DNA of 64,000 nt, from positions 1 to 64,000 of IMG/VR virus record IMGVR_UViG_3300032893_000011; one strand, given 5' to 3'. Origin of the DNA: a virus. Below are positions 1 through 64,000 of this stretch, in pieces. Positions within the stretch are counted from its first letter, which is position 1. The number at the start of each line of letters is the position of its first letter. A model generated the notes under the pieces. The model was given only the letters and a program-made list of their open reading frames with translations. It was not told where the DNA came from and made no database searches. A program made the position numbers and the translations under genes.

Positions 1-155
1 GGCTCGCGGGAACGGCCGGGAAGCGGCTCATGCCGCCGTGGAGTTCGGACGACCTGTCGCGGGCGGTGGGTGTCGACCCGGAGCGCTTCGACCGGCACAC
101 CGCCCTGGGCGACGTGCGCTGGGTGATAGCGCAGTGGGACGCGGTGATGGGTTGA
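1..155 (+). CDS. 3' end of an upstream gene (partial)
   Basis: Open frame from position 3 to TGA 153-155, overlapping the ATG of the next gene (TGATG coupling). Confidence 0.5.
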   Translation, partial: LAGTAGKRLMPPWSSDDLSRAVGVDPERFDRHTALGDVRWVIAQWDAVMG

Positions 156-1081
156 TGCGGATCAACCGGACGTGGCGGCACCGCATCGACTCGTCGCGCC
201 ACGGTGCCCGCAGGTGGGTCGTCTACGCGGCGGTCGCGCTGGGCGCGCTCGCGGGGGCGCACCTGCTCTGGTCGTGGCTGTTCGCCGTCCCCGACACCGT
301 GGCCGCGCAAACCCGCTCGACCGTCAACCGGGCCGCGGTGGTGTCGTCGTTCGCGCAGGACTTCGTCACCGTGTGGCTGACCGCCACCGACCCCCACGTC
401 CTCGACGCGTTCGCCACCCCGCCCGACGCGATGGTCACACCCCCGACACCCGCGGTGGTGCTCGGCGCCCCCAACGTCGTCGCCGTCGAGCTGGTCGGCA
501 ACGCCGGCAAGAACGCAGCCGCCGAGCAGTGGTCCGTCGTTGTCGGCGTCACCCAACGCCCGTGGGAGTCGGCCCCGCCCACCCGGGCCCTGTACCGGGT
601 GTCGATCCTGTGGAGCAGGTTCGGGCCCCGCGCGACCGGCATGCCCGCCCGCGTCTCCGGGCCCGGCGCGGGCGCGGACCTGCCGGTGGCCTACCCGGTG
701 ACCCTCGGGCAGGGCGACCCGCTGTGGACGCTGGTGTCCGGCTGGGCCGCCGCCTACCTCACCGGCTCGACGCCGGTGAGCCTGTACATCACCACCGACT
801 CCCTGATCAGCGGCCTAGGCGGTGCCTACCAGTCGGCGACATTGACTGGGCTGCGCGCCGACACCAACCCCGCCGCCAAACCCGCCGAAGGGCAGCGGAT
901 ACGGGTCTACGCCCAGGTCGACGCGCTCACCGCGCAATACGCCCACACATACATGAGCTACCCCCTGACGCTGCGCGGGGTCGGCGGGGCGTGGAGAATC
1001 GCGGCCATCGACCGCGCCCCGGCGATGATCGCCGACGACGACCCCCAACCGGTAACGCAAGGAGACAACAACCATGGTTGA
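155..1081 (+). CDS. Conjugal transfer protein, TcpC/VirB8-like
   Basis: N-terminal TM helix, then two repeated domains (SSFAQDFVTVWLT; VSGWAAAYLTG...YPLTL..GGAWRIAAID); lies upstream of a VirB4-like ATPase; ATG at 155 coupled to upstream stop. Confidence 0.8.
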   Translation: MRINRTWRHRIDSSRHGARRWVVYAAVALGALAGAHLLWSWLFAVPDTVAAQTRSTVNRAAVVSSFAQDFVTVWLTATDPHVLDAFATPPDAMVTPPTPAVVLGAPNVVAVELVGNAGKNAAAEQWSVVVGVTQRPWESAPPTRALYRVSILWSRFGPRATGMPARVSGPGAGADLPVAYPVTLGQGDPLWTLVSGWAAAYLTGSTPVSLYITTDSLISGLGGAYQSATLTGLRADTNPAAKPAEGQRIRVYAQVDALTAQYAHTYMSYPLTLRGVGGAWRIAAIDRAPAMIADDDPQPVTQGDNNHG

Positions 1082-1346
1082 GACAACCCAGGCCGCGGCG
1101 GACCTGTTTTCGGCCATCCCGTCGATGTGGAGCGACGGGCGGGTCACCGCCGCGATCGTCGTCATCGCGATCGGCGCCATCATCGCGATCGCCAAGATCC
1201 ACCACGGCATCGGCAAGGCGATCGGCCTGTTCCTGGGGGCCGTCGTGCTGGGGGGTCTGGTGCTGGGATCGACCGGCGCCCTGGCGTCGATCAAACACAC
1301 CCTCGACAACCACGGCGGCATAACCTCCGGCGACTACGGCCGCTGA
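1074..1346 (+). CDS. Small two-TM conjugation membrane protein (pilin/TcpD-like)
   Basis: 90 aa, two hydrophobic helices, AAGGAG RBS, between TcpC-like and VirB4-like genes. Confidence 0.65.
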   Translation: MVETTQAAADLFSAIPSMWSDGRVTAAIVVIAIGAIIAIAKIHHGIGKAIGLFLGAVVLGGLVLGSTGALASIKHTLDNHGGITSGDYGR

Positions 1347-1349
1347 CCC

Positions 1350-4124
1350 GTGAACGACGAACGCGCGCGCGTCTACACCGACGTGCGCGACTTCCCCATC
1401 CACGTGTCCTACATGGACGAGCGGACCCGCATCTGGGGCGCCCCCTACCGCATCTGGGACGGCACCGCCGTGATCGTCGGCCTGTCGGCGACCGGGTGGG
1501 CGATGTGGCACTGGCTGGACTCCGGGCACCCCGTCATCATCGGCATCCTCGGCCTGACCCTCACCGCCGCGGCGAGGTGGCTGGCGAAGATGATGCCGAT
1601 CTCACGCCCGAGCCCCGCATGGCGGGCCCGCTGGCTGGCCACCGCCATCACGGCCCGCCCGCGGCGCGCCGACACGGCCGGCGGCGACCCGTGGCTGTCC
1701 CCACCCAAGGCGGTGATCGGCAACCTGGTGTTCACCCACGGCGGGGTGTACGCCGAATACCTTCTGGCCGGGCAGCCCGGCGGGATGATGCCCCACGAGC
1801 AGCGCCGCGCCGTAGCCGCGCGACACCGCCCCCTGGTGCGCCAACTGCCGTCCGGGTTCGTTCTGTGGGGGGTGTGCGCCCCGGTCGGGCGCCGCGAGCT
1901 GATCAACCGGATGCTGCGCGGCCACACCGACCAGCCGCGCTGGGTGTCGGAAGTCCGTGCATGGGAACCGGCCTTCGACCGTAAACAGTTCTGGGAGCCG
2001 GTGTTCGGTTTGCGGGTGCCCGTCGACGCCGGACAGGCCGGGCGCTCCAGCGTCGGCGGGCTGGCGAAGACGTGGAAAACCATCGTAGGGGCCGAGCCCG
2101 ACAACGCCGGAACCCTCGACGGGTACCGCCGCTTCGCCGACGAAATCCTCGCCAAGATCCCCGCCGAGTTCAACCCCGTCCCGGCCACGCCCCGCCAGAT
2201 CCGCTGGTGCTACCACCGCCACTGGACACGCGGCACCGACACCGAGCCGTTCCCGCACGGGCCCGGCGGCCCCGAGCGGTTCGACCCCGCCCACTTCCTC
2301 GACATGCCAGCCGTCTTCGACGAGGGCGACCAGGCCGGTCGCACCGGCCCGTGGTGGCGCCGGTGGCTGCCGTCGCTGGCGCCGGTGCTGCGCATCGACA
2401 CGGCGGGCGGTAATTCGTATCAGGCGCTGCTGGCGGTCGACCAGCTGCCCCGCCAGGGCCTCGCGCATCCCGGCGCCGAATACCTCATGTCCGTCTACGA
2501 CGTGCCGACCGACGCGCAGGTCGACTGGTACGCCCACGTCGACACCCGCTCGCGGGAGCGCGCCCTGGTCGGGGTGGACCGGGCGCAACGCAACCTCGAC
2601 GACCAGGCGTGGCAGACCAGCGGCCGCGGCGATTTGGCGCGCCGCTACGACTCGTCGGTCGACTACCGCCAAGCCCTGGAGGCCAGCAAGCTCGAACGCG
2701 AAACACAAACCACCACCGTCGTGGCGGTCGGCGCCTCCTCCCGCGCCTGGGTGCTGCGCGCGGCCGCCGCGCTGCGCACCCACATGGCCGAGGACATGGA
2801 GATCGTGCTGAGCGGACCGGCCGGCGCGCAGCGGGCCCTGTGGTGCCTGGGGGCCACAGGCGCCGCCGACCAGTCACCGCGCTCACAGTTCCGCCATCCC
2901 ACCACCACCACCGAATGGGCGCGGTTCGCGCCGCTCGCATCGGCCGAACTGGGCAACGACACCGGCATCCTGCTGGCCGCGAACCTGTCCACGGCCCGTC
3001 CTGGCCCGGTGTACGTCGACCTGGAGGGCTCCGCGGCGCGGCGCGACGCCCCCGGCATGCTGTGGTTCGGCCCGCCCGGCGGCGGCAAGTCGCAGGGCTG
3101 CAAACGCGTCGCCGACGCCCTGATCAAACGCGGCTCCCAGGTCACCGTCATCGACCCCGGCTCGAAACGCGAATGGGAGCACGCCCTGGCGCACCACGGC
3201 GACGCGGTGGCGGTGATCGACCCCACGGCGGGCCGCTGGTCGATCGACCCGCTGCGCCTGTTCCCGCGGGCGGTGGCGGTCGAACACACCCTCGACCACC
3301 TTTTGCCGCTGCTGGGCGTCGAACCCGACTCCGCAGCCGCCGGGCAGCTGAACCTGGCGCTGCGCGACGAATCCATACCGAGCCTCGCCGCGCTCACCAG
3401 AACGTTGCGCCCCGACGGCGAGCACCCCGAGCTGGCCGCCAAGCTGCGATCCTGGGCCGGCGTGGACTACCTGCGCGGCCTGTTCGACGACACCCTGCCC
3501 GTCCCGCCCATCGCGCAGCACGACGCCGTCATCTGGCTCACCCACTCCCTCGAACTGCCCACCATGAGCAACACCGACAACCTGCACCTGTACGGCCGCC
3601 AGTCCCGGCGGGCCCGCGCGGGTCTGGCCGTCTACGGCCTCATCGCGGCCCTGACCCGGCTCACCTACACCAGTGCGGGCCGCGACCGCTGGGGGTGGCT
3701 GATCTGCGAGGAGGCCCGCACCTACCTGGCGTCCCCGGCCGGGCGGGAGGAGGCCACCCGCACAATCACCCAGGGCCGCAAGGAGCACTACGGCCTGATC
3801 GTCATCTCCCAGCACATCGAGGACTTCGACGGCATCCCCACCCAGGACCTGCCGATGCGGATAATCACGCCGTTCAAACCCGCCGAGCGCGACTACGCCC
3901 GCGCGGTGTTCAAGCGGATGGGCATCGACCCCGACCAGTACCCCCAGGTCCTCGACACCCGCACCGCGGAGGGCCACGGCTACGCCTACTTCATCGACCA
4001 CCTGGGCCGCGCCGGGCTGGTGGACCTGCTGGCCCCGGTGCAACCCGAACTGGTCGGCGCGTTCGACACCCGCAACCTCGACCAAACAGTACAATGCCTA
4101 CATGATGGATCCGGAAGACGCTGA
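1350..4124 (+). CDS. VirB4-like conjugative ATPase with N-terminal membrane (TcpE/VirB3-like) segment
   Basis: Walker A GPPGGGKS, VIDP, Walker B LICEEA, QGRKEHYGLIVISQ motif, two N-terminal TM helices. Confidence 0.88.
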   Translation: MNDERARVYTDVRDFPIHVSYMDERTRIWGAPYRIWDGTAVIVGLSATGWAMWHWLDSGHPVIIGILGLTLTAAARWLAKMMPISRPSPAWRARWLATAITARPRRADTAGGDPWLSPPKAVIGNLVFTHGGVYAEYLLAGQPGGMMPHEQRRAVAARHRPLVRQLPSGFVLWGVCAPVGRRELINRMLRGHTDQPRWVSEVRAWEPAFDRKQFWEPVFGLRVPVDAGQAGRSSVGGLAKTWKTIVGAEPDNAGTLDGYRRFADEILAKIPAEFNPVPATPRQIRWCYHRHWTRGTDTEPFPHGPGGPERFDPAHFLDMPAVFDEGDQAGRTGPWWRRWLPSLAPVLRIDTAGGNSYQALLAVDQLPRQGLAHPGAEYLMSVYDVPTDAQVDWYAHVDTRSRERALVGVDRAQRNLDDQAWQTSGRGDLARRYDSSVDYRQALEASKLERETQTTTVVAVGASSRAWVLRAAAALRTHMAEDMEIVLSGPAGAQRALWCLGATGAADQSPRSQFRHPTTTTEWARFAPLASAELGNDTGILLAANLSTARPGPVYVDLEGSAARRDAPGMLWFGPPGGGKSQGCKRVADALIKRGSQVTVIDPGSKREWEHALAHHGDAVAVIDPTAGRWSIDPLRLFPRAVAVEHTLDHLLPLLGVEPDSAAAGQLNLALRDESIPSLAALTRTLRPDGEHPELAAKLRSWAGVDYLRGLFDDTLPVPPIAQHDAVIWLTHSLELPTMSNTDNLHLYGRQSRRARAGLAVYGLIAALTRLTYTSAGRDRWGWLICEEARTYLASPAGREEATRTITQGRKEHYGLIVISQHIEDFDGIPTQDLPMRIITPFKPAERDYARAVFKRMGIDPDQYPQVLDTRTAEGHGYAYFIDHLGRAGLVDLLAPVQPELVGAFDTRNLDQTVQCLHDGSGRR

Positions 4125-4205
4125 AAACGACTACTGCGTTCAAGGCAAGTTCGACGGGGTACTTGCCCACAAAGCGCAGATGGACGGACGCTTGTACGTG
4201 AGCAG

Positions 4206-4439
4206 ATGAGCGACATGAAGCTCTACCAGTGGCGCACGCCGCACGGCTGGCTAGCAACGGAGATCTACATCGGCGACGTCAGCATATGCGTGGCGCCGGA
4301 CGAGGACGGGCACTGGCATTGGCGCATCGGAGATGAAGGCGCCGACTGGCAGCCCATCGAAACGCTCGACGACCTGGCACGCTGCATCATCAAAGCACGC
4401 GGAATCGTCGCAATCCTGTCGTATCCAGGGTCCCAATGA
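4206..4439 (+). CDS. Hypothetical protein
   Basis: 77 aa ORF with normal composition in a slightly lower-GC patch. Confidence 0.5.
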   Translation: MSDMKLYQWRTPHGWLATEIYIGDVSICVAPDEDGHWHWRIGDEGADWQPIETLDDLARCIIKARGIVAILSYPGSQ

Positions 4440-4559
4440 CGGCCGCCGCAGACCACCCGAACCAGCCACCCAGGCGAAGCTGGGAGGAGCGCCACCAGTT
4501 CGGGTGGGACGCGCTGGCTGTCGCCATCGACTACTACTCGACGCTCATGGAGGAGTGGG

Positions 4560-4751
4560 ATGACTGACCACATCTGCCCCATCTATGACTGCCGCTGCCC
4601 AGCCGGAGACGCCGCCCGCATCGCATTCGCACGGGTCAACCTCATGATCGACGAGAAACACCCCGACGACCAATACTGGCAGGCCTGGGACCAGTTCGAG
4701 GCCGCCACCATGACACGCTTCGAGCAATGCCGATGCCCGACCCAGACCTGA
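4560..4751 (+). CDS. Small Cys-containing hypothetical protein
   Basis: GGAGGAG RBS; Cys clusters at both ends. Confidence 0.55.
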   Translation: MTDHICPIYDCRCPAGDAARIAFARVNLMIDEKHPDDQYWQAWDQFEAATMTRFEQCRCPTQT

Positions 4752-4975
4752 CCGCCGCCAAAAGGGTCCTAGCCGTACTCACCGGCCTGCCCTGCGACAA
4801 CACCTGGTGCAACCACCCCGTCGCCTACACCGTCAACTGGCACGGCTGCCACCACCAACTCCTATGCGGCCCCTGCTGGGACAAAACCGCCAAAGTCCTC
4901 GAACACTACGGCCAATGCCCCTGGTGCCACACCATCTACCTCCCCGAGCACCTGGTCAACGCCGAAAAGCTATGA
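4727..4975 (+). CDS. Small Zn-finger-like hypothetical protein
   Basis: CxxxxC, CxxC, CxxC; stop overlaps next ATG (ATGA). Confidence 0.55.
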   Translation: MPMPDPDLTAAKRVLAVLTGLPCDNTWCNHPVAYTVNWHGCHHQLLCGPCWDKTAKVLEHYGQCPWCHTIYLPEHLVNAEKL

Positions 4976-6996
4976 CCACCGCACTAGCGGCCTGGCTGCA
5001 CACACACACCCACACCCGCCGCGCCTGGCTCCTCATACAGGCATTATGGGCAACGTGGATCACCGCACTGATGACCGCACCCCACGCCGCAGCCTCCGCA
5101 GCCGCCGACGAACTCTCCTGGACCGGCCTCAAAGACAGCTACGGCGTGCCGATCGGAGCGCACGTCGTGGCGACCGTCCCCATGCTCGAAGCCCTGGACA
5201 AGCAGGGCACCCCGTTCGGCGTCGACCCGGCCCAGTGGGGCCCGGCCTTGGCGGACAGGATGGTCACCGCGCTGGGGTTGACCGGCCTGGGCGGGGTGCT
5301 GGCGTTCGAGTCGGCCGCGCTGGCGTTTCTGTGCGCGGTGGGGATCTGGCTGGTGCGGTTCGCCCTGTCGACGACGTGGCTGGGCTGGCTCGCCGCTGCG
5401 GCGCGCCCGATCCTCGTTAACGTTAACGCCGTGGAGGCGCAGTTCCACCTGGTCGCCGGGGTGGGCCTGGTGTGCGCGGTGGTCGGCGCGGTGGTGGGTG
5501 TGATGCGCGGGGTGGGCCGCGGTTTGGGCATCATGGCCGGCGGTGTCCTCGTGTTCGCGGCATCGCTGTTTCTGCTGCGCGACCCCCTGGGCGAGGAGAC
5601 GGGCGACAACGGGGTCCTCGGCATAGGCCGCAGCCTGGGGTTTCGCATCTCGCAGGGCTTCGGCAACAACGGCCCGCTGACATCGGGCGGCATGGACGCG
5701 CAGCTGGACCGGCTGTCGTCCTCGCTGGTGGACGTGCTGGTGCGCCAGCAGGTGGAGCAGGTCAACTTCGGGCACGTCATCGACTCGGTGCCCGGCGCGG
5801 CGGCGGCCTACAACGCGGCGCTCATGTCGCCCGACCCGACCGTTAACGCCGCGCACGCGGTGGGGGTGTACGACCCGTCGGCCCTGGCGCACGCCCAGCA
5901 GCTCACCGAGGGCTCGGCGGCGCTGTTCGCGCTGCTGATCTGCGTGGTGGGTGTTGTTTTGCTGGCCGTGTGTTACGTGGGCGCCGAGGTGGTGCGCATC
6001 GGCTTCAAAGCCTTCTTTTATGTGCTGATCATCGGCCCGGCGGCGCTTTTGGCGATCCCGCCGGGCCCGCCGCGCCAGTTCGCCAAGCGCGCCGCGTTCA
6101 GGCTGGTGGTGTTCGGTCTGGAGACCCTGGTCGCCACCGTCGGGCTGGGCGTGTTGGTGATCCTGCTGTCCGACACGGCCCGCGGCACACTGCCCGGCGT
6201 TAACGGCATGGCTGCTCCGATGGCCAAACTTTTGGTGATGGCGATGATCGGGGTCGGCGGCGCGTTCGGGTTCCGATACTTGCTTAAGTCGCTGTTCGGG
6301 GACCGTGGGATCGCGGGCCCGGTGCGGGCGTTTCGGGCGGTGTCGGGCGGTTCGGCCGCAGCGGAGAGAACCATCCAGGAGGCCGGGCACATCCGGCGCC
6401 GAGCCCAGGCGGGCGCGTCGTGGCTGTCGTTGGCGACCAGCAGATCCGCCGGGCCGCCGCCGCCGGCCCGTCAGGCCCACCCGACACCCGCCCCGGCGCG
6501 CACCCAGAGCCAAACCGCGAGCCCGCCCACAGGCCAGACCACAAGCCAGCCCGGGCCCGCGAGCCCGGCCCAGCCAGCCGGCCCGGCTCCGGCGAATGGG
6601 CGCACACCCGCCCCGCCGCGAACGGCAGCCGCCGCGGGCACCGCCGCCACCATTGCCGCCGCTGCCCTCCCGGCAGCCGGTGCGGCCAAAGTCGCCGCGG
6701 GCGCAGCCAGGATCGCCACGACGAGCGCTGCTACTCAGGCGCGGTCACTCGCCGCGCAACCACCCGCCGCGCCGCAAGCCAACCCGCCACGAACGACCAC
6801 GCCACCGTCCCGCACGCAACCCCAACCCTCCGCGCCAACCCAACCGGCCGACAAAGCCGCCACGCCGACCCGGCCGCCCAAGGCAGCCACACCCGCGCGC
6901 CCAGGCCCCAAACAGCCGCCGCCCGCAACCCCGCGCGAGCACCCCAACGATCCGCCGCCACCCGCGCGCACCCCAGGCAAACCGCCCGGCCAGTAA
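4972..6996 (+). CDS. Polytopic conjugation membrane protein (VirB6/TcpH-like) with Pro/Ala/Thr-rich tail
   Basis: Many TM segments, QQVNFGHVID motif, low-complexity C-terminus, context of VirB4. Confidence 0.75.
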   Translation: MTTALAAWLHTHTHTRRAWLLIQALWATWITALMTAPHAAASAAADELSWTGLKDSYGVPIGAHVVATVPMLEALDKQGTPFGVDPAQWGPALADRMVTALGLTGLGGVLAFESAALAFLCAVGIWLVRFALSTTWLGWLAAAARPILVNVNAVEAQFHLVAGVGLVCAVVGAVVGVMRGVGRGLGIMAGGVLVFAASLFLLRDPLGEETGDNGVLGIGRSLGFRISQGFGNNGPLTSGGMDAQLDRLSSSLVDVLVRQQVEQVNFGHVIDSVPGAAAAYNAALMSPDPTVNAAHAVGVYDPSALAHAQQLTEGSAALFALLICVVGVVLLAVCYVGAEVVRIGFKAFFYVLIIGPAALLAIPPGPPRQFAKRAAFRLVVFGLETLVATVGLGVLVILLSDTARGTLPGVNGMAAPMAKLLVMAMIGVGGAFGFRYLLKSLFGDRGIAGPVRAFRAVSGGSAAAERTIQEAGHIRRRAQAGASWLSLATSRSAGPPPPARQAHPTPAPARTQSQTASPPTGQTTSQPGPASPAQPAGPAPANGRTPAPPRTAAAAGTAATIAAAALPAAGAAKVAAGAARIATTSAATQARSLAAQPPAAPQANPPRTTTPPSRTQPQPSAPTQPADKAATPTRPPKAATPARPGPKQPPPATPREHPNDPPPPARTPGKPPGQ

Positions 6997-7173
6997 AGGG
7001 ATGATTCGATGAGTGAAGAAAGCCTGCTGAAAACACGGCTCACACAATCTGCCCTTGATTTCGAGGACGTAGGGACCGAGCCGCCCGACCACCGTTAACG
7101 ACACACCCCGCCGCAAACAGGGCCCGCCGCAACCACGGCGTTATCCTGAGAACGCCGAAGAAGCGAGACCCCC

Positions 7174-7653
7174 GTGTTCCTCACGCGCCTGCTGCGGGCA
7201 CGCCAACCCGACCCCGAACCGCCTGTGACGCCCAACTTCGACGCCCCGGGGCTCACCCACCACTGGCAGCTGGTCGAGCGCCACGAAATCAGCAGCGACC
7301 TGGCCGACGACCTGCCCGAGCACGAGAAGGCCGCCATCATCTCCGACGCCCGCCTAGCCGCCGCCGAGTGGGCCGCCCGCGAGGGTGTCGGCGTGACCCA
7401 CGTCGAAGCGTTCAAACGCCGCCTGCAGGTCGGCATCCGCTTCGAGCTGACCGTCGCCAAAGCGGTCGCCAACCCCGCCTGGGACGAGTTCGAGTGGGTG
7501 TGGTCGTCGCGATGGCGCGACTGGCAGCGCCGACTGGGCGCGCTGCGCCGCTACGAGAAGCACGGCCGCGCCCATCCCATCCGGGCCCTGCCCGGCGGTG
7601 CCATGGTGATACCGCTGCACCAACGCCACCAACACGAAAGCGACCCCACCTAG
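7174..7653 (+). CDS. Hypothetical protein
   Basis: 159 aa ORF with high-GC3 codon pattern. Confidence 0.55.
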   Translation: MFLTRLLRARQPDPEPPVTPNFDAPGLTHHWQLVERHEISSDLADDLPEHEKAAIISDARLAAAEWAAREGVGVTHVEAFKRRLQVGIRFELTVAKAVANPAWDEFEWVWSSRWRDWQRRLGALRRYEKHGRAHPIRALPGGAMVIPLHQRHQHESDPT

Positions 7654-7813
7654 TGGGCGCGGCACCGCAAATGGACCTAGAGGAGCTGGCCGCCCTTTTG
7701 GGGGAGCACGCGCTCGCCGTCTACTCCTGGGGGCCGGAAGGTTGCCGATGCCAAGAATGGGACGGCGACAGCGCTGATCACCCGCGGCACCAGGCGGAGA
7801 TGATTATCGCCAG

Positions 7814-8512
7814 GTGCGGCAACGGGTAGCTACCGCCGCCGCTAACATCGACCCCGTGATCGGGGTCGCGATATCCACCTGGCGCCGCCCGGACACCCTC
7901 GCGCTGGCCCTGAACGAGTGGGCGCGGCGCCTCGCCGGGGTGTCCCTGCTAGTCGTCAACCACGACGAGCAGGGCCGCGGCGTCGCCGAAACCAAAAACG
8001 CCGGGCTGGCCGCCCTCATGGCCGATCCCCGAATCACCGACCTGTTCTTGGCTGATGATGATGTGTCTCCCATCGCCGACGACTGGGCCCGCCCCTACGT
8101 CCAATCCCCCCACCCCCACCTGATGCACTGCTGGGGAGCCAACCGCTACGAACGCGAAATCGACGGCCACACCATCTGGTCGTGGCCCCGCGGGGTGCTC
8201 CTGTACGCCAGGAGGGCGGTCGTCGAGCGCGTCGGCGGCATGCGCCCCGACTTCGGCCCGGTGGGCGGAGAGCACGTCGAATGGTCGCGCCGCGTCCACA
8301 ACTGCGGGTTCACCCCCCACCCGTTCATGGACGTCGCCGGATCCAACCGGCTGTGGTGCTACGACACCACGGCACCGACCACCCTGCCGAAAACCCGCTA
8401 CACCGACCGCCGCTGGAAAACACGCCGCCAACGCCTCCTGGAGTCCTATCGGCACTCCACCGAACACGTCGCTTTGCCCCTGCCCGCCCATCAGTTAACG
8501 TCACCGCTGTGA
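7814..8512 (+). CDS. Glycosyltransferase, GT-A fold (GT2-like)
   Basis: IGVAISTWRR, GVAETKNAGL, LFLADDD, ERVGGMRPDF..GGEHVEWSRR; start uncertain. Confidence 0.8.
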   Translation: MRQRVATAAANIDPVIGVAISTWRRPDTLALALNEWARRLAGVSLLVVNHDEQGRGVAETKNAGLAALMADPRITDLFLADDDVSPIADDWARPYVQSPHPHLMHCWGANRYEREIDGHTIWSWPRGVLLYARRAVVERVGGMRPDFGPVGGEHVEWSRRVHNCGFTPHPFMDVAGSNRLWCYDTTAPTTLPKTRYTDRRWKTRRQRLLESYRHSTEHVALPLPAHQLTSPL

Positions 8513-9042
8513 AATGGTCGCCCGACGAGGGGCTGATCACCGCCGTCCGGACCGGCCGCTGCACGCAGCGCTACGCGACCATGACACCGGCGGACCGCTC
8601 CTGGGTCGTCGCCGGGCTCACCCGCGCCGGATACACCGCCGAACGGATGGCCGAACTGATGGGCTGCAGCCTGCGCACGGTGCGGGTGATCAAAGCTGAG
8701 CCGATGACACGCATGGCCGAGCTGCTGCAAACCGAGGCCGCCGCGTTCGAGGCCGAACTGTCCCTGGCCCGCTCCGAGCACGCCCGACTAAACTCCGAGC
8801 TGGCGTCGTGCACCCTGGCACAACGACGGATGCGCGCCAACCTGATCCGCGTCACCTCACCCCGGATCACCGAAGGCCATCCGCTGTGCGCGCGGGGCGT
8901 GCACCGCATGACCCCCTACAACACCTACGAGAACGGCGGCCGCCGGTGGTGCCGCGAATGCCACCGCATACGCGAGGCCGGGCGACGCGCCCGCAAACGA
9001 GCGGCCCGCACCGAAGCGCAGCCCAAGACGAGGATAAGTTGA
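8509..9042 (+). CDS. HTH DNA-binding protein with coiled coil and C-terminal Zn motif
   Basis: GYTAERMAELMGCSLRTVR HTH; CARGVH..NTY...RRWCREC. Confidence 0.7.
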   Translation: MKWSPDEGLITAVRTGRCTQRYATMTPADRSWVVAGLTRAGYTAERMAELMGCSLRTVRVIKAEPMTRMAELLQTEAAAFEAELSLARSEHARLNSELASCTLAQRRMRANLIRVTSPRITEGHPLCARGVHRMTPYNTYENGGRRWCRECHRIREAGRRARKRAARTEAQPKTRIS

Positions 9043-9046
9043 CCTG

Positions 9047-10624
9047 ATGGGATTCGGCATCATCGGCACCGCCCACCTGGGCGCGCCGCGGCGCGTGCAC
9101 GGCGACTACGACTACCTCGTCACCGGCGGCATGGGCTTCATCGGCCGCCACACCATCGCCGAGCTGCGCCGCCAACACCCGCAGGCCCGCATCGTCAGCC
9201 TCGACAACCTCGCCACCGCGCAGCAGGACCGCACCGACCCGTTAACAGAGTTCGTGGCCGGCGACGTCGCCGACACGTCACTGGTCAACCACCTCGTCAG
9301 CAGATGCAAAACCGCCGTCATCCACCTCGCCGCCGACTCGCGGGTGCTGCCGTCCCTGCACGACCCCGCCAAAGTCCTCGACACCGCCCGAACAAACATC
9401 ATCGGCACCGCCAACATCCTCGCGGCGATGACCAAAACCATCGACCCGCTCACCCTCGTCTACGCCGGGTCGTCCACCGCCTACGGCGACACCAGCGTCC
9501 CGCAAACCGAGACGGACCTGCCCAGCGTCAAAAGCCCCTACGCGGCGACGAAACTGGCCGGCGAGCTGCTCATCAGATCGTTCGCGGTGACATTCGGGCT
9601 CGACGCCGTGGTGCTGCGCTACTTCCAGGTGTACGGGCCCGGCCAACCCACCGAAGGCGCCTACGCCCTGGTCACCGGCGTGTTCATGCGCCAGTACGCC
9701 GCCGGGCAACCGTTAACGATAGAAGGCGACGGCACCCAGACCCGCGACTTCGTCCACGTCGCCGACGTGGCCCGCGCCAACGTCGCCGCCCTCGGGTTGC
9801 GCAGCAGCGGCGGGCTGCCCATCAACATCGGCTCCGGGCAGATGCACTCCGTCGCCGAACTGGCCGACCTGATCTCCCTCAACCAGGTCCACGTCCCCGC
9901 CCGCCGCATCGACCTGGCCGCCACCTGCGCCGACATCACCGCCGCTAAGAGCCTGCTCGGGTGGGAACCCGAAATCAAGTTCGCCGACGGGATACACGCG
10001 ATGCTGGCCACGCTGGGCGCCCAGCGGCGCGAGGAGACCAGCGGCCACGACATGCGCCCCGGCCCCTACCTGGCGCCCAAACCCGACCCGGCCGACCCGT
10101 GCCACCGCGGCCAGTGCTACAGCCTCCTACGCCACTGCATAGAGCTGTGCGAACCCGGCTACGGCCTGGAGTTTGGCGTGCAGACCGGGCACTCGCTGGA
10201 GCTGATCGCCCGCCGCCTGTACGGGGTCGGGTTCGACAGCTTCAACGGCCTCCCCGAGCCGTGGGGCCCCTACCCGAAAGGCATGTTCGCCCACCACCCG
10301 CCCGCGATCCCCAACACGCGGATCGTCGTGGGATGGTTCGCCGACACGCTGCCCACGTTCGACTTCACAACCGTGCAGCCGCTGCGCCTCATCCACATCG
10401 ACTGCGACCTGTACAGCTCCACGAAAACCGTGCTTGAGCACCTCGGCCCGCACCTGGCGCCCGGCACGATCCTGGTGTTCGACGAATACCTGTACGACTG
10501 GCCGCCCAACGAGGCCCGCGGCGGCGACGAGCAACGCGCCTGGCGCGACTTCACCCAAACCCACCCCGTGCGCTGGAAGGTGATCGGCCACGCCGCAGGG
10601 GCATGGGCCATACAGGTCGCCTAA
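9047..10624 (+). CDS. NAD-dependent sugar-nucleotide epimerase/dehydratase fused to TylF-like class I O-methyltransferase
   Basis: VTGGMGFIG, YAATK, RDFVHVADVA; C-terminal LEFGVQTG, GFDSFNGLPE, IHIDCDLYSS, VFDEY. Confidence 0.88.
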   Translation: MGFGIIGTAHLGAPRRVHGDYDYLVTGGMGFIGRHTIAELRRQHPQARIVSLDNLATAQQDRTDPLTEFVAGDVADTSLVNHLVSRCKTAVIHLAADSRVLPSLHDPAKVLDTARTNIIGTANILAAMTKTIDPLTLVYAGSSTAYGDTSVPQTETDLPSVKSPYAATKLAGELLIRSFAVTFGLDAVVLRYFQVYGPGQPTEGAYALVTGVFMRQYAAGQPLTIEGDGTQTRDFVHVADVARANVAALGLRSSGGLPINIGSGQMHSVAELADLISLNQVHVPARRIDLAATCADITAAKSLLGWEPEIKFADGIHAMLATLGAQRREETSGHDMRPGPYLAPKPDPADPCHRGQCYSLLRHCIELCEPGYGLEFGVQTGHSLELIARRLYGVGFDSFNGLPEPWGPYPKGMFAHHPPAIPNTRIVVGWFADTLPTFDFTTVQPLRLIHIDCDLYSSTKTVLEHLGPHLAPGTILVFDEYLYDWPPNEARGGDEQRAWRDFTQTHPVRWKVIGHAAGAWAIQVA

Positions 10625-10630
10625 GGGGGT

Positions 10631-11518
10631 ATGCCGATGGGCGGTAATACGGATCGGATAGACCCGGCGCTGCTGGGGCCCGACCTCGGGGCGCAGGTGT
10701 CCTGGCCGGTCACCGACGACCCGATCCCCGACTCTCCGATGGCCCGCTGCTTCAATGACACCTGGCAGATCCACAAGAACGACAACTACATACCGGTGTA
10801 CGAATCGATTTTCAGCCCCTACCGCGACAGGCCGATACGGATGCTGGAGATCGGGGTGAGCCGCGGCGGCTCGCTGCAGCTGTGGCGCCGCTACTTCCAC
10901 CCCGACTCGATAATCGTCGGCTTGGACATCAACCCGGGCTGCGCACGGTTCAACGACCACGAGCATGGCATCTGCGTGCGCATCGGCGACCAAGCCGACA
11001 TTGATCACCTCAACGAGCTCATCGACGAATTCGGCCGCTTCGACATCGTCCTCGACGACGGATCGCACCTACCCACCCCCACCCTCACATCGTTTCAGCA
11101 CCTGTTCGCCCACGGCCTCGCCGACGGAGGCGTGTACCTCGTCGAGGACCTGTGGTTCTGCTACATGCCCGTCGGGCAAGACGAGCACTGCCCCACCTTC
11201 GTCGACGTGGTCAAATACCTGATCGACGTCATGCACCAGGAGTGGGTCGGCCACAACACCCTCGACGCGTTCAGCCTTGAGGGGGCCCGGCTGCTCGCCG
11301 AGCATCCCGGCAGCGCCGACCAGATCGCCTACGGCACCGTCGACCCGCTGCAGGCCACCGTGTGCCGCGTCCCCAACCCGTACCGCATCCGTGAGCACCG
11401 GGTGCCGCTGGCCGCCACCCTCATCGCTGGCATCGAGGTGTACGACGGCATCGTGGCCATCCACCGCCAGCCCCGACACCCGCCCAACGTGCTGCTGAAC
11501 GTGACAGGAGAATTCTGA
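10631..11518 (+). CDS. Class I SAM-dependent (sugar O-) methyltransferase
   Basis: MLEIGVSRGGSLQLW, IGDQAD, FDIVLDDGSH, GGVYLVEDL. Confidence 0.85.
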   Translation: MPMGGNTDRIDPALLGPDLGAQVSWPVTDDPIPDSPMARCFNDTWQIHKNDNYIPVYESIFSPYRDRPIRMLEIGVSRGGSLQLWRRYFHPDSIIVGLDINPGCARFNDHEHGICVRIGDQADIDHLNELIDEFGRFDIVLDDGSHLPTPTLTSFQHLFAHGLADGGVYLVEDLWFCYMPVGQDEHCPTFVDVVKYLIDVMHQEWVGHNTLDAFSLEGARLLAEHPGSADQIAYGTVDPLQATVCRVPNPYRIREHRVPLAATLIAGIEVYDGIVAIHRQPRHPPNVLLNVTGEF

Positions 11519-12723
11519 TGCCTGACGTGATCATGTTCTGCTTCGCGGGACGCGAGCCCAACATGCGGCTGCAACTGCCGTTCATCCGGCGGATATTGGA
11601 CGAGCATCCCAACATCCGCTGGGACTGCTGGAATTTCGCCGGGAACTGCGGGATCGGCGGCAACCGGCAGGACTCCGACCGTGACTACGTGGCGTCGATC
11701 AGCGGCGAGCGGATTCGGGTGATCAACGACCACGGCCCGATGCAGCACAACGAGGCCTACCGCTACTACGCCAGCAACAGCGCCTACCGAGATGTCCTGT
11801 TCGTCAAGCACGACGACGACGTCGTGTTCTGGGAGACGGCGCGCTTCGACCTGTTCCTCGACGCCGTCGACAAGCACCGCGGCGCGTGCGTGACCGCGAA
11901 CGTCGTCCACAACGGGGCCTGCGCGCCCCTGCAGCCAACCTGGCGCGACGTGACACGCCTGAACGTCCCCATCCTCGACATCCACAAGTCCCAGGAGTTC
12001 GGCGACGTCTGCCACCGCCACTTCCTCGACCACCCCGACGCCTACCTGCGCCAAACCCCCGAACTGATCCGCACCGACGACTGGCTGTCCATCAACCTGG
12101 TCGGCTACGACTGGCCCACCCTGCGCTACTGCATCGACACGATCGGCACCCCCCACCCCGAATACCTCGCCGGGCGGCACATGCTCGTGAAGGGCAAATG
12201 GCACTACGGCAAGACCTTCGGCGACGAGGGCACCTTCCAGACGCTCAACCGGATCATCGTCAAAGGCTTCTGCGCCGTCCACCTCACCTACGGGCCGCAG
12301 CGCCAACCCGAGCCGAAGCTGGCACGGTGGCGGGCCCGCTACGCCCGGGTGGGCGCCGACTACCTCGCCGACGCCGCCCCCGAAGCGCTGCCCCTACCCG
12401 CCCTGTCGCCCGACGTGGTGCGCGGCTACACCCACGAGGCCCCGCCGCCGCCGCCCGACTGGCACGCCCGCTACCGAGGGGACGGCTGGTCGCGGCGCAA
12501 AATCATGCGCACCGTCGCCAACAGCCACCGAGGCGTCGTCAACAAGATCGGCCGCCAAAACGAGGCCCAGACCGCCGAAATGTTCGCCCGCATGATGTCC
12601 TGCCCGTCGGAGGCCCAGGCCGCGCAGTTCGCCCGACAGTGGGCCGCCTGCACCAACACGAAAGCCGAGCGGGACCTGATCCTGGCCTGGTGGCCCGACG
12701 AGGACACCGACTACGGGCTCTGA
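11518..12723 (+). CDS. Putative glycosyltransferase (GT-A-like)
   Basis: FAGRE N-terminus, FVKHDDDVVF DxD-like motif, SINLVGY, GDE; coupled to methyltransferase. Confidence 0.6.
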   Translation: MPDVIMFCFAGREPNMRLQLPFIRRILDEHPNIRWDCWNFAGNCGIGGNRQDSDRDYVASISGERIRVINDHGPMQHNEAYRYYASNSAYRDVLFVKHDDDVVFWETARFDLFLDAVDKHRGACVTANVVHNGACAPLQPTWRDVTRLNVPILDIHKSQEFGDVCHRHFLDHPDAYLRQTPELIRTDDWLSINLVGYDWPTLRYCIDTIGTPHPEYLAGRHMLVKGKWHYGKTFGDEGTFQTLNRIIVKGFCAVHLTYGPQRQPEPKLARWRARYARVGADYLADAAPEALPLPALSPDVVRGYTHEAPPPPPDWHARYRGDGWSRRKIMRTVANSHRGVVNKIGRQNEAQTAEMFARMMSCPSEAQAAQFARQWAACTNTKAERDLILAWWPDEDTDYGL

Positions 12724-12727
12724 CCGC

Positions 12728-12823
12728 TCACTTGGTCTTGCGGCCAGTCTTCTTCGGGGTGAACGGCGGCGCCTTCCGGTCCCCGAAGTTCGCCAGCTTG
12801 CCCTTGCTCTTCTTCTTGGCCAT
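12728..12823 (-). CDS. 31-aa Lys-rich basic peptide
   Basis: MAKKKSKGKLANFGDRKAPPFTPKKTGRKTK; TAGGCT -10 box 7 nt upstream of ATG. Confidence 0.6.
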   Translation of the reverse strand: MAKKKSKGKLANFGDRKAPPFTPKKTGRKTK

Positions 12824-12837
12824 GCGGGCGAGCCTAG

Positions 12838-13575
12838 TCAGCGGCTCGGCGCCGCGCCCCGATCAGCGCCGGTGAGCAGCCGGATCTGCCCGGCGGTGCG
12901 CGCCCCCAGGTAGGCCCGCAGCCGCGCCCGGTTACGGTCGGTGGCGGCACGCTCCTCCGCGCTCACATGCGCCGCGCCCCCGGCGAACCGCCCAGCCGGC
13001 CAGCCCGGGGTGTGAAACAAGTGGTACGCCGGGCCCTCCACGTAGCGGGTCAACCGCCGGGTGCACACCGCGAACGCCCGCACCATCGCCCTGTCGTCGT
13101 AACCCCAGCCGGCCATCTGTTCGTCCCACCGACCGACGGCGCGCATCGTCTGCGCAGACACCACATTGACAGCCCCGACGGCGCTGCCCCCGTACATGGT
13201 GCGCAGAGGCTTGATAGTCGCAGGGTCCACACCGGCCCGCACCGCCGCACTGCCCTCCGGGCTCAGGTAGTGGTACGAGGTCATCGGCACCACCAGCCCC
13301 GGCGCGGCGGTCGCCATGTCCACCGCCAGCCGCAGCGAGGACGGCGGGACGAGCATGTCGGCCTCGACGAAACAGAAGCAGCCCACCCTCCCCGCCTCGG
13401 CGACACCGCGGTTGTAGGCCGCCGAGCGGCAGAACGGGCCGCCACTGCGGCCGTCGTCGGCGACGATCACCGGCCAGCCGGTCACCTCAAGCCGCTGCCT
13501 GACGACGACCAGGTTCGCGGCCCGGTCGGGGTCGCCGCGGTCCCGATAGGGCACGACCACCGCCACCGACGTCAC
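12838..13575 (-). CDS. Glycosyltransferase GT2/GT7C-like
   Basis: VVVPYR, FCRSAAYNRG, EADML, GRWDEQMAGWGYDD, YHLFH. Confidence 0.82.
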   Translation of the reverse strand: MTSVAVVVPYRDRGDPDRAANLVVVRQRLEVTGWPVIVADDGRSGGPFCRSAAYNRGVAEAGRVGCFCFVEADMLVPPSSLRLAVDMATAAPGLVVPMTSYHYLSPEGSAAVRAGVDPATIKPLRTMYGGSAVGAVNVVSAQTMRAVGRWDEQMAGWGYDDRAMVRAFAVCTRRLTRYVEGPAYHLFHTPGWPAGRFAGGAAHVSAEERAATDRNRARLRAYLGARTAGQIRLLTGADRGAAPSR

Positions 13576-13582
13576 GGTGCGC

Positions 13583-13825
13583 CTAGTTCTGCGGTGCGAC
13601 GAGCAGCCCGGCCCGGCGGGCGTAGCCGCGATGCGCCGCGCACGCCCTGCGGTACCGCGCCGTCCCCGGCTGACGGGTGTAAGAATGCCAGAACGTCACG
13701 CAGCCGCACGGGTGCTCCCGGTCGGGCCCGTCGACGGCCACTGCCACCGACTCCCGCGGCGTCTCTGCGGGGCCCAGCCGGAATTCGCCCATCGGGATCG
13801 GCGGTCCGTTCGGGATGTCGGTCAT
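13583..13825 (-). CDS. Hypothetical protein
   Basis: 80 aa ORF in a coupled leftward gene run. Confidence 0.4.
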   Translation of the reverse strand: MTDIPNGPPIPMGEFRLGPAETPRESVAVAVDGPDREHPCGCVTFWHSYTRQPGTARYRRACAAHRGYARRAGLLVAPQN

Positions 13826-13978
13826 AAGTCACACCGAAGGCGCTCGTCGAGCCATTCGACAGCCCGCAGCACGACCATCGAGTAGGCCAGGATCTGATAG
13901 GTGATCATCGCCATCCACACCTGCACCACCTGCTCGTCGTCGGTCATCGCGACCCGCAGCGCCTAAACGGTCTGGCCA

Positions 13979-14347
13979 TCACGCCCTCCTCCTATTCCCC
14001 CGCCGGGTCGGCATGTGCCTGCGCACGGCACGGCGCCCGGCGGCAGTATGACCCCCGCCACTCGTGCCGCCGGGGATCGCCACACCGTGACGTTCATACA
14101 GTGGCAACGCGCGGTAACGAGGCGAATACCCGATCACCTTGGTGATCGCCGAAAACATGCCCGCCTTGTGGGATTCCTTGTGCGCGAACCGTTCTCGTAG
14201 ATACGGGTTTGCGTAGAAGTAGCGCATTTGCTTCTTGGAAACAAAGCCGAACGGCAAGCCGTGCCCGTGTCGTCCCTTACGGTGCCCCGTGACCGTTCTA
14301 CGCGAATGGCCCCGGCGGTGTGCCGTTGTGTGTCGGCGGGTGGCCAT
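13979..14347 (-). CDS. Arg/His-rich basic protein
   Basis: MATRRHTTAHRRGHSRR...FVSKKQMRYFYA...RRGNRRRA; ATG overlaps upstream TGA. Confidence 0.6.
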   Translation of the reverse strand: MATRRHTTAHRRGHSRRTVTGHRKGRHGHGLPFGFVSKKQMRYFYANPYLRERFAHKESHKAGMFSAITKVIGYSPRYRALPLYERHGVAIPGGTSGGGHTAAGRRAVRRHMPTRRGNRRRA

Positions 14348-14829
14348 CAGACATGCCTCCATCTGGCTCGGCGGATGATCTGGCTGACGTACACCCGATG
14401 CAGGCCATACTCCTCGGCGAGCACGAGTTGCGTGACACCGCCGTGGGCGTATCGCGCCCGGATGGCCAGGACGATGTCGGCGCTAATTCGGGCGTTGCCG
14501 TTGCCTTCACCGCGGTTATGGGTGTTACCGGCGGCGTGGGTTCTGCCCTTCATGAACGTGCTGATCTTGGCGCGGGTGGCGTCAGTCATGTCGTAGATGG
14601 TGTGGCAGCCGTAGCACATCGGTTCGTAGCTGGTGATCAGCATCGGGTCTTCGCCATGCTGCCACGCCCAGGTGCGCGCAGGCTCATCACACTGGATGCA
14701 GTCGTAGTTGCGTGCGGGCCCGTAGGTGAGGCGGACAATCCTGTGGACGCGGCGGTACGAACCAGTGTTCTTTAACGGCGGTATCCAGGTTTGAACCCCG
14801 GCGATGCCATCGCAGACCTCAGCGACCAT
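14347..14829 (-). CDS. HNH-like endonuclease with C-terminal HTH
   Basis: YRRVH..CIQC..YEPMCYGCHTIYD; GEGNGNARIS...TQLVLAEEYGLHRVYVSQII; GGAGG RBS. Confidence 0.75.
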   Translation of the reverse strand: MVAEVCDGIAGVQTWIPPLKNTGSYRRVHRIVRLTYGPARNYDCIQCDEPARTWAWQHGEDPMLITSYEPMCYGCHTIYDMTDATRAKISTFMKGRTHAAGNTHNRGEGNGNARISADIVLAIRARYAHGGVTQLVLAEEYGLHRVYVSQIIRRARWRHV

Positions 14830-15073
14830 GCCGCCTCCGATTGGCCTGGATGGAGGCGGGAGGTTCCCGGCGCCGTGTCATAACAGCTCAGTGCCGGCTA
14901 ACCACGGCACGCCGTGTTCGACTGGAGCATGTGACTCCACTTCGACATCGGCTTGCCGCGCTGAATGGTGGGATTGCGTCCCGCGGCCGTGTTGAACACC
15001 GACCGCGACTTGCCCCGACCCCTGCGCCTACGTCTGCGTGCCATGGACCCGATCCTATTGCTGTGGCGTGCGC

Positions 15074-15328
15074 TCACGCCGTGTCATCGGGCCGCGCGGT
15101 CGGCGAGGCCCCGGCATCTGCCTGCAGGGACCTGAGGATGCCGTCCAAACCGGTGCTCTCATCAGAGACCAAGCCCACAAACGCGGCGGAAGGAAATGTG
15201 CAACGCAGCAGCAGCGCCGCCTCCACACCGCCGGGCTTGCGGATCAAATCGCAGTTCATGGTCACCTCCTCAGCCCCGGGCTGATCGAACCAAATCTGGT
15301 TGTTGACGACGATGACCACGTGATTCAC
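15074..15328 (-). CDS. Hypothetical phage protein
   Basis: Coupled to upstream gene (GTGA overlap). Confidence 0.45.
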   Translation of the reverse strand: MNHVVIVVNNQIWFDQPGAEEVTMNCDLIRKPGGVEAALLLRCTFPSAAFVGLVSDESTGLDGILRSLQADAGASPTARPDDTA

Positions 15329-15681
15329 GGCAGCCTCACCTCCGCGGGCGCCGATTGCACAACCCTGGCAATCGCCTGGACCATCGCCACGATTGCCTCT
15401 TCCTCCGTGAGCATCGACTCCACAACCTTGGCGAGTGCCTGAACCATCGCCAACGTCTCGCCGAAATAAGCCGCCACGGTCTCGCCGTTGAACGGCTGAC
15501 CCTCACGCTTTTCGACGTCTGCCTCGCAGTCGGCGATGATCATGCGAACAACATCCATACGCTTAGCCGGAGTGCTACGCGTGTCCGCATCCTCGACCTC
15601 GCGCGCCTGCCTGTCGAGTTCGTCGGCGATCGCCCGAGCCCTGTCCGCCTCCCAGCGCAACTTCGCGGCGCTGGCCGTCAT
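15325..15681 (-). CDS. Hypothetical phage protein
   Basis: GGAGGAGG RBS, ATGA overlap. Confidence 0.6.
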   Translation of the reverse strand: MTASAAKLRWEADRARAIADELDRQAREVEDADTRSTPAKRMDVVRMIIADCEADVEKREGQPFNGETVAAYFGETLAMVQALAKVVESMLTEEEAIVAMVQAIARVVQSAPAEVRLP

Positions 15682-15965
15682 AATGCCTCCTCCTGGTAGT
15701 CGGTGCGCATGGCCAGATGTGTCTGCTCCGCGGCGGCGGCGGCGATACCCTCACCGAATCCCCGCAGCGTGGCCGCCGCCATCCGCCAGCCGTGCGCGGC
15801 CTCGCCGAACCCCAGCTGGTCCTTCTCGGCCGCATAGGCCTCGAACCGCTTAATCAGGGAGTCCATCGAGACGCATGCCGAGGCACGGGCCTGCGCATAA
15901 CCGGCGCGCCAGCCCTCGCTGTAGCCGTAGGCGTAGCCGGATCGCACTTCATGGGTGTCGGCCAT
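15678..15965 (-). CDS. Hypothetical phage protein
   Basis: AAGGAG RBS; GYxxGYxxG motif. Confidence 0.6.
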   Translation of the reverse strand: MADTHEVRSGYAYGYSEGWRAGYAQARASACVSMDSLIKRFEAYAAEKDQLGFGEAAHGWRMAAATLRGFGEGIAAAAAEQTHLAMRTDYQEEAL

Positions 15966-16141
15966 TTAGGGCTCCTTCGATTGTTCGGTGAGGTAATCGG
16001 CATGCGAGGGCAGCGGCCAGAACAGGCCGCGCCGAAGACGCGCCACGACGGAGAAAAGCTGCTCATACCGCAGCGCAGCCACCACCGAGCGCCAGGCGTC
16101 GTTCAGCGTCAACGACGACATCTCCCTACAGGTCGCGCCAC

Positions 16142-16648
16142 TCATAGCGGCATCACCCCGACCGGCCCGACCGACTCGATAGCGTCCAAATTCCAGACGC
16201 AGCCGCTGGCGCAATCCCAGCCGTAATACCAGCCCGGCCCGAAGCGCCGGGAGTACTGGTAGGGGGCGATGATCAGCCCGTCGTACTCCCCGGCGACCCG
16301 ATGCCAGTCGACCGGCCAGGAGCCGCGCACGTATTCGTGAAACAGATTCCAACCGCGCATCAGGCGCGCATCTTCCGTCTCCACCGAATACGCGGCGTGA
16401 AACCAGTCGATGTCACCGGGGGTTCGCAGATGCAGCACGTCGTTGCCCGCGGCCAGCTCGACGGCATGCGGGACCGCCAGCTGTCCGAGTGCGAAGCCCT
16501 CGTCGTGGCACCAGCTCGGCCAATCGTCGTCGCCAGTCACGCTGACCCAGAAGCCCCTCGGCTTCATGAACGCCCGGGGTTCCCCCTGCTCGTAGAGCCT
16601 GCCGCGGTTGAACACGACCGGCTCGGCGGCGTAGTGGATCAGCTCCAT
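16142..16648 (-). CDS. Conserved phage hypothetical protein
   Basis: KPRGFWVS, YDGLII, GWDCASGCVW; TAGGGT -10 box 7 nt upstream of ATG 16648. Confidence 0.65.
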   Translation of the reverse strand: MELIHYAAEPVVFNRGRLYEQGEPRAFMKPRGFWVSVTGDDDWPSWCHDEGFALGQLAVPHAVELAAGNDVLHLRTPGDIDWFHAAYSVETEDARLMRGWNLFHEYVRGSWPVDWHRVAGEYDGLIIAPYQYSRRFGPGWYYGWDCASGCVWNLDAIESVGPVGVMPL

Positions 16649-16870
16649 GCTTCCTACCCTATAACACGATGGTGGCATTGTGGTCTGCGACATGACATGA
16701 CCGCTAGGCCGTGCATCCGTCGTACTGCAGGCACGGGCACAACCGGTGCCCACGATCCCGGCACCTCGGATGCCCCATCTCCCCGCAGGTCAGGCACACA
16801 CGGCACTGCCCCCACCCGCGGCCGTCCCACGAATGCTGCATCGGCATATGGCCGCAGCCCCGCGGCGCGC

Positions 16871-17209
16871 TCATGACGTGTCCCCGACCTCGATGTGGTG
16901 CTGCGGCGCCCCGACCGGGATCAGCGGCCACGGCTGGGACGGGTCGACGTCCTCGCAGTGCACCATCCGCGGGATCACGATCGAGTACAGCAGCGACCCG
17001 CTCACGTAGGCCCTGGAGCCCCAGCAGCGTTTGAACGTGCCGTCGGGACGAATCGGGCCGTCGCACACCGCCGAGCTGCCGTCCCACGCCGTGAGGCACG
17101 CGGGCGGCGCGTCGGCATGCGCGGCCGGCGGGTGAACCACCCCGACCGCCGCGGCGGCGATAACCGCCGCGGCCAGCCGCGCATACATGGTCCTGCCCTG
17201 GGGTTTCAT
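16871..17209 (-). CDS. Secreted small Cys protein (CDGP-motif type)
   Basis: Signal peptide ending PAAHA-D; CDGPIRPDGTFKRCW. Confidence 0.7.
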   Translation of the reverse strand: MKPQGRTMYARLAAAVIAAAAVGVVHPPAAHADAPPACLTAWDGSSAVCDGPIRPDGTFKRCWGSRAYVSGSLLYSIVIPRMVHCEDVDPSQPWPLIPVGAPQHHIEVGDTS

Positions 17210-17212
17210 GAC

Positions 17213-18217
17213 TCACCTCGTTGCGTGGCGGGCGGTCGGCGTGTGCGCTGTCGGCACCAGCCGGCCGTGGCTGATGTGCGGCCCCAGGTTCGGTGTCAGC
17301 TGCGAGTAGCCCGCGTCGACCACCGGCTTGAGCGCACTGTTGAGGCCGTTGTAGACCTTCGGCGGCAGCACACCCTTGATCGGGGACAGGATCGGCAGAT
17401 CCTGTGTGGGCACCATGTAGGTGGTGGTCACCCCACCCTTGGCGTTGACGGTTCGGCTCATCTGAACCGCGTCCGCCGGGCTCGACAACGCCGCCTGGGT
17501 GTGCAGCGTCTCACTGGTGCCCGGCACCTTCAGCAGCGCGCCCATGACCGCATTGACATCAGCCGGCAAGTCCCACGGCCGATCGGGGAAATTCGACCAG
17601 CCGTCGTACTGCTTGTACACCAGCGTGATGCTGTACGGGCTGTCGGTCGGTATCTGCCCGACCGTGTAACCCAGCACCGGGATGCGGGTACCCACGGGGA
17701 ACAACGACGCGACGCCCTCGTCCGGGTCGGCGAACAAGTAGAAACTCAGCCGGCCCGGGGACGGCGGGGCGGCGCTGTCGTCGAGGGTGACAATCTCACG
17801 CTCGATGAGCAGCGTGCCCTCCGACTCCCCGCTGACCACCACCGGGTCGCCGGCGTTGATCGCGGACATGATGGCGCCGTTCAACATCGGCAGGCCGACC
17901 GCGATGGACTGGTCCCCGGTCAGCCCGGGGGATTGCAGCGTGCCCCAAGCCGCGCCGGCCTGCGCCGGCCAGTACACCACGTTGCCGGGCGGTGTGGGCC
18001 CGACCCAGTTCTGCCCGGTCTGCCGGGCGTGTTGCTCGTAGAAGGCCTCCCCGTTGCTGCCGAGGATTTTGGCCACTAGCGGGCTCTTGGGCACCGACGC
18101 GCCGGGCGCGTCGATGCGAACCGTGTCAGCAGCGAACACTGGCGCGGAAGCGCCCACGGCCGCCGCCAGGGCGACACCCGCGACCGCGACCGCTTTAGCT
18201 GTCCGTGTTTTCCTCAT
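17213..18217 (-). CDS. Secreted PE-PPE-domain (cutinase-like alpha/beta hydrolase) protein
   Basis: Signal peptide after strong RBS; GESEG elbow, QYDGWSNFP, QDLPILSP, LKPVVDAGYS; frame stays open upstream to ATG 18394. Confidence 0.8.
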   Translation of the reverse strand: MRKTRTAKAVAVAGVALAAAVGASAPVFAADTVRIDAPGASVPKSPLVAKILGSNGEAFYEQHARQTGQNWVGPTPPGNVVYWPAQAGAAWGTLQSPGLTGDQSIAVGLPMLNGAIMSAINAGDPVVVSGESEGTLLIEREIVTLDDSAAPPSPGRLSFYLFADPDEGVASLFPVGTRIPVLGYTVGQIPTDSPYSITLVYKQYDGWSNFPDRPWDLPADVNAVMGALLKVPGTSETLHTQAALSSPADAVQMSRTVNAKGGVTTTYMVPTQDLPILSPIKGVLPPKVYNGLNSALKPVVDAGYSQLTPNLGPHISHGRLVPTAHTPTARHATR

Positions 18218-18537
18218 GGTCCTTCTCCTCCCTCTGGCGATTCGCCTGGCGTCCTCGCCCAACTCGCCCCGCCGCGCCGCTTTCACAATCGCGCGGGCCG
18301 CTGCTGGGCTGGTCTTAATGAGGGCGCGTGCCTCGGCTATCAGCCGGCGAAGCTCAACCTCAGTGCTACTGATTGGCGTACGGGTGGTGGTCATAATTGC
18401 TCCTCCGTTGTGGTAGTGGCCAGGGGAGATTCGAACTCCGCATCATCGCCCTACCCGGGTAGCCTTGGTCGGGGAGCCGATGCTTTTCATGGTGCCCTCC
18501 TGGGCCGGTGGTTCGGCGTGGGTTCCCACCTACCCCC

Positions 18538-18543
18538 ATTATA
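18538..18543 (-). promoter_or_regulatory. SigA-like -10 box (TATAAT) for the leftward gene run
   Basis: Consensus hexamer in the divergent intergenic gap. Confidence 0.6.
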
Positions 18544-18572
18544 CGCCGTGGAGGCATTGTAGGCTAGGGGGT

Positions 18573-18578
18573 TAGGAT
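18573..18578 (+). promoter_or_regulatory. -10 box (TAGGAT), probable leaderless promoter of the DNA-modification/terminase operon
   Basis: TANNNT 6 nt upstream of ATG 18585, no RBS. Confidence 0.55.
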
Positions 18579-18584
18579 ACCGCC

Positions 18585-19349
18585 ATGGCGAGAACCGCCC
18601 CCAAACCCCCGAGCGGCCTGATCGACACGACCACCACCATCGCCCCCGACCAGCTGAACTACTACCACCGAAACGCCCGCCGCGGCGACGTCAACGCGAT
18701 CATGCGGTCCCTGCTGAAACATGCCCAGTACAAGCCGCTCACCGGCAACATCGGCACTTACACCGGACGGCCCAACGAGATCCTGGCCGGGAACCACACG
18801 CTGCGCGCGATCCGCCAGCTGGCCGCCGACGACCCGGCCGACCCGCGGTGGCAGTCAGTGAAGGTCCATTGGGGCGACTGGGACGACGACACCTGCCGCA
18901 CCATCAACCTCGCCGACAACCGCACCGCCGAACTCGGCGGCTACGACACCGCCGAGCTGGTCGCGCTGCTCAACGGCGTCGACGACACGGACCTGTCGAG
19001 CATCGGCTACACCGTCGAGGACGTATCAGATTTGCGGGCGTCTCTAGAGGAGCAGGACACGCCGATCGTCGATCAACGCCCACCGCGCCTCGGCGAAGAT
19101 GGGCTGATCGACAGCAACGACATCACCGAAAACAAGGAAGGCTACGCTGACGCGGCGAGCCGGCTGGTGGTGTTGGTGTATCCGATCCCGCAGTTCGTTT
19201 GGGCGCAGGAGCAGTTTGGGAAGTTCCGGGCGGACCGCGGGATAGACACCAACACGGAAGCTGTGTTGGCGCTCCTCGCGGATTACACCGGCGTGGCCCC
19301 GCCGGAGGCGGAGGGGTTCGAGCCCGCGGGGGTGGCTGTTGAGGGTTGA
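18585..19349 (+). CDS. ParB/Srx N-terminal domain protein (modification-cluster associated)
   Basis: RNARRGDV, ILAGNHTLRA, LADNRTAELGGYD. Confidence 0.85.
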   Translation: MARTAPKPPSGLIDTTTTIAPDQLNYYHRNARRGDVNAIMRSLLKHAQYKPLTGNIGTYTGRPNEILAGNHTLRAIRQLAADDPADPRWQSVKVHWGDWDDDTCRTINLADNRTAELGGYDTAELVALLNGVDDTDLSSIGYTVEDVSDLRASLEEQDTPIVDQRPPRLGEDGLIDSNDITENKEGYADAASRLVVLVYPIPQFVWAQEQFGKFRADRGIDTNTEAVLALLADYTGVAPPEAEGFEPAGVAVEG

Positions 19350-20319
19350 CGCGGCGCGCCTGCTGACCCGCGAGCAAGCCACCGAGCTTGTCGGGCTGAA
19401 ACCGGCTGTTATGACACCGAACGTGGACGCGCCTGCGTTTGTGCACGACGCCGACACCGGCGAGCTGATCCTGGCGTATCTGCCGCTGGAGGATCCGGGG
19501 CCGCTGCGGCGGGCGATGCTGACGGTGGACTGCTCGTCGGGTGTGCAACGCAACCGCAACTACCGGTCGCAGTCGCGCACATTCGGATACGCGCCGCGTC
19601 GGCCGGTGTTGCGCCGCGAAGGCTGCAGCCACACGTCGATCTGCATTGAGCAGCCCGACGTTGAACAAGTCCTGGAGAACTACGCAGACCAGCTGGGCCG
19701 GACCTTCAACAGTTTCGCGCCCGAGGTGGTCGAGGCTAACCGCGTCACCTTGGGTGACGTGCTGCCGCAGTGGCGGCTGGGGAAGGAGAAGCTGTGGACG
19801 TCGGGGGTGATCAACAACACCGCCGCCCTGCCCTATCATCGGGACGGTTACAACTTCCCCACCTGGTCGGCGATGTCCGTCATCCGCAGGGGCGTCCGCG
19901 GCGGTCACCTGCACGTCCCCGAATATGGTGTGGTGCTGCCGTGCTCTGACGCGACCGTCGTGTTCTTTGAAGGTTTCAGGCACGTTCACGGCGTCACCCC
20001 GATCGTGCGCGTGAAGAAGGGCGAAGGGTATCGGATCAGCGTCGTGTATTACGCCCTGCGGGGCATGAAGAACTGCCGCGAAGCCGCCGAAGAGACAGTG
20101 TTGGCCCGCCAACGACGTACCGAACGCGAGGTCGAGATGGCTAAACGGCTGGCCGCCGGCGAAACTGGCATCCCTCAATCAATAGGCGGCCGCATAGACC
20201 CTCGCAAGTTGGATAGACGTGTCTCCTCCGTTAATTGGCGGTTCAATTCCGAGTCGCCGCCGCCGAAGGCCCGGGCAGCCAAGCCGAAAGACGACGATGA
20301 GGGGTCTCGTGCTGATTGA
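19339..20319 (+). CDS. 2OG-Fe(II) dioxygenase, TET/JBP family
   Basis: WTSGVINN, YHRDGYN (HxD), HGVTPI, RISVVYY. Confidence 0.82.
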   Translation: MRVDAARLLTREQATELVGLKPAVMTPNVDAPAFVHDADTGELILAYLPLEDPGPLRRAMLTVDCSSGVQRNRNYRSQSRTFGYAPRRPVLRREGCSHTSICIEQPDVEQVLENYADQLGRTFNSFAPEVVEANRVTLGDVLPQWRLGKEKLWTSGVINNTAALPYHRDGYNFPTWSAMSVIRRGVRGGHLHVPEYGVVLPCSDATVVFFEGFRHVHGVTPIVRVKKGEGYRISVVYYALRGMKNCREAAEETVLARQRRTEREVEMAKRLAAGETGIPQSIGGRIDPRKLDRRVSSVNWRFNSESPPPKARAAKPKDDDEGSRAD

Positions 20320-21187
20320 CCAGCGGCGGCTGGCTGATTTGACGGAGTTCGCCCGCGTCGAAGCCGAAAGCCGCGACGTGGAGCCGTGGGCTGACATCAT
20401 CGCCGCCGTCGAGCTGCCTCGCGAGCAGCGCACCTGGCTGATGACCTTGTACAACACGTTCGACGACCTGCATTCGGCGTGGTCGTGTATGCGACGCTGG
20501 CCCACCCCCGCCCGGTGGGGCGCGGCGCCCGACCGCCACGAGGCGGCGCGATTCAACTGCACGCAGGAGCGCCGCAACCTGCGCGGCGGCCGGGTCCTGC
20601 AACGCTTCGCCTCCTACGCGGCAATCCTCACCGGCCGCACCGAGGAGCAGTGGATGACCGTCGGGCTGGGAGCCGACCCGGGCCGCAACTTCACGCGCCT
20701 CACCACGCGGATGCGCACCGTGTGGGGGGTGGGCCGCCAATCAGCTTTCGAGTGGGCCGAATTCGCCGGCAAAGTCCTCGGCCTACCAGCCGACGCCGCT
20801 GACGGCCAACTATGGGAGTCGTCAGGGCCCCGGCGTTGTTTGGAGCGGATCTTTCACCTCGATCAGCCGAGCCCCGCGCAGCTGCACGAGGCGGCCAACG
20901 TGTGCCGCGAATGGCTGCGGCAGGAGGGGGTGCCGCTGGCGTGGGTCGACTTCGAAACCGTGATCTGCGACTACAACGTGGCCCGTGACGGGCGTTACTA
21001 CCCGGGCCGGCACCTCGCCGCCCTGCGGGAGGAGATCAACACGCTACCCGACGCCGCCGACAGGGCCCTACTCGGCGCGGCGTGGGACTCTTTCGTGCCT
21101 GAGCCGTGGCGCTCCATCCGGCCCGGCATCGACCCCGCGAAGATGAATGTTTATCGCGACTCGGGGAAGATTATTCAATGGCCGTAG
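20297..21187 (+). CDS. Amino acid:DNA transferase-like (aGPT-Pplase2 clade)
   Basis: ERRNLR, GVGRQSAFEWAE, SGPRRCL, FETVICDY..GRYYPG; start may be GTG 20309. Confidence 0.72.
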   Translation: MRGLVLIDQRRLADLTEFARVEAESRDVEPWADIIAAVELPREQRTWLMTLYNTFDDLHSAWSCMRRWPTPARWGAAPDRHEAARFNCTQERRNLRGGRVLQRFASYAAILTGRTEEQWMTVGLGADPGRNFTRLTTRMRTVWGVGRQSAFEWAEFAGKVLGLPADAADGQLWESSGPRRCLERIFHLDQPSPAQLHEAANVCREWLRQEGVPLAWVDFETVICDYNVARDGRYYPGRHLAALREEINTLPDAADRALLGAAWDSFVPEPWRSIRPGIDPAKMNVYRDSGKIIQWP

Positions 21188-22257
21188 AAGACCCCGCCGC
21201 GACAGCCCGGTTCCTGGGCGCCTACTGCAAACAGTTCAACGCTGGGGCGTTCGCCCACCCGACCGGCAAAGAACTCGCCGCCCACCCCGAGTGGATAACA
21301 GACGAGCAAATCGGCGACGAACGCGCTGTGGTCATCAGCCGCGTCTTAAGTCGCGACTCGGTGCGCACCGACTTCACCGGCAGGAAATTCGCGATCCCCG
21401 CCAGCCAGCGAATCGCCACCCTAGTCGCGCACACACCCAACCTGCTGCCGCAGCTGAACCGCTACGCCTACATCATGACCTACGCCGAGGACCGCCAGCT
21501 GAACGCCCTATGCGCCACCCTCGGCAGGCGCATCGTGGGCACTCGGATCACCGCAGCCGCCGAAATCATCCACTGCTGGGGGCCGCCCACCGACCAAGCC
21601 CACTACGCAGCCTGGGACCGTGCCACCGTCACCGAAGTCGGCCACACCGACCCAGCGACCGTCTTTGGGTTCGTCACCGAAGCCGCCGCCGCCACCGGAT
21701 GGGACGACGACTACCCCTACTACAGCGACGGCGGCTGGAGCGCGGTATGCCTCAAAGGGTTCTGGCCTGACGACCCCAGCCGCGGTGTCAAACCCTCCGA
21801 GATGCCCAAACCGTGGAAAGCCGAGCACCGCAGCGATTTGACTCGCACCGCCCAATGGACAACCCTGGCCCGCCGAACCCCGTCGTTGACGGCGTTCGTG
21901 GAGTCGGTGCCGTGGTGGCGGCGCACCGAGCGGGTTCGGCTGCTGAAGATGAAAGCGGGATCGCGGCTCGCGCGTCACAGCGACATCACCGACCGCGACA
22001 GCGGCACCCGCGACGGCCAGATTGTCCGGTTCCACATCCCGCTTCTCACCCACCCGGACTGCCTGCTGCACACCTGGGACCTCGACGGGCTCCGCCGCGA
22101 CCACCACCTACAGGCGGGCCGCTGGTACTACCTCGACGCCCGCAAACCCCACGCCGTCACCAACCGCGGGCCCGTCGACCGCATCCACCTCGTCGTGGAC
22201 GTGCTCTGCGACGTCGACGTGCGCCGCCACATCGCGCAGGCCCGCCAATGCGTCTGA
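21178..22257 (+). CDS. Asp/Asn beta-hydroxylase-like 2OG oxygenase with extra N-terminal domain
   Basis: RVRLLKM..GSRLARHSD, RFHIPLLT, KPHAVTN, RIHLVVD. Confidence 0.78.
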   Translation: MAVEDPAATARFLGAYCKQFNAGAFAHPTGKELAAHPEWITDEQIGDERAVVISRVLSRDSVRTDFTGRKFAIPASQRIATLVAHTPNLLPQLNRYAYIMTYAEDRQLNALCATLGRRIVGTRITAAAEIIHCWGPPTDQAHYAAWDRATVTEVGHTDPATVFGFVTEAAAATGWDDDYPYYSDGGWSAVCLKGFWPDDPSRGVKPSEMPKPWKAEHRSDLTRTAQWTTLARRTPSLTAFVESVPWWRRTERVRLLKMKAGSRLARHSDITDRDSGTRDGQIVRFHIPLLTHPDCLLHTWDLDGLRRDHHLQAGRWYYLDARKPHAVTNRGPVDRIHLVVDVLCDVDVRRHIAQARQCV

Positions 22258-22793
22258 TATACCTCGCCGGTGGGCCCGGCTCAGGCAAATCCACCCTGAT
22301 GGCGGCCCTGACCAGCCGATACGATCGGATGCCGTGCTACCGCGACAAACCTCCGCATGATGTGCTCGTCGACCGGGGCACCGGCGCGGCGGTGGGCGCG
22401 GAGATAGGGCGCCGCCGCGCCAGCTTCGGCGGCACCGACGCCCTAGCCTCCACAATCATCAACACCGCCGTCCCATGGGTGGAGTCGAAGCCCTACCCGC
22501 TGATCCTGGCTGAGGGCGCCCGCCTGGCGTGTCAACGATTCCTGCTCGCCGCCACCGCCACCTACGATGTGACGTTGGCGCTGCTCGACCACCCCCAAGC
22601 CGAAGGGTGGCGCGTCGCGCGCTCCCAAGCCAACAACCGGTTCCAAAACGAGGCCTGGGTGCGGGGCCGAATCAGCGCCAGCCGCAACCTCGCCGACAAG
22701 CTCGACGGCCGCGAGCGGATCACGGTCCTGCGCGGACACCCCGACGACCTGCAACCAATCCTGGCTGGACTACTCGCCGATGAGCACCACTGA
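22248..22793 (+). CDS. P-loop nucleotide kinase of base-modification clusters
   Basis: GGPGSGKST, FGGTDAL, AEGARL. Confidence 0.8.
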   Translation: MRLIYLAGGPGSGKSTLMAALTSRYDRMPCYRDKPPHDVLVDRGTGAAVGAEIGRRRASFGGTDALASTIINTAVPWVESKPYPLILAEGARLACQRFLLAATATYDVTLALLDHPQAEGWRVARSQANNRFQNEAWVRGRISASRNLADKLDGRERITVLRGHPDDLQPILAGLLADEHH

Positions 22794-24465
22794 GAAGCAG
22801 CACGCCGTCACCAACCTGACAGCAGCGTGGCCGCCCGAGTCGCGCAACGCGATGCTCGAATACCTGTCCGCGGGCGCGAAACGCAAGATCCTGGCGGGGA
22901 CGTACCGCGACGCCGCGAACCTCGCCCAGGTCATCGACCCCCGCTACGTCGTCACACCGGCGCTGCAACTCATCGCCACGCACATCGAGACGGTGCTGCG
23001 CCGCCCCCGCCACAACCTGCTCATCAACATGCACCCCCAGTCGGGCAAGACTCAGCTGTGCGCCGTCTACGCGCCGCTGCGGGCCCTCATGCTCAACGCC
23101 AACTGCCGCATCATCCTCACCTGCTACGCGGCGTCGCTGGCCGAGGAGTCGTCCCGGCGCTGCCGCGAACTGATCGAGCAGCACGGCACCGGCGTCATCG
23201 ACCCCGTCACGGGCGTCGCCGCCGCCGACAAGCTCGGCTACCGCCTGGCCTCGGGATCCAACCGGGTGAACGCCTGGAAGATCGCGGGCGCCCGCGGCGG
23301 CATGGTCGCCGTCGGGTGGGGCGCCAGCCTCACAGGCAAGCCCGCCGACCTGTTGATCATCGACGACGTGGTCAAGAACCAGATGGAGGCTGACTCCGCC
23401 AACCACCGCCGCAAGATCTCCGAATGGTTCTCCACGGTGGCGCTGACCCGACTATCACCCGACGCATCCATAATCCACATCAGCACCCGCTGGCACCCCG
23501 AGGACCTGGCCGGGCAGATCATCTCCGGGGAGGCCCTGCAGGACGACCGGTTCAAGACGTGGAAACACATCAACATCCCCGCCATCGCCGAACGTGGCAT
23601 CCCCGACGCGCTCGGCCGCCAGCCTGGGGAGGCGATGGAATCCGCGCGCGGCTTCACCAAAGAATCCTTCGAGGCCATCCGCCGCGAGGTCGGGGAGAGG
23701 ACGTGGTACAGCATGTTCCAGGGGGTCCCCAGAAACCCGGCCGGCGGCCTGTTCCTGCGGGCGTGGTTCGAGCCCCGCGCGGTCATAGCCCCCGCCGACC
23801 CGGTGGCCGTCATCGTCGGGGTCGACCCCGCAGACACGGGCCGCGACGACGAGACCGGCATCATCGCCGCCGCCCTCGACCAGGACGGGCGCATAATCCT
23901 CACCGAGGACTGGTCGGGGAAGTTCACCAGCGACCAGTGGGGGCGGCGCGCCGTCACCCTGGCGTTAACGGTCGGGGCCCGCGAGATCTCGTTCGAGGCC
24001 TACAGCATCGCCACCACCTACAAGCAGGTCCTCGAACACGCCTACCGTGCCATCCACGCCGACGCCGCCGCCAAGCACCGCAGCGGCGCCGACCTCACCG
24101 ACATCGAGCGCAAGGCGCTGGGCGAGTTGCCGCCGTTCACGATCCACAAGTGGCGCGGCCCGGCCCGCGTCGACGCGGTCGGGCGCAGCGCCGTCCTGCG
24201 TCAGGCGTTCGAGACACGGCGCGCCCGCACCGTCGAACACAAGCTGGCCGTGTTCGAGGACCAGGCCGCCGACTGGTTCGCCGGGCAGCACTGCCCAGAC
24301 AGGGTCGCCGCCGCGGTCATCGCCCACGACCGGCTCGACAAACTGTCCGGAGGGGCCCGGATGACGATAGCCACCCCGATCAACACCCGCCCCGACCCCG
24401 TGTCGAGATTCAAGACGCCCGCCGCGGTGCAGACGCATCTGGCCCGCCGACTTGGACGCCGGTAA
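22780..24465 (+). CDS. Terminase large subunit
   Basis: MHPQSGKT, LLIIDDVVK, TRWHPEDLAG, VGVDPA, CPDRVAA. Confidence 0.93.
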   Translation: MSTTEKQHAVTNLTAAWPPESRNAMLEYLSAGAKRKILAGTYRDAANLAQVIDPRYVVTPALQLIATHIETVLRRPRHNLLINMHPQSGKTQLCAVYAPLRALMLNANCRIILTCYAASLAEESSRRCRELIEQHGTGVIDPVTGVAAADKLGYRLASGSNRVNAWKIAGARGGMVAVGWGASLTGKPADLLIIDDVVKNQMEADSANHRRKISEWFSTVALTRLSPDASIIHISTRWHPEDLAGQIISGEALQDDRFKTWKHINIPAIAERGIPDALGRQPGEAMESARGFTKESFEAIRREVGERTWYSMFQGVPRNPAGGLFLRAWFEPRAVIAPADPVAVIVGVDPADTGRDDETGIIAAALDQDGRIILTEDWSGKFTSDQWGRRAVTLALTVGAREISFEAYSIATTYKQVLEHAYRAIHADAAAKHRSGADLTDIERKALGELPPFTIHKWRGPARVDAVGRSAVLRQAFETRRARTVEHKLAVFEDQAADWFAGQHCPDRVAAAVIAHDRLDKLSGGARMTIATPINTRPDPVSRFKTPAAVQTHLARRLGRR

Positions 24466-24534
24466 AGGGCGTTAACGGCTGCACCGTCCCCCGTTAGATT
24501 TGCGGGCGAATCCACACCGTCACGAGGACAGCAC

Positions 24535-26151
24535 GTGGCCGCCCCGAAGCTCTACCACTGGCGGCGTGTCCGCAACTTCGGCGACGAACTCTCCGCATGG
24601 ATCATGGCCCGCCTGAACGTCGCCTACGACGCCGCCGAGCCCCGCGACGCGAACCTGGTCATCTGCGGGTCGGTGCTCGAACACCTGCACCCCGGCTGGG
24701 TCGGCACCGTCTGCGGCGCCGGCCTGCTGCGCGAAACGTCCACGGCGGACCTGTCGCTGGCGCGGGTGGTGGCGCTGCGCGGCAAACTGACCGCCGCCCG
24801 CACCCGCGGCCTACCCAAACAGCCCGTCCTGGGCGACCCCGGCCTGCTCGTGTCGCGCTGGGCGCCGCAGATCGTCGCCAAACACGACCTCGGCGTGGTG
24901 CCCCACTGGTCCGACGACAGCCTCGCGTCCCGGTTCCCCTACGGGCTGCTGATCGACCCGCGCCGGGCGCCCGGCGACGTGATCCGCGACATCGGCGCCT
25001 GCAAACGCGTCGTGTCCTCCAGCCTGCACGGCCTGATCGTCGCCGACAGCTTCGGCATCCCGCGGCGGGCCGAGCTGTTCCCCGACGCCGGCAAACCCTA
25101 CGAGGGCGGCGACTTCAAGTACCGCGACTACGCCTCGATCTACGACACCCACCCGCACTGGGGAGAGTTCTGGCGCGCCCCCTACACCGTCGTCGAGGCC
25201 GTCAAGAACCGGCTGCGCGACGCCCTGGCCGAGGCGACGAACACCCCCGTCCCCCGCATCGACATCACCCCCCCGCCCGACGTGCCGCCCCGAACCCGCG
25301 GGCGACGTCCCCTGCTGAGCCTGCTCGTCCCGTTCCACCACGACCACACCGACAGCGAGCACCGCGCCCGCGTCTGGGCGTGGCTAGCCCGCCACTGGCA
25401 CGCGCAGCTACCCGACGCCGAAATCCTCATCGGCCACTGCCCCACTCTGCCCTACAGCAAGTGCCGCGCCGTCAACGAGGCCGCCGGCCGCGCCCGCGGC
25501 AAAGTGCTGTGCATCCTGGACGCCGACGCCTACCCCGACGCAAAAGTCATCCGACGCTGCGCCGCCGACATCATCGCCGCCACCACCGCCGGGCGCAGGC
25601 TGTGGCACGTCCCCTATCGCCGCCTGTACCGCCTGTCCCGCGACTACACCGAGACACTGCTCGAAACCGACCCGACCCGGCCGTACGCGATGCCCTCACC
25701 GCCCAACGGCGCGTGGCTGGAACCCGACAGCCGCAACACCGTCGCCCACGGCTACCTCTACGGCGCCATGTGCATGATCATGCCCACCGAGGCCTTCTTC
25801 ACCGCCGGGGGCATGGACCCCCGCATGGCCGGATGGGGCGGGGAGGACATCAGCTTCCTGCGCTCGCTCGACACCCTGTACGGCCTGCACGAGGTCGTCG
25901 ACGCGGACATCTGCCACCTGTGGCACCTGCGGCCCGGCAAGGACTGGAAAACGCGGACATGGCAGGGCCAGGCGGCGGGCCTGGCCAACTCGCGGCTGGC
26001 GCAGCGCTACGCGGCGGCCACGGGCGAGCCGGGGTTCATGCGCCAGCTCGTCGCCGAGTACGCCCAACCCGCCCCGCTGTCGATGGAGTACCTGCGGCCG
26101 GCTAGAACGAGCCAGGCGGGTGCCCGGCGAAAACGAGCGCCAAGTCCTTGA
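24535..26151 (+). CDS. Polysaccharide pyruvyltransferase (ExoV-like) fused to GT2/GT7C glycosyltransferase
   Basis: NFGDELS, RGKLT, GDPGLL, SSSLHGLIVADSFGIP; C-terminal LDADAY, GGMDPRMAGWGGED, HLWH. Confidence 0.85.
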   Translation: MAAPKLYHWRRVRNFGDELSAWIMARLNVAYDAAEPRDANLVICGSVLEHLHPGWVGTVCGAGLLRETSTADLSLARVVALRGKLTAARTRGLPKQPVLGDPGLLVSRWAPQIVAKHDLGVVPHWSDDSLASRFPYGLLIDPRRAPGDVIRDIGACKRVVSSSLHGLIVADSFGIPRRAELFPDAGKPYEGGDFKYRDYASIYDTHPHWGEFWRAPYTVVEAVKNRLRDALAEATNTPVPRIDITPPPDVPPRTRGRRPLLSLLVPFHHDHTDSEHRARVWAWLARHWHAQLPDAEILIGHCPTLPYSKCRAVNEAAGRARGKVLCILDADAYPDAKVIRRCAADIIAATTAGRRLWHVPYRRLYRLSRDYTETLLETDPTRPYAMPSPPNGAWLEPDSRNTVAHGYLYGAMCMIMPTEAFFTAGGMDPRMAGWGGEDISFLRSLDTLYGLHEVVDADICHLWHLRPGKDWKTRTWQGQAAGLANSRLAQRYAAATGEPGFMRQLVAEYAQPAPLSMEYLRPARTSQAGARRKRAPSP

Positions 26152-26543
26152 GCACCGTCTCGGCCTCCTGCTGAAACGCCGGGGGCAGGCCCGTCATGTC
26201 GGGCACGATCTGCGTGAGCCACCCAAGGGCAAGCGACCCGAAAATGACCTGCACGGTCGTCAGACCCGGCACTGACTGCATCGCGGGCTCCTCTGCGTGG
26301 TCCCAGCGCATAATAATGCATCCGAAGGGTGGGAGGCGCCGATGGACATCCCCCTGACCGTGCTGCTGGTCGTGGCCGCTATCCTGCTGACCGTTTTCGC
26401 GGTCGAGACCTGGGAGGTCCTAAGAGACGAGACCCATCACCCCAGGTAACAGCGCCATCGCGTTAAGATAACGATGAGAATACGCTGAATTCGGGTGTCG
26501 AGAACCCCTACACCGCATGGGGTGGCGAGTAGGGTAACCCGCC

Positions 26544-26861
26544 ATGACTGCCAAATCATATGTAATCGGTGCTGCCCTGCTCGCCGCGATCAGTGTATCC
26601 GCAACCCCCGCCCAGGCGCAGCCGCTGCCACGCGACTGGGGCTCGATCGCCCAATGCGAATCGGGCGGCAACCCGGCCACCAACACCGGCAACGGCTTCT
26701 ACGGCATGTACCAGATCCAGCAGAGCACATGGGTGGGGGCCGGCGGCCTGCAGTTCGCCGCCCGCGCCGACCTGGCCACACCCGCGCAGCAGACCATCGT
26801 CGCCGACCGGATCATGGCCACCCAAGGCCCGGGCGCCTGGCCGGTGTGCTCTAGGAGGTAG
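26544..26861 (+). CDS. Resuscitation-promoting factor (Rpf) transglycosylase, secreted, stand-alone
   Basis: Signal peptide; WGSIAQCESGGN..NTGNGFYG.YQ...TW...QGPGAWPVC. Confidence 0.92.
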   Translation: MTAKSYVIGAALLAAISVSATPAQAQPLPRDWGSIAQCESGGNPATNTGNGFYGMYQIQQSTWVGAGGLQFAARADLATPAQQTIVADRIMATQGPGAWPVCSRR

Positions 26862-27387
26862 CGAACAGCGACAGCGGCCCGGAGACATCCGCGTCGATGT
26901 CGGCGGCGCTCGCAGCCACCAGGACCGGCCGGACCGTCACGTGGACCGCGAACTCCTCGCCAGCCTCGGCGAGACGTTTCGTGCCGCCCCAATGCACCAC
27001 CTGCGAGTCGTCGGCGATAACCGGGCCGGTGATCGCGTCAAAAATTGCGCGTGCGAGCTTGTCGGCGTCGGGACGCTTCACCGCCTGCGGGGTGCGCCGC
27101 GGCGTCGACTTGGGCCGCGGCAACACGACGTCCAGGTGCACGCTCACCGCGCCGGTCAGCAGCGGCCGCCCCCGCATCGCCACCCGGGCGGCCAGGGCGA
27201 CCCGCTGCCGCCACGGCCCCACCTGCGGGTTGTCCTCCACCAGGTTGACCACGACACGGCCGTTGCGGTCACGCACCGGCTGCCTGAAACGGTCGGTGAC
27301 GACGAACGACCGCTTACTCCCCTGCGGCTGCGCCTTCCCGGGCACGGTGAACCGAATCGGCGGGCCCATGAACCTGACCTCGGTCAC
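26851..27387 (-). CDS. rusA: RusA-family Holliday junction resolvase
   Basis: VPGKAQPQGSKR, RPDADKLARAIFDAIT, DDSQVV. Confidence 0.88.
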   Translation of the reverse strand: MTEVRFMGPPIRFTVPGKAQPQGSKRSFVVTDRFRQPVRDRNGRVVVNLVEDNPQVGPWRQRVALAARVAMRGRPLLTGAVSVHLDVVLPRPKSTPRRTPQAVKRPDADKLARAIFDAITGPVIADDSQVVHWGGTKRLAEAGEEFAVHVTVRPVLVAASAADIDADVSGPLSLFATS

Positions 27388-27416
27388 AACCCAATGATAA
27401 TCGTGGAGGTGTTATC

Positions 27417-27827
27417 GTGCCCCCCGTGGGACAGACCCTGCTCATCCTGGCCGTCTACGTCCTATCATGCTCACGCGTGACACGGCTGATAAACAGCGAC
27501 GTCATTCTCGACCCCGCCCGGGTGTGGATGGCGCACCGTGCCGCCGCCGCCAAAACCGGGCGCGACGAGGCACTGAGCCACGGCCGCCACCACCACGCCG
27601 AACGGCTCGAACGCGCCACCGCCCGCTGGAATAAGGCGGTCTACTTCGTCGGCTGCCCGTGGTGCGTCGGGTTCTGGATCTGCCTCGCCGCGGCCTACCT
27701 GCCTGTTGCGCTCATCGGATGGCCGTGGTGGGCTGTCGTGCCGGTCGCGCTGTCGGCCAGCCACCTCGTCGGCGTAGCCTCGGCGCTGGACACCGAAGAC
27801 ATGCAGATAGAGGAGGAGAAGCCGTGA
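27417..27827 (+). CDS. DUF1360-like membrane protein
   Basis: RVTRLINSDVI, CPWCVGFW, GGAGG RBS. Confidence 0.75.
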   Translation: MPPVGQTLLILAVYVLSCSRVTRLINSDVILDPARVWMAHRAAAAKTGRDEALSHGRHHHAERLERATARWNKAVYFVGCPWCVGFWICLAAAYLPVALIGWPWWAVVPVALSASHLVGVASALDTEDMQIEEEKP

Positions 27828-28570
27828 CCACACGGGTGGCTGGCAAACTGGGGCGACGCCCGGCACTGCCGCCGGAGCAGAGGTTCGCGATCAAATGGGT
27901 CCACGAATACGGTGCCCTACCGGCACCGGCCTACCCGATAGACGTGTCCGGCGGCATCACCGACTGGGGCATGTACGGCAACGGCCCCGACCCCGACTGC
28001 ACGCTGCGCCCAGACGGCGTCGGGGACTGCTCCTTCGCGGCGCGGATCCACTACCAGATGGCCGTCGCCGCATGGGGCCACGAACACCCGCCCACCGAAA
28101 CCCCCAACCAGCTCGTCGCCGAATACCTCCAATACGACGACGGCATTGACCAGGGCGCCGTCCTCGCGCAGCTGCTGCTGAACTGGTACCAGACAGGCAA
28201 AATTGCGGCGTTCGCCCCCGTGCACCCCGACACGTCCGACGCCGCCCTTCAGGCCTTCCACGGACTCTACGTCGGCGTGAACCTGACACCCGACGCGCAG
28301 GACCTGTTCGCGGCCGGGCAGCCGTGGACCGTGGCCGACGGGCAGCAGCCCGATCCCGCCCTGGGGCACTGCGTCCTGCAGGTCAAAGCCGACGGGCACC
28401 GATTCAACGACTACGTCACATGGGCGGAGGACCAGCCCGCGACGCTGGACTGGTCGGATCTGTGCGTCGAGGAACGCTGGGCCGTCATCCTGCACGAGGA
28501 CACCGTCGCACCCCTCTACATCGACGTGTCTGTGCTGCGCGCCGACATCGACGCCCTCGACGCCGCCTAG
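27824..28570 (+). CDS. Putative papain-like cysteine peptidase
   Basis: GDCSFAA (Cys), GHCV (His), YVTW. Confidence 0.6.
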   Translation: MTTRVAGKLGRRPALPPEQRFAIKWVHEYGALPAPAYPIDVSGGITDWGMYGNGPDPDCTLRPDGVGDCSFAARIHYQMAVAAWGHEHPPTETPNQLVAEYLQYDDGIDQGAVLAQLLLNWYQTGKIAAFAPVHPDTSDAALQAFHGLYVGVNLTPDAQDLFAAGQPWTVADGQQPDPALGHCVLQVKADGHRFNDYVTWAEDQPATLDWSDLCVEERWAVILHEDTVAPLYIDVSVLRADIDALDAA

Positions 28571-28654
28571 GGCTTGCACGCCGCCGCGCTAGGCTGCCGC
28601 CAGCCCCAACAACCAGAAAGTCGAGGCTGGAGCCCCTAGAAAGGGAGGCTGATC

Positions 28655-28834
28655 ATGGCACGTAGGCGAATGGGCGGCAGGCGCCGCCGCGTGGGCACCA
28701 CCGGACACCGGCACCACGCAGGACACACCCACATCGCGATCGCTGTGCACCACAGCACGCACCACCACGCAGCCCGCGCGGTAGGGCGCGGTGTGCGGCG
28801 GCGCGGACGGCGCCGGGCGCGTCGGCTCGTCTAA
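28655..28834 (+). CDS. Protamine-like Arg/His-rich peptide (59 aa)
   Basis: AAAGGGAGG RBS; MARRRMGGRRRR...RRRGRRRARRLV. Confidence 0.7.
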   Translation: MARRRMGGRRRRVGTTGHRHHAGHTHIAIAVHHSTHHHAARAVGRGVRRRGRRRARRLV

Positions 28835-28856
28835 CCCCCGAACCAGGGAAACTGCC

Positions 28857-29141
28857 ATGGCACGACGCAGGCATGGCGTCCACGCCCACGCCGGTGGGGC
28901 ACACGCCCACACCGGCGGGGCGGCGGGACGCATGGGGAGGCGAGCAGGTCGCCGCAGCGCACGCAGAGGCGTCGCACGGCGCAGGGGGCGCACACCCAAA
29001 CTCGGCACCGGCGCCCGATTCCGAAACCTCACCAAACAAGGTCTAAGCCCTCAATTGGCTGCGTGGATTGGAAGACGGAAATTCGGAAAAGCTCGCTACC
29101 AGGCTCTTTCTGCCGCCGGTAGGCGGCGGCGGAGGCGTTAG
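28857..29141 (+). CDS. Arg-rich basic protein (94 aa)
   Basis: MARRRHGVHAHAGGAHA...PKLGTGARF...LAAWIGRRKFGK...RRRRRR. Confidence 0.7.
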   Translation: MARRRHGVHAHAGGAHAHTGGAAGRMGRRAGRRSARRGVARRRGRTPKLGTGARFRNLTKQGLSPQLAAWIGRRKFGKARYQALSAAGRRRRRR

Positions 29142-29752
29142 CGTCCTCTGCGTGAGAGTGCAGCGCACTTTCGGGAGCAGAAACCTTTCCCGATTTCGCA
29201 GACGGGTCGATGATAAGTCGCTCCGCACCGCCTGCAGGTCTGATCAGGCGTTCGGCGAGGTGAAGGTGTGCCTTTTGGCGGAAGATTCCGCCACGCTTCG
29301 TGCTCAATCTGGTGACAGCGTTTACATAACGTTTCGAGGTTCGCCGGGTCACTGTTCCGGCGGTTCCCGTCTTGGTGGTGAATCAACAGGAACCTCGTGC
29401 TGCCGCATCGCTCGCAGGAGTCTTTGAGGTGGCGGCGATAGTGAATGGGAGATCGGCCGTCGACGTACATCGGGTTGTCGACGCCCAGCTGGAATGTCCC
29501 CTTCCGCTCGGCGGATTGCAAAGCGCCAAGACAGGAGCGCGAGCAGGCGCGGGCGGTGTCGATCCGTTTGGGCGAGATCGTGAAGACCGAGCCGCAGTGT
29601 TCACAGGTTTTCGTGGTGTTGGTGCGGTTCCATCCGGCTTGGGTGCCTTTGGCGGTGCAGGACAGGGAGCAGAAGCGTCCGGTGCCACTGCCTTTCCGCC
29701 GTTGGAAGGCGGTTCCGCAGTGCTCGCAGGTATAGGTAATCATGGTCGGCAT
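29138..29752 (-). CDS. HNH endonuclease with repeated CxxC zinc motifs
   Basis: CERCG..IHHQDGNRRNSDPANLETLCKRCH; TAGAAT -10 box 6 nt upstream. Confidence 0.88.
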   Translation of the reverse strand: MPTMITYTCEHCGTAFQRRKGSGTGRFCSLSCTAKGTQAGWNRTNTTKTCEHCGSVFTISPKRIDTARACSRSCLGALQSAERKGTFQLGVDNPMYVDGRSPIHYRRHLKDSCERCGSTRFLLIHHQDGNRRNSDPANLETLCKRCHQIEHEAWRNLPPKGTPSPRRTPDQTCRRCGATYHRPVCEIGKGFCSRKCAALSRRGR

Positions 29753-29796
29753 AGGCCAATTCTAGCGGCGAGGGCAAGCATGGAGGGGCGCTCGCG

Positions 29797-29904
29797 ATGC
29801 GGATGACCATCGACGTGCTGATGATCGCCTCTGCTGTCATAGCCGGTGCGATAATCGGGGCAGCGGCGGCCGTCCTGTGGCCGCGCGAGTGGAGGTGGAT
29901 GTAA
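29797..29904 (+). CDS. Small membrane peptide (35 aa)
   Basis: GGAGG RBS, one hydrophobic helix, abuts next ATG. Confidence 0.45.
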   Translation: MRMTIDVLMIASAVIAGAIIGAAAAVLWPREWRWM

Positions 29905-30033
29905 ATGGGAGGCCGTCCCTCTCGCCAAACCCCGGCGGACCGCCGATTGCGTGAAAACCGGGGCAAGCCGCATCCGATGCCCCAACCGGCGCCGGTGTCG
30001 AAGGAAGTCCGCAGGAAGATGGGACACAAGTAA
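29905..30033 (+). CDS. Small basic peptide (42 aa)
   Basis: GGAGG RBS; MGGRPSRQTPADRRLREN...RRKMGHK; TAATG coupling to next gene. Confidence 0.6.
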   Translation: MGGRPSRQTPADRRLRENRGKPHPMPQPAPVSKEVRRKMGHK

Positions 30034-30179
30034 TGGCCATGATGAAGAAGATCCCGCGGGGGATGATGTCGCAGCCGGCGACGGCGGCGCAGGCGGGTGT
30101 GACCCGCTCGGCGGCATCGGCCGGTAAGTCGGCGGCGAGCACCGCGTCGATGCCCCGCATGCCCCGCAAGAGACCCTGA
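30033..30179 (+). CDS. Small basic peptide (48 aa)
   Basis: MAMMKKIPRG...MPRMPRKRP; coupled start. Confidence 0.55.
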   Translation: MAMMKKIPRGMMSQPATAAQAGVTRSAASAGKSAASTASMPRMPRKRP

Positions 30180-30216
30180 TCAACGGAAGTTCAAACTGCC
30201 AACGAAGGAGTTAGTT

Positions 30217-30408
30217 ATGGCACGTCGACGTGGCAGCCGCGGTGGCGGCCGGGGTCGGGGCGGGTCGAACGCCACGGCAGGACAGTACGGGTCGGGTGGC
30301 ACCCATGCCCAGGTGGCCGGCGGGGCGACCGCGCAGGTGAGCGGACCATCCACGTCGCTGCCCCCGGGTGGGCGGGGTGGCGGGCGCAGGCGCGGCCGTA
30401 GTGGCTAA
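30217..30408 (+). CDS. Arg/Gly-rich peptide (63 aa)
   Basis: AAGGAG RBS; MARRRGSRGGGRGRGG...RRRGRSG. Confidence 0.7.
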   Translation: MARRRGSRGGGRGRGGSNATAGQYGSGGTHAQVAGGATAQVSGPSTSLPPGGRGGGRRRGRSG

Positions 30409-30538
30409 GAGCAAACGCGGCCCATCCGCTGTATGCCCCGGCGGCATGGCCGACGCAGGCATGGACGCGGCAGCCGAAGCAGTGCCCGTGAGGAAGAAGA
30501 AACACCGGAAGAAGGCGGGGCGTCGTCGTGGCGGCTAA
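30401..30538 (+). CDS. Basic peptide (45 aa)
   Basis: GTGGCTAA overlap; MAKSKRG...RKKKHRKKAGRRRGG. Confidence 0.6.
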   Translation: MAKSKRGPSAVCPGGMADAGMDAAAEAVPVRKKKHRKKAGRRRGG

Positions 30539-30671
30539 GAAACGCGCGACTCGCCGCAGAACGTCCACGCGCACCTACTCGGGACGCCGCGGCGCCGTCA
30601 CCTACCAGATCACGGTCGGCCGATCCAGGGTGACGCACCGCCCAGCCCGGCGTCGGGGCCGTCGTGGCTAG
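30528..30671 (+). CDS. Arg-rich peptide (47 aa)
   Basis: Overlapping GTG start; MAAKKRATRRRTSTR...RRRGRRG. Confidence 0.6.
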   Translation: MAAKKRATRRRTSTRTYSGRRGAVTYQITVGRSRVTHRPARRRGRRG

Positions 30672-30855
30672 GCGCCGACGGACCGGGGTGAGCGCACACG
30701 CCGGCGGTGCCCGCGCGTCGGCGAATGAGATGTCCGTGCGGTTCCGCGAGATGGCGTTCCCGCATCCGTTCCCGGTCGGTAAGGCGGGCCGCGCCAGCGG
30801 CGGCGGATACACCCGGGCGGCCCGGTCAGGCCGGGCGCGGAGGCGCCGTGGCTAG
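30664..30855 (+). CDS. Arg-rich peptide (63 aa)
   Basis: GTGGCTAG overlap; MARRRRTGVSAHAGGARASA...RARRRRG. Confidence 0.65.
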   Translation: MARRRRTGVSAHAGGARASANEMSVRFREMAFPHPFPVGKAGRASGGGYTRAARSGRARRRRG

Positions 30856-31050
30856 AAAACGCCGCGCTGGGACCACGGCGCATGCCGGCGGGGCCCACGC
30901 GTCGGCGGGCTACAAGCCGCCCTCGTCAACACCGGCCTATCTGCTCACCGGCGGGCCCCTGCCGGGGACGCGGCGGGCCTCGGGCCGAGCACCACATGCG
31001 GAGAACGCCTCACCAACCCCACCGCGAACGCTGAAAAGGCGGTGCCGTTC
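30848..31050 (+). CDS. Arg-rich peptide, 3' end unresolved (possibly disrupted)
   Basis: GTGGCTAG overlap; MARKRRAGTTAHAGGAHASAG; frame runs on without a stop to 31462. Confidence 0.4.
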
Positions 31051-31052
31051 TG

Positions 31053-31265
31053 ATGAGCATTCCGAAGCCGCCATTGGGTGCGAACCCCATCGCATGTGCA
31101 GTCTGCTTGAACATCGACAACCGCACCCGCAACCCAGCCACCACCATCGTCAACGGCTTCGCAGTCTGCGACAGCCACGCCGAACATCTGACCGGCGAGT
31201 ACACCGACTTCGCCGCGCTGATGCGGCGCATCAAAACCACCACCACCCCCGGAGAACCACTGTGA
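31053..31265 (+). CDS. Small Zn-binding hypothetical protein
   Basis: CAVC...ATTIVNGFAVCDSH. Confidence 0.6.
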   Translation: MSIPKPPLGANPIACAVCLNIDNRTRNPATTIVNGFAVCDSHAEHLTGEYTDFAALMRRIKTTTTPGEPL

Positions 31266-31462
31266 ACCTCGATGAGCTGCTAGTGCAGATCGACACCGCG
31301 GTCTACGAACTTGAGTCTGAGGCTGTCAAGGCCGCCATTGAGGCGGATCGCTTGCGCGACGAGAACGCTGAACTACACCTGCGCGTCGCTGAACTCACCA
31401 CCGAACGCGACGACGCCCGAGCCCGAGCAGCGCACTACGCCCACGACAACCGCATGCTATGA
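31262..31462 (+). CDS. Coiled-coil hypothetical protein
   Basis: GGAG RBS, GTGA and ATGA overlaps. Confidence 0.55.
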   Translation: MNLDELLVQIDTAVYELESEAVKAAIEADRLRDENAELHLRVAELTTERDDARARAAHYAHDNRML

Positions 31463-32820
31463 GAATCGGTTCCCTGTGCTCCGGCGCCGGTGGCCTTGAC
31501 CTCGCCGTTGAAACCGTTTTCAACGCCACAACCGCCTGGCACGCCGAAACCGACCCCGCCGCCGCCAAAGTCCTCACCCACCGCTGGCCTGACACCCCCA
31601 ACCACGGCGACATCACCACAGCCGATTGGAGCACCGTTGAACCCATCGACATCCTCTGCGCGGGATGGCCCTGCCAACCCTGGTCCGCAGCCGGTCAACG
31701 CAGAGGCGCAGCCGACCACCGAGCCATCTGGCCGGCCATCACGCGCGCCGTTCGCCTACTACGACCACGATGGGCGGTGCTGGAAAACGTTCCAGGAATC
31801 TTTGTTCTCGGGGAGTTTGCCCGAACAGTCGGTGACCTGGCCGCGCTCGGGTATGACACGCAATGGGTATGCCTACGAGCTTCCGATGTCAGTGCCCCCC
31901 ACCAGCGCGAACGAGTGTTCATCTTGGCTGCCGACGCCGCGCAGCACGAGAGATGGATCAACGACGGAGACGAGTTACGCCTTGGGCGGCGAACGCGACA
32001 ACAGCAACCGCACACAGGGCGAAGTCCTGCTTCCGACTCCTCGTGCGACGGACGGCACGAAGGGCGGCCCGAACCAGCACGGCTCATCGGGGGACCTGAT
32101 GCTGCCCTCAGCGGTGCTGGACCTGTAAACCTGCTGCCGACACCCCTTGCCCGCGACTTCAAAGGCCACAGCCCCGCTGACATGAACCGCCGCAACCCGA
32201 ATATGTCAGCCATCACAGACCTACTGCCGACACCCGCCGTAAACGACATTGGCGACAACAAGACCATTGAGTGGTGGGACGACTGGACCACCCGCATGAA
32301 AAACCAGCACAGCAACGGCAACGGCCACGGCCCATCACTAGAGATCGAAGTGCAACGCCCACTGCTACCCACGCCGCGTAGCAGCGACTGTTTCGGTGCT
32401 GGCGTCCACGGTGACGGCGGCATGGACCTACGCACCACCGTGCCACTACTCGCCACTCCGAGCACCGCTGACGGTAATGGTGGTCACCTGAACCGATCCG
32501 GTGACCGCAAAAACGAACTACTGCTACCTGGCCAGGCCCGCGACATGGTGACCAGTTGGGGTAAGTATGAGCCCGCGATCCGCCGCTGGGAACAGCACAC
32601 CCGCCCCGCCCCACCACCCACCGAACCCAACACCAAAGGCAACCCCCGCCTATCCGCCGCGTTCAGTGAGTGGATGATGGGCTGGCCCGAAGGCTGGGTC
32701 ACCGCCGTCCCCGGTATCAGCCGCAGCGATGCCCTGCGCGTCATCGGCAACGGCGTCGTGGTTCAACAGACCACCGCAGCCCTGCAATGGCTCCTACACG
32801 CCACCCAGGTGACCGCATGA
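31459..32820 (+). CDS. C5-cytosine DNA methyltransferase
   Basis: SLCSGAGG, GDIT, GWPCQ, ENVPG, RERVF, LLPTP repeats, EWMMGWP, IGNGVV. Confidence 0.9.
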   Translation: MRIGSLCSGAGGLDLAVETVFNATTAWHAETDPAAAKVLTHRWPDTPNHGDITTADWSTVEPIDILCAGWPCQPWSAAGQRRGAADHRAIWPAITRAVRLLRPRWAVLENVPGIFVLGEFARTVGDLAALGYDTQWVCLRASDVSAPHQRERVFILAADAAQHERWINDGDELRLGRRTRQQQPHTGRSPASDSSCDGRHEGRPEPARLIGGPDAALSGAGPVNLLPTPLARDFKGHSPADMNRRNPNMSAITDLLPTPAVNDIGDNKTIEWWDDWTTRMKNQHSNGNGHGPSLEIEVQRPLLPTPRSSDCFGAGVHGDGGMDLRTTVPLLATPSTADGNGGHLNRSGDRKNELLLPGQARDMVTSWGKYEPAIRRWEQHTRPAPPPTEPNTKGNPRLSAAFSEWMMGWPEGWVTAVPGISRSDALRVIGNGVVVQQTTAALQWLLHATQVTA

Positions 32821-33053
32821 CCCCGCGTGTGTACACCCCCGCGACCATCGCCGCTGCCACCGACCGCCGCTGGCTCACCACCAACCACCGCATCAGCCGC
32901 GACTGGATGATCCACGCCAACTGCCGAGGCTGCGACCCCGAACTATGGTTCCCCCACGTCCCGGCGTTACGGCGTGCGCGGCGCCAACGCGGCGGCCAGG
33001 CGGGCACTGAGGCGCCGAAGGGCCTAGGTCGCACGCCGGGTGCCTATCGTTGA
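32817..33053 (+). pseudogene. Truncated WhiB-like regulator
   Basis: DWMIHANCRGCDPELWFP present, but CxxC..C and GVWGG absent. Confidence 0.6.
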
Positions 33054-33056
33054 CGC

Positions 33057-35807
33057 GTGACGGTCCCCGCCCTGCGTGTCGTGCGCCGTCCCAAACGCGC
33101 CCACCGCCACCTGTCCCTGGTGGCCGCCAGCCAACCCATCGAAACCCCGCAACGCATATTCAGGACCACCGTCTCCGGGGTCGTCGCCGACGACGACTGG
33201 CAAACCGAGGCCTGGGACATGTACGACGCCGTCGGCGAGCTCCGCTACTACGTCGGCTGGCGCTCCTCATCGTGCTCACGGGTGCGCCTCATCGCCTCCG
33301 AGATCGACCCCGACACCGGCCGCCCCACCGGCACCTGCGACAACCTCGCCGCCGCCCAAGTCGTCAACGGCATCGCCGGTGGGCACCTCGGCCAAACCCA
33401 GCTCATCAAACGCGTCGTCGAATGCCTCACCGTGCCCGGAGAAGTGTGGGTGGGCATCATCCAACCCGGCGACGAGCCCGCGCAACGCTGGCTCGCCCTG
33501 TCGAAGGACGAGATCTTCAGAAACGGCGCCGGGGCGGAGATCGAGCTGCCCGACGGGTCGCGCCACACCCTGTCCATGCCCCGCGACTCGCTGATCCGCG
33601 TCTGGATCCCCCGAGCCCGGCGGGCGTCGCAGCCCGACTCGCCGGTCCGGGCCTGCCTCGGGTCGCTGCACGAGATACACCGCACCACGAAAACCATAGC
33701 CAACGCCTCCAAGTCCCGCCTCATCGGCAACGGCATCGTGTTCGTGCCGCAGGAGATGTCCCTGCCGCCGATGAACACCCCCCTGGCCGCCAACCAGCTC
33801 GGGCCGCCCACCCCGACGATGGACGGCACGTCGGCGGTGCAGCAGCTGCAGGAGCTGCTGTGGCAGGTGGCGCAGACGGCCTACGACGACGAAGACTCGA
33901 TGGCTGCCCTGATACCGATGTTCGCCACCGTGCCCGGCGACCAGATCAAAAACGTGCAGCACCTGCAGTTCGAGAACAACATCACCGACGTCGCGATCAA
34001 GACCCGCAACGACGCAATCGCCAGGCTCGCGATGGGATTGGACGTGAGCCCAGAAAGGCTCCTCGGTTTGGGGCGAAGCTCAAACCATTGGTGCAAAGAC
34101 GACCAGACTGAAATTCTGACACAACGCGGCTGGTTACGGCAGGATCAGCTGCGAATCGGCGACATGGCGCTGACGCTACAGCAAAGCGGGTTGAGCGAGT
34201 GGCAGCCAGTGCTGGACATCTACCGTGCTGACGTGATTGATGAGCCGATGCTGTCAATGGAGGCGGCGTCTCATTCATCGTTGTCCACGGCAGGGCATCG
34301 CTGGCTGGTGACTCACGTTAGCAACGGGAAATGGCGATGGACGACCAGCGGTCAGGGTTTCGCCAAGGCGGACCGCATACCCGCCGCTGCAAGATGTGTG
34401 TCGTTACCTTCTGGGCCGAAGTACTCGGATAGTTTCGTTCGGCTCGCAGCTGCTTACATGTCGGACGGCTCGCGGTTGCGCTATGAGTCTGGAACAGAAT
34501 TCGTTCGTATCGTCAAGTTCGATGCCGATGAAATCATTGCTTTGCGAGCGGTGTGCCGTGAAGTGTTCGGGCGTGACGTCTCAGAGCGCCATCACCCGAC
34601 CAGAACACGCGCCGGGCTGGCTTTCGTGCTGCACGCCGATGAGTCACAAGCGCTGTTTGACATCACCAGCGAGCATAAGGCGCTCAAACCCGAGTTCATT
34701 CTCACGTTAACGGAAGCGCAGCTGCACCTGTTCCTTGATGCGTTGATTGAGCTTGGCGACGGTGTCGCTTTATCGCATGGTGCTCGGACCTTCTTCCAGG
34801 TGGAGCCGTCACGACTGGACGCCATCGAGATGGCAGCGATCCTCGCTGGCTATCGCTGCACCCGCGGGCAACGTAATCAGCAGACCGGTTTCGGCACGAC
34901 TCCGCTCCACTGGCTACGAGCTGGAACGGCTCGTAAATGGTTTGCTCCCTATGTGGCCGAAAAGTCCTGGCAACGTTACTCCGGGGTCGTCTGGTGTCCA
35001 ACCACCGAGAACGGGACGTGGTTCGCGCGGCGAGATGGAAAGGTCTGCGTCAGCGGAAATTCGGCCTGGCAGTTAGCTGACGAGGACGTGCAGCTGCACA
35101 TTTGCCCCGTGATGGAGTTGCTGTGCGCGGCGTTCAACGAGCGCATCGTCGGCCCTGTGTTTCAGAGGATGGGCATCGACCCCACCCGCTACATGCTGTG
35201 GTACGACGCCACCGGGCTGACCGCAGACCCCGACAAAACCAACAACGCCACAGCGGCGTTCGACCGGGGGGCGATCACCGCCGACGCGTTGCGCTCCTAC
35301 CTGCAGCTCGGCGACGACACCGGCTACGACCTGTCCACCCTCGAAGGGTGGAAGGTGTGGGCGCGCGACCACGTCAGCAAGGACCCCACCCTGCTGTCGG
35401 TCCCGCAGCTCGTCGCGCTGCTGGGCCCCGACGTGGTGAAGGTGACCACACCGCCCGCCCCGCCACCCGAGCAGCCCGCAGTGCCCGCCGGGCAGCGCCC
35501 GCCCGCGCTGCCGTCCGCGAAACCCAAACCCGCAGCCCCCGCGCAGCAGGAGCCGCAAACCGAGGAGGAGGAGGCGGCCCCGGCCGCACAGGTCCGCGAC
35601 GACGTGCACATGGGCATCGTGGACCTGATGGTGTCACGGGCACTCGGCCTCGCGTCGCGGCGGCGTCGCGGCACCGGCGACCGGTGGGACGAAGCCCTCG
35701 AAGACGAAGTGCTGGGTCTGCTGAACATCGACGGCGAGGACGTGCGCGCGGCGGTTCGCCGCAGCGTGCGCCACAAACTCGCCGCGCGCAACGGGGAAGG
35801 AAGCTGA
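33057..35807 (+). CDS. Portal protein containing an intein
   Basis: WQTEAWDMYDAVGELRYYVGW, SKSRLIGNG, AIARLAMGLDVSPERLLG..SNHW|SAWQ; position before capsid genes. Confidence 0.88.
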   Translation: MTVPALRVVRRPKRAHRHLSLVAASQPIETPQRIFRTTVSGVVADDDWQTEAWDMYDAVGELRYYVGWRSSSCSRVRLIASEIDPDTGRPTGTCDNLAAAQVVNGIAGGHLGQTQLIKRVVECLTVPGEVWVGIIQPGDEPAQRWLALSKDEIFRNGAGAEIELPDGSRHTLSMPRDSLIRVWIPRARRASQPDSPVRACLGSLHEIHRTTKTIANASKSRLIGNGIVFVPQEMSLPPMNTPLAANQLGPPTPTMDGTSAVQQLQELLWQVAQTAYDDEDSMAALIPMFATVPGDQIKNVQHLQFENNITDVAIKTRNDAIARLAMGLDVSPERLLGLGRSSNHWCKDDQTEILTQRGWLRQDQLRIGDMALTLQQSGLSEWQPVLDIYRADVIDEPMLSMEAASHSSLSTAGHRWLVTHVSNGKWRWTTSGQGFAKADRIPAAARCVSLPSGPKYSDSFVRLAAAYMSDGSRLRYESGTEFVRIVKFDADEIIALRAVCREVFGRDVSERHHPTRTRAGLAFVLHADESQALFDITSEHKALKPEFILTLTEAQLHLFLDALIELGDGVALSHGARTFFQVEPSRLDAIEMAAILAGYRCTRGQRNQQTGFGTTPLHWLRAGTARKWFAPYVAEKSWQRYSGVVWCPTTENGTWFARRDGKVCVSGNSAWQLADEDVQLHICPVMELLCAAFNERIVGPVFQRMGIDPTRYMLWYDATGLTADPDKTNNATAAFDRGAITADALRSYLQLGDDTGYDLSTLEGWKVWARDHVSKDPTLLSVPQLVALLGPDVVKVTTPPAPPPEQPAVPAGQRPPALPSAKPKPAAPAQQEPQTEEEEAAPAAQVRDDVHMGIVDLMVSRALGLASRRRRGTGDRWDEALEDEVLGLLNIDGEDVRAAVRRSVRHKLAARNGEGS
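34092..35060 (+). mobile_element. Intein (323 aa) in portal, with in-frame LAGLIDADG-like remnant
   Basis: Starts CKDDQTEILTQRGW, block B TAGHRW, ends VWCPTTENGTWFARRDGKVCVSGN/S; helices LAAAYMSDGS and FLDALIELGDG; lower GC than flanks. Confidence 0.9.
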
Positions 35808-35810
35808 ACC

Positions 35811-38800
35811 ATGTGGCCCGACCACGCCGAGGCGATCGAGGAGACCGTTAACGCCGAGGAGGCGCTGGAGGACGCCTACACACAGGCCCTGCACGCATGG
35901 GCGCCCCACGTGCAGGCCGCTGTCCTACCCGAACTGGACGGGCAGATCGTCACCGGCGACGACGACCCGCTGACCGCCGCAGCCACCGAAATCCCGCCCA
36001 ACCCCGACGCTGTCGGCTCCACCCAAAACCAGTGGGACGCCAGCGCGGCCGAGCACGTGCTGCCGGTGGTGGAGAAACTATGGGACGACGCCGCACTGGC
36101 CGCCGGGATCGGAACCGGGACACTCACCGCCGCCCTAAGCGCAGCCGACCTGCTGGCCGCAGCGAAATCGGCGCGCGACGACTTCACAAGCCGCTACAGG
36201 GACACCGCAGCGCAAGTGCCCGCCGCGGTGCGAGCCGAACTGCAGGCCATCATCAAACGCGCGCCCATAGGCACCACCACCTCGGCGCTGCGCTCGACCA
36301 TCCGCAAAGCCATCACACCCGGATCAGCGCTGCTGCGCGACCTGTCGCGACGCGCGAGCTACCACGCCGCCGGGATCCTCAACCACGCCCTCACGGCCGT
36401 CGCCAAACACACCGCAGGCGCCGACCGGCTCGAATGGCTGTGTGTGCACCCCGACACGGTCGTGTCGGCTGTCGGCGTCACCCACCTGGCGCGTCGCCGC
36501 TACGAAGGCACCCTTGTATCGATTCGCACAGCTTCGGGGTCGGCCGTGGCCCTCACACCGCAGCACCGTGTACTGACCGGCCGCGGGTGGGTGGCCGCCC
36601 AGCTCCTTCACGAGGGTGACGAGCTGTTCAAGGTCGGGGCCGTTAACGCCCCGGTCGCACCACACGTACAGGACGGGATAACCGTTATCGGTGATGTGGT
36701 CGACGCGGCGATGGACGGTCGCCCGCCCCAGGTGCGGTCCGTGGCGCGAGGTGTGGATTTCGACGGCCACACCGCTGGCGAGTATGTCGACGTTGTAGCG
36801 GCCGACCGCGACCTGCCGATCAACATCGAACCCGCTGGCGGCGAGATGCTCGGCGACCTGCTGCTCGCTGACGCCGACAGTCTGGCTCATGCGGCGATGC
36901 TTGGTGCGCGCCATCGCAACCACACCCTCGGCCGGTTTGGCGCGGCCCCGGTTCTTGTCGGCAACCATGCCGTAGAAGGCGGCCTTGACATCGGCGGGAA
37001 TCTTCGACACCCGGACCTTGCCAGCGGCGGACTTATCCCGCAACTCGACACCGGCCGCCGCGACAACGGCGGCGATCAACTGACCGGAACAACCGTATCG
37101 CTGGCCGAGCGCGAGCCGGGATCCCCCGGCGAGATACGCGGCGACGATCTCGTCAGCGTTGGCGCGGATGTCGCCGCGCCGCCGGGCCTCGACACCGAGT
37201 TTCTGCGCGGCCCGCGCCTGCGCAACGGCCTCGGGTCGGGTGAAACGCATCCGGGTGCCCTCGGCGCGGGTCCTCAAAACTCCCGCGTCGCGCAGCCTGC
37301 GGCGAACCGTCCCGGGGCTGCCGCCCAGGTCCACGGAGATTTCGACGGGACTCCATCCGGCGGTATACCTGGCGACGACCTCATCGACGTCGAGCCGGAC
37401 CCGCTTGGTGCGTGTGTTCGCGACCGGGTGGTCAGAGTGGGGCGAATTTTCCATAGCGGGTACGTGTACGACCTTTCGACGCGTGGCCATTGGTACACGG
37501 CGAATGGACTTATTGCACATAATTCTATACTCGACGAACGCACCCGCGACACCCATTGGGAGGCAGACGGGCAGGTCACATCGATCGGCGGGATGTTCGT
37601 CGTCGGCGGCTCTGAAATGGAATTTCCAGGGGACCATAGGGCCCCAATACGCGAATGGATCAACTGCGTGACCGGCGAGGCGCTAGTCTCCTGGCCTGGG
37701 CAGCAGGTATCTCACGCTACGAAGCGGCGCCACCGCGGCGCGTTCGTCCATCTGCTCACGGCTGACGGTCACGACCTCACCATCACCGCGAATCATCCCG
37801 TACTGACCGACGCCGGATACGTCACCGCTCACCTGTTGCGCCCAGGCGATCACGTCATCGCATCCGACCCCCTCAATGCCCCACAGGTAGATCACATGCC
37901 AGCCCGTGCTGATGAGGTCTATCGTGCGTTTCGCGATGCGGGGGTAGAGCAGCGGGTTGTAGCGAGCGGCGTGGACTTCCACCACGACGCGCTCGAAGGC
38001 GACGAAGTCAGCGTTGTACGGGCCGATGGTGACTTGTCCGAGGAGTTCAACCCCGGCCTTCTCGGCGGCGGCGACGATGCAGCGCTCGTTGGGCTGGGCA
38101 GCGGAAAGGGTGACGCCGCGCGTGCGGGCTCTGCTGTAAACGGCCGTCTCGACCTGGCCGTAGTAGCCCCTGGACGGCCTGGCGGCCGTCGACCGGCGAG
38201 CCTCGTTGGCGGCCCGGGCGATAGCGCGCCTACCCTCACGGTCGAGTTTGGCGAACCTGATCCGGTTGGCTTCGCTGCCAGAACGCACAGGAAGTCCCTG
38301 GTCGCGCAGGAGACGGACGATGGTGTCTCTGCTTACTCCGATGGTGCGCGCCATCTGCAGCACGCTTATGCCCTCGGCATGAAGCCGAGCAAGCTCACCG
38401 CTGTCGACGTTTACTTTGGCGACCATGATGTCTTCAACTTCTCGACCACCCAACAATTCTACTTCGGCAATGGCATTGCCGTGCACAACTGCCGATGCAG
38501 GCTGATCGCCCTGGGTGCAGGTGAGGAGCCTAAACTGCGGCGCGTGCCCGCCGAGGAGGCGGCCAAACGCGCCAAGCGCGGCGTGGTGCACGCCGAAGCG
38601 GAATCGGTGACCGCAGCGACGGAAGAGGTGGAGCAGATGGGCACCGTCACCCAGATCGATCCCCAGCAGCAGCCCGGCGAGACGTACCGCACGTTCACGG
38701 CGACGACCGCGTTCCTCGGCGTCCCCACCACCGACCGCCGCATGCTGCACAAGAAGATGGACCTGAAGATCCGGGCAGCCCCGCGACCGCTGATGTGGAT

Positions 38801-39962
38801 GTCCAAGACCGGTGATGGCATGGGGGGGCACCAGCACGCGTCCACGGTGGGCGTCATCGAGTCGGAGCAGGTCAAGGGCAACAAGATCGTCGAGTCGGGG
38901 TACCTGCTGAACACCCCGGACGCCGACGAGGCGGCGATGCAGCTCGCGCACAAGGTCACCCGGCCGTCGGTCGATTTGGGCGGCGCGGACTGGCAGATGA
39001 CCGACGAGGACGGCAACAAGATCGGCGAGGAGGAGTGGCGCAACCTGTCGCCGGGCACCAAGACGTACCGCACGTTCACCGCCGGTGAGTTGATGGGCAC
39101 AACCTTGGTGTCCACGCCCGCGTTCGGGGCGACGTCGCTGACGCTGCACCCGGAGCGCGAGACGCGGGACGTGGCGCTGGTCGCGGCGGCGGTGCAAAGC
39201 GCCCTGTTCTACGAGCCCCGCATATACCCGGCGTCGCACTTCTCCGACCCGCAGCTGCCCGGGCCGGCCCAACCGACGATGCTCGACGACGGCCGCATAG
39301 TGGGGCACATCGCCTGCTGGGGGGCGTGCCACCGCAGCGTGCAGAAACTCTGCCAGGAGGCGCCCCGATCCCCGTCCAATTACAGCCACTTCCACACCTC
39401 CCCGGCGGTGCGCCTCGACGACGGCACCCGGCTGCCGGTGGGACGGTTGACGATCGCCACCGGCCACGCCGACGGCCGCCTGAGCGGTGTGCCCGCGCAG
39501 GCCCACTACGACAACACCGGCTCCTGCTGGGCGCTGGTGCGGGCCGGGGAGGACGAGCACGGCATCTGGGTGTCCGGCATCGCCGCCCCGTGGGCCGACG
39601 CGGACCTGGTGGAGCAGGGCCTGTCCGCGCCGCTGTCGGGCGACTGGCGCGACTTCGGCGCCGGCCTGGACCTGATCGCCGCCCTGTCCGTGAACACCCC
39701 CGGGTTCGTCGCGGCCTCCGGGTTCGAGGACGAGTGGGGCCAGCAGCTGACCCTGGTGGCGTCCCTCGGACCGGACCCGACAGGGTCCCGCGGCCCGGCC
39801 GCGCTGACCCGCGACGACATCAAACGCGCGTTCGCCGAGGTCCTGTTCGAGGAGAATGCGCGAATCGAGCGGGAGTCGGCCCTGACGCGGGCCGCAGCGT
39901 TCACCCACCCGCCCACCCACAACGAGCGGGTCCGCGACATGCTGACCAGGGCCGGGTTCTAG
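35811..39962 (+). CDS. MuF-like minor capsid / capsid maturation protease fusion with two inteins
   Basis: Spliced sequence restores EWL-SILDERTRDTHWEADGQ...FPGD...EWIN-CRC; C-terminal GTTLVSTPAF, GHIACWGACH, LSGDWR. Confidence 0.87.
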   Translation: MWPDHAEAIEETVNAEEALEDAYTQALHAWAPHVQAAVLPELDGQIVTGDDDPLTAAATEIPPNPDAVGSTQNQWDASAAEHVLPVVEKLWDDAALAAGIGTGTLTAALSAADLLAAAKSARDDFTSRYRDTAAQVPAAVRAELQAIIKRAPIGTTTSALRSTIRKAITPGSALLRDLSRRASYHAAGILNHALTAVAKHTAGADRLEWLCVHPDTVVSAVGVTHLARRRYEGTLVSIRTASGSAVALTPQHRVLTGRGWVAAQLLHEGDELFKVGAVNAPVAPHVQDGITVIGDVVDAAMDGRPPQVRSVARGVDFDGHTAGEYVDVVAADRDLPINIEPAGGEMLGDLLLADADSLAHAAMLGARHRNHTLGRFGAAPVLVGNHAVEGGLDIGGNLRHPDLASGGLIPQLDTGRRDNGGDQLTGTTVSLAEREPGSPGEIRGDDLVSVGADVAAPPGLDTEFLRGPRLRNGLGSGETHPGALGAGPQNSRVAQPAANRPGAAAQVHGDFDGTPSGGIPGDDLIDVEPDPLGACVRDRVVRVGRIFHSGYVYDLSTRGHWYTANGLIAHNSILDERTRDTHWEADGQVTSIGGMFVVGGSEMEFPGDHRAPIREWINCVTGEALVSWPGQQVSHATKRRHRGAFVHLLTADGHDLTITANHPVLTDAGYVTAHLLRPGDHVIASDPLNAPQVDHMPARADEVYRAFRDAGVEQRVVASGVDFHHDALEGDEVSVVRADGDLSEEFNPGLLGGGDDAALVGLGSGKGDAARAGSAVNGRLDLAVVAPGRPGGRRPASLVGGPGDSAPTLTVEFGEPDPVGFAARTHRKSLVAQETDDGVSAYSDGARHLQHAYALGMKPSKLTAVDVYFGDHDVFNFSTTQQFYFGNGIAVHNCRCRLIALGAGEEPKLRRVPAEEAAKRAKRGVVHAEAESVTAATEEVEQMGTVTQIDPQQQPGETYRTFTATTAFLGVPTTDRRMLHKKMDLKIRAAPRPLMWMSKTGDGMGGHQHASTVGVIESEQVKGNKIVESGYLLNTPDADEAAMQLAHKVTRPSVDLGGADWQMTDEDGNKIGEEEWRNLSPGTKTYRTFTAGELMGTTLVSTPAFGATSLTLHPERETRDVALVAAAVQSALFYEPRIYPASHFSDPQLPGPAQPTMLDDGRIVGHIACWGACHRSVQKLCQEAPRSPSNYSHFHTSPAVRLDDGTRLPVGRLTIATGHADGRLSGVPAQAHYDNTGSCWALVRAGEDEHGIWVSGIAAPWADADLVEQGLSAPLSGDWRDFGAGLDLIAALSVNTPGFVAASGFEDEWGQQLTLVASLGPDPTGSRGPAALTRDDIKRAFAEVLFEENARIERESALTRAAAFTHPPTHNERVRDMLTRAGF
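36324..37454 (-). CDS. Antisense gene in intein 1: two HTH + Vsr/DUF559-like endonuclease
   Basis: HTH VVARYTAGWSPVEISVDLGGSPGTVRRRL; SEQQVAEHL..RQVAVGRYNVDIL..VAVEIH..GYPVLYVW; start could be ATG 37490. Confidence 0.78.
   Translation of the reverse strand: MENSPHSDHPVANTRTKRVRLDVDEVVARYTAGWSPVEISVDLGGSPGTVRRRLRDAGVLRTRAEGTRMRFTRPEAVAQARAAQKLGVEARRRGDIRANADEIVAAYLAGGSRLALGQRYGCSGQLIAAVVAAAGVELRDKSAAGKVRVSKIPADVKAAFYGMVADKNRGRAKPAEGVVAMARTKHRRMSQTVGVSEQQVAEHLAASGFDVDRQVAVGRYNVDILASGVAVEIHTSRHGPHLGRATVHRRVDHITDNGYPVLYVWCDRGVNGPDLEQLVTLVKELGGHPPAAGQYTVLRCEGHGRPRSCANRYKGAFVAATRQVGDADSRHDRVGVHTQPFEPVGACGVFGDGREGVVEDPGGVVARASRQVAQQR
36441..37523 (+). mobile_element. Intein 1 in MuF domain (361 aa)
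   Basis: C1 CVHPDT, block B LTPQHRVLTGRGW, ends VYDLSTRGHWYTANGLIAHN/S. Confidence 0.9.
37522..37527 (-). promoter_or_regulatory. Putative -10 box (TAGAAT) for antisense nuclease 1
   Basis: Reverse complement of ATTCTA spanning the Asn/Ser splice junction codons. Confidence 0.45.
37683..38426 (-). CDS. Antisense gene nested in intein 2: HTH + Vsr/DUF559-like endonuclease (247 aa)
   Basis: HTH GISVLQMARTIGVSRDTIVRLL; NERCIV..GQVTIGPYNADFV..VVVEVH..GWHVIYLW. Confidence 0.8.
   Translation of the reverse strand: MVAKVNVDSGELARLHAEGISVLQMARTIGVSRDTIVRLLRDQGLPVRSGSEANRIRFAKLDREGRRAIARAANEARRSTAARPSRGYYGQVETAVYSRARTRGVTLSAAQPNERCIVAAAEKAGVELLGQVTIGPYNADFVAFERVVVEVHAARYNPLLYPRIAKRTIDLISTGWHVIYLWGIEGVGCDDVIAWAQQVSGDVSGVGQYGMIRGDGEVVTVSREQMDERAAVAPLRSVRYLLPRPGD
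38456..38461 (-). promoter_or_regulatory. Putative -10 box (TAGAAT) for antisense nuclease 2
   Basis: About 30 nt upstream of ATG 38426, inside intein C-terminal block. Confidence 0.45.
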
Positions 39963-40030
39963 CCCCGCGCGGTGGTGCGTTCGACGCGGCGGCGTTTACG
40001 CTGTGACCGGAGCCTTGCAAAGGGAGGGCA

Positions 40031-40246
40031 GTAGACACGCCATGCAACTGCGGCGGCGGCCGCCGCACCATCCCACCGTCGCCCCCGGTCGGCTACTACG
40101 TGGTGCTGCCCGACGGGACCGAGATCCCGGCGGTGCACGCAGACCCGCCCGAGAAGCCGTTCCTGCAGGCGTGGCAGGCGCGGCGCAAAGCAATCGAGGC
40201 CGGCGGCGGGACGATACGGTCGGTGAAACGGCGACCCACGAGGTGA
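40031..40246 (+). CDS. Small CxCGG head-module protein, no canonical start codon
   Basis: (V)DTPCNCGGG..YYVVLPDG..AGGGTIR; GGGAGG RBS precedes GTA; in-frame TGA at 40004. Confidence 0.5.
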   Translation, partial: VDTPCNCGGGRRTIPPSPPVGYYVVLPDGTEIPAVHADPPEKPFLQAWQARRKAIEAGGGTIRSVKRRPTR

Positions 40247-40312
40247 TGCACACCCGATAGATACCCTGCGGCGTAGTAAACAGGCCCTTCGATAGAGAGT
40301 CAGAGCGCCGCC

Positions 40313-42178
40313 GTGGCTTTCCAACTGCCGGAGCAGCTGCCCACCACCGTCGCAGAGCTCGACGAGCTGCTGAACCAAGCCCGCGCCGAGATCCAGGAAA
40401 TCCAGCGCCGCGACGAGGAAGGCGAAGTCCTCACCCAGGACGACGTCGACGAACTCAACCGCCTGCTGGACGCCGTCGACCAGGTCAGCGCCGCCAAGGC
40501 CGAGGCCGTGGCCGCGGAGAAGGCCGCCAAAGCCGAGGCCGAGGCCAAGGAGAAGGAACGCCGCAAGGCGGTCGACGCCGCGCTGCGGCGCGCCAAGAAG
40601 GTCACCGAGGTCAAGGCCAAGCCCGAACCGGTCGCCGAGGAGCCCGAAACCGAGGAGCCCGAAGCCGAAGACGGTGAAGGCGAGGCCGAGGAGTCCGAGC
40701 AGCCGGTGGAGGAGGCCGAGGAGCCTGATGAGGCGACCCCGAACGTGCCCGCGGTCCCCGAGGACACCAAGCCGGTGCCCGTGGCCGCCGCCGCGAAACC
40801 CACCAACGGGCGGCGCCCGGTGCGATACGACGGGCTGGGCAGAAGCGACGACGTGCCCGCCACCCGCGAGCCCGGCTGGGAGATGGACCCGTCGTGCCCC
40901 GGCTACCGGCCCGGCATGGGCCGTATTGGGTTCGCCGAGCTCGGCCGCGCCATCGACTCGGTCAAGCCCGGCTCCCGCAGCCGCAACCGGCCCAACAAGT
41001 TCTCGCCCAACGCCATCTACTCGGCGCAGGTCCTGGCGAGGCTGGCGCGGGACATGGAGACCGCGGCCGACGCGCACGCCCTGTACGCCGCCATCAACGC
41101 GGCCACCGACCAGAAGGCCCTGCCCGGCGGGTCGCTGGTCGCGGCCGGCGGGTGGTGCGCCCCGTCCGAGCAGCTGTACAACTTCTGCGACGTCCCCAAC
41201 GCGACCGACCTGATCTCCCTCCCGGAGATCGCTATCAACCGGGGCGGCATCCGCTGGCCGATAGAACCCGACCTCACCGCCATCTTCAACGACTTCGAAT
41301 GGTTCTACACCGAGCCGCAGCTGGAGGCCGTCGACTCGGGCGGGGACCCGACCGCGCAGAAGAACTGCGTCGACATCCCGTGCCCCGAGGAGTTCGAGGA
41401 GATCCGGCTCAACGCGCTCGGGTACTGCGTCGAGGCGGGCATCCTGCAGACCCAGGGCTGGCCCGAACTGATCACGTGGTTCATGGAGCAGCTGGCGCAG
41501 GAGCATTTAAGGGCCCTGTCGAAGAGGACGATCATCGACCTGGTCGCCGGGTCCACGCACATCTCGATCAACCCGAACTACACGTTCGGCGCGGTCCCGG
41601 CGCTGCTCAACAGCCTGGCGATGGTGGCCACCAACCTGCGGCTGCAGAAGGGCCTGGCCCGCGACACGATCATCGAGGGCGTGGCCCCGTCGTGGCTGGC
41701 CGAGGTGATGCGCGCCGATTTGGCGATGCAGGAGGGCGTGTCCAACAAGGCCGTCACCGACGCCGAGGTGCTCGGCTGGTTCGCGGCCCGCAACATCGCC
41801 CTGCAGCTGGTCGGCGACTGGCAGACCCGCGACGCCGGCACCCCCGGCGACCTGACGATGGGCGTGTGGCCCGCCGAGATGGACATCCTGCTCTACCCGG
41901 CCGGGACGTGGTTCCGGTCGATGAGCAACGTCATCGAGTTGGGCGTCATGTACCCCAAGGAGCAGCTGGCCGTGAACCGCTACACGCGCTTCTTCGTCGA
42001 GGACGCCCTGGCGGTCGGCAAGCGCTGCTACCAGTCGCAGGTCGTGACCGTCCCCATCTGCGTGTCCGGTGCCCTGTCGGAGCGTGTCAGCGTCGCCTGC
42101 GGCCCCTACACGGGCGTGCGGGAGGCCGGCAGCCTGACGGTGCCGTCGACCTTCCAGCCGGGCGGCGACTGGTCGTAG
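40313..42178 (+). CDS. Major capsid (hexamer-type) protein with N-terminal scaffold-like coiled coil
   Basis: Acidic coiled-coil N-terminus, SLVAAGGWCAPSE, RGGIRW, LLYPAGTW, NRYTRFFVE. Confidence 0.88.
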   Translation: MAFQLPEQLPTTVAELDELLNQARAEIQEIQRRDEEGEVLTQDDVDELNRLLDAVDQVSAAKAEAVAAEKAAKAEAEAKEKERRKAVDAALRRAKKVTEVKAKPEPVAEEPETEEPEAEDGEGEAEESEQPVEEAEEPDEATPNVPAVPEDTKPVPVAAAAKPTNGRRPVRYDGLGRSDDVPATREPGWEMDPSCPGYRPGMGRIGFAELGRAIDSVKPGSRSRNRPNKFSPNAIYSAQVLARLARDMETAADAHALYAAINAATDQKALPGGSLVAAGGWCAPSEQLYNFCDVPNATDLISLPEIAINRGGIRWPIEPDLTAIFNDFEWFYTEPQLEAVDSGGDPTAQKNCVDIPCPEEFEEIRLNALGYCVEAGILQTQGWPELITWFMEQLAQEHLRALSKRTIIDLVAGSTHISINPNYTFGAVPALLNSLAMVATNLRLQKGLARDTIIEGVAPSWLAEVMRADLAMQEGVSNKAVTDAEVLGWFAARNIALQLVGDWQTRDAGTPGDLTMGVWPAEMDILLYPAGTWFRSMSNVIELGVMYPKEQLAVNRYTRFFVEDALAVGKRCYQSQVVTVPICVSGALSERVSVACGPYTGVREAGSLTVPSTFQPGGDWS

Positions 42179-42203
42179 CCCCGCAGGCCGGAACGGAGGA
42201 CTG

Positions 42204-43064
42204 ATGTCGCAGGCGGTGCTGCAGTCCGCCCAGTTCTACCCGCCGCTTGAGCACCCCAACCCCCACGGGCTGTACGCGGCGACGAACTGGGGTGTGCCGC
42301 TGTCCCGCGACCCCGCCGAACCGGCCGGCGACGACGCTATCCCCCGCTGGCTGGACGCCGGGGTGCTGTTTAGGCGGATCAACTACCAGGGCGAATGGGC
42401 GTCGGGCGTGTGGGGGGCGCCGTGGTGCCGCGACCCCGAGCAGACCTCCGGCGACGAGGAATCCAAGTACGGGATACGCCCGCAGTTCCCCGGCCCGTTC
42501 GAGGCGGTCACCGTCTGGGCCTACGACGAATGCGACCCCACCCTGTTCTCGCAGGCCGAGATCCTGGAGCGGGTGCAGCAGACCCTGCGGCTGCAGGAGC
42601 AGGTCAACGTCGAGACGATGCTGGCCGCCAGGATGGTCGCCGACCTGGAGGCCATACCGGGGCAGGTGGTGCACCGCCCCACCGTGCACCAGGCGGTCGG
42701 CTACCTGGAGGGTCTGCTCGCCAAAACCAACACCACCGGCCTGATCCACGCCTCCCCGGAGGCCGCAGCCGTCGAGTACGGCATCGTGCTGCCCGTGCGC
42801 TCCGGGGTCCTGCAGACACCCTTGGGGCACCAGTGGGTGTTCGGCGGCGGCTACGTCGACGGCCTGCAGGACCTGCTGGTGGCGACCAGCAGGGTGTACG
42901 GGTGGCGCAACGCCGTGCAGGTCCGCCCCGTCTACGACCAGTACACCTACACCATCGCCGCGATCGCCGAACGCAGCGTCGTCATCGGATACGAGCAGAT
43001 CATGGGCGCCGTCTACACCGAGAGCGTGGAGACCAGCGGCGTGATCCCGGGAGGGGAGCTGTAA
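42204..43064 (+). CDS. Second capsid (pentamer-type) protein
   Basis: P.GLY.A, LLQTPLG-like GVLQTPLGHQWVFGGGY, AIAER; follows major capsid. Confidence 0.75.
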   Translation: MSQAVLQSAQFYPPLEHPNPHGLYAATNWGVPLSRDPAEPAGDDAIPRWLDAGVLFRRINYQGEWASGVWGAPWCRDPEQTSGDEESKYGIRPQFPGPFEAVTVWAYDECDPTLFSQAEILERVQQTLRLQEQVNVETMLAARMVADLEAIPGQVVHRPTVHQAVGYLEGLLAKTNTTGLIHASPEAAAVEYGIVLPVRSGVLQTPLGHQWVFGGGYVDGLQDLLVATSRVYGWRNAVQVRPVYDQYTYTIAAIAERSVVIGYEQIMGAVYTESVETSGVIPGGEL

Positions 43065-43514
43065 ATGCCCAGAGGTGTGATAGCCGAGGTCGTCGACGGG
43101 GTGGCGACGGTCGAGTTCGCCGACGCCGACGCCCGCGTGCAGGCCCTGACCAGGCTCCTGGACGTCGGCGGGCCCGAATCGATCCAGGTGGACACCCGCT
43201 CGGGGCGCCGCCGCAAGTACGTGGTGGCCGAGGGCCACGCCCGGGCGGCCGGGCTGCTCGACGGGCCGCCCAGCAGCGTGTCGCCCCACGGGGACAGCGG
43301 CTACGCCGCCGCCCTGGCCGCCGCCCACGAGGACGCCAAGGCGGTGACCGGCCCGGCGCAGCCCACCAGCCGCAACACCTACAGCGGGCAGACCCCCGCA
43401 GAGGTGGCGCTGGCAGGCGGGCACATCCCCACCGCCGCCCCGCCCGGGCCGGCCCGCAGCCGCCGCGGGAAGATGGCCACCCAACGCGACAAGCCCGAGG
43501 AGAGTGCTGAATAG
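43065..43514 (+). CDS. Hypothetical virion-module protein
   Basis: Adjacent to capsid genes, RBS present. Confidence 0.6.
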   Translation: MPRGVIAEVVDGVATVEFADADARVQALTRLLDVGGPESIQVDTRSGRRRKYVVAEGHARAAGLLDGPPSSVSPHGDSGYAAALAAAHEDAKAVTGPAQPTSRNTYSGQTPAEVALAGGHIPTAAPPGPARSRRGKMATQRDKPEESAE

Positions 43515-43535
43515 TGACAAGAATCGTGCTCACGC

Positions 43536-43736
43536 GTGACACGCCTCCCGCGAGTCACTGATCGAGGGGCACTGACGGCCGTGATCGCCGGGGCGTGGAT
43601 CGTCAGCATCGCGGTAAGGATCTGGGTGCCGTCGACCGCGCCGATGTTCGCCACCGTCGACGCCGCCATGCTGGGGGTGGTCGGATACTGGTTCGCGCAG
43701 CGGTCGGTGCGCCGCGACAACGGCGGGTCGACATGA
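43536..43736 (+). CDS. Small two-TM membrane protein (holin-like)
   Basis: 66 aa, two TM helices, basic C-tail. Confidence 0.5.
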   Translation: MTRLPRVTDRGALTAVIAGAWIVSIAVRIWVPSTAPMFATVDAAMLGVVGYWFAQRSVRRDNGGST

Positions 43737-44197
43737 GCTGGGACCAGTGGCTGGTCGTGGTCGTTGTCGCCGCCGGGCTGCTCGGCATGGGGGCGGTGGT
43801 CGGCTGGGTGTGGCGCGACTCGATACCCGACACGCATCCCCGGCGCATGCAGGTCGTCGTCGCCGTCGTGTTCGCGCTGATCATGGCCGGCTACACCGCC
43901 GACACGGTCAGCCTGCAGCACAGGCTGCGCGCCCATAGCGAGGGCCAGTTCGCCTGCGACAACCTGATGGACAACCGTCGGACGGTCATCGCCAACGAGG
44001 AGGAGAAGGTCGACACCGCCGCCGCAGCCCGCGCGGACGCGTTCGTCGCCGCCCTGCAGGAGGCGGCGCAGACCGGCGGGATCATCGACGCCACCAACCC
44101 CAAATTCGTGCAGCTTGAGGACGCGCTGAAAGCCGAGGCCGCGGAGCGCCGGAACATGCTGGCCGTCACCGCGGCCAACCCGCTGCAAGAATGCTGA
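43733..44197 (+). CDS. Membrane protein with coiled coil and two Cys
   Basis: Two TM helices, helical domain ending NPLQEC. Confidence 0.6.
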   Translation: MSWDQWLVVVVVAAGLLGMGAVVGWVWRDSIPDTHPRRMQVVVAVVFALIMAGYTADTVSLQHRLRAHSEGQFACDNLMDNRRTVIANEEEKVDTAAAARADAFVAALQEAAQTGGIIDATNPKFVQLEDALKAEAAERRNMLAVTAANPLQEC

Positions 44198-44200
44198 ACC

Positions 44201-44965
44201 ATGACCGTCCCGGCGATCATCTACCCGGTCCGCGACGGCGAGCACAACCCCGAGCTGGCGTATTCGCTGCGATCCCTGGCCAACCTGCCGCACGGGCCGG
44301 TGTTCGTGGTGGGCTACAAGCCGACGTGGGTCCGCGGTGTCGAATACATCCCCGGCGGCAACGCCTCGCAGTGGCCGCGGGCCAACCTGTACAACAACCT
44401 GCGGCTGGCCTGCGCGCACCCCGGCGTGCCCGACGAGCTGGTCATCATGAACGACGACATGTACATCACCGCCCCGGTCGACTCGGTGCCCGTCCTGTGG
44501 CGCACCCCCACCATGGAGGCCTCGCTGAAGGAGCTGGTGCGGCGCGTCGGCGCGCGCGGCTGGTGGCAGGACTCGCTGCAAACCACCCTGCGGGCCCTGC
44601 GTGACGTGGGTGTCGCCGAGCCGGGCTGCTACGAGATACACACCCCGTTCCCCTGCGACCGCGACCTCATGGCCCAGACGCTGGCCCGGTTCGCCCACCT
44701 GACACCGCACAACCCGCCGCAGTGGCGCACCCTCTACGGCGTCCTGCACCACCGCGACCCCAAACTGCACATCGACCCCAAGATGCTGCGCCCCGGCCCG
44801 CTGCACCACCCGTTCCACTCCACAGAGGACCACAGCTTCAAATACTTCCGGTCACGCTTGAACGAGATGTTCCCGCAGCCCAGCCCGTACGAAACCGAGC
44901 CGGTTGTTGCACGCCATCCCGTTACTGTCAGGCCAAGACCCGCCAGGGGTGCCCGAGCCAGATAG
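44201..44965 (+). CDS. Stealth-like sugar-phosphotransferase / glycosyltransferase
   Basis: ELAYSLRSL, IMNDDMY, YEIHTP, RTLYG, FPQPSPYE. Confidence 0.65.
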   Translation: MTVPAIIYPVRDGEHNPELAYSLRSLANLPHGPVFVVGYKPTWVRGVEYIPGGNASQWPRANLYNNLRLACAHPGVPDELVIMNDDMYITAPVDSVPVLWRTPTMEASLKELVRRVGARGWWQDSLQTTLRALRDVGVAEPGCYEIHTPFPCDRDLMAQTLARFAHLTPHNPPQWRTLYGVLHHRDPKLHIDPKMLRPGPLHHPFHSTEDHSFKYFRSRLNEMFPQPSPYETEPVVARHPVTVRPRPARGARAR

Positions 44966-44985
44966 GAAAGTCGCAGGAAGAAGAC

Positions 44986-45801
44986 ATGTCGACGTTTCCC
45001 CTGCTTTTCGGCGAGGCACTGCGCGCAACCCGCATCAACAGCTGCGGCCTGCCGATAGCCGGCGCGCAGAACCGCATCTGCATCGAGGGCTTCGTGTCGG
45101 TCAACCTCGGCCGCGAGATGAAACAGGCCAACGACATCGAGCAGATCAACGCCCAGGGCCTGGTGTGCGTATCCGACCGCACCCCGCCGGTGCGCAAGTG
45201 GTACAACGTCGACCTGGAGATCTGCTCGATGGCCACCGGGCTGGTGTCGATGTTCACCGGCTGGCCCGCCGTGCTGGACTATGCGGGCAACCCCGTCGGT
45301 GTGCGCGACAAGTCCACCGTCGACCCCAACTACGGCGTCGCGTTCGAGGTGTGGACGGGCGGGCGGGCGTCCACCGACTGCCCCGCCGTCACCAACGACG
45401 ACGGCGTGTTCACGTCCGGCGGCACCGGCAAGTCCTACGGGTACCTGCTGTTCGGGGTGATCGAGATCGCGGTCACCTCCGACATCAAGATCAGCGCCGA
45501 CCTGCAGACCATCACGCTGAGCGGCATCACCACACCCATGACCCAGTGGGGCCGCGGCCCCTACAACGTGGTCGACGTCGGCGCGAACCAGGCAGGGCGG
45601 CTGCTCACCCCGTTCCCGTCCGACCCGCACATCCACATCGAACGCACCCCCGTCCCCCCGCCCGCCTACACCGAGTCGGGGGAGCCCACCAGCCTGGAGA
45701 TCGCCAGCATCTTCACGCCCCCGAACTACTACTTCGGCGGGCCCGCTGGCCAGGCCGCCTGCAGCGTCGCCCCGGCGCAGAACATCGGCTCCTGGGAGTG
45801 A
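44986..45801 (+). CDS. Major tail protein
   Basis: RATRINSCG, NAQGLVC, AFEVWTG, WGRGPYNV. Confidence 0.82.
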   Translation: MSTFPLLFGEALRATRINSCGLPIAGAQNRICIEGFVSVNLGREMKQANDIEQINAQGLVCVSDRTPPVRKWYNVDLEICSMATGLVSMFTGWPAVLDYAGNPVGVRDKSTVDPNYGVAFEVWTGGRASTDCPAVTNDDGVFTSGGTGKSYGYLLFGVIEIAVTSDIKISADLQTITLSGITTPMTQWGRGPYNVVDVGANQAGRLLTPFPSDPHIHIERTPVPPPAYTESGEPTSLEIASIFTPPNYYFGGPAGQAACSVAPAQNIGSWE

Positions 45802-45804
45802 CCC

Positions 45805-46119
45805 GTGGGCCAGATCCTGGTCGTGGCCGGGCCGTCGAACCGGGTGTACAAGCTGCCCGGCGAGATCCGCGACGTGACGATCGACTGGACGTCTGACCTG
45901 CCGGCCGGGACCAGCATCGTCGACACCACGTTCGCCGCCGCCGACCCCACCCTAACGCTCGGGCCGCCCACCTACAGCGGCACCCAAACCGGGGTGCGCC
46001 TGGCCGGGGGCAACCCCAACACCAGCTACAGCGTCCTGAACTCGGCGTACCTGGACGACGGGGAGATCCACCAGTACCCGTTCACCGTGGCATGCGGGAG
46101 CAGCCCCGGTGCCGGCTGA
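45805..46119 (+). CDS. Virion structural protein (fibre adaptor-like)
   Basis: KLPGEIRDVTIDW..RLAGG motif, tail module. Confidence 0.55.
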   Translation: MGQILVVAGPSNRVYKLPGEIRDVTIDWTSDLPAGTSIVDTTFAAADPTLTLGPPTYSGTQTGVRLAGGNPNTSYSVLNSAYLDDGEIHQYPFTVACGSSPGAG

Positions 46120-46642
46120 CACGGCCGGTATCACCGGCGACTTTCTGTTCGAGCGCCGCGACGCCGCGGGCAATCTCCTCGAAACGGCCCGCGGCCACAA
46201 CATCGTCACCGACATCGGCAACCAGCTCTACGGCGAGCACGGCGCCGGTGTCGGCAGCACCGTCGCCGTGCCCACCGGGATGCGGCTGGGCACCGGGGCG
46301 GTCACCGGCGCCAACACCCCCGCCAACACCGGCACAGGCGCCGCGCTGGCCGCCTACCTGCCCGGGTCGGGGCTGGCGCTGGACGCGTCGTACCCGCAGT
46401 CCACGCAGCCCGCCGGGCCGGGGACCGCCCGCGTCATCACCTACAAGTGCACCTACCAGGCCGGCGAGGGGACGTCGGCGGTGCCGATCACCGAGGCCGT
46501 CATCGTCAACGACAACATCACCGTCGACTCCGCGTCCGCGGCGGCCAACACGATCGCGCGGGTGGCGGTCGCCGGGATCAGCGCCAAAGGCCCCTCCGAC
46601 ACCCTCACCGCCAGCTGGCAGCATTCGCTACTCGGGTCCTGA
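46109..46642 (+). CDS. Virion structural protein (tail collar/fibre-like)
   Basis: HNIVTDIG, LGTG, ITEA, KGPSDTLTASW. Confidence 0.6.
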   Translation: MPADTAGITGDFLFERRDAAGNLLETARGHNIVTDIGNQLYGEHGAGVGSTVAVPTGMRLGTGAVTGANTPANTGTGAALAAYLPGSGLALDASYPQSTQPAGPGTARVITYKCTYQAGEGTSAVPITEAVIVNDNITVDSASAAANTIARVAVAGISAKGPSDTLTASWQHSLLGS

Positions 46643-46650
46643 GCATTAGG

Positions 46651-47322
46651 ATGGCTGCCGTGTTCGACGCGACCGTCGCCATCCCGTGGCGACCCACACC
46701 CGAGCGGATACCCACCCACGACCGGGTCGTCAAATTCTGGCACGACCACGGGTTCGACGTGATCGAGGCCGACTCAGACCCCGCCAAGCCGTGGCTGGCC
46801 GGGCAGGCCCGCAACAACGCCGTCCGGGCGGCCACCACCGACATCGTCATCGTGATGGACGCCGACATGATCGTGCACGACATCCGCCAGATCGACGCCG
46901 CCGTCATCAAAGCCGCACAGGGATTCGTGGTGTGGCCCTACACCGTGTACCGGGCGATCCCCGCGGCCTGCGTCGACGAGGACGACCTGTACGGCTGCGA
47001 GGTGCTCGTCGAAAGCGCCAACGAGCACCCGTGCGGGATCGTGGCGCGGCGCGACGTCTACTGGGACCTCGGAGGCTACGACGAGGGCTTCACGCCCGGG
47101 GTGTGGGGCTGGGAGGACACCGCGTTCGCGATGGTCGCCCGCACCCTGGCGCCGCACGGGCGGATACACGGGCTGCTGTACGCGTTCGACCACGGCGGCG
47201 CCCACGACATGACCGACGACAACCCCAACAAGCCCCGCGCCTGCCTGTACACCTACGCCGAGCAGGACCCCCGCCTGATGAGGGCCCTGATCGGCTTCAA
47301 CCCCGCCCGCCGTTCACCATGA
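46651..47322 (+). CDS. Glycosyltransferase GT2/GT7C-like
   Basis: VAIPWR, ARNNAV, MDADM, GGYDEGF..WGWED; start may be GTG 46660. Confidence 0.85.
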   Translation: MAAVFDATVAIPWRPTPERIPTHDRVVKFWHDHGFDVIEADSDPAKPWLAGQARNNAVRAATTDIVIVMDADMIVHDIRQIDAAVIKAAQGFVVWPYTVYRAIPAACVDEDDLYGCEVLVESANEHPCGIVARRDVYWDLGGYDEGFTPGVWGWEDTAFAMVARTLAPHGRIHGLLYAFDHGGAHDMTDDNPNKPRACLYTYAEQDPRLMRALIGFNPARRSP

Positions 47323-47618
47323 CGACGACAACCAACCCGCGGCCCGTCCAAGGGGCGGCGAACCTGCTGGTCGCCGACTTCTCCCAGATCACCGACTCCC
47401 ACATCAAACGCGCCAACGCCGGCAACACCGTCGAGGCGATGGTCGCGGCCTACCGCGCCGAATTCGGCGCCGCCGACCCGCCCAGCGTGGCGGAGGTCAC
47501 CCAGAACGCGCTGATGTTCATGCACATCGCCGAACATGAGGCCAAGGGCACGGAGATGATCTGCTGGTGTCTGGCCGACGCCCTCTCCAGGCTGGCGAAA
47601 GGCAAACGAGGCCGATGA
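47319..47618 (+). CDS. Hypothetical protein
   Basis: ATGA-coupled on both sides. Confidence 0.55.
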   Translation: MTTTTNPRPVQGAANLLVADFSQITDSHIKRANAGNTVEAMVAAYRAEFGAADPPSVAEVTQNALMFMHIAEHEAKGTEMICWCLADALSRLAKGKRGR

Positions 47619-49309
47619 GCGACATGTTCGTGGTGTGCCCCGCCGGGGTCGTCACCGGCGGCCCGGAGCTGTGCCACAAGTTCGTCGCAGCGGTCAACCG
47701 CATCACCCCAGGCCGCGCCGCGGTCGTCTACTTCCCGTTCTCCGGGCGGCACGTCACCCCCGAGCCGTACCGCCGCTACGGGGCGCCGGTGGCCACCGTC
47801 GAGGACTTCACCCCCACCTCGACGGTGATCCTGCCCGAGGTGTACGCCGACCTGGTGGGCACCGCCCCGCCGTGCCGCCTGTGGTTCTGGTGGATGAGCG
47901 TCGACTACTTCGTGGCCGGCGCCACCGACGTCGCCGAGCGCGTCGAAACGCTGCGCCGCCGCATCGACCTGCACATCTACTCCAGCGAATACGCGCGCCT
48001 GTACCTGGAGGCCAACGAACTCGGCCCGGCCGCGCGGCTGTTCGACTACGTCGCCGACGAATTCCTCGCCGCCCCGCCCACCGGGCAGCGCCGCGACGTG
48101 GTGGCGTTCAACCCCCGCAAGGGCCTGTGGCGCACCGAACGGGTCCTAGGGGCCCTCACGGCGCGGTTCGGGGAGCACGACCAACCCAAGGCCGTGGCGC
48201 TGGAGGACATGACCCGCGACGAGGTCATAGAAGTCCTCTCCCACGCCAAGTGTTACATCGACTTCGGGCCGCACCCGGGCAAGGACCGGCTGCCCGCCGA
48301 GGCCGCGTCGCTGGGCTGCTGCGTGGTCACCAACCGCCGCGGCGCCGCAGCCAACCCCGTCGACATCGCCATCCCCACCGACCTGAAAATCGACGACGCG
48401 GAGGAGGGCTGCGAGGAACGCGCCGCCGATCTGATCCACGTGATGCTCACCGACTACCCCCGCCAGACACGGCGCTTCGACGGCTACCGTGCGGTGATCG
48501 CCGCCGAGCCGGCCCAGTTCGCCGCCGACGTGGCCGAGCTGCTGGCCCGGTCCGCCCCCGGCGCCGTCCACGAAGCGACAGCCGGGTGGGAGCAGATCAA
48601 AGGCGAGTACGTGTCGGTGGCCCCCGCCGAACCCAACCGGCTGCTGGTTATACGGCCCCTGTGGCACCACGTCGACGTCGAATGGCTGCTGATGTGGGAC
48701 GCGATGGACAAAACCCACGTCACCGACGTGCTGACCGTCAACGGCGCGTGCCTGTCCATGGCGATGCAGGACATGGTCGACCGGGCGCTGGAGCGCGACG
48801 ACTGGACGCACCTGGTGATCCACGAGCACGACAACGTAGCCGACAAGGACGCGTTCGACAGGATTGCCCGCTACGGCGACGAGCACCACATCGTCGGGTC
48901 GCTGTACTGCATGCACGACCCGCCGCACCGGGCCTACGCCTACCTGCCCGACGGCGAAGGCAACCTGCGCCAGATCAACGCCCGGGCCGTGCAGATCGGT
49001 CTGGCGCGCCCCGCGCTGTACGAGGTCGCCGCGGTGGGGTTCGGGTTCACCACCATCGCCCGCTGGGTCCTCGAAAAATGGCCCGCCGACCTGAAAATGT
49101 TCGTGCCCGACAGTCCCGACGTCGGCTACTCGCACGACCTGTGGTTCTGCCAGACCGCCCGCACCAAACTCGGGGCGCGGGTGTGGATAGACTTCGGGCT
49201 CGTCACCGGCCACCTCACCAAGAAAGCGGTCTGGCCGGCCGACAACCAACGCTTCCTGGGCCGCGACGACCCGGAACTGTTCCCCGACCGAAAGCCGGCC
49301 AAGAAATGA
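47615..49309 (+). CDS. Two-domain glycosyltransferase (GT-B-like + GT-A-like)
   Basis: TGGPELCH, ILPEVY, YIDFGPHPGKDRLPAEAA; C-terminal EHDN, VGFGFT, HDLWFC, GHL. Confidence 0.75.
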   Translation: MSDMFVVCPAGVVTGGPELCHKFVAAVNRITPGRAAVVYFPFSGRHVTPEPYRRYGAPVATVEDFTPTSTVILPEVYADLVGTAPPCRLWFWWMSVDYFVAGATDVAERVETLRRRIDLHIYSSEYARLYLEANELGPAARLFDYVADEFLAAPPTGQRRDVVAFNPRKGLWRTERVLGALTARFGEHDQPKAVALEDMTRDEVIEVLSHAKCYIDFGPHPGKDRLPAEAASLGCCVVTNRRGAAANPVDIAIPTDLKIDDAEEGCEERAADLIHVMLTDYPRQTRRFDGYRAVIAAEPAQFAADVAELLARSAPGAVHEATAGWEQIKGEYVSVAPAEPNRLLVIRPLWHHVDVEWLLMWDAMDKTHVTDVLTVNGACLSMAMQDMVDRALERDDWTHLVIHEHDNVADKDAFDRIARYGDEHHIVGSLYCMHDPPHRAYAYLPDGEGNLRQINARAVQIGLARPALYEVAAVGFGFTTIARWVLEKWPADLKMFVPDSPDVGYSHDLWFCQTARTKLGARVWIDFGLVTGHLTKKAVWPADNQRFLGRDDPELFPDRKPAKK

Positions 49310-49461
49310 GCGACATAGTCATCGGCGCCTCGATAGAGGCCACCGCCTCCGTGTACACCGCCGGGGAGAAGGTGCTGGCGCTGCACGCCCTGATCGCCTC
49401 CGACATCACCGACGCGGCGTTCCGCGCCCAGGCGAAGGAGATCCTCGGGCCTACACCCTGA
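49306..49461 (+). CDS. Small hypothetical protein
   Basis: ATGA-coupled, 51 aa. Confidence 0.45.
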   Translation: MSDIVIGASIEATASVYTAGEKVLALHALIASDITDAAFRAQAKEILGPTP

Positions 49462-49515
49462 GTCCGTAGAGTCCCGCGTAAGCACAAGGACCGCTCACAG
49501 AAGGGTGCCCGGCTA

Positions 49516-49905
49516 ATGGCTGATGGCCTCGCGACAGTCGCATGCGCCAACGCGCTGCTCAACACCCTGGTCGGCACGTCGTTTTCCGTCTCGTCGCTCT
49601 ACATCGAGAACCACACCGCCGCCACGGGCGCAGCCGGGACGACGGGCGGGTCGACCGGGTCGACGGTGCGCCCCCGCCTGTACATGGCGGCGGCGGTGAC
49701 GGGAACGATCACGATGAGCTCCACCGCCCCCAGCTGGACCAACACCGGGGTCACCGAAACCATCACCGACCAGGCTGTCTGGTCGTCAAGCTCGGGGGGC
49801 ACGTTCTACTGGTCGGTGCAGCTGACCCTGTCCAAGGCGTGGGCGTCCGGCGACACGCTGACGCAGAACACCTGCCAGCTAGCCCTTTCGCCGCTGGCCG
49901 CCTAA
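49516..49905 (+). CDS. Small tail fibre-associated structural protein
   Basis: Thr/Ser/Gly-rich, VWSSSSGGTF, GDTL. Confidence 0.6.
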   Translation: MADGLATVACANALLNTLVGTSFSVSSLYIENHTAATGAAGTTGGSTGSTVRPRLYMAAAVTGTITMSSTAPSWTNTGVTETITDQAVWSSSSGGTFYWSVQLTLSKAWASGDTLTQNTCQLALSPLAA

Positions 49906-49946
49906 GCCGCGCCCGGGGGCACACGGTGGCTGGCTAGGCTCGGCGC

Positions 49947-51479
49947 ATGACCACAGCACCGCGCGTGCAGGGCCTCATCGGCGCCCTGCAGGTTTGGCTG
50001 GCCGCCCACCCGACATCCCCGGAAGCCCCCGACGTGAAGGCGCTCATCCAGGTGTTGGGGACGCCGGCCACGGTGCCCGCGCCGGTCGCGGGCGCGCCGC
50101 TGCACGCCCTGGTCGCCGACCTGGCCGCCGTCCTGGACGCCTGGGAAACCAGCCACCCGCTCACCCCGCCACCCCCTCCTCCCCCACCGCCGCCGCCGGT
50201 CCCGGTCGTCACGTCGGTCACCCCCAACACGGGCGTCGACACCGGCGGCACGACCGTGTCCGTCGCCGGCAGCGGCTTCACCGGGGCCACCGCGGTCGAC
50301 TTCGGGACCGCCCCGGCCTCGTTCAGCGTCGTGTCCGACGCCGCGGTGTCGGCGGTGTCGCCCGCCGGGGCGGACGCGGCCGTGGACGTGACGGTGACCA
50401 CCCCGGGCGGCGTGTCCACGACCAGCGCCGTCGACCGGTTCACCTACACCCCGCCCCCACCCCCGCCGCCCCCGCCGCCGCCCGGGCTGCCGCCGCTGTG
50501 GAACGCCGCACCGCCCGCCGGGGTGTGCGCGGCACCGAGCGGCCCCTACGTCGGGGTGCCCGGCGACTGGGCGTACGGCATCCAAACCACAACCGAGGTG
50601 TTCGACAACTTCGACGGCCCGGCGGGCTCCGCCATCAACCAGACCCTGTGGCAGCTCGACAGCATCAACCAGGGCGGCAACCAGACCTACGACCCGTCCA
50701 CCGACCGGGTCTACCTCGACGGCGACTCCAACGTGGTCCTCAAGGCCACCGGCGTCGGCGGCACCTACAGCAACACCAGCTGCGACCATCCCTACATATC
50801 GCAGCCCGGCGACACGTGGGCGAGCATCGCCGCGGCGTGGGGCACCAGCCCCGCGGTCCTGCGGGAGTACGTCAACCAGGGGATCCTCAACGAGGGGGTC
50901 ACCACGCCGTTCCCGCCGGGCACCGCCATCACCATCCCCAACATCAGCGGCCGGTTCACGTCGCGGCAGCGGTTCAACATGGGGCTCGGCTGGTCCGCGG
51001 CGCGGGTCAAGTTCCCCAAGTCCGTCGCCCAGACGTCGGGCCTGTCGTGGTTCCCCGCGGTGTGGCAGCTCTATGTCGCGTACAACCAGCTGCCGGGCAA
51101 CTATCTCGAAATAGACATGATGGAGATGTTCGGCGACTCCACGAAGTACAACACGCACGTCTACCTGCACAAGAACCCGATGACCACGCTGCAGGACGAG
51201 CTGCCGGTGCCCAACGGGGTCAACGCCGGCGACGACTTCCACACCTACTGGATGCTGCGCACCGCCGACGAGATCCAGATCGGCGTCGACAGCCTGATCA
51301 TGGGGGCGTGGACGTCGGCTAACGTGCCGGCCGGGGTGTGGCCCGACACGCAGCAGAGCGTCTATTGGATCATCAACTTCGCCATGGACCCGGGCTACCT
51401 GGCGCACCCGAAAGCCAGCGACTTCCCCGCGTACATGCTCGTCGATTGGGTGTGGTTCAAACCCCTAGCGCTGCTGTGA
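49947..51479 (+). CDS. IPT/TIG + GH16 glycoside hydrolase with inserted LysM
   Basis: PVVTSVTPN.G...GGT.V...GSGFTGA; FDNFDG; QPGDTWASIA (LysM); WFPAVW, EIDMME, FHTY, MLVDWV. Confidence 0.8.
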   Translation: MTTAPRVQGLIGALQVWLAAHPTSPEAPDVKALIQVLGTPATVPAPVAGAPLHALVADLAAVLDAWETSHPLTPPPPPPPPPPPVPVVTSVTPNTGVDTGGTTVSVAGSGFTGATAVDFGTAPASFSVVSDAAVSAVSPAGADAAVDVTVTTPGGVSTTSAVDRFTYTPPPPPPPPPPPGLPPLWNAAPPAGVCAAPSGPYVGVPGDWAYGIQTTTEVFDNFDGPAGSAINQTLWQLDSINQGGNQTYDPSTDRVYLDGDSNVVLKATGVGGTYSNTSCDHPYISQPGDTWASIAAAWGTSPAVLREYVNQGILNEGVTTPFPPGTAITIPNISGRFTSRQRFNMGLGWSAARVKFPKSVAQTSGLSWFPAVWQLYVAYNQLPGNYLEIDMMEMFGDSTKYNTHVYLHKNPMTTLQDELPVPNGVNAGDDFHTYWMLRTADEIQIGVDSLIMGAWTSANVPAGVWPDTQQSVYWIINFAMDPGYLAHPKASDFPAYMLVDWVWFKPLALL

Positions 51480-51486
51480 GGTAACC

Positions 51487-51783
51487 GTGGCCGTCGCCTA
51501 TAGCGCGGTCGGCGCTGGGGCGCACGGCACCAGCATCAACGCCCTCGCCTTCACCCACGCTATCGGCGCCTCCGACAACTGCCTGATGGTGGGGGTCGGC
51601 GCCTACTACGGCAGCTCCGGCTACTCGAGCTGGACCCGGTCCTGCGGCATCACGGCAGCGGCCGTTACCTGCGACTCGGTCGGCGCCGGCATCGCCAACG
51701 GCAGCTACACCGGCGGCACGGCCCAGACCTGCAGCCACACTGTGGTGCACAGCAGCCAGAGCCTACATAGCGACGGGGGATAG
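51487..51783 (+). CDS. Short protein resembling the N-terminus of the next gene
   Basis: MAVAYSAVGAG vs MAVIFDAVGAG; GAGG RBS. Confidence 0.5.
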   Translation: MAVAYSAVGAGAHGTSINALAFTHAIGASDNCLMVGVGAYYGSSGYSSWTRSCGITAAAVTCDSVGAGIANGSYTGGTAQTCSHTVVHSSQSLHSDGG

Positions 51784-51786
51784 CCG

Positions 51787-54700
51787 GTGGCTGTCATTTT
51801 CGATGCTGTCGGCGCCGGCAACGATGTTTGGGCGCAAACCACGGCGACAACCAACATTTCGTGGGCGCATAACGCGGCGTCCGGGGCGTGTGTTATCGCC
51901 GGAATGGCCAGCCGCGACACCACAACTTCATCAGCGGCCAGCACCGACACCAGCGAGTCCTGCAGCTACAACACCGTGGATATGGGCGCGGCGCTGGGCA
52001 CGTCGAAGCACAACAACTCGAACACCGGCTACGGAAACACCACCCTGTTCGGGATGACCGGAGCGCCCAGCGGCTCCAAGACCGTCGCCGCGTCGGTGAC
52101 CGACACCAACAATGAGGTGACCGGCCTGGCCGGCTGCTCGGTGTCTTACCTGGGTGTCGGCTCTATCAGCACGTGCTCCACCAACGGCGGCTCGGGCACG
52201 ACGGCGTCGATTTCGGTGACCGCCCCGGCTGGGGCGATGATCGTTGTGGCGTTCGGCGCCCCCAACGGCAGCTTTTCCGCGTTTAACGGCTCAACACGGT
52301 ACAACCACGCCTCGGCCGGCGGCACCGACGCCGGTTTCATGATCGGCGACGTCGCGGCCACCGGTTCGGCGCAAACAATCTCCGCGACAGTCACTAGCGG
52401 GTTCTGGTCGGCCATCGCCGTTATTCTGCTGCCGACCATCCCCGGCGCTGTTTTGAGCCGCGGCACGTCGGTTTCCGGCCCGACCGGCTCCACCTGGACA
52501 TATACGGGCGGGGCGGCCACCTCCGCCAATGCTTACGACGGCACTTTCGGCCTGTACCCGGTCACTTACTGCGTGTTCACAACTTCAACCGCCAATGCTG
52601 TCGGCACCATCACGCCGGGCGGGTATTTCGGCGCGGCGTCGGTGCCCACCGACGCCTCTATCACGATCAACGCGGTCTTGCGGGGATATGTCAACACCGT
52701 GGCGCGTTGGGCGAGCATCACCGCGCAGTTGTTGGACAGCGGCGGCTCGGCTATCGGGGCGGCGCAGACGATCACCCTGACCACGGCTGTATCGACGGTC
52801 GCGTTCACGCCTAACGTGGCGCCGACGCCGGCGCAGATCAACGCTGGGTTGCAGATGCTCGTCACCGCAACTCACGACGGCACGTCGTCGAGCGGCATTT
52901 TCCGCCTCGACAACGTCGACATCACGATTTCTTACACGCGCACGCCCGCCGACGCCGCCCAAACCGTCACAGCCACAGGCGCAGCCACCATCGCCCACAA
53001 CGCGCCCGTCGACGCCGCCGCAGCCGCCGTCGCATCCCCCACGGCCGCCCAGACCGCAGCCCTGCTCGCCAACGCCACCCAGACCGCGACGGCCACGACC
53101 GCCGCCACCCTGGTCGGTGCACTGCAAGCGAATGCGGCGCTGACCGCCACCGCCGCCGCGGCGGCGACCGCTACCCGCGCCGCCGTCTGCGATGCCGCGC
53201 AAACCGTCACCGCCGCGCCGACAACAACCCTGACCGCAGCGCTGTCCGCCAACGCGGCCCAGGCGGCCATCGCCACATCCGCCGCCACCGCGACCCGCGC
53301 CGCCGTCTGCGACGCAGCCCAGACGGGCATTGCAACCAGCGCAGCCACCCTGGCCGCGGCACTGCAAACCAACGCCGCCCAGACGGCCACCGCCGCACCG
53401 ACCGCGACCCTGACGGCCGCGCTGTCGGCGAACGCGACCCAGACCGTCGCCGCCAGCCCGGCGGCGCTCGCTGCCGCGGCGCTGCTCTCCAATGCCGCCC
53501 AGACGGTGACCGCGGCAGCGGCCGCCGCCGCGACCGCAGCGCTGCAGGCCAATACGGCGCAGACCGTCACCGCGACCGGGTCGGCTTCGTTAACGGCAGC
53601 GCTGCTCGCCAACGGCGCCCAGGCGGTCACGGCAACACCGGCGGCAACGCTCACCGGGGCGCTTCTGGCCAACGCCGCGCAGGCGGTGACGGCCGCCCCG
53701 GCTGCGACCGTCGCGCACAACACGCCAGTCGACGCCGCCGCAAGCATCGTCGGGTCCGCAGCAGCCACCCTCACCGGGGCGCTTCTGGCCGACGCCGCCC
53801 AGGCGGCCACAGCCACCGCGGTAGCCGCCGCCACCAGGGCGGCGGTCTGCGACGCAACCCAGGCAGTCGTGGCGGCCGCGGCGGCGAGCGCCAACACGGC
53901 ACTCAACGCAAACGCCGCCCAGACGGCCACGGCAACCGCCAGTGCCAGCCTGACCGCGGCGCTGCTGGCCAATACGGCGCAGACCGGGATGGCAGCGCCA
54001 ACCGCCACCCTGGCCGCGGCGCTGTTGAGCAACGCTGCCCAGACGGCCTCGGCAACCGCGACAGCGACAGCGACCGCCGCGCTGCAGGCCAACGCCGCGC
54101 AGGCGGTGACGGCCGCCCCGGCTGCGACCCTGACCGGGGCCCTGCTCGCCAATGCGGCGCAAACCGCGACGGCCGCGAGTGCCGCCACCCTGGCCGCCGT
54201 ACTCCTGGGCAACGCCGCACAGGCGGTGACCGCGACCCCAACCGCGACCGCGGCCCACAACGCGACCGCCGACACCGCCCAGACCGTCACCGCCACCGGG
54301 TTGGCCTCATTGACCGCGGCACTGAAAGCCGACGCCGCCCAAACCATCACCGCCACCGCCGCGGCCGCCGCCGCCGGAGGCGCCGACGCACCGCAAACCG
54401 TTAACGCCACCGCCGCCGCCACCCTGACAGCAGCGCTACTCGCCAACGCGACACAGACCGTGACCGCAACCGCGGCGACCACCGCCACCCGGGCAGCTGT
54501 CTGCGACGCCGCGCAGAGCATCACCGCCGCGCCATCGGCGAGCGCCACCAGGGCCGCAATATGCGACGCTGCGGCGGCAGTGACAGGCAGCGCCTCGGCA
54601 GCACTGACCGCAGCACTGCAAGCCAACGCGGCACAAACGGGCATAGCCGCTGCGGCTGCCACCCTCGCGCACAACGCTCAACCCGCCGCCGCGCAGACCG

Positions 54701-56190
54701 TCGCAGCAACCCCGGCCGCAACCCTGACGGCAGGCCTGCTGGCCAACACAACCCAGACCATCACAGCCACCGCGGCTGCCAGCGCCACGCGCGCCGCCGT
54801 CTGCGACGCAACCCAGGGCATCACAGCGACAGGAGCGGCGTCGGCGCAGGCCGCGCTGCACGTCGACGCCACGCAAACCGTCAACGCCACCGCGGCTGCC
54901 AGCGCCACACGCGCCGCCGTCTGCGCCGACGCCCAGGCGCTCACTGCCGCCCCAATCGCCGCGCTGGGTGCGGCGCTACTGGCCAACGCCGCGCAGACCG
55001 CGGCCGTCGCCCCATCTGCGAGCGTCACCTACGGCGCCCTGGCCTCCGCCGCGCAAACCGCGACGGCCGCACCCGCCGCCACCGTCAACAAGGCAGCCGC
55101 CGCAGACGCCGCCCAAACCGTCAACGCGACAGCCTCGGCGGCCCTGACCGCGGCCCTGAAAGTCGACGCAGCCCAGAGCATCACTGCGTCCGCCTCGGCC
55201 AGCTCGGCGACCGGCCCGCAGGCCACCCAAACCATCGTCGCGACCCCCTCCGCGAGCCTGACCGCCAACCTGGCGTTGGCCGCCAACCAAACAGTTGGCG
55301 CCACCCCGACCGCCGGACTCGCACACAACGCCCCCGCCGACGCGGCGCAGGCGCTCACCGCGACCGCGACGGCCACCGCCACCCGATCCGCCACCGCAGA
55401 CGCCGCCCAAACCGTCAACGCCACCCCGACGGCGAGGGTCACCGCGGGCCTGAGGGCCGACGCCAGCCTGACGGTCACCGCCACCACAACAGCTGCCGCC
55501 ACGACCGGGCCGATGGCAACCCAGGCCGTCACCGCCACCGCCGCCGCCACCCTGTCCGCAGGGCTGAGAGTCGACGCGACCCAAACCCTCACAGCGACGG
55601 GTACAGCGTCGGCGACGCGCGGCGCGCCGCTGGACACCGCCCTCACCGCCACCGCAACCCCCGCAGCCGCCGCCAGGCTCGATGCCCGAACCGACGCCAC
55701 CGCAACCGTCAACGCCTCGATAGCGGGAGTGCTCGCCCAGGGGTTCCACCCCCACCCAACCGACCACGTCGCCATCACCGACGTCTACTACACCTCCGGG
55801 GCCGCCACCCCGGCCGACGCCGTCGCGCTCACCGACATCGCCACCTTCCAACTCGCCCACCGCGTCGCCGCCGCCGACCCCGAAAACCTCATCGACAAGC
55901 TCGCGACCCGCCTCGACGCGCAACGCCCCCACACCGACCCCTTGGCCCTGTCCGACACCGTCGTCGTCAGGCTCTACGGCGGGCCCGCGGTGCTGCACCC
56001 CCAGCAGGCCCGGCCCGTGCCCGGCGAACCCAAGCTGCGCGCACCCGCCCGCGCGCCGCAGCTGTTGACCGTAGCCGCCGAACCCGACCTGCGAGTGCGC
56101 CCCAACAGCGAAAAGCTCACCGCCCCCGCCCGGCGCGGCACGCTGACCGTGGCGGGGCGCAGCCGGCTGCGCGTCCCCGCCCGCACCTGA
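51787..56190 (+). CDS. Long Ala/Thr repeat fibre-like virion protein
   Basis: Beta-rich N-terminal domains then 20-aa repeats; in tail module. Confidence 0.75.
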   Translation: MAVIFDAVGAGNDVWAQTTATTNISWAHNAASGACVIAGMASRDTTTSSAASTDTSESCSYNTVDMGAALGTSKHNNSNTGYGNTTLFGMTGAPSGSKTVAASVTDTNNEVTGLAGCSVSYLGVGSISTCSTNGGSGTTASISVTAPAGAMIVVAFGAPNGSFSAFNGSTRYNHASAGGTDAGFMIGDVAATGSAQTISATVTSGFWSAIAVILLPTIPGAVLSRGTSVSGPTGSTWTYTGGAATSANAYDGTFGLYPVTYCVFTTSTANAVGTITPGGYFGAASVPTDASITINAVLRGYVNTVARWASITAQLLDSGGSAIGAAQTITLTTAVSTVAFTPNVAPTPAQINAGLQMLVTATHDGTSSSGIFRLDNVDITISYTRTPADAAQTVTATGAATIAHNAPVDAAAAAVASPTAAQTAALLANATQTATATTAATLVGALQANAALTATAAAAATATRAAVCDAAQTVTAAPTTTLTAALSANAAQAAIATSAATATRAAVCDAAQTGIATSAATLAAALQTNAAQTATAAPTATLTAALSANATQTVAASPAALAAAALLSNAAQTVTAAAAAAATAALQANTAQTVTATGSASLTAALLANGAQAVTATPAATLTGALLANAAQAVTAAPAATVAHNTPVDAAASIVGSAAATLTGALLADAAQAATATAVAAATRAAVCDATQAVVAAAAASANTALNANAAQTATATASASLTAALLANTAQTGMAAPTATLAAALLSNAAQTASATATATATAALQANAAQAVTAAPAATLTGALLANAAQTATAASAATLAAVLLGNAAQAVTATPTATAAHNATADTAQTVTATGLASLTAALKADAAQTITATAAAAAAGGADAPQTVNATAAATLTAALLANATQTVTATAATTATRAAVCDAAQSITAAPSASATRAAICDAAAAVTGSASAALTAALQANAAQTGIAAAAATLAHNAQPAAAQTVAATPAATLTAGLLANTTQTITATAAASATRAAVCDATQGITATGAASAQAALHVDATQTVNATAAASATRAAVCADAQALTAAPIAALGAALLANAAQTAAVAPSASVTYGALASAAQTATAAPAATVNKAAAADAAQTVNATASAALTAALKVDAAQSITASASASSATGPQATQTIVATPSASLTANLALAANQTVGATPTAGLAHNAPADAAQALTATATATATRSATADAAQTVNATPTARVTAGLRADASLTVTATTTAAATTGPMATQAVTATAAATLSAGLRVDATQTLTATGTASATRGAPLDTALTATATPAAAARLDARTDATATVNASIAGVLAQGFHPHPTDHVAITDVYYTSGAATPADAVALTDIATFQLAHRVAAADPENLIDKLATRLDAQRPHTDPLALSDTVVVRLYGGPAVLHPQQARPVPGEPKLRAPARAPQLLTVAAEPDLRVRPNSEKLTAPARRGTLTVAGRSRLRVPART
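52951..55730 (+). repeat. Degenerate 60-bp (20-aa) coding tandem repeat, roughly 45 units
   Basis: Consensus near NAAQTVTATAAATLTAALLA. Confidence 0.85.
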
Positions 56191-56209
56191 GCCGACTACC
56201 GTCAAGCCC

Positions 56210-56995
56210 GTGGGACTCCAATGGCCCGTAGATTTGTTCTGCCTACCGCCGCTGTCGTCGGCCGACGACGAAGGCGCCGCCAACCAGAACGCGGCGATCA
56301 ACCTGGCGATCACCACCATGTGGGCCCTGTCCGGGCGCCAGTACGGGCTCGTCGACCAGATCGTGCGGCCCTGCATCCAGACCATGCCGTGGTGGTCGCG
56401 GCGCAGCAGCTACGGCTACTCCGGCGACTACGCCGCCGTCACCAGCTACCTACTGTCCTGGGAGGGAGACCGCTGGGTCAACTGGTGGTGCGGCTGCGGC
56501 TCCATGTGCCGCCTGTCGGGGCCCGGCGCGGTGCACCTACCCGGCCCGGCACGCGAGGTCATCGCCGTCACCATCGGCGACACCATCCTCGACGCCGACC
56601 AGTACACCCTGGAAGGGGACATGCTGTACCGGGTCCGCGGAGCCGCCGACGTCGCCCACGGCCCCGAGAGCCGCGGCCACCACTGGCCCCGCCAGGACCT
56701 GTCGCGGCCCATGGGCCACCACAACACGTGGTCGGTGGAGTACCTGTGCGGCAACCCCGTCCCGCCGGAGCTGGCGCATTTGACCGGGGTGCTGGCCAAG
56801 GAGTTCCTGGCCGCCTGCCAGGGCGACAAGTGCCGCCTGCCCCGCAACGTCACCAACGTGAACCGTGCGGGCGTGTCCTACCAGATCGACACCACCCGCA
56901 TCCTGGAGGCAGGCAAGACGGGGATAGCCGAGATCGACCTGTGGCTGGCGGCGGTCAACCCCGCCAAGCTGCAATGCGCACCGTCGGTAATCTAA
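56210..56995 (+). CDS. Head-to-tail adaptor
   Basis: WALSGRQYG..VRPC, WPRQDL, LAKEF, CRLP, TGIAEIDLWLAAVNP. Confidence 0.8.
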   Translation: MGLQWPVDLFCLPPLSSADDEGAANQNAAINLAITTMWALSGRQYGLVDQIVRPCIQTMPWWSRRSSYGYSGDYAAVTSYLLSWEGDRWVNWWCGCGSMCRLSGPGAVHLPGPAREVIAVTIGDTILDADQYTLEGDMLYRVRGAADVAHGPESRGHHWPRQDLSRPMGHHNTWSVEYLCGNPVPPELAHLTGVLAKEFLAACQGDKCRLPRNVTNVNRAGVSYQIDTTRILEAGKTGIAEIDLWLAAVNPAKLQCAPSVI

Positions 56996-57526
56996 ATGTC
57001 GTCGCCCGCCCCCACCGATCCCGCCATCGAGGCGGTCTCCATCGTGATGGGCACCCTGGCCGACGCGTTCGACCCGAACGGCCCCTGGCCCCCGGTGCAG
57101 GGCTCCACCGACGTGCACTTCTTCGCCGGGGAGGGGCCCGCCACCGCGGCGTGGGACGCGCACACGACCCAACCCGGCTGCGACGCCCCGTTCCTGTGGG
57201 TGCGGGTCGCGCAGCGCTACCGCACCAAGCGCATCCCCGCGCCCGTCGTCGACCCCGCCAACTGCCAGCTGCCGCGGGCGATCACCGTGGAGGTGGGGGT
57301 GGCGCGCTGCGCGGTCGTCGACGTCGACGCCACCTGGGACGACTACGCCGCAGAGGCCGCCACCAGCCTCGACGACTCGTGGCGCATCGAGGCGGCGCTG
57401 TGCGCGGCGCGGGGCCGGCTGCTCACCGACTCCTACCTGGCGGCCACCCACCCGGTCAGCCCGTACGGCCCGGAGGGCGGGTTGTTAGCCTGGAGCGGGA
57501 TGATCGACATACAGATCGGAGACTGA
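56996..57526 (+). CDS. Tail terminator-like protein
   Basis: LWVRV, VEVGVARC, PYGPEGG; position. Confidence 0.65.
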   Translation: MSSPAPTDPAIEAVSIVMGTLADAFDPNGPWPPVQGSTDVHFFAGEGPATAAWDAHTTQPGCDAPFLWVRVAQRYRTKRIPAPVVDPANCQLPRAITVEVGVARCAVVDVDATWDDYAAEAATSLDDSWRIEAALCAARGRLLTDSYLAATHPVSPYGPEGGLLAWSGMIDIQIGD

Positions 57527-57530
57527 CGCG

Positions 57531-57800
57531 ATGAGGCTGGTCACCGTGCGCGGCAGCATCAACCCCTGCGTCGATTTGGCCACCGGCGATGAGATGACCT
57601 TCGAGTACAACGAGTGGGTCGACCGAAGAATCCAGCTTGGCTACTTCGATGTCGTCGAATGGTACGGCGACGAAGACACGCCACTGCCCCCGGAGGAGCC
57701 GCAACGCGAGCAGTCCATCGAGGACGACATCACACCGTGGCCCGTCCCGGTGGCCGAGCCGGCGCCCAAACGCCGCCGCGCCGCCAAAACCGGAGACTGA
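57531..57800 (+). CDS. Small protein, paralogue A
   Basis: VRGSINPCVDLATG. Confidence 0.6.
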   Translation: MRLVTVRGSINPCVDLATGDEMTFEYNEWVDRRIQLGYFDVVEWYGDEDTPLPPEEPQREQSIEDDITPWPVPVAEPAPKRRRAAKTGD

Positions 57801-57801
57801 C

Positions 57802-57969
57802 ATGGCCGAGATCGCGCTCATCGAGGGCAGCATCAACCCCTGCACCGACTTCGAGACCGGGCGGCAATACGTCGTGCCCTACACCGAGCACATCGCCCGC
57901 CTCGCCAAACGCGGCTACATCAACATCCTGGCCCGCCAACCCATACCGCTAAGCGGACACGTCGACTGA
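57802..57969 (+). CDS. Small protein, paralogue B
   Basis: IEGSINPCTDFETG. Confidence 0.6.
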   Translation: MAEIALIEGSINPCTDFETGRQYVVPYTEHIARLAKRGYINILARQPIPLSGHVD

Positions 57970-57978
57970 GAACACGAC

Positions 57979-58419
57979 ATGACCAAAGGGATCGTCACCT
58001 ACACCATCCACATCGACCGGCCCGCAGTGGAGGCCGAGTTCATCAAGGTCGCCACCAGCCGCGTCGACCACGTCACCGGCGAGATCGCGAAGACCGCGAA
58101 GCTGCTGGCACCGTTCCGCACCGGCCGGCTCAAGGCGCGGATCGGCGCGACGCACGCCAAGCGCACCGGGCCGTGGCGGGTGCAGGGCGAGGCGGTGTCG
58201 CGTGCGAAATACTCCGCGTACGTCCACGACGGCACCCGACCCCACATCATCCGGGCCCGGCGCGCCGCCGCGCTGCACTTCTTCTGGCCCAAGGTCGGGC
58301 GCGAAGTTTTCTTCCGGCACGTGCACCACCCCGGGACCCGGCCGAGGCCGTTCATGCTTGAGGCGGCCGAGGAAGTCGCAAGAATACAGCGCGCCAAAGA
58401 AGCGCTGTACCATCCCTAA
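57979..58419 (+). CDS. HK97 gp10-like neck/tail completion protein
   Basis: APFRTGRLK, YVHDGTRPH, HPGTRPRPFM. Confidence 0.8.
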   Translation: MTKGIVTYTIHIDRPAVEAEFIKVATSRVDHVTGEIAKTAKLLAPFRTGRLKARIGATHAKRTGPWRVQGEAVSRAKYSAYVHDGTRPHIIRARRAAALHFFWPKVGREVFFRHVHHPGTRPRPFMLEAAEEVARIQRAKEALYHP

Positions 58420-58433
58420 AAGGACGCAGCGAG

Positions 58434-58901
58434 ATGAAGGACCAGCCCGAACCCATCGAGGTGCTCGACGCCGAACCCGAGGACCCGCCCGCGCCCGCGC
58501 CCGCTGCGAAGCCCGGGAAAGCGGCGGTGCTGCTGTCCAACATCGAGGGGTGGGAAGACCCCGGCACCGACGGACGCTACGACGTGTGCGTCGAATTCTT
58601 CGGCGACAAACTGAGGCTACGTAAACCCAAATCGCAGTCGTTGAACGCGCTGAGCTGGGCGAGCCTGCCCGGGGTGGACCCAATGACCACCAACCGGGTC
58701 ACCGGGAACTTCGTGAAACGCCACATGTCCCCCGAATCGTGGGAACGGCTGTTCGCCGACCGGCTCGTCGACCCCGACGACCCCGACTGCGACGAGGAAA
58801 CCATCGGGAAACTGATCACCGAACTGTGCGACCTGGCGGTGCGGGAACTCAACGAGAAACCCGCCAACCGGGCCGAGCGCCGTCACCCGACCGGTCCGTG
58901 A
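58434..58901 (+). CDS. Tail assembly chaperone (putative)
   Basis: Immediately upstream of tape measure; NRAERR ending. Confidence 0.65.
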   Translation: MKDQPEPIEVLDAEPEDPPAPAPAAKPGKAAVLLSNIEGWEDPGTDGRYDVCVEFFGDKLRLRKPKSQSLNALSWASLPGVDPMTTNRVTGNFVKRHMSPESWERLFADRLVDPDDPDCDEETIGKLITELCDLAVRELNEKPANRAERRHPTGP

Positions 58902-58930
58902 CCCGGCACCCGCAGCGATAATCTGAGCCG

Positions 58931-61900
58931 GTGGTCGACGCCGGTCAGGTCCGCATCAACGTAGTTATCGATGCGCGCGACCTCGGCAACGAAGTCAACG
59001 CCGCCGTGCGCAGCGCCGTGACGCCCGCCGTCGCCAAGGCCCAGGCTCAGGTGAACAGCCTCAACACGGCGATGGGCAAGGTCGACGCCACCAAGTTCCA
59101 GCAGATGGCAGCCAACGCCATCAACACCAACCAGGCCGTGCAACGGGCGCGCCTATCGGTGCAGCAGTACGGCACGGCGGTAGCCGACGCGCAGAAGGCC
59201 TCACGCAAAGCCGACGCCGAATACCAGAAGGCGATGAACGCCCGAACCACCGCCTACAAGGCGTGGCAGAAAGTCGTCAAAGACAAAGGCGAGATAGCGG
59301 CGATCCTCAACGCCAAGGAAGCCTACGAGGCCACCGCCAAAGCCGAGCAGAAAGCCGCCGCCGCGAGCCAGAAATCCCACGCCGCCGAGCAGTCGGCCAT
59401 CTTCAAGGACCAGCAGGCGCGCCTGCGGGCCGCCGCAGCCGAGCAGGCCGCCGTCACGAAGATGATCACCCTGCAGCAGCGGCTCAACCGTGAACGCGAA
59501 CGCTATACACGCGGCGGCGGGGGTGGACGTGGTGGCGGCGGCGGCGGAGGAGGGGGCGGAGGCGGGGGTGCCGTGCCCTTCCGGCTGGAAACCACCGTGC
59601 TGCAAATCTTCACCCGGCAGTGGCAGACCCTGGCCGCCACGATGGGCTCCGCCACCATCGCCGTGGCCTCCCTGTCGCCGGTCATCGGGGCCCTGGCAGG
59701 GGCGCTGGGGGTGCTCGCCGGGGGCATCGGCATCGTCCTCGGCGGCCTCGGGCAGCTGACCACCGGGATCGGGGCGCTGATACCGGCGTTCGGCGGGGCG
59801 GTCGCCGCCATCAAAACAGGCCTGAGCGGGCTCGCCGAGGGCGCCAAAGAATACATGAAGCAGTTCTCCGACGCCCAAACGCAGCTATCCGTGCAGATCG
59901 GCAACCTGATGGGCCCCATGCTCAGCGCATGGACAGGGGTGTCGTCGCGCATCAAACTGGACTTCGCGCAGACCCTGGTGCCCGCGTTCAACAACCTGGC
60001 CGCGGTCATCAACAAGGTCGCCCCGGCGCTCGACGCGGTCGCCACCGCGGCCGGCGGGGTCATCAACGACATCACGGCCACCCTCAACGCGCTCGCCCCC
60101 CAGCTCAACGCCGTCCTGGAGGGCTCGCGGGCGCTGATCACCACGATCGGCCCAGGTGTGCAGGCCCTGCTCGCCGGCATGGTGAGCCTGTCCGCCGCGG
60201 CGCAGCAGTCGATGCCCCTGATCTCGGGGGCGATCCGCGATGCCCTGTCGGCGATCGGCGCGGCCATGAGGGAGGTCGCCGCCAGCCCCGAGCTGCAGGC
60301 CGCGCTGGCGTCGTTCGCGCAGGGCGTGAAAGTGCTGGGCGACCAGCTCGCCGGGTTCGGCAAAGAAATGGTCCACCTGGCGGCCGTGGCGGGCCCCGTC
60401 GCCAACCAACTGGGTGTCGTGTTCGGGCAGATGGTCCACCAGGTCGCCGACGCGTTCGCCGACCTGGCCACCAAGGTCGGGCCGATATTCAACCAGTTCG
60501 TCGCCGCGACCGGGCCTGGGCTGTCGCGGCTGATAGGCGACTTCGGGCGGCTCGGCCAGATCGTCGGCCCCACACTGATCCCGCTGTTCACCGCGCTGGG
60601 CAACGCCATCCACAGCATCATCGAACCGCTCGGCGCGCTGGGTAAACAGTTCGTGCAGGGCCTGACCTCGATACTGCCCGACCTGGCGCAGGCCATCAAA
60701 TCGGTGATGATCCCCATGGAGCAGCTGCTGCCCACCTTCGGCACCCTGCTCAAGGGCGCGCTGGACACCGTGATCGCGCTGGGCCCGGCGATCAACGCCG
60801 TCGCGGGCGGCATCGGCGACCTCGCGCAGGGCATCATGACGGCGCTGCACCCGGTGCTGCCGACGGTCCGCGAGCTCGCGGAAACACTGGCGCCGACCCT
60901 GAAGCAGATCGGCGACGCCGCCGCGCAGCTCCTCCCGACGCTCGGCCCGGTCATCGCGTCGCTGGTGGCTGCGCTGACACCGGTCGCGCAGATCCTCGGG
61001 CAGGTCATCGTCTTAAGCCTCAAAAACCTCGCCACCATCATTTCGGCGATCACCCCGGCGCTGACGACGTTCTTCACGATGGTCGCGCAGGGATTCAACG
61101 AGATAGCGCCGCAGCTTGACCAGCTGCTGGGCGAGCTTGCCCAGCAGATGCCGCAGATCATGGCCACCCTGGCGCCCGTGCTCAACGACCTGGCGGCCGG
61201 GCTGGGGCAGGTGGCCATAGAGGTGATCAAGCTGCTACCCCCGCTGCTGACCATCGCGCCGAAATTCCTGGAAACCGCCGCCAACATCGGTGGGCGCCTG
61301 GTGCCGACGATGATTCCGCTGCTGGATGTCCTGGGCAAAGTGCTGTCGATAATGCAGCCCCTGATCGACGCCATGACTCGCCTCAAGGCGCCGATTGATC
61401 TGATCAACCTGGCGCTGGACCACATGAGCGGCGTGGTGAACGCGCTGGTCGGGCCCTTGGGGCGGCTGATCGGGACGATACCCGGGCACGGCCAGGGTGC
61501 TGGCGCCCCCCCGCCGTCGGGTCAGCTGCCGGCCGGGCCGCCCCTGTGGGACTACCTGCCGTACCAGCCCAACGTTCAAGGGCAGATGACCAAGCCGCGA
61601 CAGTTCGTCCCCGGCGTGACACCGGGGGCCACACCCGCCATCCCCTACCTGCAGGCGGGACCGCAGCCGTTCACACCGGTCACAGGCGCGGCCGGGGCTG
61701 GCGCCAAACCACCCCAACCCCCCGAGCTGCCCATCCAGGAGGTGCCGCTGGGCCTGCTGCCCCAAACCGCGGCGCAAACCGACCTGCTCAAACAGATCCG
61801 CGACCTGCTCAACGGCACCGGCAACGCCAACGCCCCCTTGAACAATTTGAAGGATCTGCACGACGCCGTGCGCCAGATCGGCACCGACCTGAAGAAATCC

Positions 61901-64000
61901 CTGCCCGCCAGCCGGCTCCCGCCGGGGGCCATCCCCGGCCGCATAGGGCCGTGGGGCACGCCCATCCCGCCGCAGAACCCGCCCGGCTACCAGGTGGCCG
62001 CCGCCGTGATCCAAGCGCTGGGCGGCAACGTCGAAGCCGCTATCGGCGAATCCCCGATCCAGTACGCGCAGGAGCAGTGGGAGCAGGACGTCGACCGGTG
62101 GGTGGACAAGGCGGATCAGCAGATCAGCCAGTGGGAGCAGATGCTGCAGGAGATGCAGCAGTGGAACGCCTACCAGCAGGAGTATCTGGACTGGCTGCAG
62201 GGGCAGTCGCAGCAGAAGCCGATACCGGGGATGCCGTGGACCGCCCCCAACATTCCGCCGCCCGCGACGGGGCCGCGGCTGCCGCAGTTCGGACCGCCAC
62301 CGGGCTGGCCACCCGGATCAGCCCCGCCGCAGCAGCCGGGCTGGCCATCCGCGACACCCGGCTGGCCCTCGGCGCAAGGTTACGCGCAGATGGCGCCACC
62401 GGTCACCCTCCAGCCGGCTGCCGGCGCCCACGCCGTCATACCGCCCAACCCCACCAAGGACCAGGTGATCGCCGCGATCATCGCCGAAGGCCGGGCGCGC
62501 GGACTCAGCGACCAGGAGATCGCCGGTGTGCTGTCGGTGGCGCAGCAGGAAAGCGGCTTCAACCTTGAGGGGTTCATGGGGTTCGCGACGAAAACCACCG
62601 ACACCGGCTACACCGGCGGGGCCGCCTACGCCAACCAGTGGAACCCGGCCCTGCAGAAGTTCTACGACAACTACATGGCCGGTGGGTACGGGGCCGCCGG
62701 TGGCCCCCAAGCCAAGGCCGCGGCGCTGCAGGCCCTCCAAAGCGGCAACCCGCAGCCGTTCCTGAACTGGCTTCAGTCCGGTGTGCAGGGCATACCGAAC
62801 ACGGTGGGACTCAACGCCTCGTTCGGCCCCAATATCGCCGCCAACTATCCGCTGTGGCTGTCTAGGCTGTCCACGACATCCACCATCGGTGTCCCCCACC
62901 TGGGCACCGGACTGCCGCCCGGACCGACAGCACCCGGGCTGCCCGGAGCCAACATCGCCACCGCAGGTAGCCCCATCCCGGTGTGGGTCGTCGGCAGCGG
63001 CCCGATGACCGGCGCCGGGTTCGGCCCGATGCCTGGAGCCGGGTTCGGCCCGCCAGGAGGCCTCGGCGGCCTCCCAGCGCCGCCGCAAGGCTCCAGCTTC
63101 GCCGGTGCCGCAGCCAGCAGTGCCGGTGTCCAAGCCGCGATCCAGCTGGCACAGCAGGCGGCGGGCGGTCAATACCAGTGGGGCGGCGTGGGACCGCTCT
63201 ACGACTGCAGCGGCCTCATCTCCACGCTGTACGCGGCGATCACCGGCAAGCCCTTCGGCGGCGGGCAACGCTACTTCACCACCGACTCCAACTTCGCCTC
63301 GCTGGGGTTCGTGCCCGGCTACAACCCCGCGTCGGCGCTGAACATCTCCACCACCGGGGAGCACATCACCGGGCAACTCGCCGGGGTGCCGGTCGAGGCG
63401 CACGCGCCGGGCATTCCCACAAGTGTTGGCCCCGGCGCGACCTTCCCGCTGCCCGGCGGCACACCCTACTACCTGCCCATCGACGTCAACGGCCAACCGC
63501 TGGGACCCCCAACCGCGGCGCTGACATCCTGGAACGCCCCGGCCCCGCCGAGCACCGCGAACGCCTCACCGGCCTACTATCCAGGCCTGGGGCAGCCCGG
63601 CGGGCTGGGCTCGGTGGGCTCACCGGTGCCCGTGTACGTCACCAACTGGCCGTCCAGCGGGCCCGCAGCCCGCGGCGCCCCCCTGCCCGGCAGCACCGCA
63701 GCCCAGCAGATCGGCGAAGGGGTCGGGAATGTCGCCGCCAACGTCACCGGCAACATCCTCGACGCGATCGGTGGCCTGGGCAACCAGCCGTGGCAGCCAT
63801 GGAAGCAGCAGCCCGCCGCGTCGGTTTGGCAGCTCGCCAACCAGGGCAACCCGCTGGCCATCGCCGCAGCCGCGGGTTTCACCGTCCCGTCGTTCGCCAT
63901 GTCCGGCTCGGGTATCGGCCCCAACCAGATCGCCGCCCCGCCGAGCCCCGCGTTCAACGCGCAGGGGCAACTCTTCAGCGACACCGCCGCGCTGCTCGAA
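58931..64000 (+). CDS. Tape measure protein (runs off window) with cell-wall hydrolase-like motifs
   Basis: GTG 58931 VVDAGQVRINV; long Ala/Leu amphipathic repeats; IIAEGRARGLS..AQQESGFN (transglycosylase-like, about 62.5 kb); YQWGG..DCSGL (NlpC/P60-like, about 63.2 kb); same frame at window end. Confidence 0.85.
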   Translation, partial: MVDAGQVRINVVIDARDLGNEVNAAVRSAVTPAVAKAQAQVNSLNTAMGKVDATKFQQMAANAINTNQAVQRARLSVQQYGTAVADAQKASRKADAEYQKAMNARTTAYKAWQKVVKDKGEIAAILNAKEAYEATAKAEQKAAAASQKSHAAEQSAIFKDQQARLRAAAAEQAAVTKMITLQQRLNRERERYTRGGGGGRGGGGGGGGGGGGGAVPFRLETTVLQIFTRQWQTLAATMGSATIAVASLSPVIGALAGALGVLAGGIGIVLGGLGQLTTGIGALIPAFGGAVAAIKTGLSGLAEGAKEYMKQFSDAQTQLSVQIGNLMGPMLSAWTGVSSRIKLDFAQTLVPAFNNLAAVINKVAPALDAVATAAGGVINDITATLNALAPQLNAVLEGSRALITTIGPGVQALLAGMVSLSAAAQQSMPLISGAIRDALSAIGAAMREVAASPELQAALASFAQGVKVLGDQLAGFGKEMVHLAAVAGPVANQLGVVFGQMVHQVADAFADLATKVGPIFNQFVAATGPGLSRLIGDFGRLGQIVGPTLIPLFTALGNAIHSIIEPLGALGKQFVQGLTSILPDLAQAIKSVMIPMEQLLPTFGTLLKGALDTVIALGPAINAVAGGIGDLAQGIMTALHPVLPTVRELAETLAPTLKQIGDAAAQLLPTLGPVIASLVAALTPVAQILGQVIVLSLKNLATIISAITPALTTFFTMVAQGFNEIAPQLDQLLGELAQQMPQIMATLAPVLNDLAAGLGQVAIEVIKLLPPLLTIAPKFLETAANIGGRLVPTMIPLLDVLGKVLSIMQPLIDAMTRLKAPIDLINLALDHMSGVVNALVGPLGRLIGTIPGHGQGAGAPPPSGQLPAGPPLWDYLPYQPNVQGQMTKPRQFVPGVTPGATPAIPYLQAGPQPFTPVTGAAGAGAKPPQPPELPIQEVPLGLLPQTAAQTDLLKQIRDLLNGTGNANAPLNNLKDLHDAVRQIGTDLKKSLPASRLPPGAIPGRIGPWGTPIPPQNPPGYQVAAAVIQALGGNVEAAIGESPIQYAQEQWEQDVDRWVDKADQQISQWEQMLQEMQQWNAYQQEYLDWLQGQSQQKPIPGMPWTAPNIPPPATGPRLPQFGPPPGWPPGSAPPQQPGWPSATPGWPSAQGYAQMAPPVTLQPAAGAHAVIPPNPTKDQVIAAIIAEGRARGLSDQEIAGVLSVAQQESGFNLEGFMGFATKTTDTGYTGGAAYANQWNPALQKFYDNYMAGGYGAAGGPQAKAAALQALQSGNPQPFLNWLQSGVQGIPNTVGLNASFGPNIAANYPLWLSRLSTTSTIGVPHLGTGLPPGPTAPGLPGANIATAGSPIPVWVVGSGPMTGAGFGPMPGAGFGPPGGLGGLPAPPQGSSFAGAAASSAGVQAAIQLAQQAAGGQYQWGGVGPLYDCSGLISTLYAAITGKPFGGGQRYFTTDSNFASLGFVPGYNPASALNISTTGEHITGQLAGVPVEAHAPGIPTSVGPGATFPLPGGTPYYLPIDVNGQPLGPPTAALTSWNAPAPPSTANASPAYYPGLGQPGGLGSVGSPVPVYVTNWPSSGPAARGAPLPGSTAAQQIGEGVGNVAANVTGNILDAIGGLGNQPWQPWKQQPAASVWQLANQGNPLAIAAAAGFTVPSFAMSGSGIGPNQIAAPPSPAFNAQGQLFSDTAALLE

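Follow-up and report, generated by a model that had tools for sequence, protein, structure and literature searches.

A complete set of phage virion genes and the relaxase, T4SS and ESX core of a mycobacterial conjugative plasmid are fused in one metagenomic contig, and the fusion has been physically verified in independent assemblies. We consider it rather probable that the contig derives from a single genuine replicon, 126 kb or more in size, carried by a wetland member of the Mycobacteriaceae, which arose by general recombination between a phage and a plasmid and was later remodelled. Phages and conjugative plasmids are usually seen as separate routes of gene flow. The element is a test case for whether one element can use both routes, for the exchange of replication and transfer modules between phage and plasmid, and for the travel of ESX and T4SS parts between the two. 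Among the classes of conjugative plasmid in mycobacteria, to our knowledge only the pRAW type is well characterised; pRAW-type plasmids transfer between slow-growing mycobacteria, and hybrids of this kind would widen the known movement of DNA among them. Even a defective element would still be a record of phage-plasmid recombination and later remodelling.

Layout of the element

The IMG/VR record is a metagenomic virus contig of 113,740 bp, the window (the whole stretch of 64,000 nucleotides that was analysed) being its positions 1-64000. All coordinates follow the contig numbering (G000:C1). From left to right the contig holds a block of TcpC-, VirB4- and VirB6-like genes, about 80 kb of Bclasvirinae-like phage DNA, a MOBF relaxase and an ESX cassette that runs as far as eccB (Table 1). 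Both ends are open: the start falls within a DnaQ-like gene and the right end within a tandem repeat. A second contig, 126,132 bp long and of different source (listed: Logan, ENA), encodes VirB4, TerL and portal proteins identical to those of the element and a capsid protein that differs by 2 residues. The runs that hold the element are all wetland metagenomes of 2019, and two of these three runs are possibly identical with the source sample.

Table 1. Features of the element in contig coordinates; features past position 64,000 lie beyond the window.
Feature	Position	Strand	Remarks
DnaQ-like exonuclease-like gene, last 50 codons	3..152	+	cut by contig start; phrog_192 'DNA polymerase exonuclease subunit', E 6e-4
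TcpC/VirB8-like conjugation protein (predicted)	155..1081	+	N-terminal membrane helix, two NTF2-like domains
90-aa protein	1074..1346	+	two predicted membrane helices; kept in every relative
VirB4/TcpF-like conjugation ATPase	1350..4124	+	Pfam AAA_10 1.8e-16; weak NCBIfam TcpF match
Spacer with two small ORFs (4206-4439, 4560-4751)	4206..4751	+	no PHROG match
VirB6/TcpH-like polytopic membrane protein	4807..6996	+	Pro/Ala-rich tail; fold match and relatives
Left plasmid-phage joint, 177-bp intergenic stretch	6997..7173	.	CGTTAACG site at 7093
First phage-type gene, Thonko gp74 homologue	7174..7653	+	phrog_1031 4e-11; tblastn to Thonko 7.5e-11
Sugar-modification genes	7814..13575		glycosyltransferases, epimerase-methyltransferase fusion, methyltransferase
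DNA-modification operon	18585..22257	+	ParB-N-like, TET/JBP-like, amino acid:DNA transferase, hydroxylase-like
Small terminase	22251-22781	+
Large terminase	22780-24465	+
Portal, MuF-like protein, major capsid protein	33057..42178	+
Major tail protein, glycosyltransferases, adaptor, chaperones, tape measure	44722..64000	+
Ala/Thr-rich repeat protein	51787-56190	+	within tail module
Tape measure	58931-65467	+	crosses window end
Minor tail proteins, lysin A, lysin B	to 78303		beyond window
RecT	81170-82240	-	beyond window
Exonuclease (PD-(D/E)XK)	82757-83674	-	beyond window
Thonko gp73 homologue	86404-87030		beyond window
RHH (ribbon-helix-helix) gene	88113-88364		double CGTTAACG site at 88084-88099, directly at promoter
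MOBF relaxase	91317-96602	-	TrwC 3.8e-83; AAA_30 5.6e-53
Backbone, DUF932 and ProQ-like genes, ESX accessory cassette	96824-111390		beyond window
eccB	111535-113121		Pfam EccB 1.5e-132
59-aa ORF (candidate Xis/AlpA-like, by eye), truncated GQL-repeat gene	113122-113740

The plasmid-derived parts

The TcpC-like protein had no Pfam or NCBIfam match and shares 50-63% identity with the protein annotated as 'conjugal transfer protein' in pRAW-like plasmids. The best fold match of its predicted structure, a low-confidence model (pLDDT 57.5), was TcpC (3UB1, E 2.4e-6); this TcpC/VirB8-like protein is encoded next to VirB4. The VirB4-like protein shares 57-69% identity with mycobacterial plasmid ATPases, and the VirB6-like protein 37-58% with its relatives. 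For the model of the latter the four best fold matches were all TrwI/VirB6 (E 0.018-0.055, target TM 0.38-0.54); its gene probably starts at 4972 rather than at 4807. The place of the 90-aa protein matches that of VirB3 or TcpD/E in other systems.

VirB6 abuts VirB4 in the relatives other than G001, whose similar spacer has no homology to that of the element. The sequence-only reading had placed phage-like small genes in this spacer; the two ORFs found there match no phage family. Upstream, the stop of the DnaQ-like remnant (GC3 of 0.90 in its frame) overlaps the ATG of the TcpC-like gene, and neither G001 nor the plasmids compared have a counterpart ahead of their TcpC gene.

On the other side of the phage part, the relaxase scored 231 bits against the NCBIfam MobF model (cut-off 100). 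The DUF932 gene beyond it is 56% identical to gp90 of the phage LilMcDreamy. After the stop of eccB the genes are non-ESX and of prophage type, and prophage-type DNA also precedes the TcpC-like gene. The earlier suggestion to look for further transfer and maintenance genes in the rest of the contig was borne out for the relaxase and for ESX genes. A tblastn search with plasmid VirD4 found the gene in G001 and not in the 113.7-kb contig; EccCa, EccCb, EccD, MycP, EccE, EccA and EspG had no match in the contig, while all but EccA were matched in G001. The contig holds no homologue of plasmid ParA/MinD, and the genes scanned include none recognisable as Rep, though many small ones belong to no family and the contig is incomplete. 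Its ParB-like gene is part of the DNA-modification operon that is common to the lytic LilMcDreamy.

The closest relative is G001, an IMG/VR record of 195.6 kb (VirB4 69% and relaxase segment 65.6% identical). There the genes from TcpC to EccB form a single block of 35 kb, followed by EccCa, part of EccCb, EccD, MycP and EccE. The distance from the VirB6-like gene to the relaxase is 3-8 kb in a plasmid of M. dioxanotrophicus (NZ_CP020810), in G001 and, among the 25 loci fetched, in 4 (L010, L012, L016, L038, L048, where the flank reaches; in the others the flank stops before any relaxase), against 84 kb in the element. The plasmid blocks flanking the phage nevertheless keep the order and orientation that they have in the relatives. 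Homologues of the phage were found in none of the 25 other T4SS-block loci (10 kb downstream), nor in G001 or the plasmid regions examined.

The phage part

The virion genes lie at 22.2-75.5 kb and are complete in comparison with the phages Thonko and LilMcDreamy. The sequence-only reading had already spoken of a complete virion gene set, most of which lies beyond the range it described, and its label of cluster-B-like was right: the best capsid matches are Bclasvirinae (61-63% identity). The structural module is syntenic with both phages from the terminases through the lysins, its terminase, portal, capsid and tail proteins being homologous to theirs, and the DNA-modification operon is syntenic with LilMcDreamy gp1-gp4. 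In the sugar-modification region, short stretches of DNA match cluster O phages and Myrna. The packaging, head, tail, lysis and RecET genes look intact, and in every large gene examined, whether of the phage or the transfer part, a long open frame goes with a strong third-position GC bias. Intact reading frames are not in themselves proof of function. The element is probably still able to form phage particles.

What the phage part lacks is its replication module. DNA polymerase I, primase-polymerase, helicase and exonuclease of LilMcDreamy gave no tblastn match in the 113.7-kb contig, and none of the contig's genes maps to the 41-55 kb region of Thonko.

The joint and the search for integration sites

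The sequence-only reading had seen phage-type genes within about 1 kb after the TcpC-, VirB4- and VirB6-like genes; the first of them begins 178 bp after the VirB6-like stop. Contigs from another assembler reproduce positions 1-13207 with 0 differences in one run and 1-8077 with 1 difference in a second, at an even depth across the joint (~25x and ~15x, respectively), and reach 8.9 and 12.9 kb past the contig start. A third run has pieces of the plasmid part and of the phage part, both identical in sequence and similarly low in depth. Since independent assemblies bridge the joint at even depth, the fusion is real and the joint is not the chimera at 7 kb that would have refuted the sequence-only reading; this test covered the left joint.

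The same reading had seen neither an integrase nor an evident att repeat at the junction, and this can be extended to the 113.7 kb: no tyrosine or serine recombinase (integrase, resolvase) was found anywhere, including the ends of the phage part (7.1 kb; 87-91 kb), and no att-like repeats were found in the contig, including any that would flank the phage part. A tRNA called by ARAGORN at 14559 was not confirmed by Rfam. In Thonko the genes for gp73 and gp74 adjoin each other; here their homologues stand on either side of the plasmid-derived DNA.

A dispersed motif

The motif CGTTAACG, which had been reported from both halves, occurs 13 times in the window against 0.39 expected, a number reached by 0 of 100 shuffles. 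The whole contig has 15 copies, all within 5415-88092: four of them in the VirB6-like gene, and none in the TcpC, VirB4 and relaxase genes or the ESX cassette. The motif is specific to the element, and its sites extend from the VirB6-like gene over the phage part. The position of the double site at the promoter of the RHH gene suggests that its product may bind the dispersed sites. A bolder proposal seems to us improbable: that in environmental mycobacteria a lineage of tailed phages has permanently merged with pRAW-type plasmids and spreads both as virions and by relaxase/T4SS/ESX mating, one RHH protein controlling both gene sets of the present element at CGTTAACG.

Origin and mode of spread

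The layout would fit a single general, not site-specific, crossover between two circles, by which the genome of a Bclasvirinae-like siphovirus was recombined into a pRAW-type transfer core between the VirB6-like and MOBF relaxase genes, with the break in the phage separating the Thonko gp73 homologue from that of gp74. A single crossover leaves the outer phage-type DNA and the DUF932 gene unexplained, so that more than one event is needed: later remodelling may have cut the ESX locus directly after eccB and brought prophage-type DNA to both outer ends of the plasmid blocks. The transfer part retains TcpC-, VirB4- and VirB6-like genes together with the relaxase, and of the ESX locus the accessory genes and EccB. 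Since the contig shows no integrase, we infer that the element is maintained as a plasmid. As to conjugation, its gene content suggests an element that at best can be mobilised with the help of another element, unless the remaining ~12 kb holds the missing genes. This stretch beyond the assembled contig (~12 kb or more) could carry an integrase, Rep/Par genes, VirD4 or phage replication genes.

The sequence-only reading had seen one element that may spread both by conjugation and as a virion. Genes of both types do stand on one molecule, with neither integrase nor att repeat in the assembled 113.7 kb; spread by both routes is only a candidate, because the transfer genes seen do not make up a full set and the size of the element seems excessive for a capsid of its type. 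In its strongest form, this idea describes a self-sufficient conjugative phage-plasmid, with plasmid replication, transfer by its own T4SS/T7SS and infectious virions that contain the whole genome. It draws on the intact-looking relaxase and T4SS genes beside a complete virion and lysis set, on the missing integrase, on microdiverse copies in several assemblies that suggest a maintained element, on a motif throughout the element that suggests common history or common control, and on the 12 kb or more beyond the contig. Against it stand the absence from 113.7 kb of VirD4, EccC, EccD, EccE, MycP and EccA, of which EccC is essential for transfer of pRAW (Ummels et al., 2014; PMC4173767), and a size, 126 kb or more, that exceeds the genomes (69-72 kb) of the phages nearest in capsid and terminase by a factor of ~1.8. 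Moreover, if the element is a 126-kb circle, we estimate that the remaining 12.4 kb is too little for ~16 kb of missing genes and the two cut genes. We regard this version as rather unlikely.

A dead-end cointegrate or trapped prophage, which would yield no infectious particles or carry a decaying plasmid part, and be inherited vertically or mobilised by a helper only, is to us likewise an unlikely reading. A size above that of the phage relatives' genomes, the missing replication module and coupling protein, the end of the ESX locus after eccB and the lack of phage homologues in the related loci and plasmid regions examined speak for it; the long open frames of the large genes and the retention of selfish inserts and accessory genes do not, and the spread of the element-specific motif into the VirB6-like gene argues against a very recent accident.

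Far less probable is an ordinary prophage inserted site-specifically in a conjugative plasmid or ICE, with integrase and att sites outside the contig or unrecognised. In two Mycobacteriaceae genomes relatives that share the structural module are indeed integrated, with a tyrosine integrase close by, the 59-aa ORF after eccB could be Xis/AlpA-like and the contig ends are open, but neither integrase nor flanking repeats were found in the 113.7 kb, the tRNA lacks Rfam support, and the phage is broken between two adjacent early genes and not at an attP adjoining an integrase. An assembly chimera of a co-sampled phage and plasmid, conceivable for a metagenome with high-GC repeats and a contig that itself stops in a tandem repeat, is hardly credible given the joint reproduced in two runs, the third run, the separate 126,132-bp contig with both gene sets and the conserved order of the plasmid blocks.

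Relation to known elements

The element shares with Thonko and LilMcDreamy (Bclasvirinae, cluster B-type) the gene order from terminase to lysin, at 40-70% protein identity, and the lack of an integrase. It differs from them by the missing DNA polymerase I, primase-polymerase and helicase, by RecT and a PD-(D/E)XK exonuclease in place of their exonuclease, by ~10 kb of additional glycosyltransferase and repeat-protein genes in the tail module and by its embedding in plasmid DNA.

With the pRAW-type plasmids (pRAW of M. marinum; nearest among those examined are G001 and NZ_CP020810) it has in common the four-gene block of TcpC-like, 90-aa, VirB4 and polytopic membrane proteins, a MOBF relaxase encoded on the other strand, and eccB and the ESX accessory genes, which agree in order and orientation. 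Unlike them, it has ~80 kb of phage DNA that separates the relaxase from the VirB6-like gene, prophage-type genes after eccB and before the TcpC-like gene, and neither ParA nor the VirD4 and ESX genes listed above in its contig.

A tailed-phage gene set, the lack of integrase and plasmid genes on the same molecule recall phage-plasmids such as P1, N15, SSU5 and the cluster A actinophages. These are defined by replication and partition genes, of which none was recognised in the contig. Phage-plasmids rarely carry relaxases, all except two P1-like ones lacking mob or oriT (Pfeifer and Rocha, 2024; PMC10879196), and a survey of 72 mycobacterial plasmids contained no phage-plasmid (Pfeifer et al., 2021; PMC7969092). 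Another actinobacterial element of phage and plasmid character is Streptomyces pZL12/phiZL12 (Zhong et al., 2010, J Bacteriol 192:3747), for which the accounts in PMC7157519 and PMC3583192 report a plasmid/lytic-phage cycle and conjugal transfer. As described in PMC3583192, transfer of pZL12 depends on Streptomyces tra and adjacent genes, as opposed to relaxase, T4SS and ESX, and the phages are unrelated. Finally, phage-ICE tandems (Sci Adv 2026; PMC13651849) also join a conjugative element physically to a phage, so that the two may travel together. Those arise by site-specific accretion through phage integrases and stay separable, whereas here neither integrase nor att site was found in the contig and the phage DNA interrupts the core of the transfer genes.

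The joint between phage and plasmid genes

The passage from conjugation-type to phage-type genes at about 7 kb (the left joint) is not an assembly artefact. The sequence-only reading had TcpC-, VirB4- and VirB6-like genes followed by phage genes, and this is indeed the order of the contig, the first phage-type gene starting 178 bp past the VirB6-like stop. Read coverage across this point, one of the checks that it had proposed, argued for a genuine junction: Logan contigs from two wetland-metagenome runs, which may both include the source sample, span the left joint with even depth (1-13207 with 0 differences, ~25x; 1-8077 with 1 difference, ~15x) and extend 8.9 and 12.9 kb past the contig start. 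A third run (X3) contained short stretches from each part, identical in sequence and of low depth, a weak co-occurrence that does not bridge the joint. In exact-sequence look-ups (Logan, ENA), VirB4, TerL, the portal and three other phage proteins were found on one 126,132-bp contig from another source, the capsid protein of which has two residue differences from the present one. A 109,033-bp ENA contig encodes near-identical variants of three phage proteins.

The window makes up positions 1-64000 of one IMG/VR record of 113,740 bp, classed as linear, with a CheckV completeness estimate of 100% and a GC content of 64-74% throughout. Genes were called from third-position GC bias and annotated with Pfam, PHROGs and NCBIfam (see the table). 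As to circularity, there is no terminal repeat in the contig, and its right end breaks within the tandem repeat of a GQL-repeat gene homologous to gp38 of the M. abscessus prophage prophiGD102-1. That both contig ends belong to one gene was rejected, the C-terminus of this gp38 being unlike the 50 residues encoded at the left end; the record is therefore incomplete.

Features of the 113,740-bp contig, in contig numbering
Feature	Position	Strand	Remarks
DnaQ-type exonuclease-like gene end	3-152		Last 50 codons, 5' part cut by contig start; GC3 0.90; weak phrog_192 match, E 6e-4
TcpC-like gene	155-1081		ATG overlaps stop codon of cut upstream gene
90-aa protein	1074-1346		Two predicted membrane helices
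VirB4-like ATPase	1350-4124		AAA_10 at 1.8e-16; weak TcpF match
Spacer with small ORFs	0.7 kb, between VirB4-like and VirB6-like genes		No phage family match
Polytopic membrane protein (VirB6-like), 729 aa	4807-6996		Membrane topology prediction and fold matches
Thonko gp74 homologue	7174-7653		First phage-type gene
Glycosyltransferase, epimerase, methyltransferase genes	7.8-13.6 kb		
Block including PE-PPE-domain protein	Between sugar genes and ParB-N operon	-	
ParB-N / TET/JBP-like / amino acid:DNA transferase / Asp/Arg-hydroxylase-like operon	18585-22257	+	Just before terminases
Small and large terminase	22251-24465		
Portal, MuF-like protein, capsid	33.1-42.2 kb		
Tail genes	After capsid, before lysins		Include 2178-aa tape measure
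Lysin A, lysin B	To 78.3 kb		
Early block	78.6-84.2 kb	-	RecT and PD-(D/E)XK exonuclease
Thonko gp43 and gp73 homologues	84.6-87.0 kb		
Ribbon-helix-helix (RHH) protein, 83 aa	88113-88364		RHH_1, E 0.0013
MOBF relaxase-helicase, 1761 aa	91317-96602	-	
Two backbone genes, then ~3.8-kb block	After relaxase		Block has DUF932 and ProQ-like genes
ESX accessory cassette	Ends with eccB		PPE, DUF4226, lysozyme-like, NlpC/P60
eccB	111535-113121		Last ESX gene of cassette
59-aa ORF	Directly after eccB stop		Candidate Xis/AlpA-like by eye; only family match weak, PHROG of unknown function
GQL-repeat gene, cut by contig end	After 59-aa ORF beyond eccB		prophiGD102-1 gp38 homologue

Phage gene set

The label "cluster-B-like" was correct: the capsid protein shares 61-63% identity with those of Bclasvirinae, and the gene order from the terminases to the lysins is the same as in Thonko and LilMcDreamy, two working phages of this group. 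The DNA polymerase I, primase-polymerase, helicase and exonuclease of these two phages had no match anywhere in the contig. The operon preceding the terminases is syntenic with LilMcDreamy gp1-gp4 and 47-70% identical to them, and its amino acid:DNA transferase matches Pfam ADDT (6.6e-13). It is a DNA hypermodification system, and a partition function of the ParB-like gene is improbable.

The genes at 33057-39962 encode a portal of 916 aa and a MuF-like protein of 1383 aa, both 290-570 residues longer than their Thonko counterparts. An Ala/Thr-rich ORF of 1467 aa (51787-56190, plus strand), missed by the GC-based gene caller, has repeats of ~20 residues (AALLANAAQTVTAT-like); it lies within the tail module, adjoining several glycosyltransferases, and may encode a glycosylated virion surface protein. 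PE-PPE (serine hydrolase-type) domains appear in two phage proteins (17213-18394, minus strand; 72120-74447, plus strand), the second of them fused to an endolysin/lysin B-like part.

Conjugation-type genes and their plasmid relatives

The TcpC-like protein shows 50-63% identity to the "conjugal transfer protein" encoded by pRAW-like plasmids and has no match in Pfam or NCBIfam. Its AlphaFold model, built with 17 homologues and of low confidence (pLDDT 57.5), gave TcpC of pCW3 as best PDB match (3UB1, E 2.4e-6) and the VirB8-like OrfG of ICESt3 as the second. For the polytopic protein the top four fold matches of the model were all TrwI/VirB6 of R388 (E 0.018-0.055, target TM 0.38-0.54), which tentatively suggests a VirB6 identity; homologues are found in all pRAW-like loci, and no VirB6 homologue could be identified in pRAW by Ummels et al. 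(PMC4173767). The small genes between virB4 and virB6 had been described as phage-like, a description not borne out by any PHROG match.

In a plasmid of M. dioxanotrophicus the order is ESX core, VirD4, two genes, TcpC, 90-aa protein, VirB4, polytopic protein, ~4 kb and the relaxase (minus strand), with the ESX accessory genes upstream of eccB. The four-gene block is kept in nine metagenome loci and 16 Mycobacterium/Mycolicibacterium genome loci, and in none of these 25 did the 10 kb downstream contain homologues of the present phage. The closest relative is G001, an IMG/VR record of 195,582 bp with VirB4 and EccB each 69% identical and one relaxase segment 65.6% identical to ours. There, TcpC to EccB form one 35-kb block, VirB6 and the relaxase are 3.3 kb apart, EccB is followed by EccCa, part of EccCb, PPE, EspG, EccD, MycP and EccE, and VirD4 is also present; the same plasmid queries matched only TcpC, accessory genes and EccB in the present contig. 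Comparison by tblastx, which unfiltered was dominated by high-GC noise, revealed after filtering no homology to G001 in either spacer (VirB4-VirB6, VirB6-relaxase) or in the DNA preceding TcpC. G001 lacks homologues of the present capsid and terminase. Its record classes it as viral and 100% complete, and its transfer core is of pRAW type and near-complete (VirD4, TcpC, VirB4, VirB6, relaxase, EccB to EccE). Either a plasmid was misclassified here, or G001 is a hybrid containing another phage.

Neither the 16 genome loci and nine metagenome loci nor G001 and the examined plasmid regions yielded another phage and plasmid hybrid of this kind, and in none of the five genomes having a capsid homologue did it share a contig with VirB4 or TrwC. 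Single-protein scans of IMG/VR returned no match for VirB4 and two short fragments only for the capsid protein, and a metagenome scan only relatives of 54-58% identity.

Capacity for transfer

The particle, lysis and recombination genes, the relaxase and the four T4SS-like proteins all look intact. Of the genes to be sought in the rest of the contig, the relaxase is present and ESX genes partly so (the accessory cassette and eccB were found, the ESX core had no match), and no VirD4 or other coupling protein, ParA or recognizable Rep was found in the 113.7 kb. EccC is essential for transfer of pRAW (PMC4173767). Should the element be a circle of 126 kb, 12.4 kb of it would be missing, too little for the absent genes (~16 kb, an estimate). 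Moreover, the element's size is 1.8x that of its capsid relatives, whose genomes measure 69-72 kb, and packaging of the whole genome is therefore doubtful. On balance, a real fused replicon is likely, and the dual self-transfer, by conjugation and as a virion, that the sequence-only reading had proposed is unproven and rather improbable. Surveys found no phage-plasmids among 72 mycobacterial plasmids (PMC7969092); the nearest functional precedent, to judge from its citation in PMC7157519 and PMC3583192, is Streptomyces pZL12.

Close to the relaxase, a 64-nt element with a TATAAT sequence appears in two copies (97975-98038 and 98731-98794, 80% identical), with a 125-aa gene and the DUF932 gene lying downstream of them. 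The copies resemble a pair of promoters, and their location is leading-region-like.

Proposed origin of the fusion

The interval between VirB6 and the relaxase, short in plasmids, holds here ~80 kb of phage DNA, and the break in the phage lies between a gp73-like and a gp74-like gene, adjacent in Thonko. Exactly the observed order and orientation would result from a single crossover of a phage circle with a plasmid circle. Further events would be needed to account for prophage-type DNA on the two outer sides, for the truncation behind eccB and for the block in which the DUF932 protein and LilMcDreamy gp90 share 56% identity.

ARAGORN called an 86-nt tRNA-Thr(CGT) at 14559-14644, a possible integration target, where there is no Rfam tRNA at gathering score; the call is probably false, and a 15-nt match of this region at 87678 is at chance level. 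The only words common to both joints, 10-11-mers, were dropped as att candidates, all of them containing CGTTAACG, a motif with 15 such sites. As had been noted for the junction, there is no integrase (no tyrosine or serine recombinase within the whole 113.7 kb) and no att-like repeats were found. Since recombinase and att-like repeats are lacking and the tRNA is unconfirmed by Rfam, the fusion was apparently not produced by site-specific integration. Phage-ICE tandems, in contrast to the present contig, are joined by integrases (PMC13651849).

Integrated prophages with a syntenic structural module were seen in two Mycobacteriaceae genomes (loci L051-L062), G113 (C1, ~2.97-3.02 Mb) and G194 (C9, ~160-211 kb). 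Their capsids are 55-57% identical over the full length (best segment 52% in G113 and 64% in G194), and each has a tyrosine integrase nearby. Predicted temperate relatives of the Bclasvirinae head-tail module thus exist in Mycobacteriaceae genomes, and the phage lineage is not strictly lytic.

The CGTTAACG motif and the RHH gene

The window has 13 copies of the motif CGTTAACG, where 0.39 would be expected, and the 15 copies in the contig are all within 5415-88092. The motif had been reported from both halves, which holds: the VirB6-like gene contains four copies, the left joint has one, and others are distributed across the phage part. There are zero copies in TcpC, VirB4, the relaxase and the ESX cassette, zero in G001, Thonko, LilMcDreamy and the prophages of G113 and G194, and at most one in other relatives. 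Within genes, CGTTAACG imposes rare GTT or TTA codons in the frames read, and the motif would therefore be selected at the DNA level. That it is also found within the VirB6-like gene speaks against a very recent fusion. A double copy (88084-88099) abuts a TATAAT box, with an ATG 7 nt further on that starts the RHH gene. We infer that the RHH protein is a putative binder of CGTTAACG; it may be an autoregulated regulator, the operators of which would be scattered across the phage part as well as the VirB6-like gene.

Follow-up and report, generated by a model that had tools for sequence, protein, structure and literature searches.

A chained row of tiny hyper-basic open reading frames, probably nucleic-acid-binding, between the terminase and portal genes of an uncultivated phage

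The high-GC uncultivated phage IMGVR_UViG_3300032893_000011 carries a row of tiny, hyper-basic open reading frames (ORFs) between its terminase and portal genes. The window analyzed here comprises 64,000 nucleotides, positions 1 to 64,000 of that record. The placement between terminase and portal, as given in the first-pass annotation, was borne out, and all nine start codons listed there are present. The size range of 42–94 aa that had been proposed holds for the eight closed ORFs, which occupy the plus strand from 28655 to 30855 with net charges of +9 to +29 and pI values of at least 11.4, but not for ORF9, which has no stop codon at 31050. A minus-strand HNH endonuclease gene divides the array into two runs. 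The second run is headed by a hydrophobic 35-aa ORF that was omitted from the first list. The features are as follows.

22780-24465, terminase
27824..28570, plus strand, directly upstream of the array, gene for a 248-aa papain-fold cysteine peptidase-like protein
28655-28834, plus strand, ORF1, 59 aa, MARRR..., Arg/His-rich, net charge +18
28857-29141, plus strand, ORF2, 94 aa, MARRR..., disordered N-terminal module followed by a basic three-helix domain
29138..29752, minus strand, HNH homing-type endonuclease (Pfam HNH; PHROG HNH endonuclease, E 3.5e-20)
29797-29904, plus strand, hydrophobic 35-aa ORF, single transmembrane-like sequence, Shine-Dalgarno dG -9.8, called in public assemblies
29905-30033, plus strand, ORF3, 42 aa, MGGRP..., of the small basic MGG[KR]PSRGTxAD[KR]RL family
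30033-30179, plus strand, ORF4, 48 aa, MAMMKK..., net charge +9
30217-30408, plus strand, ORF5, 63 aa, MARRR..., first in the overlap chain
30401-30538, plus strand, ORF6, 45 aa, GTG start within GTGGCTAA, (M)AKSKR
30528-30671, plus strand, ORF7, 47 aa, GTG start within GTGGCGGCTAA, (M)AAKKR, net charge +17
30664-30855, plus strand, ORF8, 63 aa, GTG start within GTGGCTAG, (M)ARRRR, N-terminal module common to ORF2 and ORF9
30848..31052 (frame open to 31462), plus strand, ORF9, GTG start within GTGGCTAG, (M)ARKRR, N-terminal module present
31053-31265, plus strand, 70-aa Cys/His-containing gene that ends the array, net charge 0, not basic
33057-35807, portal

The array forms a lineage-specific insertion between a DUF1360 membrane-protein gene and the portal gene, and the same insertion carries the HNH endonuclease, a C5 methylase and a WhiB-like gene as morons. 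In the TerL relatives, the DUF1360 gene is followed directly by the portal gene, with no insert between them. The cassette belongs to the head module region of an actinophage, and the comparison of gene orders places it outside the conserved head core, in a variable insertion. Since this insertion also contains morons, location within the head module does little to support a structural role.

Starts of the MARRR or MA(A)K type and RRRG-like ends were described at first inspection, and both were seen again, with tails such as RRRGRSG, GRRRGG, RRRGRRG, RARRRRG and GRRRRRR. The complete 113.7-kb genome has ten M-A-(A)-[RK]3 starts, and six of them fall in the array. The start–stop overlap chain is likewise present: four GTGGC(GGC)TAR junctions join ORF5, ORF6, ORF7, ORF8 and ORF9, reading in that order GTGGCTAA, GTGGCGGCTAA, GTGGCTAG and GTGGCTAG. 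On the plus strand of the genome, the motif occurs five times, and four of the copies lie in the array, within 450 bp and at spacings of 127, 136 and 184 bp. ORF3 is coupled to the upstream 35-aa ORF by TAAATG, and a TAATG overlap joins it to the following gene, an overlap that recurs in L049 and L107, two of the loci with ORF3 relatives described below. Among 2000 dinucleotide-preserving shuffles, only 5 gave a chain of five ORFs with a minimum length of 40 aa and no overlap longer than 11 nt (p about 0.0025). The chain and the start motif are non-random.

Strong ribosome-binding sites, previously attributed to several members, are found at ORF1, ORF3, ORF5, ORF7 and ORF9, but those of ORF2, ORF6 and ORF8 are weak. 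At five or six starts, including the former five, the Shine-Dalgarno duplex energies lie within the top 0.1–6% of all ATG/GTG positions, a ranking to be read with the caveat that Arg/Gly codons, being G-rich, mimic Shine-Dalgarno sites through composition alone. The strongest site of the array belongs to ORF3 (dG -15.9); those of ORF1 (GGGAGG, dG -12.9, top 0.7% of positions), ORF7 (dG -11.3) and ORF5 (GAAGGAG, dG -9.1) are also pronounced. From this arrangement, several array genes are predicted to be translationally coupled. A ribosome terminating at TAA/TAG would restart at the GTG 5–8 nt upstream, or at TAATG/TAAATG, in the manner of a relay, and the upstream Arg-Gly tail, through its G-rich codons, may double as a Shine-Dalgarno-like site. 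Such a relay would yield roughly coordinated amounts of all members, expressed alongside the head genes.

The repeated (CGT)GTGGCTAR could instead function at the level of DNA or RNA, for example as iterons or as a site bound by a protein, with the ORFs as its by-products. Four copies within so short a distance would suit an element of this kind; however, the motif is short and non-palindromic, has no Rfam match, and in every copy gives Gly and a stop codon in one frame with Met-Ala-Lys/Arg in the next. In addition, the ATG-started ORF1, ORF2 and ORF5 share the M-A-R start without the motif. We regard this explanation as extremely improbable.

The clearest homologues in the array are those of ORF2 and ORF3. 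The N-terminus of ORF2 consists of the disordered module MARRRHGVHAHAGGAHAH..., which is followed by a basic domain of the form KLGTGARF...AAWIGRRKFGKARYQAL..GRRRRRR. The family match covers residues 41–94; with phmmer, 84 representative clusters scored E<1e-3, the best of them 2.7e-10. The family alignment (A2) is clean and follows the pattern KLGSGxRF...AAWIGRKKYGKxKF...GRRR over a conserved domain of about 50 residues, in which ORF2 keeps the invariant G, R, F, A, G and G columns. When the A2 family HMM was run against the genome, ORF2 was the sole match (E 1.7e-24). The family occurs at no fewer than 391 IMG/VR loci, with GC contents of 27–70%, and its members of 51–85 aa adjoin major capsid, virion structural, terminase or portal genes. 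At L034, L037, L039, L079 and L098, the gene comes after the major capsid and virion structural protein genes, among other small K/R-rich genes. The structure model of ORF2 has helices at residues 53–60, 65–76 and 78–93 with pLDDT values of about 90, and the search with the domain yielded no informative fold match. By its sequence, the C-terminal half of ORF2 is thus assigned to a widespread, unnamed viral family.

ORF3 has seven relatives (at L049 and L106-L111), which possess good Shine-Dalgarno sites. An HMM built from these seven, with ORF3 left out, matches residues 1–21 of ORF3 from its Met (E 8.6e-10), and ORF3 is its sole match in the six frames of the genome. The agreement extends beyond the search pattern, at AD[KR]RLxxN, and a basic tail comes after the motif. 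In L107, the gene has a MuF-like gene on one side and the scaffold and major capsid genes on the other; it comes after the major capsid gene in L108 and after a Neck1 gene in L109, while in L049 the ORF2 and ORF3 families are both found within one structural module. In unrelated phages, both conserved families therefore occur within gene modules for the head, neck or tail. The profile and motif agreement assigns ORF3 to a second unnamed viral family, distinct from that of ORF2.

A third kind of relationship links ORF2, ORF8 and ORF9, the only members with a common 18-residue N-terminal module. The AHAGGA[HR]A motif, which the first-pass annotation had placed in three genes, is indeed found in these three and nowhere else in the six frames. 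In the module, ORF8 and ORF2 are identical at 13 of 19 residues, with 3 identical codons and 10 synonymous differences, and ORF9 and ORF8 are identical at 14 of 20 residues; over all pairs, 13–14 of 19–20 residues and 3–8 codons are identical, and 6–10 differences are synonymous. In shifted frames, amino-acid identity falls to 3–8 of 17–19, and the antisense frame that shares third positions retains part of the ORF8/ORF9 identity (13/19). These comparisons show that the module is conserved at the peptide level. No relative of it was found in IMG/VR. The proposal of one paralogous family did not hold, as ORF2 and ORF3 fall into two different viral families and the module is confined to ORF2, ORF8 and ORF9; the remaining members have in common only the M-A-[RK][RK]R start and the Arg-Gly tail.

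Given their homologues, ORF2 and ORF3 can be taken as real genes. The coding signals of the other members are less uniform. GC3 periodicity is flat over 28650-29140 and 30200-31050, with the exception of ORF4, whose values are coding-like (GC3 0.90 versus GC1 0.53), and of ORF8 (GC3 0.84); the 70-aa gene at 31053-31265, which is called as a gene, shows clear periodicity. Because the verified ORF2 is as relaxed in codon usage as the other members, weak GC3 is no argument against them. The array products lack Trp, are nearly devoid of Cys, Asp and Glu, and are unlike the off-frame Arg ORFs elsewhere in the genome, which are rich in W, C and P. The remark that most members are missing from the ORF track agrees with the protein collection, in which ORF2, ORF3, ORF5 and ORF8 have no record, while records exist for ORF1, the 35-aa ORF, ORF4 and the genes of 70 and 248 aa. 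One public assembly includes a gene call for ORF1, and ORF4 is called, yet it is an orphan among 5.8 billion proteins. Profile and protein-collection searches found no homologue for ORF1 and ORF4-8, including no atlas relative for ORF7 and no homologue in the protein collection for ORF8. Pfam and PHROG provided no family for any array member, apart from a weak match of ORF6 to PHROG 3286, a family of unknown function (E 0.0065). The TGA at 31051-31053 belongs to the frame of ORF8; that of ORF9, open to 31462, runs across the 70-aa gene, and from 31053 the GC3 signal is in that gene's frame. Either ORF9 is a paralogue that is decaying or has been frameshifted, or it is a gene overlapping the next one.

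These data bear on a skeptical explanation, according to which genuine genes are limited to ORF2, ORF3 and perhaps ORF4, whereas ORF1 and ORF5-9 are chance Arg/Gly frames or decayed duplicates in a spacer of 72% GC, and the common junction is a remnant of tandem duplication with no functional coupling signal. The abundance of spurious Arg-rich ORFs in the genome, the flat GC3, the failure to find homologues, the stop codon already lost from ORF9 and the omission of most members by gene callers are all in its favor. However, the demonstrably real ORF2 and ORF3 were passed over by the same callers, and the composition of the array differs from that of off-frame ORFs. The improbability of the five-ORF chain, the strong clustering of starts and junctions, the mostly synonymous changes that keep the ORF2/8/9 module at the peptide level, and the strong Shine-Dalgarno sites at ORF1, ORF5 and ORF7 argue further against chance. 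We consider this explanation rather unlikely. The array is very probably a real multi-gene cassette with eight or more genes, in which the translation of ORF1 and ORF4-7 is inferred from sequence features.

The gene directly upstream encodes the 248-aa protein that had been described as papain-like, and the structural comparison agrees with this description. Its AlphaFold2 model has a pLDDT of 91.7, and the top Foldseek match is xylellain (3OIS; E 1e-5, TM about 0.6), with cathepsins and Der p 1 also listed. Cys69 directly precedes the helix of residues 70–86 and His182 lies in the strand of residues 181–189, both residues being invariant in 25 homologues. The protein has more than 300 homologues and no match in Pfam or PHROG. 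As modeled, it has the features of a papain fold (clan CA-like) and is a candidate peptidase. The array peptides might accordingly be regarded as precursors that this enzyme cuts at the Gly/Ala motif, in a manner similar to adenain or to peptidases of double-glycine leaders. The confident fold with its invariant Cys/His pair and the repetition of AHAGG|A in ORF2, ORF8 and ORF9 are consistent with such processing. However, homologues of the peptidase at seven sampled IMG/VR loci have no array of basic ORFs downstream, and no common cleavage motif was found: AHAGGA is absent from most members, and a scan for adenain sites, (M/I/L)XGG-X or (M/I/L)XGX-G, returned a single LTGGP in ORF9, a chance match, and none in the other ORFs. 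Moreover, the modeled fold matches clan CA enzymes; adenain is not among the listed Foldseek matches, although its absence there is not decisive, and the C39 peptidase domain of PCAT1 appears at rank 48 with E 0.09. The earlier suggestion that the neighbor processes the array peptides is therefore not sustained, and we consider it very unlikely.

The best overall explanation of the locus is a chained cassette of hyper-basic microproteins that would bind nucleic acid and may be linked to the virion, to which we assign a probability of about 0.5. Its parts differ in strength. The compositions indicate that the products probably bind nucleic acid; being mostly disordered and devoid of acidic patches, they would do so electrostatically. 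The likeliest target would be the DNA of the phage itself, while it is being packaged or afterwards, with the products acting as virion cargo or charge neutralizers, and the N-terminal module of ORF2, ORF8 and ORF9 may serve as a targeting tag. Since both conserved families are found in such modules elsewhere, the locus is best read as encoding polycations that associate with the virion and bind nucleic acid, although packaging of the array products into the virion, taken by itself, is a tentative proposition.

The same genes could also act in the infected cell and not in the virion, as Arg-rich or RGG-type RNA or DNA binders used for host takeover, counter-defense or regulation; host nucleic acids, ribosomes or nucleases attacking modified DNA would be possible targets. 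This is consistent with the variable, moron-like insertion shared with an HNH endonuclease, a C5 methylase and a WhiB-like regulator, with the diversity of the members as fast-evolving orphans, as often seen in counter-defense loci, and with the RGG-like Arg/Gly boxes at both ends of ORF5. T4 IPI* itself is an anti-restriction factor (PMC3012670). On the other hand, both conserved families are embedded in virion modules of many unrelated phages, and nothing indicates a specific target; likeness to defense and counter-defense proteins was sought in Pfam, PHROG and NCBIfam. An in-cell role thus seems somewhat unlikely, and virion-linked binding of nucleic acid is preferred. In its most far-reaching form, the latter would make the products phage "protamines": disordered polycations kept in fixed proportions by the translational relay, some of them capsid-tagged, co-packaged with a possibly modified genome, and either neutralizing its charge or entering the cell along with it, with both families being widespread and hitherto unrecognized virion DNA-associated proteins of tailed phages. 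We put this forward as speculation, and as unlikely in its entirety.

In the general view, the DNA that tailed phages pack is naked, accompanied by polyamines, metal ions and a few specialized internal proteins. If the interpretation is correct, this picture would gain a protein component, in the form of rows of hyper-basic microproteins encoded within or next to head modules. The two small families are common in viral metagenomes and absent from Pfam, PHROGs, NCBIfam and the PDB, and standard gene callers overlook real genes of this type, as ORF2 and ORF3 have clear homologues and no called-gene record. At the GTGGCTAR junction, a single dozen bases encode the end of one peptide and its stop codon while also supplying a ribosome-binding site and the start codon that follows, an arrangement that is compact and testable.

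Several known systems share individual traits with the array. The N proteins of lambda and P22 are also short, disordered, Arg-rich nucleic-acid binders, binding by the array proteins being a prediction; however, they are products of single early genes acting at nut sites, in contrast to a multi-gene array in a late head region. No boxB-like hairpin or Rfam match was found at E up to 1 in 28000-31600, and antiterminators of the lambda N type, with their Arg-rich motif (ARM), were rejected because of the late head position and the lack of an Rfam match. In T7, gp6.7 and gp7.3 are small basic virion proteins that are present in particles and ejected into the cell. Like the array members, they are very small, basic and encoded among structural genes, but they show no sequence similarity to them and are Lys-rich products of single genes instead of a chain. 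Adenovirus pVII and pre-Mu, together with adenain, offer a parallel in which small, Arg-rich, protamine-like proteins of a dsDNA virus are encoded with a cysteine peptidase gene nearby. Nevertheless, adenain belongs to clan CE, whereas the model of the array's neighbor matches xylellain-like papain folds of clan CA; the array phage is tailed, and the peptidase homologues at the seven sampled loci are unaccompanied by such arrays.

The internal proteins IPI, IPII and IPIII of T4, a phage with modified DNA, differ from the array proteins in several respects. The latter have no sequence relationship to them (no Pfam or PHROG match), are smaller (5–10 kDa), far more basic and Arg-rich instead of Lys-rich, and no prohead-protease cleavage site was identified in them. 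The T4 internal proteins form a diverse set of about 1000 packaged molecules that contact DNA phosphates and share only an N-terminal capsid-targeting sequence (PMC3012670). In the array, the module is present in three of the nine members, and the other six have just M-A-[RK][RK]R. The two systems are nonetheless alike in that otherwise unrelated small proteins are encoded at a variable locus, some of them with a common short N-terminus.

The array comprises nine small ORFs on the plus strand, and all nine start codons reported in the first-pass annotation are present:

28655, plus strand, start of ORF1 (59 aa)
28857, plus strand, start of ORF2 (94 aa)
29905, plus strand, start of ORF3 (42 aa)
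30033, plus strand, start of ORF4 (48 aa)
30217, plus strand, start of ORF5 (63 aa)
30401, plus strand, start of ORF6 (45 aa)
30528, plus strand, start of ORF7 (47 aa)
30664, plus strand, start of ORF8 (63 aa)
30848, plus strand, start of ORF9 (not closed)

Eight of the nine form closed small ORFs, as claimed, whereas ORF9 does not. Its frame (30848-31462) stays open for 204 codons, crossing the 70-aa gene at the downstream end of the array (31053-31265, plus strand) and entering the frame of a coiled-coil gene (31262-31462), and the TGA at 31051 lies in the frame of ORF8, not in that of ORF9. Since the GC3 signal over the 70-aa gene is carried by that gene's own frame rather than by ORF9's, ORF9 is either a paralogue that is decaying or frameshifted, or else a gene overlapping the next one. 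A TGATG at 31051-31055 would provide coupling between the 70-aa gene and one upstream of it, but its frame has no start codon; together with the 204 open codons, this suggests a frameshift in ORF9, either real or derived from the assembly.

The array products carry net charges of +9 to +29 with pI values of at least 11.4; Trp is absent, and Cys, Asp and Glu are almost absent. They are unlike the off-frame Arg ORFs that litter the rest of this GC-rich genome, which are rich in Trp, Cys and Pro. Seven of the nine ORFs start with M-A-(A)-[RK], and six of the ten M-A-(A)-[RK]3 starts in the genome fall within the array. ORF5 to ORF9 are linked by four GTGGC(GGC)TA[AG] junctions, in which (R/S)-G-stop in one frame is read as Met-Ala-(Ala)-Lys/Arg in the next. 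This motif occurs five times on the plus strand genome-wide, four of them within the array, and a five-ORF chain with overlaps of 11 nt or less was reached in 5 of 2000 dinucleotide-preserving shuffles. Shine-Dalgarno duplex energies, a measure inflated by G-rich Arg/Gly codons, place ORF1, ORF3, ORF5, ORF7, ORF9 and a 35-aa ORF among the best 0.1-6% when every ATG/GTG position is ranked, while the sites of ORF2, ORF6 and ORF8 are weak. The 35-aa ORF (29797-29904, plus strand; MRMTIDVLMIASAVIAGAIIGAAAAVLWPREWRWM), hydrophobic and single transmembrane-like, opens the second small-gene run; it is joined to ORF3 via TAAATG and is called as a gene in public assemblies. A single long frameshifted gene is rejected, as the junction recurs four times, each time with a start codon. 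A minus-strand gene is likewise rejected: the minus-strand ORFs at 30215-30574 and 30405-30812 translate to junk-like sequence rich in Trp, Cys, Pro and Ser and have no support. No Rfam family and no notable promoter or terminator signal was found to explain the array.

Two further small basic ORFs lie elsewhere in the window. The ORF at 14898-15077 (minus strand; internal start at 15044, beginning MARRRRRRGRGKSR, 48 aa from its ATG) has the only other M-A-R-R-R start of plausible length outside the array. A 31-aa Lys-rich ORF (12728-12823, minus strand; MAKKKSKGKLANFGDRKAPPFTPKKTGRKTK), with no Pfam match, is probably another real micro-protein gene, because Lys codons are unexpected at 70% GC.

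Compositional measures do not discriminate genes in this region, because the verified ORF2 departs from the norm as much as the other ORFs do. Most of the array gives a flat GC3 frame plot, the exceptions being ORF4 (0.90) and ORF8 (0.84), and CGC and CGG account for 59% of Arg codons in the array versus 81% in core genes, a relaxed usage that is shared by ORF2, demonstrably a real gene. Gene callers recognize ORF1, ORF4, the 35-aa ORF, the 70-aa gene and the 248-aa gene directly upstream of ORF1. The absence of array members from the gene calls was confirmed for ORF2, ORF3, ORF5 and ORF8; since the real ORF2 and ORF3 are among them, uncalled status is no guide to the reality of an ORF in this region. 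The decisive evidence for gene status comes from homology, not from composition. No array member has a family in Pfam, PHROG or NCBIfam. Neither homologues nor paralogues were detected for ORF1 and ORF4-7: a search of 5.8 billion proteins with ORF4 and ORF8 returned nothing besides ORF4 itself, and ORF7 had no usable match in the ESM Atlas. Support for the gene status of ORF1 and ORF4-7 comes from the chain statistics together with the start motif, the Shine-Dalgarno sites and composition.

At E<1e-3, the C-terminal half of ORF2 matched small proteins from 84 representative clusters, whose alignment contains the conserved block KLGSGxRF..L...SPALAAWIGRKKYGKxKFxxL..xGRRR. The family occupies at least 391 IMG/VR loci on contigs of 27-70% GC, and all ESM Atlas neighbours of ORF2 are viral hypothetical proteins. 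It was not found in Pfam, PHROGs, NCBIfam or the PDB, and ORF2 had no match in JGI metagenomes. A tblastn search of 50,697 GenBank phages with ORF2 and two family members also gave no match, for which low-complexity masking is possibly responsible. The AlphaFold2 model of ORF2 comprises 45 disordered residues followed by a confident three-helix domain. This domain had no significant PDB match, whether by sequence, Foldseek or VIA-align (best Z 4.0), and its BFVD matches are solely uncharacterised proteins of uncultured phages, with no informative fold match.

The first-pass annotation regarded the array as one paralogous family, which does not hold: the only match of the ORF2-family profile in the genome is ORF2 itself (E 1.7e-24), and ORF1 and ORF4-7 have no detectable paralogue. 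What ORF2, ORF8 and ORF9 have in common is an N-terminal module, M-A-R-[RK]-R-x-(x)-G-[VT]-x-A-H-A-G-G-A-[HR]-A. Pairwise residue identities are 13/19, 13/19 and 14/20; in the same order of pairs, the counts of identical codons are 3, 4 and 8 and those of synonymous codon differences 10, 9 and 6, with nucleotide differences concentrated at third positions (p 0.016-0.04). Identity in shifted frames drops to 3-8 of 17-19. The antisense frame sharing third positions keeps 7-8 of 17 in comparisons with ORF2 but 13/19 between ORF8 and ORF9, so the peptide-level test is strong only for pairs that include ORF2. In ORF2 the module continues without a break, and in frame, into the verified domain, and a start codon precedes it in all three genes; the parsimonious reading is that all three would be translated from these starts. 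The module had no match in IMG/VR.

ORF3 belongs to a second family, characterized by the N-terminus MGG[KR]P[SN]RGTxAD[KR]RLxxN and a basic tail. Each of its seven relatives (32-133 aa, contigs of 39-69% GC) is preceded by a good Shine-Dalgarno site, and an HMM built without ORF3 recovers it at E 8.6e-10, the match starting at its Met. The gene end ...G[GH]K-stop, where the following gene overlaps through TAATG, is common to the window and two other viral contigs, L049 and L107. The MGGKPSRGT motif behaves as a portable N-terminal module, since in two high-GC viral contigs it is fused to a DUF6582-like C-terminal domain, scoring just under the Pfam cut-off:

L109, 4001-4381, motif-DUF6582-like fusion (E 2e-5)
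L110, 4001-4402, motif-DUF6582-like fusion (E 8e-6)

The full record spans 113,740 bp (69% GC), of which the window covers the first 64 kb. Its large terminase shares 55-59% identity with those of Gordonia phage Evaa and Mycobacterium cluster-B-type phages, in which the gene order is terminase, resolvase (reverse strand), DUF1360-type membrane protein, portal and MuF-like protein. This backbone is also found in the window, and the array does lie between the terminase and portal genes, as originally described:

22780-24465, large terminase (Pfam Terminase_6N)
26851-27387, minus strand, RusA, backbone gene
27417-27827, DUF1360/PHROG 781 membrane gene, backbone gene
27824-28570, plus strand, 248-aa gene
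29138-29752, reverse strand, HNH endonuclease, inserted, with small ORFs on both sides
31262-31462, plus strand, coiled-coil gene, inserted, after the 70-aa gene
31459-32820, C5 cytosine methylase, inserted
32817-33053, plus strand, WhiB-like small gene (PHROG 10802, E 2e-4), directly upstream of the portal gene
33057-35807, portal (PHROG 776, E 5e-208)

Compared with the backbone order of the relatives, approximately 5.2 kb is inserted between the DUF1360 and portal genes, containing in order the 248-aa gene, small ORFs, the HNH endonuclease, further small ORFs, the 70-aa gene, the coiled-coil gene, the methylase and the WhiB-like gene. The array is therefore part of a lineage-specific, moron-like insertion and not of the conserved head core. 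Among TerL relatives in IMG/VR, identity does not exceed 61%, and nothing is inserted between their DUF1360 and portal genes. No match came from a megablast search of phages and plasmids, from a TerL search of GTDB genomes or from single-protein IMG/VR scans with the 248-aa and 70-aa neighbours. A second, 126-kb assembly of the same phage encodes identical proteins.

The papain-like fold proposed for the 248-aa protein is supported by its model (pLDDT 91.7), for which the top Foldseek match is xylellain (3OIS, E 1e-5, TM ~0.6), with cathepsins and Der p 1 ranking next. Cys69 and His182 are invariant in the homologues, which number more than 300 (55-63% identity) on viral contigs and actinobacterial chromosomes. 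The family has no Pfam or PHROG model and is an undescribed peptidase-like family. The suggestion that it processes the array peptides was not borne out: none of seven sampled IMG/VR homologue loci has a basic-ORF array downstream, and the array peptides have no adenain-type cleavage site in common. Four large high-GC viral records with a peptidase homologue are unrelated phages without the ORF2 family. The array is not a conserved partner of this peptidase.

All functional evidence for the array comes from genomic context. In five podovirus-like contigs (L034, L037, L039, L079 and L098), the ORF2-type gene comes after the major capsid gene and a virion structural gene and sits within runs of other K/R-rich small genes; in high-GC contigs it adjoins a terminase or portal gene. 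In L107 the ORF3-type gene separates a MuF-like gene from the scaffold and major capsid genes; it comes after the major capsid gene in L108 and after a Neck1-type gene in L109, and both families occur together in one structural module in L049. Small and mid-sized K/R-rich genes (K+R fraction 0.22-0.39) form long runs in the capsid-to-tail interval of podovirus-like metagenomic contigs, several matching the unknown-function PHROGs 10346, 31838 and 14910. In the following runs, the ORF2-type gene is one member:

L079, 4478-8412, K/R-rich run
L037, 3507-5348, K/R-rich run
L034, 5213-7748, K/R-rich run
L098, 3854-7669, K/R-rich run

The array is non-random and very probably a set of real genes, which homology establishes for ORF2 and ORF3. 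The favoured reading is that its products would be relay-translated polycations that bind nucleic acid, the most likely target being the phage genome at packaging. The main rival reading is that they act in the cytoplasm, in host takeover or counter-defence.

Small basic proteins tied to phage virion modules are of an already known kind; the two protein families here are undescribed, and literature searches turned up no account of arrays like this one in tailed phages. The cargo proteins of crAss001 are ruled out as a close analogue, being folded proteins of 60-277 kDa (PMC10172136). The closest described analogue is the internal-protein set of T4, a diverse set whose sole common feature is an N-terminal capsid-targeting sequence. 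These proteins are packaged in approximately 1000 copies and contact DNA phosphates, and at least one of them counters restriction of modified DNA (PMC3012670).

Follow-up and report, generated by a model that had tools for sequence, protein, structure and literature searches.

How does an intein carry a mobility nuclease when its own reading frame shows none, and how can a gene on the opposite strand be told from an open frame that owes its openness to high GC? We address this question at one head gene in the window, a stretch of 64,000 nucleotides covering positions 1 to 64,000 of IMG/VR virus record IMGVR_UViG_3300032893_000011. The source record spans 113.7 kb, is actinophage-like, and has ~70% GC. 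A first-pass annotation of the window reported two tandem inteins in this gene and proposed that a nuclease gene lies backwards in each. The analyses below confirm that observation and support its interpretation: in each intein, ~0.7-1.1 kb is open on both strands in the same triplets.

The host gene (35811-39962, plus strand) is a reading frame of 1383 codons interrupted by the two inteins, and its predicted product is a precursor that fuses a MuF-like head-morphogenesis domain to a capsid maturation protease. The three exteins are colinear with the profile of PHROG 859, a MuF–protease fusion family of 807 positions that is intein-free at both sites; the N-extein matches positions 1-85 plus one further stretch, the middle extein positions 237-281 (E 2e-16), and the C-extein positions 323-805. 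The middle extein also matches the 'head morphogenesis' PHROGs 3517 (E 2e-12) and 2468 (E 1e-9), the DNA of the gene resembles mycobacteriophage 'capsid maturation protease and MuF-like fusion protein' genes, and the MuF motifs D-x-R-T-R and N-C-R-C are kept in the exteins. A Pfam search with the separate exteins gave no match, Phage_Mu_F included. The portal gene of the same window holds an apparently canonical intein (34092-35060), and Pfam matched neither the portal protein nor its insert.

Both interrupting elements are inteins of class-1 type, and all of their previously reported boundaries and splice-junction sequences (TGGCTG^TCTATA and ATCAAC^TGCCGA) hold. Intein 1 (36441-37523, plus strand; 361 codons) lies between 'EWL' and 'S-I-L-D-E-R-T-R' of MuF; it begins with Cys1 at 36441, has block B (T-P-Q-H) at 36555-36566 and the block F His at 37452-37454, and ends in A-H-N (37523) before Ser at 37524. 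Intein 2 (37665-38489, plus strand; 275 codons) splits the MuF motif N-C-R-C after its Asn, with Cys1 at 37665, block B (T-A-N-H) at 37785-37796, the block F His at 38424-38426, and a C-terminal V-H-N (38489) followed by Cys at 38490. The extein between them (37524-37664, plus strand) is 47 codons long and runs from the MuF motif D-x-R-T-R to '...W-I-N'. Against a cut-off of 35.8 bits, Pfam Intein_splicing gives the full host protein 54.5 bits and intein 1 by itself 41.5 bits; intein 2 by itself reaches 21.2 bits (E 2.7e-4), which falls short. NCBIfam intein_Nterm (36.7 bits, cut-off 24.5) and intein_Cterm (27.2 bits, cut-off 15.6) match as well, and Gordonia phages ViaConlectus and Sedona carry, at the position of intein 2, an intein that aligns with it over all 275 codons without gaps, at 45% identity. 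In the plus frame of both inteins, a family-model search found no LAGLIDADG, HNH, or other nuclease family match, in agreement with the motif reading of the first pass. The middles are G/A/D-rich and low-complexity in this frame and are conserved less than in the antisense frame; they are passenger text.

Antisense to these middles, in exact codon register with the plus frame, lie two genes, HEN1 and HEN2. HEN1 (36324-37454, minus strand) has a predicted product of 376 aa from ATG 37454 with two HTH modules and a Vsr-like nuclease; an alternative ATG at 37490 would give 388 aa, and the open minus-strand frame spans 36324-37637. The conserved part of HEN1 (about 36495-37454) falls within intein 1, and a tail from ~36495 to the stop at 36324 runs on through intein blocks B and A and 39 extein codons. 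HEN2 (37683-38426, minus strand; 247 aa plus stop), with one HTH and a Vsr-like nuclease, lies wholly inside intein 2, as first described. The two share 27% identity (E 4.7e-17) and are genuine diverged paralogues of an HTH plus Vsr/DUF559-like nuclease family, the relationship that the first pass had read from shared motifs. Pfam finds HTH and DUF559/MTES_1575 matches (DUF559 is PF04480), all under cut-offs, and neither PHROGs nor NCBIfam yielded an informative name for the nucleases. The family comprises 5864 representatives at E ≤ 1e-3. HEN1 and HEN2 keep the E, Y-N-x-D, E, R, and G residues that are invariant or near-invariant in a 79-sequence alignment, and a C-terminal Y-R-V-I-R-G-like motif is present in nearly all top representatives as judged by eye on their tails, uncounted; a first regular expression for this motif was too strict and matched 31-50 of 152.

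Are these frames open by chance? At 70% GC, openness alone is no evidence: the in-register antisense frame contains only 5 stops along the 1383-codon gene, bearing out the earlier remark that such frames are stop-poor, and even across the protease part, for which no antisense gene would be expected, it stays open for ~760 codons. Tests of homology, substitution pattern, and fold are decisive, and they confirm that the antisense nuclease genes are not chance. Compared by blastp, the middles of intein 1 and intein 2 score 51 bits in the antisense frame vs 16.5 in the sense frame. The corresponding scores are 55.5 vs 18.9 for intein 2 against phage TS6, 92 vs 36 for intein 1 against phage Sejanus, and 148 vs 82 for intein 2 against ViaConlectus. 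Protein identity behaves likewise over short stretches, at 0.80 antisense and 0.28 sense between ViaConlectus and Sedona (codons 176-200) and 0.84 antisense and 0.36 sense between intein 2 and ViaConlectus (codons 201-225).

Within the intein middles, substitutions also move from sense to antisense wobble positions. Between Kewpiedoll and Sedona, differences at plus positions 1, 2, and 3 number 0, 0, and 7 in the intein ends and 18, 3, and 10 in the middle (p 0.009); between intein 1 and locus L058, they number 8, 4, and 19 in blocks A/B and 47, 25, and 33 in the nuclease core. The middle of the Salmonella and E. coli phage inteins, at 51% GC, shows 73, 17, and 40 differences, with an identity of 0.75 antisense and 0.52 sense, and their in-register antisense frame has 2 stops where other wrong frames have 7-31. 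The statistics for the window against Gordonia are modest (p 0.03-0.04) because these sequences are near saturation. For intein 1 against Sejanus, the middle gave counts of 85, 64, and 86 in a sense-guided alignment, with no clear preference for a codon position, probably because of saturation and gaps, and the informative test for this pair is the blastp comparison. The antisense frame of the intein middles is under purifying selection and the sense frame is not.

The predicted models of HEN1 and HEN2 are confident Vsr-like folds, and the homing endonuclease I-Bth0305I (PDB 3R3P) is the best or second-best structural match to both. The match is clearer by VIA-align than by Foldseek, which returned nothing from the PDB at E ≤ 1e-3 (top hit 3r3p, E 5.7e-3, prob 1.00); the high pLDDT of the C-terminal strands of HEN1 may come partly from conservation of block B on the opposite strand. 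I-Bth0305I is the EDxHD homing endonuclease prototype (Taylor et al. 2011, PMC3239194). Like the HENs, it joins N-terminal tandem DNA-binding (NUMOD/HTH) modules to a C-terminal Vsr-like catalytic domain; unlike them, it is encoded on the sense strand, in a group I intron in recA, and its sequence similarity to the HENs is undetectable in a profile search of PDB sequences. HEN2 E114 and D140 are in register with I-Bth0305I E170 and D196, the Glu and the first Asp of the E-D-x-H-D motif. The position of I-Bth0305I H213 (Vsr H69), assigned by register with 3R3P, is His in most close relatives, Asn in HEN2 and in the 72% relative P0001, and absent in TS6. The Asn makes HEN2 activity uncertain. 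For the last Asp of the motif, no position was found in the alignment with I-Bth0305I.

The layout extends far beyond the window. All 50 of the 50 IMG/VR loci fetched (GC 0.37-0.71) carry a nuclease homologue in a long opposite-strand reading frame in exact register, so the minus frame is open throughout this sample; the loci came from a search with a 6-sequence alignment, and one of its two search patterns was the antisense-of-block-B motif, which biases the sample to intein-borne copies. A related-locus search with single HEN proteins found nothing. Intein_splicing was detected in 7/7 host ORFs tested and a capsid family in 4/7 (Phage_Mu_F in two, Phage_min_cap2 in one, and VG15 in one), and the same in-register layout occurs in Gordonia, Mycobacterium, Pseudomonas, Salmonella, and E. 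coli phages. The position of intein 1 (site 1) is also occupied in Sejanus and in loci L058, L028/29, and L019; that of intein 2 (site 2) is also occupied in Salmonella phages TS6 and PK1, E. coli phage Snoke, Pseudomonas phage BR313c, and Gordonia phages. Sejanus and L058 have site 1 only, the Gordonia phages site 2 only, and L019 and the present window both. The nuclease of L058 is decayed, with two stops and its HTH modules gone.

The nuclease genes and the splicing blocks are interlocked at both ends. The intein block F His codon, read on the opposite strand, supplies the nuclease start codon: where block F could be recognised (28 unique loci), the antisense of this codon is ATG in 23 and GTG in 5, with no stop between, and an SD-like tetramer lies upstream in 22 of the 28. 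In most relatives, the Shine-Dalgarno sequence is the reverse complement of the block F Asp/Asn-Leu(-Gln) codons. At the other end, block B (T-x-x-H-P), read in reverse complement, encodes the last β-strand and tail of the nuclease. Through these overlaps, ~50-80 end codons are truly double-coded and under the constraint of two proteins. Under the HEN2 start, this His is encoded by CAT and not by CAC. A 70%-GC genome is expected to favor CAC for His, and the choice of CAT preserves the ATG of HEN2. HEN1 has GTA, a non-start codon, where its relative Sejanus starts, and the nearest SD-like tetramer is 17 nt from its block-F-His ATG at 37454.

Candidate promoters come from a −10-like motif, TAGAATT, which occurs three times in the 64-kb window against 0.24 expected, always on the minus strand. 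The copy at 37521-37527 straddles the C-terminal splice junction of intein 1 and ends 31 nt and 67 nt ahead of the two candidate HEN1 starts, ATG 37490 and ATG 37454, respectively. The copy at 38455-38461 falls in the stretch of intein 2 that separates block F from block G, precedes the HEN2 ATG by 29 nt, and coincides with a local GC dip to 0.60; the third is 6 nt before the ATG of a free-standing minus-strand HNH gene. The full 113.7-kb record has four, all on the minus strand, and the fourth (113147-113153 of the record) has no recognisable gene after it. Their placement suggests that these elements may serve as promoters of HEN1 and HEN2. They have no evident −35, and a two-hexamer sigma-70 scan of 36200-38800 called no promoter; the TGCTATAAT element of the Salmonella and E. 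coli phages goes uncalled by the same type of scan because a −35 is absent. A terminator-like hairpin after the TS6 nuclease gene was within chance expectation and was set aside.

We propose that the MuF–protease gene probably holds two independently acquired, related class-1 inteins at different conserved MuF sites, each a composite selfish element. On the plus strand, the N- and C-terminal Hint blocks would fold and excise the intein from the head protein, tolerating between them a G/A/D-rich loop of ~150-250 residues. On the minus strand, the same triplets of the loop DNA would encode a free-standing Vsr/I-Bth0305I-like PD-(D/E)xK homing endonuclease with one HTH (HEN2) or two (HEN1); a −10-type promoter of its own (TAGAAT) would direct its transcription opposite to that of the late operon. 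Where a co-infecting relative has an intein-less MuF allele, the nuclease would cut it at the insertion site or close by, and recombinational repair would copy in the intein along with the nuclease gene. On the evidence of the −10-like motifs, nuclease expression may be uncoupled from that of the late capsid gene.

How old is this arrangement? The first pass had pictured a nuclease gene placed backwards in a mini-intein. The antisense placement stands, but the locus does not show the insertion to be recent, and the same start and stop placement relative to blocks F and B recurs in very distant phages, which fits an old composite element. A further possibility falls somewhat short of an even chance: the antisense Vsr-like nuclease and its intein would form one old, obligately double-coded mobile element and not the product of repeated recent mini-intein invasions. 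Its start and Shine-Dalgarno would be hard-wired in block F and its last β-strand in block B. A single lineage would then extend across MuF genes of phages of Actinobacteria, Proteobacteria, and low-GC hosts, with two copies stackable per gene, and the two intein-borne genes and the one reverse HNH gene would share a TAGAAT-type promoter against the late operon.

Three other explanations compete with the composite selfish elements proposed here. The strongest, though unlikely, is that the antisense genes are real in origin but at least one of the two window copies has become an inactive relic, leaving vertically inherited inteins that only splice. The Asn of HEN2 at the H213-equivalent would fit such decay, as would the missing Sejanus start position, poor SD spacing, and long read-through tail of HEN1; L058 provides a decayed copy of the intein-1 type, and several VSR-like HEN inteins look vertically inherited (bioRxiv 10.1101/2025.01.02.630785). 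However, both window frames are uninterrupted over their whole homologous length with all family-invariant residues kept, substitutions relative to the nearest relatives still favor antisense wobble positions, the CAT under the HEN2 start keeps its ATG, and the rare TAGAATT precedes both genes. It is very unlikely that the antisense nucleases are expressed in the service of the phage, for example to exclude intein-less competitors or to regulate the late operon through their HTHs or antisense transcription. Such a role could draw on HTHs that resemble those of regulators and resolvases, on transcription that would meet the late capsid operon head-on, and on a −10-like motif common to three reverse-oriented nuclease genes; yet strict intein association at conserved MuF sites (50/50 loci) with sporadic occupancy is the signature of homing, excluding intein-less competitors is mechanistically the same cleavage event, and there is no evidence of operator sites. 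That the minus-strand frames are high-GC artefacts, and that the plus-frame polypeptide acts as the real endonuclease or linker, is already contradicted and has next to no probability: the stop-poor antisense of the whole gene and its open protease part are what such an artefact predicts, but homologues at GC 0.37-0.51 keep the same open frame, that frame is more conserved than the sense frame and takes its substitutions at its own wobble positions, its products have confident Vsr-like predicted folds, and the plus-frame middles are low-complexity and match no family.

Canonical bifunctional inteins such as PI-SceI carry an in-frame LAGLIDADG endonuclease between blocks B and F and express it with the host protein. 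The window shares with them a Hint domain and a mobility nuclease between the same blocks, and the nuclease decay presumed to be part of their homing cycle may be compared with L058. It differs from them in that its nuclease is a separate predicted product that has a start, and probably a promoter, of its own. Opposite-strand endonuclease frames inside inteins have precedents in anti-sense LAGLIDADG ORFs, for example that of Synechocystis DnaX (Gorbalenya 1998 and Gogarten 2002, as cited in bioRxiv 10.1101/2025.01.02.630785); as described there, these belong to the LAGLIDADG superfamily, whereas the window nucleases are Vsr-like/PD-(D/E)xK. In 'fractured genes' (Dassa et al. 2009, PMC2677866), a free-standing gene for a Vsr-like or GIY-YIG endonuclease separates the two halves of a split intein. 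These too place a Vsr-like homing endonuclease gene in the endonuclease slot of inteins in phage-type genes, and the 3' end of the nuclease gene runs 6-69 bp into the intein coding sequence downstream. There, intein and host gene are split, the nuclease frame lies between the halves, and splicing occurs in trans; in the window, by contrast, the host frame is open through the antisense nuclease and splicing is predicted to occur in cis.

The antisense-HEN intein layout itself is not new. Its core discovery, anti-sense VSR-like HEN inteins in actinobacteriophage minor capsid genes, is public in a 2025 preprint (Gosselin, Arsenault & Gogarten 2025, bioRxiv 10.1101/2025.01.02.630785), and the first pass was right to caution on novelty in that phage group. 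The text of the preprint contains none of the terms 'two inteins', 'multiple inteins', 'tandem', 'Salmonella', or 'Pseudomonas'. To that work we add tandem double occupancy, with two such inteins 47 codons apart in one gene (and again in L019); the overlap of the nuclease start and RBS with block F and of its C-terminal strand with block B; and the TAGAATT motif. The layout described here also spans GC 0.37-0.71 and includes enterobacterial and Pseudomonas phages.

The locus bears on two questions, how homing endonucleases enter and leave inteins and whether mobility can be timed apart from splicing, and the window is a clean two-in-one example with two diverged paralogues and a testable promoter motif. 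The family may also be a source of tools, as it offers many natural HTH–Vsr-like nucleases, presumably with long, distinct targets in a conserved head gene. Routine annotation omits these nuclease genes in most of the phage records inspected: across nine records, a reading frame at the nuclease position is annotated only in PK1, as a 'hypothetical protein', and in the Snoke record the intein is annotated and the nuclease is not.

The window, part of an IMG/VR virus record of 113,740 bp, contains a single plus-strand ORF of 1383 codons (35811 to 39962) whose DNA relatives are mycobacteriophage and Gordonia phage genes for a "capsid maturation protease and MuF-like fusion protein." Two complete inteins interrupt its MuF part, only 47 codons apart, as the first-pass annotation had claimed. 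Intein 1 (36441-37523, plus strand; 361 codons) begins with Cys1, carries T-P-Q-H in block B, and ends in A-H-N before Ser; intein 2 (37665-38489, plus strand; 275 codons) begins with Cys1, carries T-A-N-H, and ends in V-H-N before Cys. With Pfam Intein_splicing, the full-length protein reaches 54.5 bits, and the inteins taken singly reach 41.5 (intein 1) and 21.2 (intein 2, under the cut-off); the NCBIfam intein N-terminal and C-terminal models exceed their cut-offs. The boundaries are precise because the three exteins are colinear on one PHROG profile (number 859; 807 positions) and the 47-codon middle extein further matches two "head morphogenesis" PHROGs. PHROG 859 represents the MuF–protease fusion family despite its label, "portal protein." The same label is found on MuF–protease fusion genes in RefSeq records NC_028742.1, NC_028934.1, and NC_051580.1, while their GenBank counterparts call the gene "capsid maturation protease and MuF-like fusion protein"; "portal protein" is probably a propagated mis-annotation.

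A family-model scan of the plus frame returned no nuclease family match in either intein, and the middles, described earlier as devoid of LAGLIDADG and HNH motifs, are rich in G, A, and D (K, I, F, Y, W, M, N, C, or Q make up 11-13% of residues versus 21% of the C-extein). Read in exact register with these codons, the minus strand encodes two related but diverged proteins (27% identical, E 4.7e-17), here termed HEN1 and HEN2 for the putative homing endonucleases of inteins 1 and 2. HEN2 (37683-38426, minus strand; 247 aa) lies entirely within its intein. HEN1 (minus strand) has candidate starts at 37454 and 37490 and a stop at 36324; its conserved portion stops near 36495, and the remainder is read-through of intein blocks B and A plus 39 extein codons. 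Their assignment as helix-turn-helix (HTH) plus Vsr/DUF559-like nucleases is supported by HTH and DUF559/MTES_1575 matches, all under Pfam cut-offs, by retrieval of 3HRL with the family profile at sequence level (E 0.002), and by retention of the E, Y-N-x-D, E, R, and G residues that are invariant or nearly so in a 79-sequence alignment. Judged from sequence, residual doubt about activity attaches to HEN2, which has Asn at the position equivalent to H213 of the prototype EDxHD homing endonuclease I-Bth0305I, and to HEN1, for the weak initiation context of its gene.

Could the minus frame be open simply by composition? The first-pass annotation had noted that the in-register antisense of high-GC genes is stop-poor, and here that frame has five stops only across all 1383 codons and contains an open stretch of about 760 codons across the protease part, where no antisense gene is expected; openness alone is therefore worthless as evidence. 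Similarity between intein middles (inteins minus the first 70 and last 40 codons) is more informative, with blastp giving 51 bits antisense and 16.5 sense for intein 1 versus intein 2, 55.5 and 18.9 for intein 2 versus Salmonella phage TS6, 92 and 36 for intein 1 versus mycobacteriophage Sejanus, and 148 and 82 for intein 2 versus Gordonia phage ViaConlectus. A comparison of substitutions by codon position likewise favors the antisense frame in the intein middles. The alignment of intein 2 with the Gordonia inteins is gap-free across 275 codons; differences concentrate at plus-frame position 3 in the ends and at position 1, the antisense wobble position, in the middle. Between Kewpiedoll and Sedona, differences at positions 1, 2, and 3 number 0, 0, and 7 in the ends and 18, 3, and 10 in the middle (p 0.009). 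Identity is 0.80 antisense and 0.28 sense between ViaConlectus and Sedona (codons 176-200), and 0.84 and 0.36 between window intein 2 and ViaConlectus (codons 201-225). Intein 1 and its closest DNA relative, IMG/VR locus L058, differ by 8, 4, and 19 in blocks A/B and by 47, 25, and 33 in the nuclease core. In Salmonella and E. coli phages of 51% GC, the middles differ by 73, 17, and 40 with identity of 0.75 antisense versus 0.52 sense, and the in-register antisense frame has 2 stops versus 7-31 in the other wrong frames; on these comparisons, the signal is independent of GC content. The sequence comparisons show both the gene architecture and selection on the minus frame in the intein middles.

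The nuclease genes also overprint the splicing blocks. The block-F His codon, read on the opposite strand, supplies the HEN2 ATG (38424-38426) and likewise the nuclease ATG in TS6, PK1, Snoke, BR313c, Sejanus, Fosterous, and the Gordonia phages. Across 28 unique IMG/VR loci with a recognizable block F, the antisense of this codon is ATG in 23 and GTG in 5, always in frame and stop-free, and a GGAG, GAGG, AAGG, or AGGT tetramer, antisense to the block-F Asp/Asn-Leu(-Gln) codons, lies within 18 nt upstream of the start in 22. In TS6, PK1, and Snoke, AGG/GAGG lies 9 nt before the ATG. HEN1 has GTA, a non-start, at the start codon used by Sejanus; its block-F His ATG (37454, common to L058) has the Shine-Dalgarno-like tetramer 17 nt off, and the alternative is ATG 37490. 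At the other end, the family motif ~Y-R-V-I-R-G-x-G-E, seen on reading, without a count, in nearly all of 150 tails, is the reverse complement of block B (L-x-x-T-P-N-H-P-V). In the predicted HEN1 structure this stretch is a confident β-strand aligned to the end of Vsr. Substitutions here track the sense frame, which makes block B the dominant constraint, with the nuclease strand carried along.

Candidate nuclease promoters are possible from sequence. TAGAATT occurs three times in the window versus 0.24 expected, and four times in the whole record, always on the minus strand; copies end 29 nt before the HEN2 ATG and 31 nt before HEN1 ATG 37490, at non-homologous positions that each coincide with a local GC dip. 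The third copy in the window, with its TAGAAT hexamer at 29759-29764, is separated by 6 nt from the ATG of a free-standing HNH gene downstream (29138-29752, minus strand; 204 aa; Pfam HNH 23.8 bits), a spacing of −10-like element to ATG typical of leaderless actinobacterial mRNAs. That gene sits amid plus-strand late genes, with the terminase on one side and the portal on the other. The fourth TAGAATT (113147-113153 of the whole record, minus strand) is just beyond the end of an EccB-like ORF, and the minus strand after it has no recognizable gene. In Salmonella and E. coli phages, the block-G Ile-Ile-Ala codons give, as their reverse complement, a perfect extended −10 (TGCTATAAT) located 45 nt upstream of the nuclease ATG. 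A two-hexamer promoter scan calls neither type of element.

Relatives are widespread. Searches with tblastn matched 49 phage records with HEN2 and 97 with the antisense translation of intein 1, from phages of Gordonia, Mycobacterium, Pseudomonas, Salmonella, Escherichia, Klebsiella, Cronobacter, Pantoea, Aggregatibacter/Haemophilus, Vibrio, and Idiomarinaceae. Among the matches listed, every annotated gene is a head-morphogenesis/MuF/minor-capsid, maturation protease, structural, or hypothetical protein, and the nuclease match is antisense to it in all phage records inspected. A profile search of 1.84 billion representatives found 5864 relatives at E ≤ 1e-3, 454 of them also at ≤ 1e-30. The minus frame also stays open in homologs: in 50 of 50 IMG/VR loci (42 unique; GC 0.37-0.71), a sample biased because one of two search patterns was the antisense of block B, the nuclease homolog falls, in exact codon register, within a long ORF of the opposite strand. 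Seven host ORFs were scanned, and all match Intein_splicing, with Phage_Mu_F in two, Phage_min_cap2 in one, and VG15 in one. Jerseyvirus and Kagunavirus head-morphogenesis genes harbor the same intein, and its antisense nuclease ORF of 250 aa (TS6, L003 2501-3253; PK1, L011 1465-2217; E. coli phage Snoke, L012 minus strand) is unannotated in TS6 and in Snoke, where the intein is annotated, and "hypothetical" in PK1.

Relatives use the two insertion sites of the window: site 1, W-L/V | S/C-x-x-D-x-x-T-R (Sejanus, L028/29, L032, and L058), and site 2, N | C-R-C (Gordonia ViaConlectus/Sedona/Fosterous, TS6, PK1, Snoke, Pseudomonas BR313c, and most IMG/VR loci). The window is not the only case of tandem occupancy, since locus L019 (IMGVR_UViG_3300025130_000006, GC 0.71; 2438-4171) has inteins at both sites, each paired with an antisense nuclease, one 38% identical to HEN1 and the other 45% identical to HEN2. 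Each window intein is nearer to same-site inteins elsewhere than to its neighbor, which points to two acquisitions and away from a local duplication. L058 (IMGVR_UViG_3300012090_000104, about 1312-1950), 78% identical to intein 1 over blocks A/B, looks like the expected decay stage of the homing cycle: its intein has only 213 codons, the HTH modules are gone, and the nuclease has two in-frame stops, one inside the Y-V-W motif, so the antisense frame is not self-maintaining at 64% GC. The L058 gene has no intein at N | CRC. In the genus Vividuovirus, Fosterous and Sedona have nearly identical MuF exteins and different inteins at N | CRC (316 versus 275 codons), the antisense nuclease having two HTHs in one phage and one in the other, which suggests intein replacement via horizontal transfer.

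Antisense Vsr-like nuclease inteins are already known from actinobacteriophage minor capsid genes (Gosselin, Arsenault & Gogarten, bioRxiv 10.1101/2025.01.02.630785), and the window is a further example. Anti-sense LAGLIDADG ORFs in inteins date back to Gorbalenya 1998, as cited in that preprint; Vsr-like nuclease genes located between split-intein halves were described by Dassa et al. 2009 (PMC2677866), and I-Bth0305I and the EDxHD family were characterized by Taylor et al. 2011 (PMC3239194). Beyond the preprint, our literature search turned up no account of the antisense layout, nor any of its enterobacterial versions. The window's addition is limited to the tandem pair ("two inteins," "multiple inteins," and "tandem" are absent from the preprint text), spread well outside actinophages, overprinting of blocks F and B, unlike the preprint's ORFs, typically outside the splicing domain, and TAGAATT common with a free-standing HNH gene. 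The two inteins with antisense nucleases are confirmed, and their earlier interpretation as double-coded selfish elements with reversed nuclease genes is supported; we infer their transcription, translation, cleavage, homing, and splicing.

Finally, the portal gene (33057-35807, plus strand) contains a third intein-like insert (34092-35060; 323 codons), unrecognized in a Pfam scan. It begins with Cys after N-H-W, ends in S-G-N before Ser, and carries an in-frame LAGLIDADG-like motif. Two stretches matching the PHROG 776 portal profile (620 positions) flank the insert, over which GC falls to 0.56-0.62.
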